Part shown: piece after piece, positions 1 through 64,000 of the stretch | How positions within the stretch are numbered: position 1 is the first letter of the stretch | Layout: each line of letters begins with the position of its first letter | DNA from: Amoebophrya sp. A120 | Lineage: Eukaryota > Protista > Dinoflagellata | DNA length: 64,000 nucleotides | Assembly (NCBI GenBank): GCA_905178155.1 | Contig: CAJINV010000002.1 | Location: 10,078,528-10,142,527 of the forward strand | Direction of reading: 5' to 3' | Position numbers and translations under genes: made by a program | The notes under the pieces: generated by a model | What the model was told of the DNA's origin: nothing | Database searches by the model: none | Seen by the model: only the letters and a program-made list of their open reading frames with translations

Positions 1-236
1 GTCTGGGTCTGGAAACTTGTGATGCTGAGTGGCGTAGCATGAGGAGGCCACAAGTGCTGGCTCAGCATGACAAATTTCTGAGCTTGTAGGTGTTACCCAT
101 TCTGCATGACAAACTGCGTCTCCGCATGAGAGAAAAATGCGGCTCTTGGGCAACGTGCATGACAGCTTTAAGAGTCATGCCAGACAAGCATGACAAACAT
201 GCATATTTCCAGACCCAGACATTTTAACATTTGATA
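1..236. mobile_element. Introner (family B), 5' end truncated by window edge
   Basis: Starts inside TIR GTCTGGGTCTGGAA and ends TTCCAGACCCAGACATTTTAACATTTGATA. Interior closely matches 18213-18464. Confidence 0.9.
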
Positions 237-352
237 AGGCGGAGCGGGAGGCGAAAGAGGAGACGCGGAGCAGCAGGCGCGGAACCCCCGCGTTGGCGCC
301 ACGCGCAACCCCGGATGAGGACGTTTTGTCTTCTAGCGACGAGAACAAATGA
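237..352 (+). CDS. Last exon of an upstream gene (unknown product)
   Basis: GC-rich open frame directly after the introner: AEREAKEETRSSRRGTPALAPRATPDEDVLSSSDENK*, TGA at 350-352. Confidence 0.55.
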
Positions 353-1342
353 TGACGATTGTTCGTAGACTGTTATGTAAGAGGTTGTGAGCCTCTTGAA
401 CTTGATCCCTGAGAATATTTTCGTCGACTTAGTTTGTTGAACTGGTCAACAGAGTTTTCCGTTAGTGACAAGGGAGGTGGAGTCCGAACTACACTGCAGG
501 TTTTTCCCGCACTGCTGTCATGTACTAGCAATCGGCTGCTCCGCGTCAGGAGTCAGGAGCAGCGTGTATATGACACATGACGAGAAGACTTAGTGCTCAG
601 TATGACGACGTGCCGACTCCTGTCGCGCGTCCATATGAAGTTCCACTGTTGTCACAAATGAAAGGAGGCATTACTGCGACTCAGCGAGCGAAGACTTTTG
701 TGGTTTCTTGTGCCAGAACAACACCTAACCCTCAGACCAGGAATGAATGGATGAAAAGGAGCCGACACAACGAGGAATCCTTCCGGAATTTGCGGATACG
801 ACTCTTAGCGAATATAGTAGGGGTTATTTTTTTTTTATACCACGACACAAAATGATATGTATAAAATTTATCAAAGACTTTCATACTTCTATGCGACAAA
901 CACCATTTTCATCTTTTGTCCGGATTTTGGAAACCTGACTGAATCAGCGGAAAACTTCCGGGTGCTGCCAATTGCGCAGCTAGGACTTTGCCGATGTGGC
1001 AGGTGGAGTAGAGTTTTGTTCTGTTTCTTTCCTGAACACGAAGCCTGAATTGTTTTCGATGCGAAAAAGGGTTCAGTTTTTACGAGGGACATATCAATCG
1101 ACGGAGACGATTACGTAATATTACGGCACATCATCTGCCGACAAACACAAAGGTATCACCTTCCTGAGCGACGGTTCTGAGTTGAGAAGATTTCAAATGT
1201 TTTTGGCTTCTGCTCTTGAAGCAGAAGGACAAGGACTCGGATTGTAGTAATTGAGTTTTTCGCTTTACCGGTTTATCGTACTGGTGTAGTTTCATTTGGT
1301 TTCGTTATCTTTTACTTACCAGCGCCAAAACAAACACAAAAG

Positions 1343-3891
1343 ATGGGTGAAGTTGTCCAAAGCTGTTTCCGCGGGCTTTGCCAAGCTGTTTGCGGCACGG
1401 AGATGGATGCTTCGGCCCCTTCGTCTGGTGCTAATGCGCCGAACGTCAAGTCGCTACGGGAGCTCGTTCACGAAGAAGTGAACAGTATGAAGACTGCCAC
1501 GTCGCCCGACCGGCGGCTACGCGCAACAAGCGACCGGGCGTCGCCTTCAGACGGCGGAAGGCCCGATCTGCCGAGCAGTCCTGCCGCAGGTATCAACAGT
1601 GTAGTACATGACAGCCAGGCGCCGTCGACTGCGAGTTCGCCTGAGAAGGCGGGTGACAGGAATATGATCCCAGGATCAAGTAGGAACTCGGTCAATCAGG
1701 CGATCAGCCTACAGTCGCTGCTTCTAAACCAGTGTCCGTCCCGCAAGCTGGATAGGTTCTACGATGTGACGAAGGCGGACAAGATTGGGGAGGGCGCGTT
1801 CGGGGAGGTGTTCAAGGTGCGGCACAAAATCACCGACCAGCTGCGAGTGGTGAAACGAATCAAATTGCAGGAGGAAGAGGACCTGTCCCAGGTGGCCAAG
1901 GAGCTTATGCAGCTTCGCAAATTATATGTGTTTTTTCTTGTCGCTCTAGCGTCTGCGTGCACGACTATCCGCAGGCAGTTCATGGCTTTTCTGCATGAGG
2001 TTTTTGCGATAAGCAGCCGTACTTTGCTCGCGTGGCTTAAGTGCGTCGAAAGGCTGCAGCTGCTGCATGAATATGAAATGTGAAGCCAAATCTTCTACAA
2101 CTAAAGAAACCACATATAATTTGTAGTGCATAGAGCTCTCCGTGGTGCTGAACCTGGACCACCCAAACGTGATCAAATGTTTTGACTGGTTCGAGGAGGA
2201 GCGCGTGCTGTACATCGTGTTCGAGCTGTGCGAGGGCGGGGAGTTGGTGGAGTTGCTGGTGCAGAACAAAACCTCCCACAACGCCGACAAAATGTTCGTA
2301 GAGGAGGACCAGCGACCCGCGCTGACCGACGTCATGGCACAGATCTTCACCGGCGTTGCCTACTGCCACGCGCTGCACATCGTGCACCGGGACCTGAAAC
2401 TTGAGAACTGCCTGCTGAAAAAGCGGTGGCGCCGCTCGTCCGTCACTTCTTCCTCGTCAGCAACGGGGGGCGCGAGCAGTGGTAGTGCTACACTACACAA
2501 TGCAGCTTCTGCTGCGTCCTCTTCTAGACCAGCCACGGTCGTGGCGAAAGACGAAAGAAGAGACAGCGCTGTCGGCACGTCGGGGCGGGTGGAACCGAGT
2601 TATACAGCGACTACCAATACCGTGAAGATCATCGACTTCGGGTTATCGGCGATCAATGCGAAGGGGAAAAAGAAGCTGAAGGCGCAACTAGGAACCCCGT
2701 TCTTCATCGCGCCGGAAGTGATCAACACCAAAGTGGACTACGGCGAGAAGTGCGACATCTGGGCGTGTGGCGTGATGCTGTACATCATGTTGACGGGCCA
2801 GCACCCGTTCTACACGCGGGAGTGCAACGCGAAGGGGAACCACAACCGGAAAAAGGGCACACAAAACCTGTTCCGCCGGGTCCAGTCCGAGCCGCCGCAC
2901 GCGAAACCGATGGAGGTGCTTTCTAGCGCGGCTCGGGCCCTGATAACCGCCTGCCTGCAAAAGGACCAGACGTTGCGCCCGAGCGCGGAGGAGTGCCTGC
3001 GCCACGAGTTCTTCGAGCGCGCGCGCCGGGCTTCGGCGGTGTCGCTGAACAGCAGTGGTGGGTCCTCGTCGCTGAGTCCGGGGATCATGCGGCGCGGGAC
3101 AACCAACAACTTCTCCGCCAACACGTGGGCACGCAACGCGATCGAGTTTTTACGCGCCGACAAGTTTTCCCGCATTTTTTTCGTGATCGCGGCCCACCAG
3201 GCCGCGCGAAAGGACGTCGAGGAGCTGCAGGAGGCCTTTCTGGCGGTGGACCAGGACCGGTCGGGTGTCTTGTCCAAGGCGGAGCTGCAGGAGGCGCTGT
3301 TTTTGGAGGACACCACGATCACGATGAGCGACACCGAGTTTGACGCGTTGTTTGAACAGCTGGACTATGGATTGCAAACATGTCTGGGTCTGGAAGAATA
3401 CAAACTTGCGATGCGCATTTCAGAACACAGAAAAAGCTCTCATGCATAGGTAGCAAAAGCTGCCCACTTTCTGTCACCAAAGTGGAGGATTTGTGATGCG
3501 GATTCGGCATTGCGGAAGCTTCTCGAAACCTGTGATGCTAGAGCTTCCATGCCAGACCTTCTGTGTCATGCAAAAACAGCATGACTCTTCACTTCCAGAC
3601 CCAGACATATTTGCATTTGATATGGACGCGGACGGCACGGGCACGGTCACCTACACCGAGTGGCTCGCCTCCGTCTTCGAAAGGAGCTTACTGAAGCAGG
3701 AAGAAACCATCCAGAAAGCCTTCCAGTATTTCGATCTGGACGCGTCCGGGGAAATCTCCTTTGAGGAGCTGTCCACGGTGTTGGGAAACGACGAGGAGGA
3801 GGCGGGGCGGATCCTGAAAAAGTTGGACACCAACAAAAGCAACAGCGTCTGCTACGAAGAGTTTAAGAAATTCGTTCTGGAATTGGCATGA
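1343..3891 (+). CDS. Calcium-dependent protein kinase (CDPK); exons 1343-1905, 2138-3365, 3628-3891
   Basis: Kinase motifs GEGAFG, HRDLKLEN, DFG and APE, then four EF hands (DQDRSGVLSKAE, DADGTGTVTYTE, DLDASGEISFEE, DTNKSNSVCYEE). N-terminal MG..C suggests acylation. Removing two introners gives KELSVVLNLDHP and QLDADGTG. Confidence 0.93.
1906..2132. mobile_element. Introner, TIR TATGCA..CAAATTATATGTG
   Basis: Direct repeat GAGCT/GAGCT. Ends CACATATAATTTGTAGTGCATA. Removal restores the kinase frame. Confidence 0.85.
3366..3622. mobile_element. Introner family A, forward orientation
   Basis: Direct repeat TGGAC/TGGAC. TGTCTGGGTCTGGAA...TTCCAGACCCAGACA TIRs. Splits an EF hand. Confidence 0.93.
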
Positions 3892-4446
3892 AAAATTTCA
3901 TCGACTCTGGAGCAGCATTTTTTACGCACACGTGGCCTCTACTCTAGTTCGTACAGTAGCATCAAGGGCAGCCTCATCTGCGGGGCCCTGTGGTTCTGCT
4001 GAGCCAGTTGCAGGGTCTTGGTGAGCAGTTCGGAAATTAGGTAAAACGCTGTAAGATTGTGAGCTAGTACACAGTTTCAGTTCTTCCAGATCTCTTACTA
4101 CTTCTTTTATATCGCGCGACATTCCAGGCTCGCTGCGGCGGGGGATGATTTCAAGCTACGCAGCAACACAGTGTGTTCCTGATCAACCTACTGCATCACT
4201 CTCATCTTGATCAGCATCTACTATGCCAGCAGCTGCTTCTATCCCTATCGTGAGTGTACGTATCCGCTTTTATTAGGCACTGTGGTGCAGATTGCGATTA
4301 GATACTTTTACGTGTGATCCTACCATCAGGCTTTCAGTTGTAATTTTTGCGTTTCACTCTCCGCTCCTATGCTTGCTGCGCGGTAGAGGTAAGTACAAGT
4401 AGCTCGCTTCCAATTTTTTTTATCACGCCGAAGAACATCTCAAAGC

Positions 4447-7041
4447 ATGGCTCGTTTACTTCCGAGGGGCAACACCACGGCGGCAGCGGGTCTTCACCCC
4501 CGCACTGCAGGTTTATTTTTGGCCGCTACCTGTTTATCCATTTTGACGCACACCACGCCCGCAGCTGCGGTGTACGACGGCTACGACGTCGACGAAGCGG
4601 CAGCAAAGATCGATCCTGTGGTCCACCAAATCGCTAAATCCTACGCTCTTCTGGAAGTGGAGACGGGGAACAATGAGGTCGGCATCTGTGGTGGCACAGT
4701 GATCTCCAAAACCGCGGCTCTGACCGCGGCGCACTGCGTGCAGAAGTTCGGAGTAGAGGCGGGTTCGCTGGCGAAGTGGGACCCGACCAAGACGCAAGAC
4801 GTGCAACGGCTCACCGTGTTTACCGGGTCGGACGTTTCTCGCTTGCCGAGCGACGAATTGCTGGAAATAGGAAGAAAGAGCACAAGAGGTCTTGTAGCAG
4901 CGAGAAGTGCGCAGGCAAACCGACTCGCTGCACTCCCGGACGTCCGCGTCTTGGTAAAAAAGCCGAGCCTGCAGGTCACCGAGTTTGACTTCCGGCGGGT
5001 TTTCGCGCAAACGAGAAGGCAGCAGCATTTTCCCCGGACTACTTCTCCCACAAGGGCAAGCGATGGGCGGGCAGCTGCAGCACACGTGGATGTTCCTGCG
5101 CCGACCGCAGATTATTTGCACTTTTTCGACAGTAGCTGGGTCAAGAGACCGAAGTGGAGCCACGTCGAGAAGCACCTGTCTAGTGACATGATGCACGACG
5201 CCTGCGACAAAAGTTTGGCCGCCTGTGGCCGGCGTTGCTGCAAGAGGAGAGGCTGTGAAAAACCTACGAAACAGCACCCGTATGTGTACGCCCTGCGGGA
5301 ACTGCTGCAGTCGCAAAGCGACGTGGCGGTACTGGACTTTTCTGCCTTCCACGCTGCGGGAATTTTTGAAGGGTTTTTCGAGGCCGACGCGGTCGCCGCG
5401 CCGGTCCTGGGTATGGAGGGTAGTTGCAGCGCGGATGGGTGTGACTTGACGTCTTCTACCGTGGCTGATTCTCGATGCGAAGAGGACGAAAAATGCGGTG
5501 GCGCGACCGATGAAGGAACCGTAGAATGCGATGAGGCCGCTCTGAGGGAAGAAGATGAAAACGAAGAGACATCGGAAGACGACGCTCCTGTCGCGGTATC
5601 GCTCGGTGACGCGCAAGCGGCAAACCTGCGCGAGGAAATCTTGCAGCGGCGAAAGCTTCTGTCACGTATAGGTCATTTGGACAAAAACACGGACGAGACT
5701 TTCTTGAACGGCCTCAAGCTGATCACGTTGGGTCATGGTCTGACGGAGAGAACAACGAATGACGTTCTCATGGACTACTCCACCGGCCGGGAAAAGAAAG
5801 CGCTCGGCCGGAGAAAGTCGAGCACAGAGCTGCGGTTTCGGGAGCTGGATGTTTCAAGATCGCTCGGAATTCTCGGACTATGCACTTGTGACGGCGAGCT
5901 TTTTTTCGAGCACTTTAAAAGTTTCTGGAAGGACTTGGGTTGGCGGTTCTTTTGTGCATCGGAAGAGGAGCTGCAGAGGCGGAGCGCGAATCTACACTTG
6001 AACGACGGCTGGACGAGGCATTTGGCCGCGGCGGGGAAAAGTGATGCATTCCCTATAACACACGCATTTCGCGCAAATTTGTTGCACCACGGGAAGAAGC
6101 TGGGTATTCCACCCTTCGAGGAGGCCGTACTGCATGGCCGAGCGTTGGACACACAGGCTGCACGGCTGACGGGCGCGGGCGACTCCGGGAGCGGACTGTT
6201 CATGGTGCTGCCGGACAAGTCTTTCTATCTCATTGGAATCACCAAGTCCAACACTATCGCCCCCTGCAAAAGTTATCAGCCGGCACACAAATGCCCGCAC
6301 GCGGACTTGCGTAATTTCCGCCCGTCCCAGGACACCGTGGAGCATTTGCGAAAATACCACCCGGGCACAGTACTGGACCAGTTCACAGACCTGCGCTGCG
6401 GGGTGTTTCAAGACTTTTTGCAACGCAAGCTCACCGAGATCCGAGCGCGCGAAGCCGAGCGCACGAAGGCTTTGGCACAGCAAAAGCGGATATTGGATGA
6501 GCTTGAGAGGGAAGAAGGCCTGTGGGTGGGCAAAACAGTAGAAGTTGAGAATTTACTATCGGAAAAGGGAAAATACCTCAATGGGCGGAGAGGGGTCGTG
6601 CTGAGGAGAACGGGTGGAAATAAAAGCGCAGCCGCGGTGAACAAGATGTCAGAAAATGATTTCGCTACAACTTCTTCCAGCGAAGACTCTCGTTCGCTAT
6701 CTAGTCGTTTCGATGTGCAGCTATTCTTGCCCGAGGAAGAGAAAAGGGCGTTCCATCAAGACTTTATGGCTAGTTCTGCAGTGCCGGCAGCATCACAGAC
6801 AAATCCACCACGTGTACTAGTCAACGTTTATGATGTGCTCGCACCTCCGGAGTCGGCCGCAAAAAAAAATCATAATGAGGTTGTTTCCATCAAGGTTGAG
6901 AATCTTAGAAATGTGGAGCCGAGTGCTGGGTCTGCTGGCAAGAACGATATCGATGGTGAAGAGGAAGTGGACGAAGAACTGCGGTGCCGGTTTCTGCGTT
7001 GCTGTCGCGTGCGAAAGAAGGGCGAGTGGAAATGCGATTAG
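4447..7041 (+). CDS. Secreted trypsin-like (S1) serine protease with long insertions, intronless
   Basis: CGGTVIS...LTAAHC (His), SDVAVL (Asp) and GDSGSG (Ser). Hydrophobic N-terminal segment GLFLAATCLSILTH. 864-aa ORF. Confidence 0.82.
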   Translation: MARLLPRGNTTAAAGLHPRTAGLFLAATCLSILTHTTPAAAVYDGYDVDEAAAKIDPVVHQIAKSYALLEVETGNNEVGICGGTVISKTAALTAAHCVQKFGVEAGSLAKWDPTKTQDVQRLTVFTGSDVSRLPSDELLEIGRKSTRGLVAARSAQANRLAALPDVRVLVKKPSLQVTEFDFRRVFAQTRRQQHFPRTTSPTRASDGRAAAAHVDVPAPTADYLHFFDSSWVKRPKWSHVEKHLSSDMMHDACDKSLAACGRRCCKRRGCEKPTKQHPYVYALRELLQSQSDVAVLDFSAFHAAGIFEGFFEADAVAAPVLGMEGSCSADGCDLTSSTVADSRCEEDEKCGGATDEGTVECDEAALREEDENEETSEDDAPVAVSLGDAQAANLREEILQRRKLLSRIGHLDKNTDETFLNGLKLITLGHGLTERTTNDVLMDYSTGREKKALGRRKSSTELRFRELDVSRSLGILGLCTCDGELFFEHFKSFWKDLGWRFFCASEEELQRRSANLHLNDGWTRHLAAAGKSDAFPITHAFRANLLHHGKKLGIPPFEEAVLHGRALDTQAARLTGAGDSGSGLFMVLPDKSFYLIGITKSNTIAPCKSYQPAHKCPHADLRNFRPSQDTVEHLRKYHPGTVLDQFTDLRCGVFQDFLQRKLTEIRAREAERTKALAQQKRILDELEREEGLWVGKTVEVENLLSEKGKYLNGRRGVVLRRTGGNKSAAAVNKMSENDFATTSSSEDSRSLSSRFDVQLFLPEEEKRAFHQDFMASSAVPAASQTNPPRVLVNVYDVLAPPESAAKKNHNEVVSIKVENLRNVEPSAGSAGKNDIDGEEEVDEELRCRFLRCCRVRKKGEWKCD

Positions 7042-7652
7042 AGAAGCGCTGGTGTCGTTCTCATACAGTCTCCTGTCGCCAAAATCAGGAGTGGCATCCT
7101 TGTACGATGAAAGTGAACATTCATGAAGACGAGCTTTGCTGAAGCGAGCACAAGATTTTTACATAACTAAACAACAGCATGCACAGCTGGAAGCGGAATC
7201 AACATGATGTACTTAGCTGATATTCTGTCAAGAAAAAGAGCGGACGAAACACCCATAAGTCATGTCTATATGCAAGACATCTTTTGTTCGAAGATTCTTC
7301 TATTGTCGACCCTGAGAGTAGGTCATCGTTGCGCGAGAGTTACTTACATTCTAGAGCGTCGATGGGAACTCGAATCGACGGGTTGTCAGAGCGAAAGAGA
7401 GATAGAGGGAACGAGAGTGTCGATGATTCGCTTATGCCGCTCTAGCACGTACTTTCCGTCATGATTCTGCGCCTTCATATCGGAGGCTCCCGCAACCATA
7501 TTTTCCTTCCTGTTTTTCCAACGTTTCTTGCAGGTTACGTTCAAGCTATTAAACAAAGACCTTTCATCCACAAAACATAGCCCAGAGGGTAGGAGCTTCT
7601 TGGTCGTTGTATAATACCCTAATCTGCTCCTGAAAGATAAGCCACTAGCACC

Positions 7653-10147
7653 ATGAGGCAGAAGCGCATGGAAGATCCCGCCGAGGTGCGGAGGAGGGAA
7701 GCGCTCGTACTGGCGGCAGCAAAAAGGATCGGCATTGACATAGCCACGGAAAAGCACATGATGTACCATTTTCTTTTACCGGAAGCTCACTGACATGCTT
7801 TTTTCATCGTTATATGAATGTCCACCTCGATCAATTGCAACAGTTGCAGCAGTTAATCTGCGAGCGAAAACAAGTGACTGCATTTTCAATGTAATGATCT
7901 TCAACATAGGTGGATCGCCGAATTCGCTTCACAAGCAGAGCTCCCACCGGAATGGCGAGAATTTCAAACTGAAGATGGGGAGACAGCGTATATCAACTTC
8001 TTCTTCTTTTTCCACTATTTTCGAGTTTCGTTTTGTTTTTTGCCGACAATACGACAAGATCCATTGCAGAGGTGTCTGTACCTGATGAGGCTGCGATGGT
8101 GCAGCTCGGTGAGGAAATGAAACAAAAGCAAAAGTAGAAATTTATCAAACCGAACAGGTATTACCACCCGGGGACCAAGTGCTTGTCCAAGACACACCCC
8201 GTGCTCGACAAATTCGAGGATTTTATCGTGCAGCAGCGGGATTTCGCAAAACACCACGACCCGGTGATCGCAACCATGTCTACCGACCAATTAGCAGCCA
8301 AGCTGGGCGTAGTACTGGACGGTGTGCTTAACCGATACAACAAAGGTACGAGTTTTTATTACGTTGTGAAGTTTTTTCGATATGATAGATCAGGCACGAA
8401 AAAAGCACCGTTGTTTTGCCAGCGCTGCCGCTGTGGGTGTGCATGTTGCTCCTTCTACGATCCGGACGCTGTGGTGGATGACCAGCAAGTGCTAGGTCTC
8501 TATGGTACTGCGAAAAAATAACACAGGTCTCCCGCCAGTCACACCAGAGATCGTGGAGAGCGTTGCCCTTTACTTCTGCGTACCAACCGAGAAGGAGCAC
8601 GGATTGGCACTGCAGATCCGAATGGCCTTAGAGGCGTACGTTGAGACGCAATACACATTAACGCTCATCACCCGGGACCTTGTGGACCCAATGGTAAATG
8701 AGATACGTGGTGGACGTGAGTTCTTGACTACAGTGCATTTTTTTTTCCTCATTCGCATTAGGACGCGACTGTGTATAAACTACTAAATCTTTTCGCCAAC
8801 TCATTATCCAGGGTTTCCTGAAGAACATGCGAAAGGACATTATCTCGCGTTGCGTGCTGCAGAAGGAGGATCCCGTGCTGATGTGCCAGGAGTGCGAGGA
8901 GCGGTCGGCGAAGCTGAAATGCGAGCAGTGCAAGGACTTTTTCTGCATGGATTGCTTTCAGCTCACGCACGCTATCGAATGTAAAAGTGTCTGGGTCTGG
9001 AAGAGTCATGCTGTTTTTGCATGACATAGAAGGTCTGACATGGACGCTCTAGCATTACAGGTTTCGAGAAGCTGCCGCAATGCCAAATTCGCATGACAAA
9101 TCTCTCACTTTGGTGGCAGAAAGCGGGCAGCTTTTGCTACCCATGCATGAGAGATTTTTCTGTGTTTTGAAATGCGCATCACAAGTTTGTATTCTTCCAG
9201 ACCCAGACATTTTTACATTTGATACACGCCACGGGGAAGCGAAAAAGCCACAAAACGCAGAACGTGGAGCAGATCGTCTGCGATCTGTGCGACAAGGTGC
9301 ACGCCGTCACCGTGTCTCTGGAGAACCACCAGCGCTTTTGCGACAATTGCTACCAGAAGAAGAGAAGAGACATGGTGGGACACAGAATGCGCGTTATCAA
9401 GGTATTTGGTACTTTGAGTTGTTTGATGGTGACGATGTGGGTAGTTCTTGTTCCGGTTATTTTTTACCGTAGTAGGGCTTAGCGCCGTCTGATCTGCCAC
9501 GAGCTCTGTTGCAGAATTGGAAAGTTACAACTGTCAAAGGACTTTGTGAGTACGTCGCGCGTGAACTTCTACCCGATCAATCACAAATAAAACAGGGCCT
9601 CCCGTGCTCCGAGTGCGCAGCGAACTTTGACGCGCAGGACATTAATGACACCGGGGAGAGCAATAACGACGATCCAGAAGACGACGCGAAATTTGGAAAC
9701 CGACAAGTGAAGCGAAAGCAGGCGGCGTCCATTTTGTGCGAGGACTGCTGCGATCTCTTCTGCTACGAATGCTTCGTGGAGATGCACAGAAAAGTACGAA
9801 TATCTAAATATGGTTGATTCTTTATTTTTGTATGACTTTCAGTTTCAAGTACTGTTGTGACTCCTAGCTATGCCGAAACCACGGGAAATTCGTTCTGTAA
9901 AAAGATGAAATTGAAAATTTTATCACAGGGCAAGCGGCTCCACCACGTGAGCCTGAGTATAAACGACGAGGGCCAGCTGATACGGCAGGGCGACGTGTTG
10001 CCACCGGAGGAGGGGCAGGCGCACCTCGACCGAGCACGGCTGACCGCCGAGGGCGGTGCCTACGTCGCGTTCCGGGACGACCAATTTAACACGTATTGGT
10101 ACCACTTCCGGGACAAAATCATCACTCACCAAAATCCGTACATGTGA
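7653..10147 (+). CDS. WW-domain + B-box zinc-finger protein (CEP164-like N-terminal WW, ZBBX-like B-boxes); multi-exon
   Basis: Spliced model reads IGIDIATEKHMMWIAEFASQAELPPEWREFQTEDGETAYYH (WW), CQECEERSAKLKCEQCKDFFCMDCFQLTH plus two further Cys/His clusters, and a C-terminal WW-like YWYH..NP. GT-AG introns include 7763-7909, 7988-8157, 8346-8526 and 9402-9595, plus one introner. Start codon uncertain. Confidence 0.72.
8973..9224. mobile_element. Introner family A, reverse orientation
   Basis: Direct repeat CACGC/CACGC. Interior is the reverse complement of 3366-3622. Removal gives LTHATGKRK. Confidence 0.93.
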
Positions 10148-11659
10148 GGAAATTGATGGCAGAAGTTACCGCAGGCATCGGATGAATCAATACTCAGAGT
10201 TTGGTGGAGAGAATAGTAAAGACACTGTACCTCGATAGGAAGAGCAGGCACTGCATCGACTGAGAATTTTTCCGAAGCGTGTCGGTACCTATGTATTCGA
10301 TCACACAGATTCCTCGCATGAATGCAAATGCAAGAAAAATTGTTACGTTTTGATAAAAATTTACTTCTCCTCAGTTGTTTTGTTACGAACTACTCTAGCA
10401 GACTCAGAAATCTAGCAGACTCAAAAATCGCAGACAAATTCAGACAGAAGCGAAGAAGGTTTGTTCGGTTGTTTTGACGTTGTAGTGCCAAGGGGCGGCC
10501 CCACCCCTTGCTGTGCGCAGCTTGTTCTAGGCAAGGGGCCCGCGGCGGCTCGTGGTACTGCATAGTACTAGGAGACACCAAGAAACCTCTTTTCCTTCCG
10601 CAGCAGACTCTTGTTTAATATTTGACAAAATTCACTCATTAGCAGACGAAAAAATAGCAGACTCGTCTCGAATAATGTTCTCATGTTCACAAGTTTAGAC
10701 TTAGATTCGAAATCGCAGACTGATAGGCCGAAAATCGCAGACTAATTTAGACACTTGCTACTCTTAGCAAGCGTTAGAAATGCAGTAGTAGATGTCTTCG
10801 CCAAAAAAGCTGCATTTAGGCAAGTACTAGGTTCGTCCCGACCTGGCTGCTGAGAGGTGGAACTTATTACTGGTGTAGGATATCCCTCTATCATCAGAAT
10901 GAAGAAAACAACCTGCATGATGGGCGCCTCTCGGAAGTAATGCCTCCGCACTTGTTTCTTGTTTGCAAACGAAAAAGCAGAATTCGTGTGTAACATGATT
11001 GCAAGCCTAATGTCAGAATGTATATTATCATCCAACTACTTGAAGCGGACGAACTTGCAGCAAAGTGCCCGCAAAACCCGAGCTGATATTGTTTCTATGC
11101 TAGCGACTGGACCAGAGCCAAGTCGCTCGTGTTACACCTGTACAAAGAAGAAAACTTACGAAGTGAAGATAATTTGAAGAAAATGAATACCGTCCAAGAC
11201 CACGTCGGCGACCGCTGAGTGGGACTGTCGCCCAAGATATTGGTGTTCCTCGTTTCTTAGGTCACATCTCGTTTGCGTTTTCGCTTTTTTGTTTCTTATC
11301 GAGGGATGTTTTTTCATTCGCGACGAGAAGCAAGCTTCCTGAGGAGTGAAGCCTAAGCCCGTGCTGTGATCGACCACGATCATCTTTGAGTGAGAGGTCT
11401 AGATGGAACGGGCATGGCCGTGATCATTTAGTTCTTGTGCAGGATCATCTTTCCCTTACCCCAGCCCCCTCGACCCCAATCTCAATACCAACGATAGAGC
11501 TACCGTAGAACCAGCTAAGCTGCTGATGACGCTTGTATTTTGATCCCTCGAGGCGTTATTCTCTGCCGTGTTGTAGAGGGGCTGTACTTCTGCAAAGTAG
11601 TGAAAATAAATTAACTAGTTCCCCCATGTTTTGATCCCCTGGTCTACTTGAATTGCAAG

Positions 11660-14316
11660 ATGGTTCTCACTGTCGGTTGGTTTGCTCCATTTTTCTCGAA
11701 CAGCGGGTATGGGTCGGAAGCGATTTCCTACTTGCTCGCCTTCCAGAAGTACCTGCCCCACATTCCCGTCGCGATTCGGCAGTTTGCCGAGCCGGAAGAC
11801 ATGCAGTGGTCCAATCACAACCTTCCCCCCGAGTTGCGTCGCATCCTTCGCGGCCTCACCAAAAAGTCCTTCGCGGACACCACACGTGTGGTGCGGAACA
11901 GAGCAATGTCGGCGAGCGAGGCGGCGCAGCAGGCAGGCAGCGATAATGTTGACCCTGCGAATAAACACTTGCCCCAGGTCGCCGCGGGGAGCGGTAGTGC
12001 CGCCGAGGGGAATAATAATAAAGCGGTTCTGACGGGACGAGATCGAGAACCTCTGCATCACCAGCAAGATAATTATGCCGGCGGAGTTGTAGAGAAAGGA
12101 GAATTGGCGGCGATCTGCCACTCCACACCGGACGTGTGGCACGAGGACGGGGCGTTTGGCTGGGGAAATTTGCAGACCCGTTGTCCCCCGCCGTCGGCAA
12201 AGATCCGCATCGGCCGCACGATGTTTGAGACGGACACGCTGCCTAGCTCGTGGGTGCCGCGGCTGGAGAAGATGGACTACATTCTCGTGCCGACCAAGTT
12301 CCACTTCGACATTTGGCGCAAGAAGATCCACGAGTACAAGCTGCGGGTGCTGCACGAGGCGGTGGACACAGAATTTTTCTCCCCCACCGGGACCCCCGTG
12401 GTGCCCGTTTTGTCGCACCGCGCGAACCACCGCCTGTTCAACCGGTACGTGGGGCGGCTGGTGCGCACACTGCCCGTGAACCGCAACCACCCGTCGGCCG
12501 GGAAGAAGACGGCGCCGGCCATCGACCCGAAAACCGGGCGGCTGGCGCAACACGTGAAGAAGGCGGTGCCAGAGAAGTACAGCCGGCACAAGTTCGGCGC
12601 CAAGGCGGGCGAGCTGCACCACCACGAGCAGCGGAAGCTGCAGCAGCGGCGCTACTTCGACGACGACTACGCCGGGGATCTGGAGGAGGACGTGTTCCAC
12701 CAACCCCCGGAGGCGAAAACCGCCGCGGCGCACCAGCGCATTCAGCAGCAGCCCAAATTTTTCCTCGCGATCGGGAAATGGGAGAAGCGCAAGGGGTTTG
12801 ACGTGCTGATCAAAGCCTTTCAGGAAGAGTTCCGGTCGGACGTGGAGGTGTTTCTGCTGATCAAAACGAGCCTGTTCCACAACACAAGGAGGCAAATTCT
12901 GCAGGAGGCCTTCGGAAAGGAGTACGACGCCGAGAAATTAGACCGGTACCAGCACGTCATCATCGACGAGACACCGCTGTCGTCGGTGGAGATGGTGCAG
13001 GTATAATTGGGTTCAGAAGTTTAGCAGGGACGTTGTTCTTCGGGATTTTCTTCAAAGGTGAAGTTCAGAAACAAATACGGGGACGAGATTACTGAAAATC
13101 TAAAGGAGAAATATGAAGATGTATCACAAGAACTCAGATGATGTACTTGCACCCTGTTGAATGCTGCTCTTCTTTTTCTTCAACATCTATTCAAAAAATC
13201 TTCAAAACTCAATCTGTACCAGCTCTATCGTGAAGCCACCGCGGTGGTGCTTCCGAGTCGGGGCGAGGGTTGGGGCCGGGGACACGCAGAAGCGATGTCT
13301 ATGGCCAAGCCTCTCATCGCCGTGAACTGGTCGGGGCCCAGCGAGTACATGCGAGACGACAATTCCTTAGCAGTCAACTACACGCTGGTTCGTCAACTGG
13401 ACCCGAATACTATCCTGTGCAAAAGTATCGTACTGCTCGTACTAATTGCAATCATGCATGACAGATCTTGTTTCTTAGCGAAATCAGCATTACAAATTTC
13501 ATTTTTCCTTCTGGAAAAATTTGTATTGCGATTTATACTAGTACGATACTTTTGCAATGCATAAATGCCGGCATGTACTCAGGCGACGGGCACTGGGCGG
13601 AGCCCTCTGTTTCCTCCATCAAATGTAAAAATGTCTGGGTCTGGAAGAATGCAACTTGTAATGCGTATTTCAGAACACAGAAAAGTCTCTCATGCATACG
13701 TAGCAAAAGCTCCCGCTTTTTGTCAGCAAAATAGGGGACTTGTCATGCGGATTCGGCATTGCGGAAGGTTCTCGAAAACTGTGATGCTAGAGCTTCCATG
13801 CCAGACCTTCTGTGTCATGCAAAAACAGCATGACTCTTCCAGACCCAGACATTTTTACAATCCATATCCTCCCTGCGACAGCAAATGCGCTGGGTGCTGA
13901 ATCACGAGGAGGAGGCGAAGCGTATGGGAGCGGCGTGTGGGGTGGTCGCGGGGTGGTAGTTTATTTTGGCACGGATTCTACTGCCGTTTCGGTTGAGAAA
14001 TAGGATTTGCATGCTTCTTTCGTTCATTGCTTGGTCCATCTGGCTGGCAAAAGTAGTATGTAATGTGTCGTTGAAAAAAAAAATCTGAATTATGCGAACT
14101 ACAAGCCAATGGCTATCTTCACGACCACCTCCAGCTCCGCTCTGCATAAAAGAAATCGGCATGAACGCACGGCGCTTGATGGTTGAACAGTATTCGTTGT
14201 CGGAAATATCGAAGCAGCTCGACAAACTACTCACGGAACTAAATTCGAAAATCGACGAGCGCAACGCCAAGATCCCCGTGAACATCACGAGACTGAGGGA
14301 TCGGGACGAATTGTAA
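11660..14316 (+). CDS. Glycosyltransferase family 4 (group 1), ER-type C-terminus RDEL; 5' end uncertain
   Basis: WFAPFFSNSGYGSEA, IGRTMFETD, KWEKRKGFDVL, VLPSRGEGWGR..AEAM and HWAEPS. GT-AG intron 13001-13222 and three introners. Ends ...RDRDEL*. Confidence 0.87.
13411..13563. mobile_element. Short introner, TIR TGCAAAAGTATCGTAC family
   Basis: Direct repeat AATAC/AATGC. Ends GTACGATACTTTTGCAATGCATA. Same TIR as 59389-59535. Confidence 0.85.
13617..13866. mobile_element. Introner family A, forward (5' end CAT instead of TAT)
   Basis: Direct repeat TCCTC/TCCTC. Near-identical reverse complement of 23320-23569. Confidence 0.92.
13923..14148. mobile_element. Degenerate introner
   Basis: TATGGGAGCGG..GGTGGTCG / CGACCACC..CCGCTCTGCATA imperfect inverted repeat. 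Direct repeat eroded (AAGCG/AAAGA). Removal keeps the frame (EEEAK-R/E-IGMNAR). Confidence 0.7.
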
Positions 14317-14638
14317 ACAATTCTGTGGCCTTTTTTCGGCGGCTGGGCAGCTTTACAACTCCAGTTGTCGTCGTTCGATTGTTGACCAGGAGGAGTGATC
14401 GTGCTGCGTCGACCTCGATGAGGAAGCCAAAGTCCGGCTCCCACGCAGCGGTGATCGATAGTACGAGCGGACGTGAAGAATCGGAAACTCGTTTGATGCG
14501 TCAGGTTTTTCGACGTCGCACAGTAACTTGTTTGACGACAACGAAGCGTGAAGACGGCAGGAGGAACAATCTTTGCGAAGATCAACTGCATGTCCCGGAA
14601 ACAAGAAGACATCCTAAGCTAATCAAAAGAAAGCAGCT

Positions 14639-15034
14639 ATGCCTGGCGCTACGCACGACTCGATCCGGTTTGCGGCGGGCAGCCAGGAGCTGATCTGCTA
14701 CTTCATCAAGAGCCTCCGCGAAATCCCGGCGGACACGGGGTACTACGCGCTGTCATCGAATACGTCGGGCGGGAGCAACGGAACGCGCTCAGGCATACGA
14801 TCTGCTACTTCCGCAACGGCGGGATCGTCATATGGTAATCCGGCGGCTGTGACAGGGACGAAAGGAGAGGCAGGAATTTCGGATGGAGGAGCAGGGATAG
14901 GCACGGCCGCGGTAGGAAACGTTGCAGCCGGAGGCGGAACCCCAGCCGCTGCGATCATGGCGGGCAATAGCAACGCAGGCACAACAAATGCTGATGCAGG
15001 TGGAGCAGGTGGCCCAGAGCAGGCTTTCTTGTAG
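14639..15034 (+). CDS. Possible small gene or terminal exon, Gly/Ala-rich
   Basis: Coding-like composition (ELICYFIKSLREIPADTGYYAL) followed by a low-complexity tail. No recognisable family. Confidence 0.3.
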   Translation: MPGATHDSIRFAAGSQELICYFIKSLREIPADTGYYALSSNTSGGSNGTRSGIRSATSATAGSSYGNPAAVTGTKGEAGISDGGAGIGTAAVGNVAAGGGTPAAAIMAGNSNAGTTNADAGGAGGPEQAFL

Positions 15035-15449
15035 CCAGGTACAACAGCTGGACGATTGCACCGGTGCAGTGGTGATTTCTTGGCTAGAAGATAGAAACAA
15101 TTCGAGTGATGTCAGTGGCAGATGACCGCGATTTTTTGGAAAAAACGACCAAAAGAATATGCTTGAAATGAAGCAGAAATTGCTCTCACTCGTCTTGTTC
15201 TGGTATTCAGATCCGGGTGTTTCAGGATTTTTTTTTGGCGGAAGGCATTTTTGGCGAAAGTTGATGAGTTGTGTTTGGTCATCTTCCTTTCTGTTTTATA
15301 CTCTGTTCGACTCGGTTCCCTGGCGCGTTCATGAATGCGATGCTAATGAATGTATGATGCACCGAATTCGAACTGGAAGTTACGGATGATACTGCGTACT
15401 GACACGGCTTCTATACGGAAAAAGGTACTACTGGTCGGAACGAAATAAC

Positions 15450-18400
15450 ATGGCGCCAGGTCGTCAAACGAGAAAGCTTCTTGCTGCCTGCTTCGCACAG
15501 CAGATTTGTGCGGAGGTTTACTACGCCCTAGCGTCCTCACAGAAATCTCCGTTTCTCGGAGATGCTATCGCGAAGCACAAGGGGATTGTGCGAGAGGACG
15601 AGGTGCTCGGTGGTCATGGAGATGCTTTCTCAACAGACGGATCGCCGCCCGCAGGAGAATCCACGCGGGACACCGATATTTCACCCAAAATGGATTTGGA
15701 TTATAAAAACGACTGGGTACAGGTCGGGGCGGCGTCGCCGCTCGGAGGGCACAAGGGGCAAGCGGTGTTTGAGTCAGTGCGTGGCAACGGAGCAGGAGCG
15801 ACGCCGTCCACCTCGGCCGGTTCCTCCCCCGCATCATCGGCTAACCATGGCGGTAGCACAAATAAAAGCCCGACGGTATTGCAATGTACAACCAACGAAG
15901 GAGGTAGAAAGAAACAGAAACCCCTCGACAAGCGGCGCAAACCTTCTCTAAAGGACAAGATCACTCCCTTCGGCTACCGCGATGTTTTAAACACGTTCGA
16001 GAACGCGCCGGTTGAGGTGATCGGCGAGATTCCGAGCTGGCTGTTTCGGGACGGGACCTTTTACAAGCAGTCCGGGGGCGCCTTCGCGCTGCCCGACGAC
16101 CCGAGCGGCACCGGGCCCGACCCGTCCTCCCAGATGCTCGACGGGCTGGCCCACGTGGCCGCGTGGCGGTTCGCGGCCAACCCGCATGGACACGGCCCGG
16201 AGGTGCTGTTCAGCAACAACTTTCCGGACACGGAGGCCTACGACCTGTGGCACGAGAGCGGCGGGGTCAACCGGGAGTTCGCCGGCACCGCGGGCGGCAA
16301 GCAGGTCTACCTGTTCAATCCGAACGTGAATTTTCAGCGCTGCGAAGACAACAAGATCGCGCCCTGTTTGATTGAGGCGCCCCTGCCGGTGCGCATGGTC
16401 CCGATGGACCCGCAGACCCTGGTAACGGTGGAGAAAAGCCGCAACATGAACGACCTGCTGGAATCCGCGCAGGACTGCACAGGAGGCGGTCCGGAGAGTG
16501 GTCCAGGCTGCATTTCGGCGACGTCAGATGGAAAAAAGCCGCCGTCTTCATCCTCCTACACCGGCGAAAATTTAGATGGTGAACAAGCTTCATCCGCCGC
16601 CACCAGCAGTTGCCGCAGCTCCGGCGCTGATGTTGGAACTGAAGATGGCTGTTCACTTGTTCTGCCTTCTGAGCAAGTGCTGGGACGGAGAGGACAAGCA
16701 GATGATAGTGTGAGGAAAGAAGAAGAAAAGAGGAGCGCCGCCGATCCTTCAGGTGGCAAATACGTCCACGATCTGGTTTTCCTCGCTTCCCATCAACTCG
16801 AGGCGCCGAACCGTCAAAACTACCACCTCGCGTATTACCTAACTCCGGGGAAGGATTGTGCACTGGGCTACCGCGTTTACAAACTGTGTCACGATGACAA
16901 AAATTCAAGCGGGGGAGCGGAAGGACAGGAGGAAGTTGCTGGCGAAAGCGTGAACTCCGGCTCGAATCGCTGTTGCGAGGTGTTGGCGGACGACAAGCTG
17001 TGTCAAACCGATTTCCCTACGCTGTTCCGCAATCTGATTCCGCATGAGAAATGCCCCTGCATGATGCACACCACCATCGAGACGGAAAAATACCTGATCA
17101 TCCCGGAAACGTCGCTCCGCTGGAGACCGGGACTCACGCTGCAAAGCTCGACGCTCGGTATAGTATCTGGCGAATCAATGATCTTTGTGTGTTTGAAGTT
17201 CGGTGCATTTCTGATTGGCTCGTGTTTGACAGATGAGGGGTAAGTACCACATTCATACTTTCTCAAAAATGTCGGCCAAGGACTACACAGGTAACCTGCC
17301 GATCATTGGCAAGCGGTGGCGGGTGCCGTTTTTCAAGCAGTTCGAGTACAAGAAGGACATTCCGCTCGCGTTTCGGGTGTACGAGAAAGGTTCGGACGCG
17401 GAAACGAAAAAAGCCCGGGTCAGGTTCGTCTGTCGCGTCGAGGCGGCCCACGACGGGCACCTGTTCCACGTGGCCAACGCCTTTGACCACGACGAGAGCG
17501 GTGGTGGCTGCAGCCGCGTCACCTTCGATTCCGACTTTCTCAACGCCTGGCAGTTCGGCGGACAGAAGGTCACCGAGCGGGGGATGGTACGATTCTGTCT
17601 CGAGTTCCCGAAGGAAAAAGATGTAGGACCAAAGGAGGATATCCTGAGTAAAAACCTCCCCATACCAGAGTCAAAATGGAAAATCTGCTAGACAAATCGG
17701 CCAACTTTGGTTGTTTGGCATGACAAGTTTGGGCTCGTAGTGCAATCCTTTTGAGCTAGTGCAGGAGGATGACAGATCTAGCATATCATGCTGATTCTAG
17801 CATTACAAAATCCAAAACGCGGCTAGATAATGCTTCTCATGGGGTTCCGCATGACAAACTTTTTTGGCACGCAGGTTTGCGTGACAACTCTGGGGTGGGG
17901 ACGTTTTTACACAGGATAGAGGACACCATCGGGGAGCAGGAGTTGCATCCTCCAGAAGAAGATAAAAAATCCTGTGCCGACAACGATGTAGTTCATCGGG
18001 GGATTGCTGCGAGTTCTTGTGAGATTTCTGATCACGACATCGAACCACCAGGAGCCTCGTCTGTGAGCAAGAAAATGCTGTTGGACGAGTCCCCCGGCTT
18101 TCCCGTCGCGAATCCGGCTTTTCTCCGGCAGAAAACCCGGTTTTTCTACGCGGTGACCAGCACCGCGTTTTCCAGTCTCTCGCGCGTCGACGCGGAAACG
18201 GGCGAAACAAAGTATCAAATGTAAAAATGTCTGGGTCTGGAAACTTGTGATGCTGAGTGGCGAATCGTGAGGAGGCCACAAGTGCTGGCCGAGCATGACA
18301 AGTTTCTGAGGTTCTAGGTGTTGCCTATTCTGCATGACAAACTGCGTTTCTGCATGACAGAAAAATGGGGCTTTTGGGTGACGCGCACGACAGATTTACG

Positions 18401-19084
18401 GGTCATGCCAGACAAGCATGACAAACATGCATTCTTCCAGACCCAGACATTTTTACATTTGATACGAAGGAGTGGAAGCTGAAACACGGGGCCCAGAACC
18501 AGTGGCAGGTGTCGGATATCAAATGTAAAAGTGTCTGGGTCTGAAAGATTGCCAGGTTTGTCATGCACATTTTGCATGACTTCTGATGTCTGTGATGCAT
18601 GCCCTAGCATCACAGATTTCGTGAGGGCTTCCTGATGCCTTTACCGCATGACAAATGCTCTTTCCGTGTAGCAAAACTTGGACTCTCTTTGCTGCTCATG
18701 CAATACAGATATTTTTAGAATCCAAAATCAGCATGACAGGTTGCAGCCTTCCAGACCCAGACATTTTTACATTTGATATCGGAGCCGCAGTTCGTGCCGC
18801 GGCGGGGGGAGGTGGCTGGGAAGGAAAAAAGCGGGGAAAGTTTGACGTCCTTCTTGTCCCGCGCACGCGCGGCCGGCCAGTACCCCCCGGGTAGCGCGGA
18901 ACTGGATGGGGTTTTGCTCGTTGCGGCCAACGACATCACCGAGGAGCGGAGCTACCTACTTGTGCTAGACCCCAGCACGATGGAGGAGCTGGCGCGGATC
19001 ACCGCACCCATCGACGTCAATTACGGACTGCATTCGCAGTTCGTCGGCCCCGAGTCTCCGGAAGTGCTGCCACTGAAGTGGTAG
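15450..19084 (+). CDS. Carotenoid oxygenase (RPE65/BCO/CCD family); 5 exons
   Basis: GEIPSWL..GTF, LDGLA, four candidate Fe-ligand His (LASH, MMHT, LFHVANAFD, YGLHSQF), SEPQFVPR, DGVLL and LLVLDP..MEELAR. GT-AG intron 17158-17290 plus three introners. Confidence 0.88.
17640..17918. mobile_element. Introner family D (TIR TATCCTGAGTAAAAACSTCCCCA)
   Basis: Direct repeat GAGGA/GAGGA. Reverse-complement homologue of 51187-51466. Confidence 0.9.
18213..18464. mobile_element. Introner family B, forward
   Basis: Direct repeat CAAAG/CGAAG. Perfect 30-bp TIR TATCAAATGTAAAAATGTCTGGGTCTGGAA. Confidence 0.93.
18517..18778. mobile_element. Introner family C, forward
   Basis: Direct repeat TCGGA/TCGGA. 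Removal restores the conserved VSEPQFVP motif. Confidence 0.93.
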
Positions 19085-21366
19085 TAGAAAGGGCGAGATC
19101 TTTTTGTCCTGCTGCGTTCTTTATTTCACAGGGCTGTTGTGGGTCGGTTTCTGTGGTGGTTGATCTGCAGAAGACTGTCTGAAACCCATTACCAGCGTTG
19201 CTGTGCAGTTGTTTCCAACAGAGTACTATGCAAAAGAGAATAAACAGAAAAGCAGCTTCTTGTTCACAGCGTTGCCGCAGCGGTGCAAGGGTTGCTAATC
19301 GTTTCGCTATTTTGATCTGCTAAATCTACGTGTACTTAATCTTTCTTGGACTCTTCAGTTGCGTTAAATACCGTGTCCAAAAAGGTACATGAAAAGTGAT
19401 TTGTCGACCCAATGTGCAGATGGGTTTGGAATTGTATTACCGAATTGAGAATAAAGCGAGAATGTTTTGCGTTCGAAAATGTACATGAACGAAAGAAGGC
19501 AATGAGTTTTTCCGCATTGCTACAAGTCTTGCTGATAGAGATAGAAAAGAGTATTGAAATAAACGAGCGAATGAAATATTCTGATCCTCGCTAAGGACGT
19601 TCGACGGTGTTCATCCATGGCAGATAGCTTGTCTCAGCTTCAGGTTCAGATCATTTACATCATCAACCCGCAGACACTTCAACGCAAACGATGGAAATTG
19701 ACAGACTAAAGATAGGATCGCAATCATTTTCCATCTTGGTTCGTGCACCCAGTCCATAGTGAAAGTTCTCTTTGTGGCATAGGCAGACATAGTATACATA
19801 GAAATCGAGATGCACGAAATGGCGGAAACGCAGCAACATCAAGACCGTGAGAACTTGAATTTGAAATTTCCAGAGTAAGAATGAATGTTCCAGATGAAAG
19901 TTCTTCGACATAGACCCTTCCGTACAAAAATTTTCAAGCGCTAAAGAACCACAAACCCGAGAGAATAGAGGCTCACCCTCCATGAGCCTCATTGACATTG
20001 CAGTTCGCTGTATCCAATGAAAATTTGAACCACTTCACACAGCGACCTGACGAGCCAATAGTGCAATGCAGAGTAGTAGAAGGTGACAGTGGATAAAGGA
20101 AGGACGCGCTTGTTGCCTAGAAGTATTGCTTCTTGGTTCGAATCATAGCGCATTTGTGTAATTCGGAGCAAGGCCGGTTGTGCAGACGCCGAATTATAAA
20201 TCAAAAACCACCCACAGAGTCTCACCCTGTAATCAGCCCACCACGAGTACGTAGTAGAAGTTTATCAGGTTTTTTTCAAAGCTAACGTACCAGTGGCGAT
20301 TGCAGTAGTGTCAGTGTCTTTTCAGACTTTACTAGAATCTGGCGGTTTTTTTTTACGGCATACTGCACCTTTTAGCAAATTTAAGGAAAGCGCTAAGAGT
20401 ATTTTTTTATCAAGCGCAGCCGCACAAGGAATTTTAGTTATCACTTTTCTTTACGGTAATATCTTTTTTGCTTTAGTTAGTCGTTTCTTAGTTTAGTTTT
20501 CGTAGTTTATTTTTCCAAAGTTTCGTTCTTGATCTTGCTTTCGCCATACTTTTTCTACTAGCTTCAGACAGCTCTTATCTAGGCTACTTTTCACTCCTTC
20601 TGCTTTTTCTGACTCCAGAGGTAGTAATACTCATCATTGTCGATATAGCTTCATCTGCTTCTTATCCTTTATCCTTCTTTACGATTCGATTCGCATATTC
20701 CGCATAGTTATTTCACATATTTGTTTCTGTGGCATAGGACACATCTACTATCGTTCTGCAGCAGCATACAACAACCAGAGTCGGAACCACAGCGTGCTGC
20801 AGCGCAACCGTTCGCACACACGTCTGCTGGACACCGTAAAGCACTGGAAGGTGAGGTCGGGCTCAATCAAATTGTAAGAGGTGCTCAGTAGAGTAGCCTG
20901 TAATACTTAAACGCTTCTGAGACCGCTAACAGTACTACTACCTATTTTGTAATAACTTCGCTGCCAGGCCCAGGGCGCCGCGCAAAGTTAAACCCGCTAT
21001 GGTAGTAGAAAATATTTCTACTACAGTACAATAGACGGAATCACCACATGGACCACGCGCAAGCATTAGGCGGCTAAAAAACTAAAACTAACCGGTGGAG
21101 CACGAGAAGGAGTTGCGCTCATTGTCGTGCTGGAACAAACCTCTACCAGCTCAACGTCCACCGCCTTAGAGATTTCTCCTCGTCAACGCACGGATAGAAA
21201 ACCAAAACTCAACATACCGAACAGGAGCGGTGCCTCGAGTAAAAACTTGATCATGCAGATCCACGACAATAAGCCGCAGGACGAGAATCTTCATACCATT
21301 CCATCTCAAGAAGACGGCGTGCTTCTTCGGACCTAGGGAAGAACAAGGGTAGTAGTTCCTCTTTCA

Positions 21367-24300
21367 ATGGGTATGAGCACCGGCCCTGTCCCGGCTGCCA
21401 TGCAGCTGACCGATGTGCTTCTCGCGTGTAGCAAGCCGGAGGAGGTTTTGCGTAAAAATGCGGAGCAGCAGCTGCAGCACGCGCTGCACAACCACACCGA
21501 CGAGTATTTCAAGCTACTCGCCGAGGAGCTCGCGGACGATTCCAAGCCCGCGGTAACGCGCCAGCTGGCCGCGACACAGCTCAAAAACGCCCTCTACGGC
21601 AAATCCAAGTCCTCCAACCGCGACGCCGAGCAGCGGTGGCTGGGCACCAGCGACAATGTCAAGGTGCGCGTCCGAGAGCTGCTCGTGCTCTCCCTACAGA
21701 GCCGGGAGGAAATCGGGAGGAAATTTGCAGCACTGGTATTGATAGTGTGGAAATAGATTACTAGTTTTGCTGAGCGAAGTAGAGTAGTCATCAACAGCAT
21801 AGATCCCAACTAGTCGTGTAGGGCCAAGATCGTGCGGTAGTCTTTCCTCAAGATTGTGATTAGTGAAAAAGTGCAGCAAAATAAACGCTAGAGGCGCGAA
21901 CGAGTTTTACTTTGCAAGAAATCTACTTCCGACGTTTTAACCCCACATACAACAGGTTTTCGGCAAGCTGGCAGCGATTGAGATTCCGAACCGATCCTGG
22001 CCGAAGCTAGTTCCCTGTCTGTTGGAAAGAATAGAGAACGCGAAGAATGAGTACTCCCAGGACACAAGGAAGGCGGCGATTCAATCGCTGGGGTTCATAT
22101 CGGAGGAGCTTGCACTTCTCTCCGATGAGGGAGCCTACCGCATGAATGAGGCCGACACCACGGCTATCCTCGCAGCAATCGTGCAGGGTATTATAGCTAC
22201 GTGGTCTACTGTGCTCAAAGTTTTGTTTGCGTACAGTTTTTTCAGACCCAGCTACAGATGTGGGTTTAGCAGGCTGCATTCTTGTTGGTGGAATCGATTT
22301 CACTGGAATCATTTAAAAAATAGTAGGTTGTCGAGAACTTCTACTTCTTCGCTGTACTATAATTTCACAGGTATGCTCGACGAGGCCCGGGAAATTAAGC
22401 TGGAAGCCACGAAAGCCATGCTTTTTACCATTCTCCTGGCCGAAGACGCTTTTCACAAGCAGGAGCACCGGGATATGCTGATGGAGATCGTGTTGCGCTC
22501 CTGCATCGACCACAATGACAAAGAAATCCAAATGAGCAGCCTGGAGATATTGACCAAAGTCTTCGAAAGGTACTTACAATTATAGCCACGTAGCTGGTGC
22601 TGTCCTGCTAAGACAAATAAGTATCTATGCAGAAGAACGACGAGAAAAAATCCCATTTTTTTTCAAGTCCACCCCATCAACAAAAAAAAAGGTATTACGA
22701 TCATATGGGTCCTTACATCAAAGTGATCGCGGAGGCGACATGGCAGCTGATTGAGAGCAACATTGAGGGCGTGGACATCCGCGCGATGATGGTCTGGACC
22801 CAGATTGCCGAGGAGGAGCTGAACATTCTGGAGGAAAACGCGTACGCCGGCCGGGAAATACGCCGGTGTTTAAACTTTATCAGCGACGCGCGGGAAATCC
22901 TGATTCCCCACTTGACAAAAAAACTCATCGACTTGCACCAGGCCGAAGACTACGACAGCGAGGAGTACACGCTGAAAATGGCCTCGCAGATCTCGCTCAG
23001 TAAGAAAGAACTTTTTATTCAGCATGACGAGCTTTCTTCCTACAAAAAGAAGTCCTGATGTTTTACTTGACTGGATGAATCAATTGTTGAACTTTATAAA
23101 CTTTTCCAAAATAAAACAGAGTACTGCGCGCAAATCTTGCGCAACGACGTGATATCACCCGTGGTGAAGTTTGTCGGTACCTACAGCCAGAGCAGCAACT
23201 GGCGGGAGCGCGAGGCGGCGATTCTCGCGGTGGGCAGTATGATGGACGGGCCCGAATCGGGGTCCGAGCTGGAAACCATGTTGTCGGGGTGCTTTGACTA
23301 CCTGTATGAAAATCTGTCGTATCAAATGTAAAAATGTCTGGGTCTGGAAGAGTCATGCTGTTTTTGCATGACACAGAAGGTCTGGCATGGAAGCTCTAGC
23401 ATCACAGGTTTCGAGAACCTTCCGCAATGCCGAATCCGCATGACAAGTCCCCTATTTTGCTGACGAAAAGTGGGAGCTTTTGCTACGTATGCATGAGAGA
23501 CTTTTCTGTGTTCTGAAATACGCATTACAAGTTGCATTCTTCCAGACCCAGAGATTTTTGCATTTGATATGTCGCACAACGTGATCGCCGTCCGGGATAC
23601 CACCGCCTGGACGGTGGCGACCATCGTGAAGCACCACATATCAAATGTAAAAATGTCTGGGTCTGGAAGATTGCCAGGTTTGTCATGCACATTTTGCATG
23701 ACTCCTCATGTCTGTGATGCATGCCCTAGCATCACAGATTTTGTGAGGGCTTCCTGATGCCTATATCGCATGACAAATGCTCTTTCCTTGTAGCAAAACT
23801 TGGACTCTTACTCTTTTTGCTGCTCATGCAATACAGATTTTAGAATCCAAAATCAGCATGACAAGTTGGATTCTTCCAGACCCAGACATTTTTACAGTTG
23901 ATACCACATGAAGATCTGCAACGTGGACGTGCTGTTGGAGCGGCTGGCCATCCAGATGGACCAGGACGTCCCGCGCGTGAACCGACACATCTGCTTCGCG
24001 TTCCACGTGGTCTCCGAGCAGGGCTACCAGATGAACGAGCAGCTGTTTCAAAAGGTGGCCGCGGTTCTCCTGAAAAACGCGGAAGACGAATCCAGTTCCG
24101 CGAAGGAGCAGCGACTGCAGATATCAAATGTAAAAATGTCTGGGTCTGGAAGATTGCCAGGTTTGTCCTGCACATTTTGCATGACTCCTGATGTCTGTGA
24201 TGCATGCCCTAGCATCACAGATTTTGTGACGGCTTCCTGATGCCTATACCGCATGACAAATGCTCTTTCCGTGTAGCAAAACTTGGACTCTCTTTGCTGC

Positions 24301-25850
24301 TCATGCAATACAGATTTTCTTAGAATCCAAAATCAGCATGACAAGTTGGATTCTTGCAGACCCAGACACTTTTACAGTTGATAGCAGAGCAACGCCTACA
24401 ACGCCCTGGCGATCATGATCAAAAAGAGCTGCAACACCGGGCTGGGGCAGAATCTTCACATGCAGAATGCGAACAGCCCGGTTGTGAGCATGATGACGGT
24501 CCAGAAGATCACGGAAGTGATTCTAGACCGGCTGGAGCAAGCGTTGCGACAGAAACGGAATGACCCACAGTGTGAGTTACACGGAAATCTCTGCGTGTGC
24601 CTGTCGGAGCTGGTCGAAAAGTTCCCGAAGGAACAAATCCTGCAGAATCAAGCCTTGCCAGACAGGATCATGACATTGTATTTTTTGCTCTGCTATAGTG
24701 AAATGTTTTTCTGTTGTGGCCACCGAACAGCAGTCATTGTATGCATCGCAACTTCAGAGAAATGTTTATCAATAATTTTACCGGTCTGACTGCGCACGGT
24801 GATATCATGATGAAGGAAGTTCTAATCGAGGATGAGGAAAACAACACATCACAGGTACGTCGAGGCTCTGGATTTGTATGCGATCCAGAACGAGAACACG
24901 CACGTGCTCCCGGACGCCCTGATGGCCGTTGGTTTGATGATAAAGAAGCTGGGCAGCAATTTCGAGCCATACATGCAGCGATGCGTCAAGTACTTCCAGA
25001 TGGGTCTTCAGAATTACGAAGATGTGCAGACCTGCAACATGTGCACCGCGCTTATCGGCAACCCGCTAGCCAACAATTTGCGGGAGCGGTTTCTGCCTTA
25101 TAGCGAGCAATTGATACAGCTAGTGATAAATAACGTGCGCCAAGAGGATGTGGATAAGAAGGTACGAGGAATTTTTTTTCATTCTAATAATGAAATGAGT
25201 AGTCAAAGTCATTTATTTTTTATCCACTTAAAAATCCGGTCTTAGCTTCATTTGACGACCTCTGGTGTACGAAAAAACAGATCAAGCTTTCCTGCATCTG
25301 CGCGCTCGGCGACGTTGCAATGGCCCTGGGCGGCAAATTTGCTCCCGCGCTCCCCCAGGTGGGGCAGGTGCTGCAGCTAGCCGCCTCGGTGCAGGTAGAG
25401 GACGCCGACCTGGACAGTTATGACTGGATCGAGTACGTGAACAAGCTGCGCGAAACCGTTCTCGAGGCGTACATTTCTATCGCCTACGGCCTATCCGAGG
25501 GGAACGAACTGCACCAATTCAAGAGTTGGGTCACCCCGATTCTGGGGCTGATCAGCATCATCGTGCAAGACAGCAAGCGAAGTAACCCGAACGACGGCGG
25601 TAACAGCAGCGGAAGCATGCTCACCACGACGTCGCCCGGAAGTAGCTCTTTGGTTTCCAAAGACGTGATGAAGCAGGCCTGCAACACGATGGGCGACTTG
25701 ATCAACTTCTTCCAGAAGGAGCTCTGCAGCTACCTGAAAGACGCCCCGTTCCTGCCCGATCTGATCCAATACGCGCAGAACACCAATGACGCCGATGTAC
25801 TCAACACTCTTTCTTGGCTGAAAACCGGACTGCAAAAGTACGGCGCATAA
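21367..25850 (+). CDS. KPNB1: Importin subunit beta-1 (karyopherin beta); about 10 exons
   Basis: IBN_N-like AEQQL...RQLAATQLKNAL, LAAIEIP..SWP.L, LGFISEE, WTQIAEEE, NWREREAAILAVGSMMDGP and VRDTTAWTV. GT-AG introns include 21736-21955, 22188-22370, 22570-22691 and 23000-23119, plus three introners. Confidence 0.9.
23320..23569. mobile_element. Introner family A, reverse
   Basis: Direct repeat TGTCG/TGTCG. CAGAC-type TIRs. Confidence 0.93.
23639..23903. mobile_element. Introner family C, forward
   Basis: Direct repeat CCACA/CCACA. Removal gives KHHMKIC. Confidence 0.93.
24122..24383. mobile_element. Introner family C, forward
   Basis: Direct repeat GCAGA/GCAGA. Nearly identical to 23639-23903. 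Removal gives LQSNAYNAL. Confidence 0.93.
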
Positions 25851-27988
25851 TGATCAACCTGTTGGCAAGAACGACCAGGCTGCATAGTAGAAGTTGTAAA
25901 ATGAATCACAAGCGACTACGACTTCTAGGAGAACTGTAACAGTTTCGGCTCGCTGCAGCGGAAAGTGTAGTGGTGATCGGCTTATTTCTTGTTGCGACGT
26001 TGGTACAGGCGGCTCAGCTCTCCTCCGAGTCGGTGGAAGAAAGCCGCGGCATTCGCAGCCGGCACGGTCGATCGCAACCCGATCTTTTTGGAGGAGGTTC
26101 GTCTCAACTAGGTACATCTTTTCCGCCCCAGAGGACACGGCCTACCCGCTGGGGATGGTACTGTTGGGACCCCTCTCCCCGTGCAAGATTCATCGCTGGC
26201 AGCCTGTGTTGAGACCCCGGAGCGCACCACACGTCGAAGTAAAAAGAAAGCAATTATAACAGTAACACTCACGACCACGCTCCTACCGCTCCTACAGATA
26301 GATAAAAGATCAACGAGAACAAAAAACACACACACAAACTCACATCGACGAAAAACCACGGCAATACTCCCTGCCGCTGGGATCAGACGCAATACAAGCG
26401 AAGAAAAACTAGTACAATGCGTATTTACACTAAACACACACACAACTTTATTATTCGAGAATCAATAGCAACAGTTAAACTTAAAACACACACACAACTT
26501 TAGTTTTTAGCGTATTTTCACACAGCACTGATGTCTTGGCAAGACAAGAGCATCTATAGACGAAACGTGTGAGTCGCTACGACGAGCTGCTCACACGTAA
26601 AAAAAAATTTAAGGCGCGTGCTCTATTGGTAGTGGCGAAATAAAAGGTATTTTACACGACCCGGAGACCAGGAGGAGAATGTTGTATGAAAATTGTCAAA
26701 GGAATGTACGACGTAGTAGCATTTCATTTCCTGTATCCGGAACAACGAAGCCACACGTATACGAAATTTTATCATAGAGCACTCGCGGTGGAAGCCGCGT
26801 CTCGCGCAAATAGTATCCTAGTCCACCCCCGAAGAGTTGCGGTGGGGGCTCAATCGCAATAAAGGCAACCCACCCGGTCTGCCCCGCCTGGTAGCGACTA
26901 CTTTGAAAGAACATTGTATAGTGATGATGTACTTCTTCTTCTGCCACAACAAGATAGAAGGAGCAAGAACTTCTCATGCTCGTGCCTCTTTTCACCTTTC
27001 TCTAGGTGCCGAAAGGCTCGTGCGAGTTGAAGAACGTATACTCTTCACCACGAGGAGCAGTGCAGAGCTGCGACTAGTGGAGTTTTACCTTTCTCTTAGC
27101 GAATCTAATTCTAATCGCAATTCCTATTCGTCTTCTCCCCTAAATTTTTTTTCTTCTTTTTTTTCTTCGTTTTCCTTTTCGTAGTTTTTGTATTCTTGGT
27201 TTTGGTTTTGATGTGGTAACATGTAGATGCACCGCTACCGTTACGACATTTACTACTCGTTTATTTTGGTTTGGTATCACAGTTCTCGAACGACAAGAAG
27301 GGGAATGTTATGGCCGCAAAACCTTGCAGTTTAGAATTCCCTACGGACGACACGAGGCGAAAAAAGAAGATGGGCCTGATCTCTTCTCGCTGCGCACGTA
27401 ATTATTTTCAAGAATGTAGTAAGTATCGAAAGGCAAGAGGAAATAAAGTCTGAGTTGATTAAGAAACAGGCACAGAAAATCCTAGTTGCCGTTTGGTCTC
27501 AGCCGGTTGTGTTGTTCCTGCCTCAGACCGAGAAGATACTTGTTTCCTCTGGATATTAGTTCTTGTCGTGCTACTTCGCGGACGATGTTTGGCAGGCAAG
27601 CATGATCAGTTTTTTGGGAGCACTCTGTTGCGTATTTCTACTTCGCATGAGAAGTCGCACTTTTGCAATACAAACAAGCGATGTAATTGCTGAGCAACAT
27701 GCATGCATCACAAATGATGCTAGATCCATGTCAGACAAGACAAAAGATTGAAATTTCGAAATGAAGATCTAACAGCCGATAAATGGGCCTGTGTTGCCCG
27801 TCCGTGTCCTTTGAGTCCGTGTCGTGGTTTGATCTGTAGTCGATGATGCGCTGCGTGGTGTGCTTGTTTCCAAATTCTGCGACAAATACAATGACAATTA
27901 CAAAAAAATCGCTCCAGTCTATTGCTTGAAAGATTGTATCTTTTCTCAGTTGACCAATTTTAGCTTTTTGCTAACAAAATCTGCAAAA

Positions 27989-28595
27989 ATGGCTCAGCAA
28001 GGAAGCGTCAAATTCTTCAACTCCGAGAAGGGCTTCGGTATTGACAAAACTTGGGTTATCAGTGATGCGACGGAGTTTTTGACCGGTCGCTCTTATGCCG
28101 AGCGACTGAGTATGATGATTTTTCCCAGTTGTTCTGCCCAGGCCTGCGGGTAGATGTGCATTGAAAAATAAATTGAACAAATCAATAAATCAGGCTTCAT
28201 CACGCCGGACCAGGGTGGCGAGGACATCTTCGTTCACTTTTCCGCCATCGAGTCGCAGGGATTCAAGAGCTTGAACGATGGTATAAAATTGCAACGGTCT
28301 GATGGTTGAAAATTGACAGTTGCACATGCAAATTACTAGCGAAGAACAAGATCAGGGTATTTATTTCGGTATTGTAGTTTCTCTAATACACCCGTGCCAT
28401 GCCGACAACGAAAATATCCAACCCAACTCAGGTGAAACCGTGAACTTCGACACTATTTGGGACGACCGCAAGCAGAAGTCTTGCGCCGCCAACGTGACAG
28501 GGCACGGAGATGGTGTCCCGCGCGAAAAGGGCGGAAAGGGAAAGGGCAAGGGATTCGGCGGAAAGGACCAGGGATACGGCGGCGGCTACTGGTAA
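27989..28595 (+). CDS. Cold-shock domain protein with Gly/Lys-rich tail; exons 27989-28037, 28194-28280, 28432-28595
   Basis: Spliced: [52 protein letters not shown]... (RNP1 KGFGFI, RNP2 FVHF). Two GT-AG introns. Confidence 0.93.
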
Positions 28596-30327
28596 ATCAC
28601 TTCGCTTGACGCGGAAATGCGGAAGAAGCGTGTTAACTACGGTTTTTCGGAAATTTTCACCCGTCGATGATGTGAATGTGATATGGGAGCTAAATGGAAA
28701 AAGTAATGTGATCTCTTGCATATGTGTTGAAAGAGGCTAGATTTTGAAAAAACACTTACCGAGCTGCAGTCTCGCCATCGTGAAGAAGTTGCGAGCACTG
28801 TGTGCGAGCGACCTCTTGCGAGAGTGTGCTTGTAGTTTCGGGATCTGTTTGATCGAAGTAAAAGCTACTAATGTTTTTATGTTTTCAAATTAAAGATGCA
28901 TCAATGAATACTTCCTTTTCTTTTTCTTCACTACTACTTACTCAACAAAATGGCATTGAAAATACGAACAACAGAGGGGTCAACTAAACACTATTCAATG
29001 GCACGGCGTTACCGTCTGAAAGACGGATAGTCACCGATAGTAATAGTGCTTTTATGGCACTCGTATACTGAAGTGGGGTGTGAGAGCCCCCATGACTTGG
29101 ATAGTGTTTTTGATTGTGTATTGGAGTGAAAAAAGAAATTGATGAGAAGAAATGGATGCCCTCGCTGTTCAGCTTCTTCTGCGTTTTCTTCTTTGCGAGA
29201 GAAACAACGGAGAAACAAATCCCATCCCGAGAGGACTCATGACCAGCAAATGCGCAGCGTTTGTTGACAGATGTTTTCTTTTGTATCAGACTGCTCGTGC
29301 CTTAGATCTTCGAGACGCTAGTACTTTTTTCGTCTTTTGGCACGATCGCGAGACTCTTCTCGGCTTTGGACCTCACAGGTCGGTACTTACATCATCCGGG
29401 AGGTCTTCGAAGTCCACCGGCGTATGGTGAGATGAACTTGCGATCCACATCAAAGAAATACTGGCAATTAGTGGATGAAAATGGGTCAGATTCACGGGAT
29501 CCCGCTCTAGCGCTGGGACAGCCAATGATCGCTCAAATGGATCGAAGGAGACAAGACATCTGGATCTGAAGCAACACTAGTGTAAGAGACGAGAATTGTC
29601 GGAAGAGCGAACAAGACTTTCGGTCTTCTCGTGTTTTCAAATCATGACTGCACAGCACAGGGTGAGTGCACAAAATAAGATCAACGGTGGAAATAACTGC
29701 TAGCAGAAGGTCGCTTGGTCTTGTGGAAAGATATCGCGATCTTTTTTTTAGTCAGATCAGGAGCATCACCTGTACCTCCACGTCATTTTTTTTACCAAAA
29801 AGCGTTCACCAGGGTAATTTCGTTCGAAACCTGCAAACTGCGCAGCTAAATGAGTCAGTACTTATTTGTTTAGGGTTCGATTTTTTAACTTGAACGATAA
29901 AAGCACGAAATACATCAAATAAAGACCTCGACGCATACGCATTTTTTCTAGCGGCAACAACTGAAACTGCACCTACTTTTAATAGGATCTTCACCAAGCG
30001 AATCCCACTTCTTCGTTCTTGTGCTAGTTTGTAATCTTCTCGTAGTCGTGTAAAAAATGTACCCATAACTAAATCTAAACCTACCTAATTGCTTAAATCT
30101 ATGTACCTGCATTTCCATGTAAGCTCGCTTGGAAATCTGGGATTTTATAAAGCAACACATTGCGTTCGTAACGCTTGCCACTTCCATTGAGCATTTTTCC
30201 TTTTTAGATTTAGGAAATCAATATTATATATAAAGCCTATTTTCAAATTTCATTTTTTTCCGCCACTTTTGAAAGCTACAAAATTACGATGTTGTACTCT
30301 ATCTGTGAGGCTACACTCACGCATAAA

Positions 30328-33300
30328 ATGCTGAGAATTGCCGCAGTTGTTTTCTGCTGCGCGGCGCCTTCTTCCCTATCCCAAGGAGCTTTCGTGAAGG
30401 GGCTCTCGTTGAGCAGGATGAGCGTTGACGGCCTATCGGATAAAGATCGGGCCGGTCTGACGTCTACGGCGGAGAAGGTCACGCTTCGGTATTACGCACC
30501 GTACAGAGGCGATGCCGGCGGGCATTACGAATATTTGCAGAAAAAAATCGCTTGTCTGGGTGATGAGGATGCCAACAAGAGGTTTCTTTTGTTCACCGAT
30601 GCAAGTGTTCGGAGCCGCGCCAACGTCGGAACCTTTGCGCAGCTGGGTGTCGTCGCGTACAGCAGTCGCGGTCTGGCGAAAGCGCGACGAGACACGGCAG
30701 AGAGAAAAGCGGAAGATCAGAGAGTTGGTTCAATCTACGACCGGGTTCCGGACGTCCTGGCCGCGGGGATTGGAGGCACGTACTTCAAACGCGCGCAAGA
30801 GCTCTTGAACAAAAGCAATACGGGAGGGACGTTTGGCCTGATGTCGGATTCCTGGAAAGACAACGCGCTGACCGCCGTTGCGGAGGGCGAGGCGCTGTGG
30901 CGGGGACTCAATCTGGCATACGGCCAGCAGCGGTTGATGTTGACGGAAAGCTCGAGCGGGACGACCACTGAAGGTGTTGGCGACGCGTCCGCACATGACG
31001 GTGCGAAATTGCTTGCTTTCACGGATTCCCTGCACTTAATTCGGGTGCTGGAATGGATTTTTCACGGAGGCGCCGCCGCCGGTGACGTCCTCTCAGATTC
31101 TAGTCCTGGCGCAGGCTTCGTGCGACACATGCAAGAAACCGTCGCCAAACCCATAGCAGATTTGTTTTCCCAGGTGGGGCTGAAAGATGCGTTCCAGAGA
31201 ACCTTGGAAAAGCTAACACGAAGCAAGGTTGCGCGACCCGGAACTGGTAGTATGGCCAAGAGTCAATTTGCGTACTACCAGCATGTAGAGATTCTCCACG
31301 TGCGAAGCTCTTCGCGCGTGATCCGCAAGGAGGAGGAAGCTACCAGTTCGGGCGGAAGTAGCTGCGAGAGTGCTTCACCGGTGGAGCAGGAGCTCGAGAA
31401 AGTTCCCAGCGAGGCAACGACGTCACCCAAGGCGTACACGTTTGGAAACGCTCTGGCGGACCAGCTGGCGTCGGGTTTCACTCTGATGCACTCGACGGGC
31501 ACAGCGAACCTGCTCTCGAAACGGTTCTGCGAGAACCCAGGGGGGTGGCTGAAAAGACGAAGAACGTCGACGTCAACCGCTGCTGAAAAGACGAAGAGCA
31601 GTTCGATTGCCGAGACGAATTTGCACGACACGCTGTATAGCAACTGCAAAGAGCTGATGCAGGACCTCAGCAACCGAATGCCTCACATTCCGAAGCACGG
31701 CAAACAGTGTCAGTCTGCGACTTTCGAGCTGGAGCAGGACGTGGTGAAGCGCTTCAGAAAATTTGCGGTGCTGTACCAGAAACTCGACTACGCGGCTTTG
31801 GAGATGACGCAAGCAGTGGTCGGAGCGTCCGCGGCAGCTGTGCGAACCAGCGGGAGAGGGAGGCGTCCGAGGTCCGGGTCCCGTTCTGGTGGTCGCCGTC
31901 GAGGAAGTAGAAGAGCGTCATCCACTACTAGTTCCAGGAGCAGCAGCAGAGGTAGAAGTTCCTCGCCTGCTGCGCAGGAAGAGGAGGCCGTGCACCGTGG
32001 GGGCGAAGTTGTGCTACAAACAGGCGACAGCACAGACGATACGGGTACGGGGACGAATATCGATGCTGACGCCGAGAAGCAAAAGGCGCTCTTGATTTCG
32101 CCCCTGGATTGGTTCCGAAGCCAGGCCCAGGTCGCTTTGCAGCACTGTGGTAGCCCGCCCGGCCTTGGGTTTGCTTCCGGAAAGCTGATGCGCTACCTGG
32201 ACCACGCTTGGAGCGAGGAAACAACCACACCAGGTAAAGCGGGTAGTAGTACTGCCGGAAGTTTTTGTGTCGGAAGTTGCTCCACCCCTGCGGCACCAGC
32301 AGACGCGATCGAGTTCGATGTTCGGAATTACGAGGAGCACTGCGGTAGCGCTTTTAGCGACTACTTTGGTCGTATGAAAACCTCGAGTGTTGAAGACACG
32401 ACTACACACGACAACCCCACACCATTTCAGCAGGTTCCACTTGCAGGGAAGGAGCTGATGGGGCGGCTTTGGGCGCGGATTGCTGTGATGCGTCGAGTGC
32501 GTAGCTCGTTGATCCAGTCGGAAACTGTATTGCGTGACTTCGTAGCGTCGATCAACACCCCCGTGGCACAAACGCAAGAGGACGCTGGGGAGCCCTCGAG
32601 GTCGTCAGGCGTCGCCGGGCCAACCAGCAAAAAGGAGCAGAAGTCAGGCAAAAAGAAGCAGAAGGGTGGGCCTCCTGCGACCGCAGCAGCTGTAGTTGGG
32701 CACAAAGAAATAGGGACGAAGCAACCGCCGGCGCGCAAAGGGGCTTCAGCCAGCGACGAGGCGTCGTACCACAGTGTGGTAGCCGGGACGGTGAAAGCCT
32801 CCAAAGTCGTGTCGTACCACAGCGTGGTAGACGCGACGGTGAAAGCCGCTAAAGTCGTGTTGTATCAAATGGAGCAGTGGTCTCCCATAGCACTGCAGGG
32901 CGACGTTCGTACGCAAAACTTGATGCTAGAGCGAAATCGTTGGCTTGCGCCCGACGCGCAGGTCCCGAACGGCGATGGTGCGAAGTTTGTTCGGTGCGGA
33001 CGGCTCATGAAGGAACCCATGGAAGTTTTAGACCATCTTCTCAGCACCTTCACGAAGTCCCTGTATGCCAAGAATGCGGGCATTCGTCTGGCTACGCGGG
33101 GCAACTACCGCGCGACCGCCCAGCGTGTTCTCGATGTTCTTTCCAAGGCAGCCATCCCGCTGGCGACGGCAGGCCTGGAGTCCTTGCTGGCGAGCCTCGA
33201 AGATTGGCTGGAGACGGTGATTATGCCCTTGAGCAGTAAGGAGAACAACCTGCAAGGGAATGATGAGCTTGACGAGCACGCGGATTCTAGCAAATTGTTG

Positions 33301-35139
33301 AGGACTGAAGTAGAGCTGATGTCACAGAACTTCACTGGCCCGCCGATTGAATGGCGCGCGAATGCCTTCGAGAGGCGGCTGGCAGAGATGCAGGTGGTCG
33401 CTGCCGCGGTAGAAAAAGAAAAGCAAACGTTGCTATACATGAATTTGCACAAAGTTCCCGAGCGATACGATTTCGAAAAGAAGAAGACAGCAGTGAGACT
33501 TTTAATGACGGATGCCTTTGACCAGGATGCCGCCTACGTGAAGGAATTGCAAAAAGCACGGGACGTGTACGTACCCGCCCACGATCTGATCCTCGGCATT
33601 GATTTACAATTCGCCGGGATCGACCTCCCCTTTGGCACTGCGAATGTTGCGGAACCGCTTCGCTCCAAGCCTTCCCGACTCGCACGGCCCCCGCCCGTGC
33701 TCTCCCTCGTCGACCTGCCAATCAGTCTGATGCAGCAGCTAGCTCTCGATCCTCCCTCCTTCACGGCCGAAGTGGGGGTCAGACTGCGTTCGGGCAGAGG
33801 GGTAGGGGACGACTCATCTGCCACGTCGTTGAGGTCTTCCCAGGAGGACGCGGACGAGGACGCCGTGCTGTACCAGAGTCGCTTCGGCCTCGGGCGGCTG
33901 CGCATGACGGACGACAAGGATGGGAATCAACAAAACTTTCTAAACAAGCTGGAAAATGAGAGCGACGGAGTTGGAAAATATTTATGGGCAGCTTCGCCTT
34001 GGGCACGCAGTAATTGGATATCAAGGGGCCATGAAGAAGATGGTGTAAGAACGGGTGCAGAGCTGGCAGGATCTGTCTCCGCAGTAGCCCTGAACTTCGC
34101 CGATGTGAGCACAGATGAAGCCGATGCCTTGAAAAAGATCTTTCGAAGCTCAGGGCCATCGGTGCACTCGGTTATTGCTGAGGCCGTCGGTCGGGAGCTT
34201 CCCATACGTTTGTCGGGCATTGTGGGCCACGAGACGCAGAAAGCTGCGAAGGTGGTGCTCCGCGACGCCGAACAGGTGAGTCGTGAGGTCAGCGACCTCG
34301 CACAGATGGCGAAAGCTATTTTAGGGCAAGAACCACAGGGATTGGGTGCGCTAGCGATTCAAACTGAGAAAAATCGCGTCGACAGCCTGCTTGTCTGGCT
34401 CCAGTTGAAAATCGCGCGACACGAAGGCGCGCTGGGGCGCGTACAGCTGCGGCAGGCTACGAACCGAGGAGCCATATCAAGACTATGGTCGTGCCGCGGC
34501 GAAGACTTAGAAGAAAAAGAAAAGTGCTTTCAGGAGTTACGGAAGGAGATATTTCGGGTTTTGGAAGTAGATGGTCGGGCGGCGTTGACAGAAAACTTTG
34601 GGCGTATCAACATGCTTATGCCGCAAGAAGTTTCCTACGGTGCTGATCCTCAGGTTGTTGCGGCCCTTAGTGAGGAAGAAAGAACCATCGTTGCGGCCTT
34701 ACGCAAGGGCGGGCTGGTTCTCTCGTTCCGCAATGGCACGGTGGAGCGGAACGATTATTTCGAAGAAGTGTTGCCGTTTGAAACGCCCTCCGGCGGAGAA
34801 TTCGTGGAGTACCATCCGATCCTGCGGCTGCCAGTGGCCTACACCAAAGTGGTGGACTTCGAGAGTCCCCTCGAGAATCCGGCCAGGGAGACGCGAACCG
34901 TGGTCATCTTGTTCTTCGATGAGAAAGCTGCAAAGTTCGCCGTGCTCCCACTGCCGCAGGCGGCCGCGACGCCGGGTTCTTTCGGAAGACCTCATGGGAG
35001 AATTGTTTTGCCTAGAGCGCCGCTGGCAAGTTACGATAAAGGAATGCGGTGGGCTCTGGACGAGTCCCGTATGGAGCAACTGGAACTGGTGTCGCCAAAG
35101 TTCCTGCACGGCTCGAGCGTGCGTGGCATTGTGGATTGA
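30328..35139 (+). CDS. Large (~1600 aa) putative secreted protein with an N-terminal RNase H-like domain, paralogue 1, intronless
   Basis: Uninterrupted ORF (alternative start 30289). Signal-like MLRIAAVVFCCAAPSSLSQG. Motifs LFTDASV, AVAEGEAL, AFTDSL and HVRS...FGNALADQLA. RS-rich basic tract. Confidence 0.8.
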   Translation: MLRIAAVVFCCAAPSSLSQGAFVKGLSLSRMSVDGLSDKDRAGLTSTAEKVTLRYYAPYRGDAGGHYEYLQKKIACLGDEDANKRFLLFTDASVRSRANVGTFAQLGVVAYSSRGLAKARRDTAERKAEDQRVGSIYDRVPDVLAAGIGGTYFKRAQELLNKSNTGGTFGLMSDSWKDNALTAVAEGEALWRGLNLAYGQQRLMLTESSSGTTTEGVGDASAHDGAKLLAFTDSLHLIRVLEWIFHGGAAAGDVLSDSSPGAGFVRHMQETVAKPIADLFSQVGLKDAFQRTLEKLTRSKVARPGTGSMAKSQFAYYQHVEILHVRSSSRVIRKEEEATSSGGSSCESASPVEQELEKVPSEATTSPKAYTFGNALADQLASGFTLMHSTGTANLLSKRFCENPGGWLKRRRTSTSTAAEKTKSSSIAETNLHDTLYSNCKELMQDLSNRMPHIPKHGKQCQSATFELEQDVVKRFRKFAVLYQKLDYAALEMTQAVVGASAAAVRTSGRGRRPRSGSRSGGRRRGSRRASSTTSSRSSSRGRSSSPAAQEEEAVHRGGEVVLQTGDSTDDTGTGTNIDADAEKQKALLISPLDWFRSQAQVALQHCGSPPGLGFASGKLMRYLDHAWSEETTTPGKAGSSTAGSFCVGSCSTPAAPADAIEFDVRNYEEHCGSAFSDYFGRMKTSSVEDTTTHDNPTPFQQVPLAGKELMGRLWARIAVMRRVRSSLIQSETVLRDFVASINTPVAQTQEDAGEPSRSSGVAGPTSKKEQKSGKKKQKGGPPATAAAVVGHKEIGTKQPPARKGASASDEASYHSVVAGTVKASKVVSYHSVVDATVKAAKVVLYQMEQWSPIALQGDVRTQNLMLERNRWLAPDAQVPNGDGAKFVRCGRLMKEPMEVLDHLLSTFTKSLYAKNAGIRLATRGNYRATAQRVLDVLSKAAIPLATAGLESLLASLEDWLETVIMPLSSKENNLQGNDELDEHADSSKLLRTEVELMSQNFTGPPIEWRANAFERRLAEMQVVAAAVEKEKQTLLYMNLHKVPERYDFEKKKTAVRLLMTDAFDQDAAYVKELQKARDVYVPAHDLILGIDLQFAGIDLPFGTANVAEPLRSKPSRLARPPPVLSLVDLPISLMQQLALDPPSFTAEVGVRLRSGRGVGDDSSATSLRSSQEDADEDAVLYQSRFGLGRLRMTDDKDGNQQNFLNKLENESDGVGKYLWAASPWARSNWISRGHEEDGVRTGAELAGSVSAVALNFADVSTDEADALKKIFRSSGPSVHSVIAEAVGRELPIRLSGIVGHETQKAAKVVLRDAEQVSREVSDLAQMAKAILGQEPQGLGALAIQTEKNRVDSLLVWLQLKIARHEGALGRVQLRQATNRGAISRLWSCRGEDLEEKEKCFQELRKEIFRVLEVDGRAALTENFGRINMLMPQEVSYGADPQVVAALSEEERTIVAALRKGGLVLSFRNGTVERNDYFEEVLPFETPSGGEFVEYHPILRLPVAYTKVVDFESPLENPARETRTVVILFFDEKAAKFAVLPLPQAAATPGSFGRPHGRIVLPRAPLASYDKGMRWALDESRMEQLELVSPKFLHGSSVRGIVD

Positions 35140-36564
35140 TATAACGTTGAGCTGCTTCTCGCCTTTGTTCGGGCAGGAGCAGTTTGAGTGACCTTTTCAT
35201 AACTCAGTACGCGGATAGAAAAGGCATGGCAGTTCTTGTGGCGGTCGGCTGCCAGCTTTTTTTCGTCAGATCACAGTAATATCAGATATCAGTACACATA
35301 TTAGCGCTACATAGAAGTAGGTTATTAGGGTTTATTTCATCGGCCGCAGAAGGAAACTAACAATGATTTTCTTCTTCGAAAAATAAGAACGAAATGTACG
35401 GACGAAGGTCAAATTAAGAAGTAGCAGTTGTATAATAAAATCGTTTTAAAATCCAAATCAACCTTTGCATATCAATGGTGAACGACGACTACCTGATTAC
35501 GTCTGACGTGTGAGCTGCAACTTCAGGATTTTATTGTGCGTGTTGTTTGATTCACGAGGTTCTGGTTATCCAAAGGGAAGAACAACAAGTGCTCTACCTC
35601 TTATTTAAGATTCAATTCCAAACAGGTACACAAATTTAGGCGCGCAAAGACAGCGCAACGAAATATGAAAACAGGAACGTGAAATGGAGAGGATGGTCAT
35701 CCTCATTTGCACTGTTAGACAGATGTTATGGGTCGAACCAAAATTTGCGCGACTTCGGCTATTCTAAGGTAAACGAGTCGTGGTGACCACTTGTCAGCTG
35801 ATGAGCTGGAAGGTTTTCTTCCTGTGTGTTTCGCCAGAAACTTTTTTCTGTGTGTTTCGGCATGGAGTTATGTTTTTTCAGTTGTGGCACTTGAATCAAT
35901 CAAATCTTTACTTATCATAGTAACGACGCAGTGGTACAGTAACTAACTCGAGAATATGTGGCTGCTGGTCGGTTAGCGTTGAACAATATTACATCTGCGT
36001 TGATAATCTGTTCTAGCTGAAATGCGATATCGCGCACGAATAGAGGGAGCAGCTTTACTGCAAGAGTCGGTCTGCAATTAAGTATCGAGTACTAAACTTC
36101 TCGAGAAATAAAATGGCAATAGAATTATTCGGCATCAAGCGTTCTGGATCGATCTTGCAAGCGAATGAGGACTCTGCGCGAAGCAAAGATCAAAACGTAG
36201 CAAGAAAATCGGAAACCTACAATTTTTTCGGTCAGAACTTCACCCGATATTAATCCTCGGTTTTCTTTTCAAGGCTTTCAGGAAGAACGCCATGAGCCTG
36301 ATCGAAATCGCAGATACACAGCGTGTCTGTCGTGCAGCAATACAAAGGATCATCTGTCGAGCTTGCAACAAGATCTGCTGGTGCTGTTGTGAAAAAATAA
36401 AATGTCGAAAGCTGGCTGAGAAAAAATAAAGCGGATTAGGGAGAGCCGCTCTGATTGAGGCCTCCATGACGGTTTGATCCTCATCAATGAAATCAATGAA
36501 ACGAAACAGTGTCGCTTGATGGAACATCGCCCTGTGGTGGAAACTTCGTGAAACACGCAACTCG

Positions 36565-36985
36565 CTGGCTACAAGATTGCTTGCTTGTGCCAGTCCCACT
36601 AAAGTACTTTTTACCAGAAGAAAGACACTCGTGTACGTATGTATTAGTTTTGGTACGAGAACGACCTGACATCAAAAAAAACCCGTATTGTTACTCATCC
36701 TCTGGTGCACCAAATCTATCCCTCTAAATGAATCTTGCTGTCTTTCAACTATCTTGCTTCTTTACGTTCTTTGCCTGGTCTCTGGCTACAACGGAACCAA
36801 ATCAAGATTCCACTAAAGTACCAAGAGAACGACTTTTCTTCATTAGTTTTGGTACGAGAACGACTTGACATAAAAAAAACCCCTTATTATATTTATACTC
36901 ATCCTCTACGTCTACACCAAATTTCTCCCTCTAAACAAATCTTGCTGTCTTTTATCAACTAGCTTTACGTTTTTTAACTGGCAAG
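36565..36985. repeat. Imperfect tandem duplication (~200-bp unit, 2 copies)
   Basis: CCACTAAAGTAC, ATTAGTTTTGGTACGAGAACGAC.TGACAT, TACTCATCCTCT and CCCTCTAAA..AATCTTGCTGTCTTT each occur twice in the same order. Confidence 0.8.
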
Positions 36986-37360
36986 GAACAGCAACAAGAG
37001 CAAACAGCAAATAGCACTGCGTCTTTGCAAGACGAGCAAAGGTTCGCTATTATTTAACAACCAAGAAGAGGACTACATCCCAGGGACGGGTATGCGGCGT
37101 AAGGTATAAGTTGCAGGGTTGTAGTGTAACTGATTTTTCAATAAGTACATCGGCGGGTTGTCTAGAAGTACTGATCCGTTTGGTGTGGAAGTAGCGCCGT
37201 TTGACTTGACTTGATTGCAAGATTACACTTGTAGTTGTGTAATTTATTATCGACGGTCACAGTTCAGCAGGCGCCCTACTTTGTGCTTTATTTCGGGGTA
37301 CTAGCAGCTACAAAATATACCCTCTCTTCGTCTCAGTCCTGAATATTCTGATTATAACAT

Positions 37361-40300
37361 ATGCCTGAACAAGCTTCAGCTTCATGTGCTGAGCTGTTGC
37401 GGCAAGAACTCGTGATGGCATCTTCACGGCGGCGCCCGAAGCCCTGCGCTCAGCGGAGGGTCTCCGCTTGGATTTCGTTTTGCCTTGCCGCACTCTTGGA
37501 CAAGAAAAACGAGTCGCTGCTGCTGTCGAGCACTGTAGGCGTGGGCGGGCTTTCTTTAGTGAAAAAGTTTCGGCGTGCGGCGGCAGCCGCAGCCGCCGCG
37601 GACAGGCCGAGGTATGAAATCAGCAGCCAGCAGATAAAGAAAGAGATCGCGGGGAAGACCAGATTTCGTTACTACGCGCCAGGCTGCGGTGGGGAGCAAT
37701 CGGTCAGCGCTTATTACGAGCGCCTTCAGCAGGAGCTCACTCTGTCTGATTCCATAGACCACGACGCTCCGGCGAGCAGCATCAAAAGGTTTTTCCTGTT
37801 TACGGATGCGAGTGTTCGATCCGTTCCCGATCCCGTCCGTGGCGGGCGAAAGGAGACCCACGCGCAGTTGGGAATAGTAGGCTACTCCAGTCAGAAATCC
37901 TCTGCGATACAGCCCGCGGCAGCGAAGGAAGAAGAAGACACCGGACTGGACTCAGAGGGCCGGGGTAAAGATCTGTCCATCTACGCTAACGCTCCTGTCC
38001 TTCTGGCCGCCGGGCTGAGGCGGCCGGAAATCGGGCCTGGACATCAAATTTCGTATACGACTCAGGCACAAACTGTTATGGATTCCGATCCGGATTTTCA
38101 AAAAATGCCGGAAACGTGGAGGACCAACGCGCTCGTGGCGGTTGCCGAAAGCGAAGCGTTGCTGGAAGGGTTAGAACTGTACAAGCGGGGTCACCAGTGG
38201 AAGGTTCTCGGAATGTTTCGGGGAGAGAAAGAGAAAGGCGAGGCAATGGCTAGCGCCGCAGCGACGACGTCTCTGCCGATTAGATTGCTGGCCTTCACGG
38301 ATTCTCTCCAGGCTGTCCGTGTGCTGGAGAGCCTTTTTTCCGGCGGTGGTGACGAGAAGCAGGATGGCCCAGCGGGCGAGGTCGCAGGCTTATGTCCCAG
38401 CGGCTCCGGCGTCGTCGAACCTAACTGGGGGGAGCGGCAGGCTTCCTTCGTACGGAGAGCAATCGTGCTGCCGACGGCTGAACTGTTCAGGCGTATTGGA
38501 CTCGCCGACGCTTTTTTAACAGCATTTGGCGGACTACTTCTTTCTCAGCACGGTGGAGCGCCGCAGGAAAAGAGCACCCCATTGGTGCAACAGCTGGAAA
38601 TACTGCACGTGCGAAGCTCTTCGCGACTGATGCGCGGGAGCGATCACGGCGCAGATGAACTCAGGTCCAGTGGCTCTGAACACAGTAGGCGCGAGTCGAC
38701 GACCGCCGACACGCTGCCGTCGTCCCGCACGTTTGGGAACGTGTTAGCAGACCAGCTCGCGTCTGGCTTCACGCTGAAGAACACGGGGAAAAGTGGCTCC
38801 GTCGACCTGCTCTCGCGCCGCTTTTGCGGCAGCCCGGCGGGTTGGCTGAAGAAGAGGGCGGGTATACGTAAAATTGCGAGTGCGGGCGCGGACCACACCG
38901 GGAGCACCTTGTACACCAGCTGCAAGGAGCTCTTCGAAGACCTTAAACAGAAGATGCGAGGTGGTAGCGGGCATCCCATCCTCGGACCGCTGGTGAAGGA
39001 GTTTACGCGCTTCGTGAGCAAATACAACGAAAGAATGGCTCCTCGCTTGCCCAGGAAGGCTAATAGTCGAAGCAGTAGTAGAGGTAGCCGGCGGAGCAGC
39101 AGGAGCGGACGAAGTAATAGGAAAAGTCCGAGCGGAAAAAGTCGCTCTGGGAGCCGGAGCAACAGTCGGAGCGGAAAAAGTCGCTCTGGGAGCCGGAGCA
39201 GGCAGCCTCAGCAGAAGGACGATGTTGAGATGTCGGCACCACAGGCGGACTTGGAGGATGGTAGACACGATGATGTTTTCATCACCGAGTTCGAGCCGCT
39301 TGATTGGTTCCATACCACGGCACAGGTTCCCATGAAATATTGCGGCCATCCATCCGTTGCTTTTAGCACAACTAACGAGCTGTCGGAATACGTTGCTCTT
39401 ATAAAAGAACAGTCCGCGGCGGATGTCCCGCTCGCCAACGCCTTCAATTTTCTCTCGTATCAGAGCAAGTGTCTTGAGGCTTTTGTTCAGCATCGGACGA
39501 CGTTTTCGAAGCCGGGGGCTAAGCTGCTTGGCAGGATTTGGTCACGGATTAAGGTGTTGCGGGAGGTGCGCAAGTTTTTGGTCCGCGCCGAAACATCATT
39601 GCGGGCTTTTGTGCAAAGCATTGCAACCGATTCCAGGGGGCCTCAGGGCGGGCCAGCTCCGAACACGTACCGCAGCCTGGCGGCGCAAGTAGTGGAGACC
39701 GCCGAAAAAGTGGCGAAGCAACTAGTGCCAGGGCAGCGGGCTGATGTCCTGGATGGGTACATCCGCACCTTCACAGACACCGTGTATGCGGGAAACGCCG
39801 GAATACGTCTCGGCACCAGAGGCAACTACGCAGCGTTTGCCACTGAGGTTGTGAAGGGACTGAGCAAGACCGTAATTCCGCGTGTCACAGAAATGATTCG
39901 CGATTTTAGTGAGAAATTGGAGCAGGTAGCGGAGGAGGAGATGCTGACCCACCAAACAGGAGGCGAGAAGGACCGCCTGCAAATGAAAATCTGGGAAATG
40001 TGGTGTAATTTTGTCAGCGAAATAATTTTTGACCTTCCGTTTACGGCGGCTGCAAAAGATGAAGTTTCCCAAGTAGTGACTCTTCCTTTGCACAAAAATC
40101 TTTTTGAACAGCAACTCCTGGAGATGCAACTCGTGGCTGCAACAGTCGAGAAGGAAAGGGAAGCTTTTCTGGATATAGATGACAACATACATCGAGAAGC
40201 TGATAGGGCGCGATACATCGAGAAGCTGAAGGGAGCCCGTGATGCCTATCTAGAAGCGGCGACCCAGCTTGGAGACTTGGCCTGGGCTTATGAGTCTGGG

Positions 40301-42781
40301 AATATTGCGACGCTCCACAACTTCTCCCCGATGACGTTGGTGCAACTTGTAGCGGGTGTTTCCCCACCTTCGTTTAGGGAGCTGCTCGAAAATGGAGTAG
40401 CCGGACGTGATGATGTATCAAATGAGTACAAGGATTATGCGATCATACCTCTACTTGTTTGTTGTTGTTCCAATAAGAACGCTTGCGCGTGCTATGATAA
40501 ATGTGAAGTGGGCGAAGATCATAAAGTAACCCCTCAAACAAGGAGGAAGCAACGATGAGTCGGTGCCGAAGGGCGCAGGCGGCAGAAAATTTAATTGCCT
40601 TACGTTAACAAAAACATAACAAAAAGACTGAGCATTTGCTACTTCTGCACGGAACACAAAGATGAAACCGGAAGAACAGAAACCAGGCACTCCTTTCCTC
40701 TAGATCTATTGCCGTAAAGGCAATTCATAAAAATGCCCAAATGTAAGTTATATAGGTCAGCGGGTCCTGATGGTGGCATAATCCTTTTATTTGCAGTGGA
40801 TACAATGACGACGAGGGATACAATGACGACGAGGTTTTGTACAAGAATCGATTTGGAATCGGGCGTCTCGAGATGGATGAAAAATTGGAGCCGGTTGACA
40901 AAGGCCAATGTCTCGTGTCAATTCATGGGCGAAGGGCGCCGGCGCCGGAAAAGTTCAAACCCCGCAGACGGTGTCTCTCGGACCTGATGAATTTAGACAC
41001 GAATGATCGCGCGAAGGCAGAGCTCAACCCTCGTTCTCGTGAAGGGCTGGCTTTGGATCCTCGAGACGACCGCGAAGGGCGTATCCCTGACTTGAAAGCC
41101 ATGTCAAACAACAACTGGACCAGGGGCCAGTCGAGGCTTCAGGGGCAAAGAGAAAGCGCCTCGGTCGAGGCCGTTATGCGCGACGCGTTGGGTATGGATA
41201 TTCCCGTGAAAGTGCAGAAAGTGAAGGTTGATAGTTCGTCAGGAAAGCCTGAACTTGAGATCGTCCTGGACCTGCCGTTGCCGGACACCGCGCGACAGGA
41301 ACTTGCATCGCTCAACTCAAAACAGATGCAGACTTGGGAAGAAAGCCGTGCGCGCAGTTTGATAGACAATCTGTTCAAAACCAAGATCCGATATACTAGA
41401 GGAATGAGTTGGACCACGACGGAGTGGGAGAGGGCAAAAGAGGAGTACACAAAACGTGTCCTGTGCACGCTGGATGGAGGGAAACCGCAGCGCGGGTCTA
41501 GCAACGCCATCCAACGGATGAGGTTGCAGAGGGGGCAGAAGTGGAAGTGGGATGGCGGGGAGGAGTGGAAGCAGAAGGGTGGAAAGGCTGGAGTTATCAC
41601 TTTTGAAAAGCCCATGGGGTCGCTTATCGAATATCATGAAGACTTGTATCTACCGTACGCTTACACTAGAACGGAGCACCTCGAAGGAGCAACCCCACAG
41701 CAAATTAAGGATTTCCCGCTTGTGCAGGTGGCGGTCCTTATGCAACACAACGAAAGTACACCCGCCCATTCCAAATGCAGTGTGTGTCATGTTTCGACGA
41801 GTAATCAAATAGTGCTGATGCATCTTTGTGAATCTGGAAACGAAACCAACGCGACCTCCAGCTACATAATGAATAGATACGTCTATTAGTTTTTTCTGCG
41901 AAGTTGACGAGGCATGGAAAGTTGCTGTATTTACGCATAGCGAAGGGGGTTTTGAGTACTTGTTGACTCGGGACCTTTGATTTTGCGTTGTGAAGTGACA
42001 GCGAGTTATATGTAATGCGGATCATGCTAAACGTACGCGATGGTAATAATGTATTCATGCAATTGAGTCGACTGGGGGTGCTTTTGTTGCGTATGGTTTT
42101 GTGGTACGATGAAGCTTACGAGATTGATGACGCATTCGCTCCCAACTCGATTTGCTTGTATTTCTTTTTTGATACAAATTTTAATGTACTATACTTTCGC
42201 CGCTACCCCCAAATGCGTCATGTAAGACGTAGCCCGTGGTGCTCTTGCTCGTTATCGACTCGTTCATGTGGAAGATTTACAGGGCGACATCGGACGTTGC
42301 GAATAAACGCACTTTCTTGACGTCGACGAACTCTGTCTCGCGAACACGGCAACCGCTGAGCCCGCATATTCTATGCAAGTGACGTTTTTTCGGGGGCGGA
42401 GGCATTAAGAAGAACATATGAGTTTGAATTTCATCTGCTAGCTATTTGATGAGGAAGGTGTTTCCCATGCAGTGTCGCGGAAACATCACAAACTATTATA
42501 AAGAACCCGTCGTGGTCTCGAGTTGGGGCAGTTTGCTATTTGATACGGGACGGAAAAAGTTCGCTGTTTTGCAGGTTGGAGTCTATAGCGCGATTGACAA
42601 GCGAATTGCGTCGACGGACCTGTCTCGGGAATTGGTAATTATCATGGAGGAATTAAGAAGGGAGAATGTAAGAATGAAGAACTACAGCGACGCCATGAGA
42701 CTACACTATCGTACGGAAAGCTGTACCCGCATTTTCACACTTCTTGGCATGCATTTTTATATGTGGTTCCAACCAAAGTAG
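37361..42781 (+). CDS. RNase H-like domain protein, paralogue 2; probable exons 37361-40425, 40797-~41730, ~42532-42781
   Basis: Shares RYYAP, FTDASVRS, AQLG, AFTDSL, LHVRSSSR, FGN.LADQLASGFTL, PLDWF and NAGIRL.TRGNY with paralogue 1. GT-AG intron 40426-40796 joins the frame to VLYKNRFGIGRL (paralogue 1: VLYQSRFGLGRL). LLFDTGRKKFAVL at ~42533 matches LFFDEKAAKFAVL. Second donor site uncertain. Confidence 0.72.
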
Positions 42782-45321
42782 GACTTCTTCGATGTGAAGG
42801 AGGTGCAGGGCTGCGCTCCGTACCTTCGCACTTTTAGGCAGCTGCGCTGTGCTACTGCTACATGTACATGCCGTCATTTTATCCGGTCACCGCAAGGAAA
42901 CCGCTTTGACGCCCGCTGTTGGGGGTACAGCACTTTTTGGTAGGATAGACAGCTCGGCGAATTGCGTGTGCTCGAGGCAATCGTGGGGCGGCATCCAGAC
43001 CGGGTTCCCTCGTACATTGACCCCAAGCATCTTTTTGGGAGAACGATCCGCGGCATTCTAGACGAGGCGTCGGCGCTGCAGCCCTAGTCGTCCGTTCCTG
43101 ATTTCTAAGTGTACGCTTCGACAATGGAGAAAGCTGCTGAGGGGGCGAGCTTGCTGCAGCTGCGGTGTAAAGCGAGTGTCTATCTGTAAGACGCTGCTTC
43201 ATAATTTGTACGTCCCTATGGAAACCTTTATTTCTTGAAATTGCAAAAATGAAAATCATAATCATAATTCAGATTCACTTATTCAATGTTGAGGAACGCG
43301 ATTTTACGGAAAAGTCGCGAGAATGAATAGCCAGGGTAAGTTGAAGGATCAAGTGACGGTGTTGCAGTCGTACACGAAGCGTACAAATAGTAATACAAGC
43401 ATCTGCTCCTCACTTTATAATTCATAGTGCGTGGATCAGTATTCAGAGGTCAACATGTCGGACCTCACTGCTGGTTTTGCTTTTCGTGGTGTAGGATCAA
43501 TCCATGCAGCGGAACGATGAATCCAAGGTATGCCAAAAAGAGAGCCAGACACGATAAAGGAGTCATCTTCTGTAAGTGACTGCCCGCTCATGCTTGACCC
43601 GCAGTATTTGCAATGTACATGTAGTATTTATTTCTCTGCCATAAAAACCCTAAAAAACCCATGAGAGCCTTCAAAAGTTAAAATCTTTTAAAACCGCTAG
43701 GCGTAGCTTTACGCACTTAATCAGCGCGCCTACGCAGCTCATTTTTATTTTAACCAGTCCTAGTTCGGCGAGAAGAAAGCAGGGCTTTCACTCGGAAGAA
43801 CGACGACTGCCCGTTTTCTACAAACAAACAAATGACTTCTGGTCTTTGTGCAGTTCCCAGCTTAGTGGATGAGCTCTATTATCGATCTAAAGTTGTCGCT
43901 TTTCTACTTGCCCGAGGCGTTCGGTCCGCAAGTGAAAACCGAAAGAATTATGGTAAAGGCGAAATCTAGTAATGGAGCACAAGCGAATTACCCGTATCCG
44001 TACTGCGGCCGGTATAAGTCTTCCCCGAACTATCTCCAGGGGAGATGATGGAGACGCCGACATAACAGATACGGTTTGTCAACCATTCCGGATTGCCGAG
44101 TGAAGAATGTTACCATCGTCAAGGAAAAAATCCACAACTCTCAGAATTTACACTGAAGGAAAGCAAAGGATTTCCGAATGAAAGCAGTACATGAGGAGAA
44201 CGAAACCCCACGACGATTTTTTTCAGCACGAAGCAGACAATGATGATGATCATCTTGATCTTCGAGTAAGAGAAGCGGCTCGAGTCTCTTGTCGTGCAAA
44301 ACAGAAGAGCCACAACATCTTATGTCTCAAGTCCCCGTGTACAATTTTTACTTACAAACACCCTTCGCAGGGGTCTCAGGTCACAACCAGAAATTTTGTA
44401 TACTATCGCTCCCGGTATTAACCAGGCAGTGGCATCCGCTAGAGTGCAGGATGCACGATGTGAAGAGCAGTCAGCTCGCAGCTGAAGCTATTTCGTATCG
44501 AAAGACCGCGGTATGATGAATCAACAAGACACCCGAACATGCGAAAAACGCACTGATGCTCCCATCAGGAACAAGGAATAGAGATTCCCGGCGCGCGCGA
44601 TGACGCCCGCACTCTAATGCGAGTGCCTGGCGCTGCAGCATAAAAAATCGTGCGAGTAAAGCGATCGAGAACCTGTTCGCAATTTGTCGCTTAATCTGTT
44701 TTGGTGCGCTTGCACAAATATCTCTCTATCGACTTTCGTTATTGCTACGTCTCCCGGTTGTCGTGTTTCGCAGCTATTTTGCGTGATTGGCTTTGGCTTT
44801 TCTTAAATCGTTCTGCTCTAAAAAGAGTCCGGCTTTATTTGCCCGGTATAATGTGTCAGACCATGTTGAGTTACTCTCAGCAATATTCTAGTTTTGACAG
44901 TAGCATAGAAAAATTCTTTACGAGTCTTTGTCAAATTTTCCTGCAAACGCATATAATTTTATTTGCTTTAGCTGCACAGCGCAGCAAAAGATAAGACGGA
45001 CATCGCCTCGTCTGTCTGAACACTCTCCGCAGAAGATTTGGCACTTCGTCTTGTTGCGAAAACTTGCACTTCAACAGTCCGCGCAGGCGCTCAAGCACTC
45101 AGCACATTGGATTTCCAAGACCTCTGTCTCCACCTGCAATGGTATGCCAAGGGTGGCGACTGTTGCTGTGCCGATGTCCACCTCGAGTAATTTATTAGTC
45201 TTGGTTGGTTTCGAAGACGTTCACGTTGCCGTTCCACGAACTTGAAGACGATGTCGGCGATCCGCTACGATGGTAGGTTGAGCTAGCAGCGTCATTGGCT
45301 TGATTGTCCCATCTCTGCTCG

Positions 45322-48300
45322 ATGTCGCTGTACCAAACTTCGTTGTGCATTGCAAAAATGTCTGGGTCTGGAAGATTGCTGAGGTTTGTGATGCTGTGTC
45401 TGCTTGACACGGAAGGTGTGCCATGCAAAGCCTAGCATCACAGGTTTTGAGATGGTTTCCCAATGCTTAATCCACATGACAAACACCTTCTTTCGGCGAC
45501 AGGAAAAGGAGCTCCCTTTGCTGTCTAAGCATGACAGTTTTTTGTGTGATTCAAGTACGCATCACAAGTTCGCATCCTTCCAGACCCAGACATTTTTGCA
45601 TTTGATATTCGTCCGTTGGCAACAATGGAGATCCCCCGGGCGGTTTATGAAAGGCGACGCAGGGTCGTTGATCCTCTTTCCATTTTGTCCTCATGGTCCC
45701 GACAACTTCAGCATGACTAGGCGCATGCTTGCCGACGACCTGCATGATTGCAAAACAGGGACTTCTTTCGAAAGCGCAATGGTTAAACATATTGCCGAAA
45801 CTTCTTTTATAAAACTACACGTCTGTATATACATTCTTTCATTGCAAATGGCGACGAGGATCGGGGTCGATTTGCGTTGCATAACGTTCCGCCTCAGACG
45901 TGCGAGTCGTGGTGCGCATACGCCCGCCATCGCACCTTGGGTCGCTCGGGTTGCAGCCCGGCTACACCCAGACCCCGTCTGGTAGCGTGCAGTCGCAGGA
46001 GAGCGTTTGCTTTTTCGCGCAAGAAGACAACAAGCTGGCGTACAAAATTGACCCCTATGGGGTCAGTCCGCTTTGCGAGGAGGCCCAGTTTTATGCAAGA
46101 GAGAAACATTTTAGTTTTTTCTTTTTGGAAGAATTACAAATCCACTGTCTAGCATCACAGCAAAAACCTGTCACGCGCAGATACTAGTACGTGAGAACGC
46201 GCTTGAATGGACCCTACAACGCATGATCACCAGCAAGACAGACGCAGCCATCTTGCATGTTGCCCGACATCATCGAACACTCAAATTGTTTTTTTCTTGG
46301 ATAAGTTTGACCACGTACTGGACTTCAGTTGCAAGAACGAGGAGATGTACGAGCAGCTGAAGCTGAACGACTGCGTGACCTCCTGCATGCAGGGGTTCGC
46401 CGAGACCATCTTTGCCTACGGGCAGACGGGGAGCGGCAAGAGCTACACCATCCTGGGTCATCTGGGTGGTGGAGGCGGTGCGGCGGGAGCTTCGACCTCG
46501 GCCGCGGGAGAAGTAGCGGAGTACGACTTCAGCAAGGATTTTCTGCTCAACTCGAATTCCTCCAACGCGGACGCCGGAATCCTGCCACGCTGCACGAAAA
46601 CGCTGTTCGAGAAGCTGGCGGCGCTGACGGACGGACGGCGCCGCACGGTGCAACTGACCGCCGTGGAAGTGAAGGACAGCCAGGTGACCGACCTCCTGGA
46701 GCTCGGTGGCGGCTCGTCAGGTAGCATCGGCGCGAACCTGCGCACGCCCCGCCATATCAACTGTAAAAATGTCTGGGTCTGGAAGATTTTGAGATTTGTC
46801 ATGCACGTTTTGCATGAGCCATGATGTCTGTGATGCGTACCCTAGCAATACAGATTTTCTGAGGGCTTCTTGATGCCTCTTCCGCATGACAAATGCCTTC
46901 TCGGCGTAGCAAAAATTGCATTCCCGTTGGTACTCATGCAATACAGATTTTTTTGGAATCCAAATGCAGCATCACAAGTTGCATTCTTCCAGACCCAGAC
47001 ACTTTTACATTTGATACGCCAGGTCGGTGCGCAAATGTCCACGTTGGACTACGACCGCGTGCCGGTGAAAGGGATATCAAATGCAAAAATGTCTGGGTCT
47101 GGAAACTTGTGATGCATGTCAGTGAACAGAAAGCGCCTTGTAATGCACCGCCAAGCATGACAGATTTTCTCGTGGCTCTCTGTTGCGTATTCCGCATGAG
47201 AAACATCGTTTCTTGCTGGACATTACCAACATTTGCCCACGCAGAGCCGTCCTCTTGCCGGACACAGCCAACATCTGTCCGAAACAGCCTAGGGCCAAGA
47301 CGACGCCGTGAGGACGACCACAGGGGGTCCGTCTCAATGATGATGATGATGATGACGGACAAGAGGAGGTCTTCGTGGCCACGCAATACAGAGTTCAGAG
47401 TCATGCCAAACTAGCATGAGAAATCTCGAAATCTTCCAGACCCAGACATTTTTGCAATCCATAAGGGAAGCTCTCCTACTACCGGAAAGCCACGGTGTGG
47501 AGCGTATCCAAGTGGACACTTGCTGATCTTCGATAAAGGTTGCCGCCAACAACATTGTCTTATTTTAGAGTTGTATTTTCTACAGTTAAAAAGCCGGGCG
47601 CTGAATACATCGTCGAAACAATGAAAAGATATTATGGATTCATTGTCTGCATTCTTTCGACTTGCGCCGCGACGCTTTACCTCCTCTCTAACAAATTTTG
47701 CCGTACGCTAGTAATCAGACGAATGGCGTTGGTGGAACAGTTCTACGATATTGCATCAAAAGCATGAAGCAATTATGTATGTTGAGTCTTAAGTGTTTTC
47801 GGATTCATAAACGTACGAGGAGACAATGCGGCACTTGCGCTACGCGATCGATTCCCGTGAGGTGGGTACCAGCAGTCTCAATTCCGAGTATAGTAACTGT
47901 CTGCTTCAGCGTCTCGGCTCTATCGTCGATCTGATAAGAATCTAAATCGCGTATAGAGAAGTTCACATTTAGATTCGCTATGCTTGTTGCCGGTTCTGTT
48001 TTTCTCTAGTACTGGTGCGGGTCTACAAGAAGTCCCCCTGAAGAATTTTTGCACTCTCATCTTCTTACAGGTCCTCGCGATCGCACATGGTAATCCGATT
48101 CTTCGTGAAGTCGTATTTGCCGGACGGCGTGACCTGTGGCACCTTGACGCTGGTGGACTTGGCGGGGTCCGAAAAGGAGCACGAAAACCCGACCAGGTCC
48201 GGGCAAACGGAGGCCAGCGGCATCAACGTCTCGCTGACGCACCTGAACCGGCTGCTAGTCAAGATGCAGTTCAACCAGCTGGATGTATCAGAGTGAAAAA

Positions 48301-51300
48301 AGCCCCCACCCCATATCGGAAACGGAAGATGCGCGAATTTGTGATGCTGTATTTGAGTACACAAATCGACTTGTATTGCTAGAAGGCCAAGAGACGAAGC
48401 TGCGGCATAAATTGCAGGTAATCTGTCACGCTGTTTCCCAATTCCAGTTGCCTCCTGTCATCCTGGAGCAGCAAGGCTCTCCCACGCTGGGCAGCACTAC
48501 AGTCCGCATATTTTACCTTCTAGCATCACAAAGCTGATTTGTGACCACAAATCTGCATCGCAGCTTTCCGCTTTGATATGGGGAAGGGGCATTTTTCATT
48601 GTAATAGGATGACAGCGACAAAAGGCAGTCGACCCTGAACATGGTGCTGTTCGACTCGCTCAAGGAAGACTGCGGCGTTATGGCCCGCGATCAGGTGCTA
48701 CAATCTCAAGAACCGTTGCAACGAACGCGGAAAGGGAAATTTGTGATGCCAAACCCGCTTGATCTTCAAGACAGGCACCGCAGCTCTTCGTGTAGCATGA
48801 TGGCAGATTTGGTGGACTAGAATCTGGTGCTCCTTCGTGGTTCCGAAATTTCTCAGTATGAGGATAGCTGAGCGGCCTTCCCGGCATTTCATGCAACAGA
48901 AATGATCCTCGAAAGATTGCGACATAAAGTTGAGGTTGTACCACCTGAGCGGGGGATAGGCGTGACTATGGTCTTCTGCATCCATCCCGACCGCAGCACG
49001 TACCAGGCCTCCAAAACTTCGCTGCAGATGGCGCAGAGATGCAAGAAAATACAGAGAAAAAAACGCATCCGCAGGCTGGTGAGGGTTCTTATTTACCTTT
49101 TATCTTTGTGATAGATGAAGATATAAAAAGACGAGAGCTGCACCTGCACCAGATGCAATACTCAACACCTCGATCATAATATTTTCACAATCAGCCGACC
49201 ACGATGCGTTTTGAAAAAAAAAAAAGCGCTTCTTCTACACTTGAAGGTGAGCAGCTCCAGCGGGAATGGCGGGTCCGCTTTGATTTCGGAAATGGACCAA
49301 AAGATTGCGGAACTCCGGCAGTCAGAGATACAGGAAACGCTATGAAATGTAAAAATGTCTGGGTCTGGAAGAGGAGAAGTTTGTCATGCACATTTTCCAT
49401 GATCCATGATATCTGTGTTGTATGCCATAGCATCACAGATTTTTTGAGCGCCCAGCGACGCGCATCCTGCATAACAAATTCCCTCTCTGCGTAGCCAAAT
49501 TTGACTCCTCTTGCTGCTCATGCAATACAAATCTTTTTAGCATTGAAATGCAGCATCACAAGCTGCATTCTTCCAGACCCAGACATTTTTGCAGTTCATA
49601 AACGCAGCAACTGCGCAAAAAGCAGGTTTTTCTCGAGAAGGAGCGGTCGGAGTATCAAATGTAAAAATGTCTGGGTCTGGAAACTTGTGATGCTAAAATG
49701 TGCATGATGAAAACATTTCCGAATGCAGTCCGGCATGACAACTTCTCAAAACGCTTGCTCATAGGCAATCCGCATGAGAAATTGCGTTTTTGCATGACAA
49801 AAGAGACTGCGACTTGTGTTGGTTATGCAATACAGATTTTCTAGGTATGGAAAGCTAGCATTACAAGTCCCAACCTTCCAGACTCAGAGATTTTTACAAT
49901 CCATATGGAGGACCGGATGCTGATTGACTCGCTCGAGCGAAAAAACATCTGCCTGCAGCAGATGGTCGAGGAGCACGCGCAAATCAAGACGCACTTGATC
50001 GAGAAGGCGGAGCAGATGAAAATCGACTACGAAAAACGCATCCGCGAGATGGAGCAGGAGCTGGCAGTGTGTAAAACCGAGCTTCGGGAGTACAAAAATG
50101 GTGTTCCACCCGGCGGGTCAATTTTTACGAACAACATCAACAACCCGGCTTCTACTTCAAAAACATCTCACCTTCTTGCGGCAAATCCAAAAGGAGGTGG
50201 CCTCCACAGGGGTGCGACACGTACCCGCGAGGATGTTGAACCAGATCTGTGTACTAGTGGTTCTACTCCAAAAGACGAGCAAGATCCTGTTGTTGTTGAC
50301 GAAAAGAATCCCATTAAGCTGCCGTCCGCCAGCCAGAGTTCCTCGAAGTTGAGCACCAAGTCCGGCACAGAGAAGTCCAGTACCAGTTCAGTCGAACAAG
50401 GGGCGTTTTCGGGTGGAAGATCGGCAGCAACGGGCGCCGCCACCGCGGGCGGTAGGAGCGGCAGCTACAACTACAACATTCAACAACAAGACCAGGGCGC
50501 GACGTTTGCGCCCCTTTCTCGTCGCAGCGGGGCAGCAGGAGCAAGCGGTAGTAGAGAAGGAGGCACTAGTAGTGCCAGTGGTAATGCGTATAATCCAGGA
50601 GGAGCACCATCCGAAATGATTTCGAACGGTAATTTCGCAGCGACGTATTCGAGCGTGCTTGCGGGAATGCAGAGATCCCTCGGCAACGAGACGGTGCAGC
50701 TGCAAGGATTGCGAGCACTCCTAAAACTAGTGTCCGCGTCTCCGGGGGCGAATGCTGGAATTGACAGCAGCAGCAGCAGCAGTGGTTCTACTACGGGTCA
50801 TGATGCCGGTGAACGCGATCTGCAAGATCGTCATGGTGTTCCTACGAGAAAAGGTGGTCCTGTTGAGGCAATCAAAACGAGGTCTGCGTGCGCGGAACTG
50901 CTGAATGCAGAGTACGGGTTGTCGGTACACCAGGATGACGAGGAGCAAAACGGGTTTTTCCCGAGTAGTACATCCGACGGCTTCTACCTGGCTGAATACA
51001 ACGCGGGGACAAGCGCCGGCGCCACTGCGTCGGGCGGTACCACGTCCTCGCGAGCACGGCAGCAGGCTGCGGGGGGAAGCACTATTGTTAAACCGATGCA
51101 AGAGACGGACACGGTGATGCAAGTGATCCATACCACCATCCAAGCGCTTCGCTGTTTCCCGTTGGTCGCGAAGATCCAGCGCGACGTATCCTATTTAAAA
51201 ACGTCCCCACCCCATAGTTGTAATGCAAATCTGCATGTTGAAAATGTTTCTCATGCGGAGCCCCATGAGAAGCATTTTCCAATCGTGTTTCGCAATTTGT

Positions 51301-53451
51301 CATGCTCCAATCAGCATGGTATGCTAGATCTGTAATGCTGCTGAGCTAGCTCAAACAGCACTACACTACGAATCCAAATTTGTCATGCAAAACAGCCAAA
51401 ACTTGTGGATTTGTCTAGCCGATTCCCCATCTTGACTATGGTGTGGGGACGTTTTTACTCAGGATACGACGGTGCGCTGCTGCTCGCGGAGATCTGCAGC
51501 AGCGCGCGCGGCACGTGGGAGGGGGTGGAGGTGGAGCTGCACGGGAAAACCGCTGTTATTTCCAGTCCCAAAGTGCTGATTTTACAAGAGGTTGAGCGCA
51601 CGATTTTGCCCATGTTCGACAAGAAAGAGCTGTTTGGCAATGGTGGAGGGGTACTAGCGAACCTTCCGATACCAGAAAATCAGAACTGGGCGAGCAGCGG
51701 TAACCTACAAAACGGGGGTTCCGCGTCCTTGGCTTCTTCCTTCTCCTCGCAGTACCAGCAGGTGTGCGTTGCCGCGAGCCGGTTACTGGCGGTGCTGGGC
51801 CAGCGGGAACCGGAGCTGCAGACCGAGATCGGCCAGCTCGGGGCGATCGAGAAAATTGTGGGGGCCATGATGCTTTTCGATCGGGAACAACAAGAAGAAG
51901 GAAATATTTTGTCGCAGCAGAAGCTGGACCTGATTGTGCACGGTTGTTGGAGTTTGATGAATTTGTGCAACAAACATGCGGAGAACCAAGCTGTTTTCCG
52001 GGAGCTTGGCGGCATCGATATCCTGTTGCACCTCGTTGCCGAAGTTTCCGAGTTTCTTGCCGCGGAGCTCTCTGGCGGAAGAAGTGGTGGCGTGGACCGT
52101 ACTGTGAAAAGGCACAAAGACGGTGAGGTGGTCAAGCATGACCAACAGGACCACAACCACATCACGCTTGACGAAGACGATGTTTTGCTGCAGTGCAAAA
52201 ATGCCGGTGCCTACTTGTCCGGATGTATCGCTTCGGTGGTGGAGTCGTGTGCCGAAAACCAAGCGGAGTTTTTCCGCTCAGAAGGGATGGAGCATCTGGT
52301 AAAAGGGAATATAGAGTCCTTTAATTCAGCGTGTTGAAATAATAGTTGGCTTTCAGCCAAGTGCAGTACTAAATAAAGAATTCGAATGCAGGAGCAAGGC
52401 AGTACCACTACTAGCCTTCGTACAGTTCGTGACATAGCAAAAGGTATGGAATCTCCAACAGTCAAGTTTCACATCCAAACTTGTCCAGGTGACGCTCCTC
52501 TCTTGTGGGCTCGACTCCGCCGGTATTGTTAGCAACGTCTGCATTGCGATTGCGCACGCTTGTCACAAGAACAAAAACGCGAACCCGCAGCACCAGACGC
52601 CGCTGTTCAAGCTCGTGCTGGAAGCCTTGAAAAGTTTCCATCCCGAACATGGTGCTGTTGTGGGGAACGCCTGCCGGTGCGTGGCAACCTTGACGGAATC
52701 TTCTTTCGCACTGGGCAACGCCGCCAGTCCGTCGCCAACCAGAGGAGGTCCTCTAGCGAATTCGCATGGCAAACCGGGTGCGAGCAGAACCAGTGAGCAG
52801 GCAGAGAGCGCGGAACTACTGACAAATGTGTTTCCGGAATTGATCTTTACCCTGATCAAGATCATGAAGCGATTTTCCCACGACACAACCCTCAATACCA
52901 CGATCTTCTGGGCACTGGGAAACTTGGTCTGCAAGACACAGAAAAGTTTGATGTCAGCGCCTTCTGCATCTTCCGCTTCCGCGAGAATGTTCAAGCAAGC
53001 CCCGGTTTACATCCAGGAGCCTGACCTCGCCTACTTCGCGAGTCTGTTGCAAAAGGTCTGCCACAAGCGGGAGCAGCAAGAAGGACCGAACCTGAATCAG
53101 CAACAGGGCGATTCTCGAAACAAGGAAACTGGTGCAATCAAAGAGCAAGCAGGTTCATCTTCTTCGTCGGGAGCAGGGGGTCTTGACCCATTGCATCAAC
53201 TAGATCGGTTTGTCGAGTACTGCTGCCGGCTTTTGTCGGAACTCACCAAAGGACCGGCCTCCTCGTCGGAGAAGTGTCCGACGGCGATTCGCGAAACGCG
53301 GGTGCTGATGAAGCGGAACACGGAATTTGTGCAGCTGCTTGTGAAACTGCGGGAAAAGTACACGAACAGCGACAGCCCGCCGCGACCGAACTCGAAAGCG
53401 GTTTTAGTGTTGCCCAGGATCAAGGAACTCTACCAAAACTTGACGAAGTAG
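45322..53451 (+). CDS. Kinesin motor protein with coiled coil and C-terminal armadillo-like repeats; about 15 exons
   Basis: Spliced MSLYQTSSVGNNGDPPGGSASDVRVVVRIRP. P-loop FAYGQTGSGKSYT, switch I NSESSRSH, switch II LVDLAGSE and INVSLTHL. ARM-like LGAIEKIV...GCWSLMNLC...NQAVFRELGGIDIL. Ten introners. Junction across 47505-47809 unresolved. Confidence 0.88.
45344..45607. mobile_element. Introner, diverged family A, reverse (5' end TGT)
   Basis: Direct repeat TTCGT/TTCGT. CAGAC-type TIRs. Confidence 0.88.
45646..45883. mobile_element. Degenerate introner
   Basis: TATG..ACGCA..GATCCTC / GAGGATC..TGCGT..CATA residual inverted repeat. Direct repeat CGGTT/ACGTT. Removal joins the frame to VRVVVRIRP. 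Confidence 0.68.
46092..46303. mobile_element. Introner, TIR TATSCAAGARARAAACA
   Basis: Direct repeat AGTTT/AGTTT. Removal gives AQFDHVLD (kinesin FD motif). Confidence 0.85.
46755..47016. mobile_element. Introner family C, forward
   Basis: Direct repeat CGCCA/CGCCA. CAGAC-type TIRs. Confidence 0.92.
47075..47463. mobile_element. Long CAGAC-type introner (389 bp) with internal insertion
   Basis: Direct repeat AGGGA/AGGGA. Internal GC-rich segment with (ATG)n run. Confidence 0.9.
48286..48606. mobile_element. Introner family E (TIR ..GAAAAA.CCCCC.CCCCATATC)
   Basis: Direct repeat GGATG/GGATG. Homologous ends to 57955-58277. Confidence 0.88.
48679..48958. mobile_element. Introner, TIR TAT..CCCGC..TCAGGTG.TACAA.CTCAA
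   Basis: Direct repeat GGCGT/GGCGT. Removal gives DCGVTMVFCIHP. Confidence 0.88.
49341..49600. mobile_element. Introner family C (diverged), forward
   Basis: Direct repeat AACGC/AACGC. CAGAC-type TIRs. Confidence 0.9.
49653..49905. mobile_element. Introner, B-like CAGAC type
   Basis: Direct repeat CGGAG/TGGAG. Frame restored to EKERSEDRMLIDS. Confidence 0.9.
51187..51466. mobile_element. Introner family D, opposite orientation to 17640
   Basis: Direct repeat CGACG/CGACG. TIR AAAAACGTCCCCAC / GTGGGGACGTTTTT. Confidence 0.9.
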
Positions 53452-54169
53452 GGGAAACTTAGATGCGACAAATTTAGAGTTTTTAACAACAGTTTTTGAA
53501 TGCGGACAACGTATGAATAAACATACCACATAGACATACAACAAACAATCAAGAAGGGTTGAGTAAGCTTCGACGATGAGGCAAGTGTACCTGTCAAAGG
53601 TATCTACTGATAGTCCTAGAAAGGAAACTGAACCACGTGCGCGAACTCCTGAGTACGACTCAGATCGTTAAAGGACGGTAGCACGAAAGTTACGCGTCGG
53701 ATCTATCGCTCTTGAACCACTGGGGCTACTACCAGCAGTTGCAACCCAGTTGAAGGGATACGAAAACGCTTGTTAGGTCGCTGTCCTTCTAATCAGAGGG
53801 CGTTTCCCAGACGCGGAAGATCAACAAATTTCGCAGTCGTTTCCTGTCGTGGCTGGTGATAAAAAAAGTCGTTTCAGTCGCTCCTCAAAATCTTGCCTCT
53901 TCGGCAACATCGCAACGTCGTGCAGGAACTAGTACAGCGCATTGGTGGTTCTTAATACGCCCTACTAACGTTTTTTTTTACTCGCGATCTCCGTTTTGGC
54001 TACTCTTCGATATTACCGGATAATTTTTCCTAACACCACTTTATCGACACCCAAAGTATTCATCGTTTTACGAACCCCGACGCTTCGTTTTTCTGTCGTA
54101 CCATAATTGTGATTGTCCTAAAATACCACATCGACTGGCTGTGCTTGCTACGCACTTTCGGAGGACAAA

Positions 54170-55767
54170 ATGTCGGGGGTGGAAAGTTATGCGAACCGCA
54201 ATAGCACGGACCTGGGCCGGTTCGTGGAGGACGCACAGATTGGCGAGGGGCAGTACAAGTACGTGGTCCGTGGCGAGTACCGTGGTGGCGACTATGACGG
54301 GCGCCCCAACGTCTGTAAGTTTTTGAAGAAGCATACGGTGTTCGACGACCGGCTGTGGTTGGACGACGTGCGCGCGTGCGAGCGCGCGCTGGCCGTGATC
54401 GCCGCGTTCCACAAGTACTTGCACGAGACCAATAAGCCGAAGGCTAGCATCAAACTGAACATCCCGCAGGTGTGGCGGCAGAGCAGCGAGGGCGCGAAGA
54501 AGAACCAGTTGATGCTGGTGGAGCCGTTTCTGGACAATTTCAGTAAGTTCAACAGCAACACCGGCGCTTGCAAGAAGGACGAAAGCATCATGCAGGCGTT
54601 GTCGCACTTCAGCTACCACATCAGCGACGGCACCGAGCTGCTGTGCGACATGCAGAGCCAGCGGGTGGGGCGGCAAAACGTGTACGTGCTTTCGGACATC
54701 GCGATCTGCAGTGAGGCCCGCGCCTACGGCGAGACCGACCTGGGGGCGCGCGGCATGGAAAACTTCTTGCACTACCATCGGTGCGGCCCGTTCTGCAGCA
54801 AGGCGTGGAGAACCTGGGAGGGGGCGGAGCAGAAGTTCCAGCCGGTGATGTCCACCAGCATGCACACGACGCTCGAAAAGCCAGCGGACCTCACCACGGG
54901 GGAGACTCGGGACTGCGGGCCAATGTACCCAAGCGAGATTCACTTCTCTTCACGCAGGACTGCATCAGCCCCAAGTTCCGCGACGGGCGGACAGTGAAGG
55001 AGACGGTGCTGCAGTTGGCCAAGCGGGAGATCCACAAGCGCAGCATCCCGGTGATGAAGGTGGTGTTGAAAAAAGCCAAGTACTGGTCTCTGGACAACCG
55101 CCGGCTCGCCGCCTTCCGCCTGCTCGAGATGGTGGGCAAGGTGACCAAGGTGCGGGTGGAGGTGGTGCCCTGGACGCGGGTGTCCTGGGAGTGGCAGCGC
55201 AAGTACGACGGCGGCAGCGGGGAGACGATGCGCGTGCGCCGCGAGCAGTGGCACATTGGGAAGGGAAAAGAAGACACGATCTGTCCGTTTATGAAAGACC
55301 TGCAACTGGCCACGATGGGACCCGCGCTGTCCGAGACGGATCAGGAATTCCAACACTTTTTGGCCAACTTGACCGATGACTTCGTCTTCGGAAAGAGTGC
55401 GCAGCACTGCGAGTTCTGCAGCCAGTTCGTGGGCGGGGGCAAGAGTGTCTTGAAGCGCCACGAACAGGGATGCTTTCATAATCCCAACCGAGATACCGAA
55501 AGTGACCGGTGCGTCCATTGCGGCGAAGTGTTCGTGGTGAATCCAACGTCGCAGACGATGTGGAAAAAGAGCCGGCTGCAGCACCTCGGCTGCTGTTCAA
55601 AAAATCCTGACCAAGCGCAGGATCTAGAGCGAAGCCGCAAAAAGCAAAAAACGGGCCCACGAGTGCGGTTCGACACGGGGTTTGCAAACGACATTGACTG
55701 GGACACGAGGAACGGTGATAGAAATGGTCTAGACGAGCCTTTCTTCCACCTGAACGAAGCTTTGTGA
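54170..55767 (+). CDS. Alpha-kinase (eEF2K/MHCK type) fused to a ParB/Srx-like 'DNRR' domain and two Cys/His fingers; frameshifted at ~54942-54951
   Basis: Frame 1: LVEPFL..FSKFNSNTG, QALSHFSYH.S.G..LLCDMQ and DLGARGM.NF..YHRCGPFC. Frame 2: FTQDCISPKFRDG...WSLDNRRL, CEFC..RHEQGC and CVHC..HLGCC. The frames meet at PSEIHF/FTQD. Confidence 0.78.
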
Positions 55768-56166
55768 GCTTTACAAAATTCTTGATGAATACTTTTGATG
55801 TGCTGGCGGAGCTTTTCACTTTCGGGTCGTGACGTAAGTATTTGACTATGTATTCGTGTACTTCTACATCTAGTTGAAGTTCTTCAAGACAGTCACGCCG
55901 GATGCTGAAACAAAATGCGCGTTTGAACAGCTGCATTAAAGCAAAACTACTATGAGAGGTATGGGAATATATCAAACGAGAGGCATTCATCTGAGTTGTT
56001 GAAGTGGGAAACACATGGAATGGCCTCGGTAAGGAGGACTTTGCTATCGTTCATCTGAAGGCGTTTTCAGACGAGGCAAAATTGATGCGTGCCGAACGTT
56101 CTGCTGTGCAATAGACATCTGATTCTGAATACTTTTATACTTCGGAGGGAATTTTTGACCAACAAG

Positions 56167-59100
56167 ATGGCCACCGACGTGGCGATTCTGAGCGCGCTCG
56201 CGCAAGTGACGGACCAGGAGCTTCGTTATTTCGAACTCGTCACCCTTCGGTTCGGCGGCAAGCAGCGGAAAGTTTATCTTTGCATCGGGCGCCACGCGTT
56301 TTTTCTGGTGAAAAAGGACGTCAGCGCGTTGATCCAGGGGGGCGAGCTGTTTTACGCGTATTTGGAGGCGGTGGTGGTGGACAGTAATTCCAAATCCGAT
56401 TTGCTTTTGGTGCTGAACGACAACCGACCGGGGTTCTGGATCAGCCCAAACCTGTTCGTGCTCTCCTCCAAACGCTCTTCGTTGGTTATGGAATGGAAAT
56501 ATGTTTGGGTCTGGAAGAATGCAAGTTTGTCATGCTTGTCTGGCATGACTCGAGAATCTGTGTTGCATAGGCACGAAAAGGCCGACTTGCTTGTCATGCA
56601 AAAACGCAGGTTGCCATGCGGAATACGTAAGACATGGCAGCCAAAAGATTTGTCATGCATGGCTGCGTACTGCAGTGCGTCTATCATTCACTTTTAGCTA
56701 TACAAGTTTCCAGACCCAGACATTTTTACATCTGATATTGGTGCAGCATCTGCAATGCTGCTGGACGGTGGACTACATGTGGCGGTACGGCTTGGTGGCC
56801 AACTTTCCGAAGCGCGAGGCGGCGCTGACCTCCGACCTTTTCACCGGCGAGATCTGCATGCCGTTTCACGGCTACGCTAAGAACGAGTTTCAGTCCTACT
56901 CGTTTTTCCTGAAAGATTCCTTCGCCGAAGTCCCGTCAGTGCTTCAGGCGGAGAACACGGGACACTACTCGGACACGAAGCGCAAGGGCTTCGAGGTGAT
57001 CATCCACGTGCACGAGCCCGTGGAGATCAGCCTGCTGTCGAAGATGAACCGCGAGCACGTGCGGTGGGTGGCGTTGGAGTACAAGCAGATGCTCACGACG
57101 GACTCCGCGGAGCAGAACAGCAATAATCTGGTCTACTACGTCCTCCGCAACGCGAGCTACCTGAAGAAAATGAACCTCGCAGAGGACATCGCCATGTGGA
57201 TCGGTTGGGAGATGCTGGTGAAGACGGAGAAGTACGTGCTCATCGTCGTGGTCCTGCGTCGCCAGTATCTCCCCCCGCTGATGTCCGCGTGCCAGGACGT
57301 GGTCGTGATGTTCAAATCGCCGAACCTGGAGGCGGAAGCCATCAAGGCGCAGCAGGCCGGGAAGAAAAAAATCCCCAAATTCTACACCGACGAAGAGCTC
57401 TTGCTGGAGGCGCACCTGTATCAAGTGTAAAAATGTCTGGGTCTGGAAGAATGCGCGACTTGGCATGCTTCTCTGGCATGACTCTTAAATCTGTCATGCA
57501 GGCTAGTACCCAAGAGCCCCACTTTCCTGTCATGCAAAAACGCAGTTTGTCATGCAGAACAGGCAACACCTAGAAGCTCAGAAACTTGTCATGCTGAGCC
57601 AGCACTTATGGCTTCCTCATGATACGCCACCCAGCATCACAAGTTTCCAGACCCAGACATTTTTACATTTGATAACCTGATCGCGGACTCCTTGTCCCCA
57701 GTGGAAGACGAGTTTCCGGTGTACCGCGACATTGTGCAGGCCAAGCTGGACTCGTTGCGGTTCGACGAGGACGGGTATCGGTTTCTGGAGAACCACGTGA
57801 AGCTGCTGCCGAACAACGTGCGGGAGCAGGGGAAATCGTTCCTGAAGTCCATATTCCAACTCCTCGTTTCCGATGGCATGCTCGTGAACGGGGACCAGAT
57901 GCTGAATGACAGCATGTTCACCCTCGGGAAGCAGGAGAAGGACGACCGGTGGCATATTGTGAGGAAAAATCCCCCCTCCCCATATCGAAGACGGAATTTG
58001 TGTTGCTGTATTTGAGTACACAAATCACATCTGTCTTGCTAGAGTGGACGGCAGACCCATATCAAGCCTGAGCAGAGATGCTTTGACTTAGGCGCTTAGC
58101 ATGAGAAGCGTCCGTGATGTTGGCTCAACAGCATGACAAACCGCCTCCATGATGGGACGGAAGCTGCTGCCCTTGTCTTCTTGCAGCACAAACGTGATTT
58201 GTGACCTCAAATCAGCAACACAAATTTTCGAAAACCTACCTCTTCAATATGGGGAGGGGGGATTTTTCCTTGCGATATGGCAGGTGCTGCCCACCAAGGA
58301 CAACCCGCTGCTCTTCGCCGAGGAGCTGGTGGAGAAGGGCGAGGTATCAAATGTAGAAATGTCTGGGTCTGGAAGAATGCAACTTCTCATGCTAAAGTAA
58401 ATCTGAAGCATGCAAAAATCTGCGCTGCATGATTACCAAAAGTCGTCCAAGTTTGACCAAGTCGGGAGGCAGTTTCTCATGCAGGATAGGCATGAGAAAG
58501 ATCGCACAGAGTCTGTCATGCTAGGTCCTGCATTCCAGACCTCATGGGTCATGGAAAAGCTGCATGACAAGTCGCGAACTCTTCCAGACCCAGACACTTT
58601 TACATTTGATATGAGGGGCTGGAGAACAACGCGAAAGCGCAGCAAGGACAGACGTCCGCGGCGGCGAACGAGGCGCGGAACAACTGGAACAAGCGGGTCG
58701 CGCGGTACTTCGCCTACTGTCTCGACGGGGGGTTGTGTATAGAAAGAAAAAAGTTTGTCACAGTCATTAACCTGGAGATTTAGCATTACAAATTTTTTTA
58801 GCATCACAACTTTTGCTTGTATTGCAGAAACACAAAGGGAAATCTCCTATGAAGTTTGGCTGTGATGCATTTTTACGCATGACAGGCATTTTTTGTATTG
58901 CAAAAATGCCCATGAGTGATCGTGACGAACTTTTTTCTTTTGATATTGTGCCGCGCCTTCACACTGTACGACCTGATAGACGCGAAGGCGGGTCTTTCCG
59001 CCGATATCAACTGTAAAAATGTCTGAGTCTGGAAGGATGCGAACTTGTGATGCGCATTTCACAACACAGACAAAGCTCTCATGCATAGGCAGCAAAAGGC

Positions 59101-61422
59101 GCCCACTTCCTGTCACCAAAATGCGGGATTTGTCATGCGGATTAAGCAATGCGGAAGCTTCTCGAAATCTGTGATGCTAGGGCTTCCATGACAGACATTT
59201 TGTGTCATGCAAAAACAGCATGACGAAAGTCTGCATTTTTCCAGACCCAGACATTTTTACATTTGATAGCCGAGGCGCAGAAGCGAATCGGACGCATCAT
59301 CGACTACTTGCTCCACCTCCGGCCGACGGACATGAGCCGCCGCTATTTCGACGTGTCGATCGTGACGCAATTGCAGGAGTCGCTGGAATATCGTGTGCAA
59401 AAGTATCGTACTCGTAGTGCAATCATGAATTACAAATCTTTCTCTTAAGGTAATTAGCATTTATACAAATTTTATCCCTCATGCTGAGGGAATTTGTCAT
59501 GCATTTATACGAGTACGATACTTTTGCCGTTCATATGGAAAACTGGGAGTTCAACGAGCGGGTGATGCAGATTCTCCTCGAGTCCGACTACATTCGGAAA
59601 CTCTTCGGGCGCAGTCGAGAGAAGGAGTACAGTCAGTGCGTTGGGTATGGATGTGTCAGGATTGAAATCGACAAAGTTGAAATAAACTTGTAATGCATAA
59701 AATGGATGAAAGTTGTGACCCAGTTTCCAAGTGGCGCATGACAAATTTGGGTAGAGCCGAAATCCAGTTTGTCATGCTGTTTGCGTAAGGAGGACGCCAT
59801 TTGTCGTGCTACTTTAGCAGCTCAGTTTCTACCCCTCAACATGCTGGCTTACAAGCTGCCTCACTTGCCTACTCTGCAAGACAGGCACTCTGTGGGCTGC
59901 ATTTTATGCATGGCGTTGTGGTGCTTTCGGTGGGATGGACGTCCGGTGTTGCTTCGACACTCTTGTGTTGTTGCATTTGTGAATGCGAGGGCAGTGGTAG
60001 ACTGAGGTTGCTGGAGTTTTCCGTAAGGACACTCCAAGTTAATTTTTGACTACTTCGCTTCCTTGTGCCTCTGCTTTAGTGCTATTTTTGGCGCTTTGGC
60101 TTATAGGCGTCCCCCTCGCATCTCACCTCCAGGTCTTCGGGGACCCCACTTTTCCAAGGTTCTTGGTTGTGGATGGTTCCTTGAGGGCTTTGTGGCGTCT
60201 GGGTATCCTTTGTTGCATTTTATGCATGACAAACTATTTCAATTTCAACTTTGACGATTTCAATCCTGACACCCCCATATCGGGAGGTTGCTGGCCAACC
60301 CGATGATGTCCATCACGCTGAAGTCCTCGCTCTGTCGGCAAATCGTGAGCAATCCGCCCTTATGGATTGCAAATATGTCTGGGTCTGGAAACTTGTAATG
60401 CTAAAAGTGAATGATAGACGCGCCGCAATACTCAGCTATGCATGACAAATTTTGTGGCTGCCATGTCTTATGTATTCCGCATGGCAAACTGCCTTTTCGC
60501 ATGACATCTAAGAGGGCTCTTTCGTGCCTAGGCGACACAGATTCTCGAGTCATGCCAGACAAGCATGACAAACTTGCATTCTTCCAGACCCAGACACCTT
60601 TGCATTTGATAGCCGTCCCCCGACAACCAGGCGATCTTGGCGCCGGCGTTGGTGGACGTGCTGAAGAACACGACCTCCTACTACGTGCAGACCTGCGTCT
60701 GCGCGGCGTTGGTCGTCATGACGGCGGACAGCGACCAGGCGAAGACGCTGGTCATGGCGTGCGGGATCGCGCCGCTGATCCTCAAGATGGTGACCAGCCG
60801 GGACGACGATTTGGTGTATCACGCCCTCATGCTGGTCGTCAACCTGTCGAAGCACACGCACCACCGCGCGATCTTCGTGCAGTACGGGCTGCTGCCGATC
60901 CTATGCGACATTTTGTCCTCTTCCTACCACACGATCCAGTTCAAGGGGAAGATTTTACTGCAGCTCTGCGCGGTCATCGGCCAGTGCTGCAATGACGAGG
61001 AGTCGCGGAAGATCTTGACCAACAGCCCGCACGAGTTCACGCTGGACTGCCTCATGTTCGTGTTCGACGAGTGCCCGCCGCGGTCCGCGCTGGAGTGCAA
61101 AACGCTGTACTGCATGCGCATGTGCGCCATGAATAGCAACGACAAGAAGTACCGGGTCGGCCAGCACTGCTACCTGAAGTTGCTGGAAGAGCTCCAGGAC
61201 ACGGACGACATGGCGAAGTACCTCGACTTCGTCTACAACGCGTTGGGGTTTCTGCTCGTGATCGCAGAAAAGGTGGAGAACGCCGCGGCGCTGCAATCCA
61301 CAAACATCGTGGACATCTTGCAGCGGATCAAGGACGACTTGTACGACGTGGCTTCGGTTCAGGAGAAGGTGAAGGCGCTAGCGGACCTGATCCGGGCGCA
61401 AACACACCGGGAACAATTTTGA
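56167..61422 (+). CDS. Uncharacterised protein with C-terminal armadillo repeats; 10 exons separated by 9 introners
   Basis: Continuous frame from MATDVAILSALAQ after removing 9 introners. ARM-like AALVVMT...AKTLVMACGIAPLILKMV...LVVNLSK...AIFVQYGLLPIL. Confidence 0.82.
56487..56737. mobile_element. Introner family B2, reverse
   Basis: Direct repeat TTGGT/TTGGT. Reverse-complement homologue of 60361-60611. Confidence 0.92.
57419..57674. mobile_element. Introner family B, reverse
   Basis: Direct repeat ACCTG/ACCTG. Reverse complement of the 18213-type interior. Confidence 0.92.
57955..58277. mobile_element. Introner family E
   Basis: Direct repeat TGGCA/TGGCA. TIR GGAAAAATCCCCCCTCCCCATAT. 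Confidence 0.9.
58345..58611. mobile_element. Introner family C-like, reverse
   Basis: Direct repeat CGAGG/TGAGG. CAGAC-type TIRs. Can be spliced as GT-AG (58344-58615). Confidence 0.9.
58738..58945. mobile_element. Introner, TIR TAT..AAAGAAAAAAGTTYGTCAC
   Basis: Direct repeat TTGTG/TTGTG. Frame restored to GGLCRAFTLY. Confidence 0.88.
59005..59268. mobile_element. Introner family A, forward
   Basis: Direct repeat GCCGA/GCCGA. CAGAC-type TIRs. Confidence 0.92.
59389..59535. mobile_element. Short introner (147 bp), GCAAAAGTATCGTAC family
   Basis: Direct repeat TGGAA/TGGAA. TIR shared with 13411-13563. Confidence 0.88.
59646..60279. mobile_element. Long introner (634 bp), TIR GTGTCAGGATTGAAATCG.CAAAGTTGAAAT
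   Basis: Direct repeat TTGGG/TCGGG. Imperfect inverted repeat of about 60 bp. Frame restored to QCVGRLLANP. Confidence 0.87.
60361..60611. mobile_element. Introner family B2, forward
   Basis: Direct repeat GCCCT/GCCGT. CAGAC-type TIRs. Confidence 0.92.
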
Positions 61423-61874
61423 TGAGGCGGTTAGCGTCAGCTGCACGGCAGTTGCGCATGCGCTGCAGGCGTTGAAGTAGCGTCTGGTCTCCAGTGCTTT
61501 TGGTGCTGCGCCCCTTGTTCTGATGTGATGTGTTGTGCAGCAGTGTCGCGAATTTTGCTTCTCCCCGTCATTGAATTTTGCACGACTTCTGATTCCTTTG
61601 GAACGATGGTAACGTGAGACTAGAACTATCGACAGATTTTGGCGGAAGATTTGAAGAAAGGACTTTGAACAACATCGGAACCGGAGGTCCAGTCAGGCTG
61701 CCGGTGTTGCAGCGAAATGAAAATGTTGTGTCCCCTCTGCGGGATCTTGCGTCTTGATACATAGGACCAATTCAGTGTTTCTTTTCGGTTTTCAATGGTC
61801 GTGATCAACAGTGACCGTGTTCTGCAAGACGACCTGGTTGTCATTTTTCTTTCTACTAGCAGATCGCCATCCTC

Positions 61875-63011
61875 ATGTCAGCCGGATCAAGCACAGGCTC
61901 CTCGTATGGTCGGCGCGTGGTTGCGCTCGGCCAGCGCCCGCGAAGGGGCGGCGGCTTCGCGGACGGGCTTACCGGCGACAACAGCGGGGCGAGTAGCGAA
62001 GTTGTCCTTGATCCCTCCGACGCCGGGATTGAAGCGGCTATCCAGCGGCTGGAGCGCAAGTCGTTCATTCGGGATGGTCTCATTCCGGAGATCCAGTGCC
62101 TGCTCGCAGTTCCGGCGGGGGAGGCGAAGGCGGCGTAGATGGCCGCGCTCGCGCAGTACTCGCTCGTCATGATGCTGATCCTCGCCTCGCTGCTCGGTTC
62201 CGCGCTAAACCCGTTGACGGCCGAAGCGTATCCGGATTGTTCGCAGAATCTCCTCGCGGCGTACAACATGCTGTCGATGATTATCTGCTCAGCGTCGCTG
62301 TTCGGCACCGCCGCGTTGGTACTGGAGAGCATCATCCTCGAGGGTACCCCGGCGCACCGCATCCACAGCATCATCGCAGAGGCCGATAACATTTTCCATT
62401 TTGGGACGAACATGCTGGCCTGCGGGCTCCAGGGAACCGTGCCGCTTATCTTGCTGCGCGCGTGGGTCAGCGGGCTGGATCGAATGCAGTGCATCGTGCT
62501 AACCGCGATCTGTGGGGCTTTCTATTGCCTTCTGTCTCTCGTCTACTTTCGCCATCTCCAGAACCACTGGCCGGTGGTGGCGCAGCGCTGGACGAAGCTG
62601 TTCGCGCCGTTTTTGTACAAGAGGAAGGCAAGTTCTGTTGCGGTGGACGAATTGGTCGCGGAACTGCGGTATCTGCAGCAGCCACGGGACAAAATATTGG
62701 CGCCGGCGCAGCTTGGCGCTTGTCTGGAAAGGTATCTCGCGAGTCTTGGAGAAGGAACTGATTCTCCTGCCGGTAGTGTCGTGGTGGAAGCAAGTAGACG
62801 AGAGGGGGGACCGCTTATTGATGGGGGTAACTATGCTGGCGAGAAAGCGCTGCTGGCAGACCTGTCGGCGTTCCTGCATTTTTTGGAAACAGAAGCAGGT
62901 GGGAGACTCTCACCCATGATGGAAAGACTAGCAAAAAGAACATTTGAGAAAGTCGTGAATGCGACAATCGACAAGCTCGCAGATGAGGCGATTAAGCAAC
63001 AGAAGTTGTAG
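61875..63011 (+). CDS. Multi-pass membrane protein (about 4 TM); N-terminal 87 codons separated by an in-frame TAG at 62136-62138
   Basis: ORF 62139-63011 has hydrophobic helices (YSLVMMLILASLLGSAL; MLSMIICSASLFGTAALVL; CIVLTAICGAFYCLLSLVYF). Upstream ORF 61875-62138 abuts it in the same frame. Confidence 0.65.
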
Positions 63012-63139
63012 TAATGCGTTGAACTGTGGCAATGCTGGCACTGTGTGTGCGGAGAATCCTACTGCAGGAGGTGATTTACACAGCAGCGGTGGCTGAAGGC
63101 CGGCATTGAGCGTGTCATCGTGTCTGTTTGAACAGGATC

Positions 63140-64000
63140 TAGCACGGGTCCGGGGCATATTCTATATCTGGGTCCAAGGCATTGTCTAGTCCGGGTCCGG
63201 ACATTCTCCTCCTCGTGCGTGTCCGGGGCAGATTCTATTGCGGGTCCGGAGCAGATTCTCGTGCGGGTCCGGGGCAGACTCTAGTATGGGTCCGGGGCAG
63301 ATTCTCTTGCGGGTCCGGGGCAGATTCTAGTATGGGTCCGGGGCAGATTCTCTTGCGGGTCCGGAGCAGATTCTCGTGCGGGTCCGGGGCAGATTTTCTT
63401 GCGGGTCCGGGGCAGATTCGAGCACGGGTCGGGGGCAGATTCTAGAACGGGTCCGGGGCAGATTCTAGTATGGGTCCGGGGCAGATTCTAAGACGGGTCC
63501 GGGGCAGATTCGAGCACGGGTCCGGGGGAGATTCCCGTGCGGGTCCGGGGCAGATTCTAGTGCGGGTCCAAGGCAGATTCTACCACGGGTCCGGGGCAGA
63601 TTCTCTTGCTGGTCCGGGGCAGATTCAAGCACGGGTCCGGGGCAGATTGTAGTGCGGGTCCGGGGTAGATTCTAGTGCGGGTTCGGGGCAGATTCTAGTG
63701 CGGGTCCGGGGCATTTGTAGAACGGGTCCGGGGGAATTTCTAGTATGGGTCCGGGGCAGATTCTCTTGCGGGTCCGGGGCAGATTCTCTTGCGGGTCCGG
63801 GGCAGATTCTAGCACGGGTCCGGGGCAGATTCTAGTGCGGGTCTATGGTCCGGGGCAGATTCTAGTGCGGGTCCGGGGCAGATTCTAGAACGGGTCCGGG
63901 GCAGATTCTAGAACGGGTCCGGGGCAGATTCTAGTATGGGTCCGGGGCAGATTCTCTTGCGGGTCCGGGGCAGATTCTCTTGCGGGTCCGGGGCAGATTC
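63140..64000. repeat. 23-bp G-rich minisatellite, about 37 copies, runs off the window end
   Basis: Unit GGGTCCGGGGCAGATTC + variable hexamer (TAGTAT/TCTTGC/TAGTGC/TAGAAC/GAGCAC). Starts at 63242 and 63265 are 23 bp apart. Confidence 0.95.

What the first reader, a model, noticed from the sequence alone, without database searches (positions are those of the whole stretch)
1..60616. One grammar for 32 transposon-like non-canonical introns: 5-bp DR | TAT-IR ... IR-ATA | 5-bp DR
Seen: about ten unrelated TIR types share TAT...ATA termini and a 5-bp flanking duplication (two copies start CAT or TGT). All 31 complete copies interrupt coding sequence. Deleting the element plus one duplication restores the frame and conserved motifs (EF hand DADGTG, SEPQFVP, kinesin FDHV). 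For many, no register gives GT-AG: at TGGAC the options are TG-TA, GG-AT, GA-TG, AC-GG, CT-GA and TA-AC. Established: IR/DR introners with non-canonical ends were reported in Amoebophrya A25/A120 genomes (Farhat et al. 2021), with the removal mechanism unresolved as far as I know. Inference: these are MITEs of a 5-bp-TSD transposase, removed from pre-mRNA or DNA by machinery that reads the hairpin ends and the duplication rather than GT-AG.
Basis: partly seen in the sequence, partly recalled or inferred. Interest (0 to 1): 0.9.

Follow-up and report, generated by a model that had tools for sequence, protein, structure and literature searches.

The report
Known transposon introns, fixed splice ruler
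These are the already published hairpin-ended transposon introns of the marine algal parasite Amoebophrya A120; all ten copies checked are missing from likely-RNA assemblies together with exactly five extra bases, and they are likely cut at one fixed position (one base before the element, four after it) by a modified spliceosome, which would make an unsolved splicing mechanism directly testable.

Summary
Real, but mostly published. The window is Amoebophrya sp. A120. I find 30 complete elements plus one partial, not 32. Ten TIR types share TAT...ATA ends. The 5-bp duplication is exact in 23 and imperfect in 7. Farhat 2021 already reports the TAT-starting inverted repeats, 5-bp direct repeats and RNA-seq support, with the splice site left unknown.

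Added here: contigs of likely-RNA runs (one sample) skip 10 of 10 tested elements as length+5, and a likely-DNA run keeps them. Mismatched duplications show the upstream copy kept at positions 1, 2 and 4. One conserved enzyme from a related lineage points to the downstream copy at position 5, which gives a 1+4 register. The duplication need not match. Elements lie in both orientations. The 5' UA decays far less than the 3' end (1 vs 13). The types share an internal motif, so they are not unrelated. No transposase was found and lariats were not tested.

This scan reported the 1+4 register before, on other DNA of this genome.

The parts
1..234 (.). Partial type-A element (left end outside the window), right end ...TTTGATA
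   Evidence: 96% identical to a complete 252-nt element in L031
1906..2132 (+). Element type I, repeat GAGCT/GAGCT, in a kinase gene with EF hands; weak arms, no internal motif
   Evidence: not RNA-tested
3366..3622 (+). Type A, TGGAC/TGGAC, splits the EF-hand loop D^ADGTG
8973..9224 (+). Type A, CACGC/CACGC
13411..13563 (+). Type D, imperfect AATAC/AATGC (position 4); the A120 gene model and the A25 ortholog read T = upstream copy
13617..13866 (+). Type A starting CAT, TCCTC/TCCTC; gene model and A25 ortholog are colinear across it
17640..17918 (+). Type B, GAGGA/GAGGA, in an RPE65-family gene
18213..18464 (+). Type A, imperfect CAAAG/CGAAG (position 2)
18517..18778 (+). Type A, TCGGA/TCGGA, splits S^EPQFVP
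23320..23569 (+). Type A, TGTCG/TGTCG
23639..23903 (+). Type A, CCACA/CCACA
24122..24383 (+). Type A, GCAGA/GCAGA, in an importin-beta-like gene (weak Pfam hit)
40416..40802 (+). Element type J, decayed repeat TGATG/CAATG, weak arms; removal opens a 4,137-nt frame
   Evidence: not RNA-tested
45344..45607 (.). Type A starting TGT on +, TTCGT/TTCGT; host context unresolved (possibly non-coding)
46092..46303 (+). Type F, AGTTT/AGTTT, splits kinesin F^DHV
46755..47016 (+). Type A, CGCCA/CGCCA
47075..47463 (+). Type A with a ~130-nt internal insertion, AGGGA/AGGGA
48286..48606 (+). Type C, GGATG/GGATG
48679..48958 (+). Type H, GGCGT/GGCGT
49341..49600 (+). Type A, AACGC/AACGC
49653..49905 (+). Type A, imperfect CGGAG/TGGAG (position 1)
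51187..51466 (+). Type B, CGACG/CGACG; skipped as 285 nt in a likely-RNA contig
   Evidence: record 2
56487..56737 (+). Type A, TTGGT/TTGGT; skipped as 256 nt
   Evidence: 4 of 4 runs
57419..57674 (+). Type A, ACCTG/ACCTG; skipped as 261 nt
   Evidence: 4 of 4 runs
57955..58277 (+). Type C, TGGCA/TGGCA; skipped as 328 nt
   Evidence: 4 of 4 runs
58345..58611 (+). Type A, imperfect CGAGG/TGAGG; skipped as 272 nt, upstream base kept at position 1
   Evidence: joint 58340>58613
58738..58945 (+). Type E, TTGTG/TTGTG; skipped as 213 nt
59005..59268 (+). Type A, GCCGA/GCCGA; skipped as 269 nt
59389..59535 (+). Type D, TGGAA/TGGAA; skipped as 152 nt
59646..60279 (+). Type G with a ~320-nt internal insertion, imperfect TTGGG/TCGGG; skipped as 639 nt, upstream base kept at position 2
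   Evidence: joint 59642>60282
60361..60611 (+). Type A, imperfect GCCCT/GCCGT; skipped as 256 nt, upstream base kept at position 4, so the cut lies after position 4 or 5; predicted intron 60360-60615
   Evidence: joint 60359>60616

Best explanation
The elements are small non-autonomous TIR transposons of Amoebophrya A120, each flanked by a 5-bp repeat and missing from likely-RNA contigs as element+5 nt, and they are likely spliced out of pre-mRNA at a fixed register (1 nt before TAT, 4 nt after ATA) by a modified spliceosome that uses the element's inner hairpin in place of GT-AG. Steps: (1) a cut-and-paste transposase, not found here, inserted them in either orientation with a 5-bp duplication (anatomy shown, enzyme inferred). 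(2) They are transcribed with the host gene and removed with exactly one duplication's worth of bases (shown for 10 of 10 in contigs). (3) The 5' cut lies after position 4 or 5 of the upstream repeat (shown once in RNA contigs, once in a gene model); position 5 comes from the downstream copy (inferred from one conserved enzyme). The intron would then be N-UAU...AUA-NNNN. (4) The arm from about position 9 to 30 is predicted to pair and bring the ends together; the 5' UA falls on intron positions +2/+3, as in canonical GUA, and the first A of the final AUA would lie 7 nt from the 3' end as a candidate branch point (inferred). (5) Because the ruler removes 5 nt whatever the repeat's sequence, a 5-bp-duplicating transposon becomes a near-harmless intron. 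My odds per step: RNA-level 0.92, fixed 1+4 register 0.75, spliceosome as catalyst 0.6.
For: RNA-type contigs X1-X4 skip all 9 elements in 56400-60900 as length+5 in 4 of 4 runs, and X1 skips 51187 as 285 nt. X1 also skips a GT-AG intron (52299-52488) and has zero depth over 53705-56052, as RNA would. DNA-type run X6 runs through the junctions into the arms at depth 41-46, like unique DNA. Upstream base kept at positions 1, 2 and 4. The A120 gene model and the A25 ortholog both read T (upstream copy, position 4) at 13411. At L062:6513-6815, a dehydratase hitting PDB 2gn4 with repeat ATGCC/GTGCG, homologs have M (upstream, position 1) in 88 of 111 vs V in 1, and R (downstream, position 5) in 28 of 136 vs P in 0. 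In 384 TAT..ATA pairs picked without using the repeat, 269 have an exact 5-bp repeat, 2 an exact 4-bp one, and none 6 or 7. Orientation relative to the transcript is 35:35, 20:16, 8:12 and 7:10 in the four largest families. Terminal changes in the outer two bases: 1 at the 5' end vs 13 at the 3' end (p=0.002), or 2 vs 17 with less certain strands. U2, U4, U5 and U6 snRNAs and most spliceosome proteins are reported for A120, but U1 was not detected (PMC7789003). A strain with canonical introns has U1 (PMC12005148).
Against: No direct evidence for the catalyst: lariats, circles and snRNA sequences were not seen. Under the 1+4 register the first intron base is any nucleotide (GT in 64 of 205) and the 3' dinucleotide is any of 16; a spliceosome normally needs G at +1 and AG at the end (established knowledge). 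One 5' end reads CAT (13617), which puts C at +2, yet its gene model is spliced. The -7 A is not invariant (2-3 changes vs 9-11 at the last A), so the branch point is only suggestive. Position 5 rests on one indirect case from another lineage, searched with a query that itself carried R; a second attempt (L077 vs its A120 ortholog) gave neither residue. Position 4 rests on two cases. X1-X4 are one sample, contigs rather than reads, labelled RNA by guess, and contigs drop rare forms. 20 of 30 window elements were not RNA-tested.
Confidence: 0.5

Rival explanations
1. Same RNA-level removal and ruler, but by a separate non-spliceosomal machine: a hairpin-guided endonuclease plus ligase, as proposed for Euglena nonconventional introns that leave as circles.
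For: No G+1 or AG requirement. A strong inner stem is predicted in 26 of 30 window elements (mean pairing of positions 11-30 >=0.74). Euglena introns have paired motifs at fixed spacers from the cuts, and the authors favour non-spliceosomal factors (PMC12501133 passages). Farhat 2021 concludes the mechanism should be distinct.
Against: The strand-specific conservation falls on the bases that match canonical +2U/+3A. Terminal pairing is not predicted in 3 RNA-confirmed elements. U2/U4/U5/U6 and most spliceosome proteins are reported present. Fritillaria shows a spliceosome can adapt to non-GT-AG transposon introns (PMC11282704 passages; bioRxiv 10.1101/2025.08.15.670264 abstract).
Confidence: 0.28
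2. The register is not fixed: cuts slide within the duplication or differ between families, as Farhat 2021 drew them, and only the net loss of 5 nt is constant.
For: Seven of the 10 RNA-tested junctions have perfect repeats and say nothing on register. Mismatches are enriched for synonymous changes (21 of 36), which would fit both copies being used. Published text calls the splice sites variable.
Against: All 5 informative cases fit one register. Each mismatched junction shows a single form in 4 of 4 runs. Non-synonymous mismatches occur at positions 1 to 5. Synonymous enrichment is also expected if one copy is exonic. The 5'-specific UA conservation implies a fixed 5' geometry.
Confidence: 0.13
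3. The elements are removed from DNA (precise excision or programmed elimination in the feeding stage), and transcripts come from cleaned templates.
For: TIR and target-duplication anatomy. Only one DNA-type run was laid, stage unknown; only 15 of its 890 joints were listed and contigs drop rare forms.
Against: DNA-type contigs cross the junctions into the arms at full depth. An asymmetric 4+1 outcome and transcript-oriented end decay are not expected of a symmetric transposase reaction. No germline/soma split is known in this lineage (my knowledge).
Confidence: 0.04
4. The skips are reverse-transcriptase template switches across a strong hairpin between direct repeats, not splicing.
For: Strong hairpins with short direct repeats are the known setting for such artefacts (my knowledge). 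All RNA evidence here is cDNA-derived.
Against: A polymerase stalling at the stem base would have copied the downstream repeat, but the upstream base is seen at positions 1, 2 and 4. Retention breaks the frame in 30 of 30. Locus-specific element interiors have about zero depth (60024-60174). The A25 ortholog, 53-62% identical, is colinear across the junctions.
Confidence: 0.04

Closest known systems
Introner elements / non-canonical introns of Amoebophrya sp. A120 (Farhat et al. 2021, PMC7789003; Gozashti et al. 2025, PMC12130899)
   Same: Same organism (window exon 100% identical to a protein named A120). Published: IRs starting TAT + 7 nt + A-run, 3-5-nt direct repeats, a 5-bp example (Fig. 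S19 legend), RNA-seq-supported removal, hairpins, MITE resemblance, about 29,850 copies. Listed as TIR DNA, superfamily unknown (19 of 58 rows seen).
   Different: The papers call the splice sites variable or unknown, give repeats of 3-5 nt (automated TSD 2-5), and Farhat argues against general transposase mobilisation. Here: a 5-bp repeat throughout, a likely fixed 1+4 register, a repeat that need not match, both orientations, 5'-specific UA conservation, and a shared internal motif.
Euglena nonconventional introns (PMC12501133; reviewed in PMC11282704)
   Same: No GT-AG, terminal inverted motifs at fixed spacers from the cuts, direct repeats that hide the register, suspected MITE origin.
   Different: Different code (CD'G/CH'G, 3-nt and 5-6-nt spacers, purine at the downstream exon start) and reported circular products. 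Here TAT/ATA with 1- and 4-nt spacers and no exon-base preference inside the repeat; the product is unknown.
Fritillaria borealis non-canonical transposon-derived introns (via PMC11282704 and bioRxiv 10.1101/2025.08.15.670264)
   Same: MITE-derived introns with TIR and TSD removed without GT-AG; a spliceosome adapted to them is the published reading.
   Different: Those have preferred ends (AG-AC, AG-AT) and an exonic TAC. Here both boundary dinucleotides are free apart from U at +2, and U1 was not detected.
hAT5 transposons (5-bp TSD group of hAT; as cited in PMC12730594)
   Same: 5-bp duplication, TA-starting termini, and many short subterminal repeats (typical of hAT, my knowledge). One 8-bp duplication, the usual hAT length, at L064:6319-6598.
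   Different: No transposase was found or tested here; membership is only a lead from earlier scan notes.

Membership tests
Amoebophrya A120 introner elements | Located in the A120 genome | tested here: met
   100% identity over 447 aa to a protein named Amoebophrya sp. A120
Amoebophrya A120 introner elements | Inverted repeats starting TAT, then 7 variable nt, then an A-run | tested here: met
   TAT in 180/181 and 181/181 ends of a set selected for TAT..ATA; A at positions 11-13 in about 90%; published motif
Amoebophrya A120 introner elements | 3-5-nt direct repeat at the exon border | tested here: met
   5-bp repeat, exact in 23 of 30 window elements and 269 of 384 candidate pairs in related loci
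Amoebophrya A120 introner elements | Absent from transcripts, non-GT-AG borders | tested here: met
   10 of 10 tested are skipped in likely-RNA contigs; GT/GC-AG possible in only 2 of 30
MITE (non-autonomous TIR transposon) | Short, TIRs, constant-length TSD, multicopy, either orientation, no transposase | tested here: met
   longest stop-free frames in 9 long copies were 82-238 aa, not scanned against Pfam
MITE (non-autonomous TIR transposon) | Empty orthologous site holding one copy of the TSD | tested here: inconclusive
   Only protein-level colinearity with orthologs; no orthologous DNA was available
hAT5 transposons | Cognate hAT-family transposase between the same termini | tested here: inconclusive
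   No element longer than about 1.1 kb with a matching repeat in the window or in 614 kb of related loci; whole genome not held
U2-type spliceosomal introns | GT/GC...AG termini | tested here: not met
   2 of 30 in the window and 13 of 205 in loci in any register
U2-type spliceosomal introns | Lariat with a branch-point A; dependence on U2/U6 | not testable with these tools
   No raw reads of this strain mapped (X10, X11: 5 and 119 partial reads); only an indirect conservation signal
Euglena-type nonconventional introns | CD'G/CH'G motifs with 3-nt and 5-6-nt spacers | tested here: not met
   Ends are TAT/ATA with inferred 1- and 4-nt spacers
Euglena-type nonconventional introns | Release as full-length circles | not testable with these tools
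   Contigs only; no back-joint among the 10 joints listed

The most novel reading that the evidence does not exclude
Amoebophrya A120 runs a second splice code. A U1-less spliceosome measures a fixed 1+4 register from a transposon's own ends, reading N-UA at the 5' end and branching at an A seven bases from an arbitrary 3' end. Any insertion by a 5-bp-duplicating (hAT5-like) transposase thereby becomes a clean intron in either orientation, which would explain tens of thousands of intron gains in one lineage.
Probability: 0.4. Interest if true: 0.8.

Novelty: already known. Interest (0 to 1): 0.47.

Why it matters
The elements themselves are published. What remains open in print is where and how they are cut. 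A fixed register turns 'variable splice sites' into exact predictions: intron ends, a candidate branch A, and which bases should tolerate mutation. These can be tested with existing RNA-seq, lariat sequencing and snRNA sequences. It would also correct many annotated intron boundaries, and show how a splicing machine and a transposon family can fit so that exon insertions cost almost nothing.

Tried and rejected
No whole genome is held, and the metagenome loci could not be searched as a genome, so no genome-wide census or transposase hunt was possible. Including DNA-type run X6 flooded the joint table (15 of 890 shown), so elements 45344-49653 stayed untested. The TIR pattern found nothing in viral contigs. 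A search for orphan ends gave no long element with a matching repeat. A protein search for the L037 gene, which has mismatches at positions 4 and 5, found no homolog. The L077 ortholog has a third residue at the position-5 site. Exact look-up found the window ORF 4447-7018 absent and two locus ORFs present without names. A 42417-43266 candidate was rejected (2/5 repeat, weak arms). My by-eye reading of mutation direction in mismatched repeats gave no signal on register. The repeat shows no protosplice-like base preference (two flanking positions reach p=0.007 among 25 tested, not corrected). Literature searches showed no paper giving a fixed register for these introns. Roy et al. 2023 and Henriet et al. 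2019 were not read, and subscription papers are not covered. Supplement figures of Farhat 2021 (S14-S23) are pictures I could not see and may bear on the register; 39 of 58 A120 rows of the Gozashti table were not viewed.
Full report
OBSERVATION. A scan for inverted arms flanked by an exact 5-bp repeat, with TAT or ATA at one end, gave 23 elements with arm scores of 24-60; five local shuffles never exceeded 19 (one search is the version with no terminal requirement). Dropping the repeat requirement added seven with imperfect repeats. Eighteen complete copies are of one arm type and the other twelve fall in nine types. Removing element+5 nt gives the quoted motifs and long + strand frames in genes with kinase/EF-hand, RPE65, kinesin and ARM hits. 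Keeping the element breaks the called frame in 30 of 30. Element 45344 has no convincing host frame. GT/GC-AG is available in some register for 2 of 30.

IDENTITY. A window exon is 100% identical over 447 aa to a protein labelled Amoebophrya sp. A120. Farhat et al. 2021 (PMC7789003; I read the abstract, passages, parts 3 and 5 of the main section, and supplement passages and part 2) describe A120 introners with IRs starting TAT + 7 nt + an A-run, 3-5-nt direct repeats, a 5-bp example, RNA-seq support, undetected U1, and borders drawn as variable or unknown. Gozashti et al. 2025 (PMC12130899; passages and 19 of 58 table rows) class most of the families seen as TIR DNA of unknown superfamily. 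The system and most of the 'grammar' are therefore published.

TRANSPOSON ANATOMY IN A LARGER SAMPLE. A 20-nt arm pattern pulled 148 loci (614 kb, partly overlapping) from one metagenome assembly. It appears to be a different lineage: the one ortholog tested is 76% identical to A120. Of 384 TAT..ATA pairs picked without using the repeat, 269 have an exact 5-bp repeat, 49 match at 4 of 5 and 24 at 3 of 5. The remaining 42 are mostly inner or cross pairings. Exact repeats of 4, 6, 7 and 8 bp number 2, 0, 0 and 1. The repeat has no base preference once codon position is allowed for (n=181, p 0.2-0.9). Families sit in both orientations relative to the inferred transcript: 35:35, 20:16, 8:12, 7:10 (230 elements). 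The types are not unrelated. They share TAT-S, G9 and A11-13 and an internal GCAT-N-ACA-type motif: 113 hits in 8.5 kb of elements vs 7 in 55.5 kb outside, and a looser form in 366 of 370 elements. I read this as one transposon lineage with subterminal binding sites (inference). No autonomous copy was found.

REMOVAL. Contigs of four runs of one sample, labelled RNA by guess, skip all nine elements in 56400-60900, each as length+5, in 4 of 4 runs. One run also skips 51187 as 285 nt. They behave as RNA: a GT-AG intron is skipped and 53705-56052 has no cover. Run X6 covers intergenic DNA evenly, and its contigs cross the junctions into the arms at depth 41-46; only 15 of its 890 joints were listed, so rare empty sites are not excluded. 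Twenty window elements were not RNA-tested. The 2026 raw-read runs did not map usefully.

REGISTER. Imperfect repeats locate the cut. RNA-type contigs keep the upstream base at position 1 (58345), 2 (59646) and 4 (60361), so at 60361 the cut lies after position 4 or 5. At 13411 the A120 gene model and the A25 ortholog both read T, the upstream base at position 4. The window has no position-5 mismatch. In L062 an element with ATGCC/GTGCG interrupts a dehydratase (PDB 2gn4, MHGGEIFVPK). Among 150 homologs, 136 carried the motif: R precedes it in 28 and P in none; M lies two before in 88 of 111 and V in one. That fits upstream at 1 and downstream at 5, though it is indirect, from another lineage, and the query carried R. 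If one register holds, it is 1+4: the intron is N-UAU...AUA-NNNN. I had reached 'after 4 or 5' before opening earlier scan notes; the 1+4 reading and the UA/-7A idea came from them and prompted the later tests. Against: only five cases are informative, a second position-5 test was uninformative, and mismatches are often synonymous (21 of 36).

WHAT IS READ. The duplication is apparently not read. Where both flanking frames could be called independently (107 of 346 elements), a net loss equal to 5 mod 3 fits 80 of 85 with exact repeats, 12 of 12 with 4/5, 6 of 6 with 3/5 and 3 of 4 with 2/5. Folding predicts the inner arm (positions 11-30) paired in 26 of 30 elements, but the terminal three pairs are unlikely in eight, three of them RNA-confirmed. 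Among 34 candidates with one altered terminal triplet, 20 had a confident strand. Changes in the outer two bases were 1 at the 5' end and 13 at the 3' end (p=0.002); third-base changes were 4 and 2. With six more of less certain strand the outer count is 2 vs 17; eight were left out as low-scoring or unorientable. A symmetric transposase constraint does not predict this, and the changes do not follow one mutation direction. Under 1+4 the conserved UA is intron +2/+3, as in canonical GUA. The A at -7 changes less often than the A at -5 (2-3 vs 9-11), which is only suggestive.

MECHANISM. Best reading (0.5): a U1-less, relaxed spliceosome, with the element's stem juxtaposing the ends and a ruler setting both cuts. 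Fritillaria is the precedent (PMC11282704 passages; bioRxiv 10.1101/2025.08.15.670264 abstract only), and a canonical-intron Amoebophrya strain retains U1 (PMC12005148 passages). The main rival (0.28) is a Euglena-like separate machine (PMC12501133 passages), favoured by the free +1 base and free 3' dinucleotide. A sliding register (0.13), DNA elimination (0.04) and reverse-transcription artefact (0.04) fit less well. For the mobiliser, hAT5 (5-bp TSD, PMC12730594 passages) is a lead from earlier notes and is untested here.

VERDICT. Real and already described as a class in this genome. The useful addition is a likely fixed register with 5'-specific UA conservation. I found it in no paper (searches, open library only), but this scan has noted it on other pieces of the same genome. 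Interest 0.47.

Noticed in passing
L064:6319-6598: A type-B element with an exact 8-bp duplication (the usual hAT length); the 1+4 ruler would leave the + strand frame open with one extra codon. L035:8151-8478 and L004:2123-2341 have a 5-bp repeat offset by three extra bases on one side.
   Followed up: partly
L001-L148 vs window: The related assembly's elements are up to 97.7% identical to window elements although the one ortholog tested is 76% identical to A120. This suggests recent activity in both lineages or transfer between them; one protein pair only.
   Followed up: partly
L001-L148: Insertion phase is skewed: the repeat starts at codon position 3 in 96 of 196 (p=2e-5), which under the 1+4 register is a phase-0 excess like that of ordinary introns. 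The window shows no skew (9 of 30). Unexplained.
   Followed up: partly
window:47075-47463 and 59646-60279: Two elements carry internal insertions of about 130 and 320 nt; the longer is still removed cleanly as 639 nt.
   Followed up: partly
window:58344-58615: Under the 1+4 register this intron happens to be GT...AG, so some annotated 'canonical' introners may be chance products of the same ruler.
   Followed up: partly
window:27550-27750: An intergenic cluster of the internal motif next to an arm-like stretch, perhaps a decayed element; no blastn hit to the element set.
   Followed up: partly
window:18213, 49653, 58345, 59646: Four of the seven imperfect repeats differ by a CG to TG/CA change, as CpG methylation would give.
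   Followed up: no
window:1-62500: All identified genes lie on the + strand, matching the published unidirectional clusters; large ORFs at 30214-35136 and 37358-41886 have no Pfam hit.
   Followed up: no
window:53705-56052: An alpha-kinase gene (54122-54994) has no cover in run X1 while its neighbours do.
   Followed up: no
window:63197-63378: The CGGGTCCGG motif recurs at both ends of this stretch near the window end, perhaps a short repeat array.
   Followed up: no
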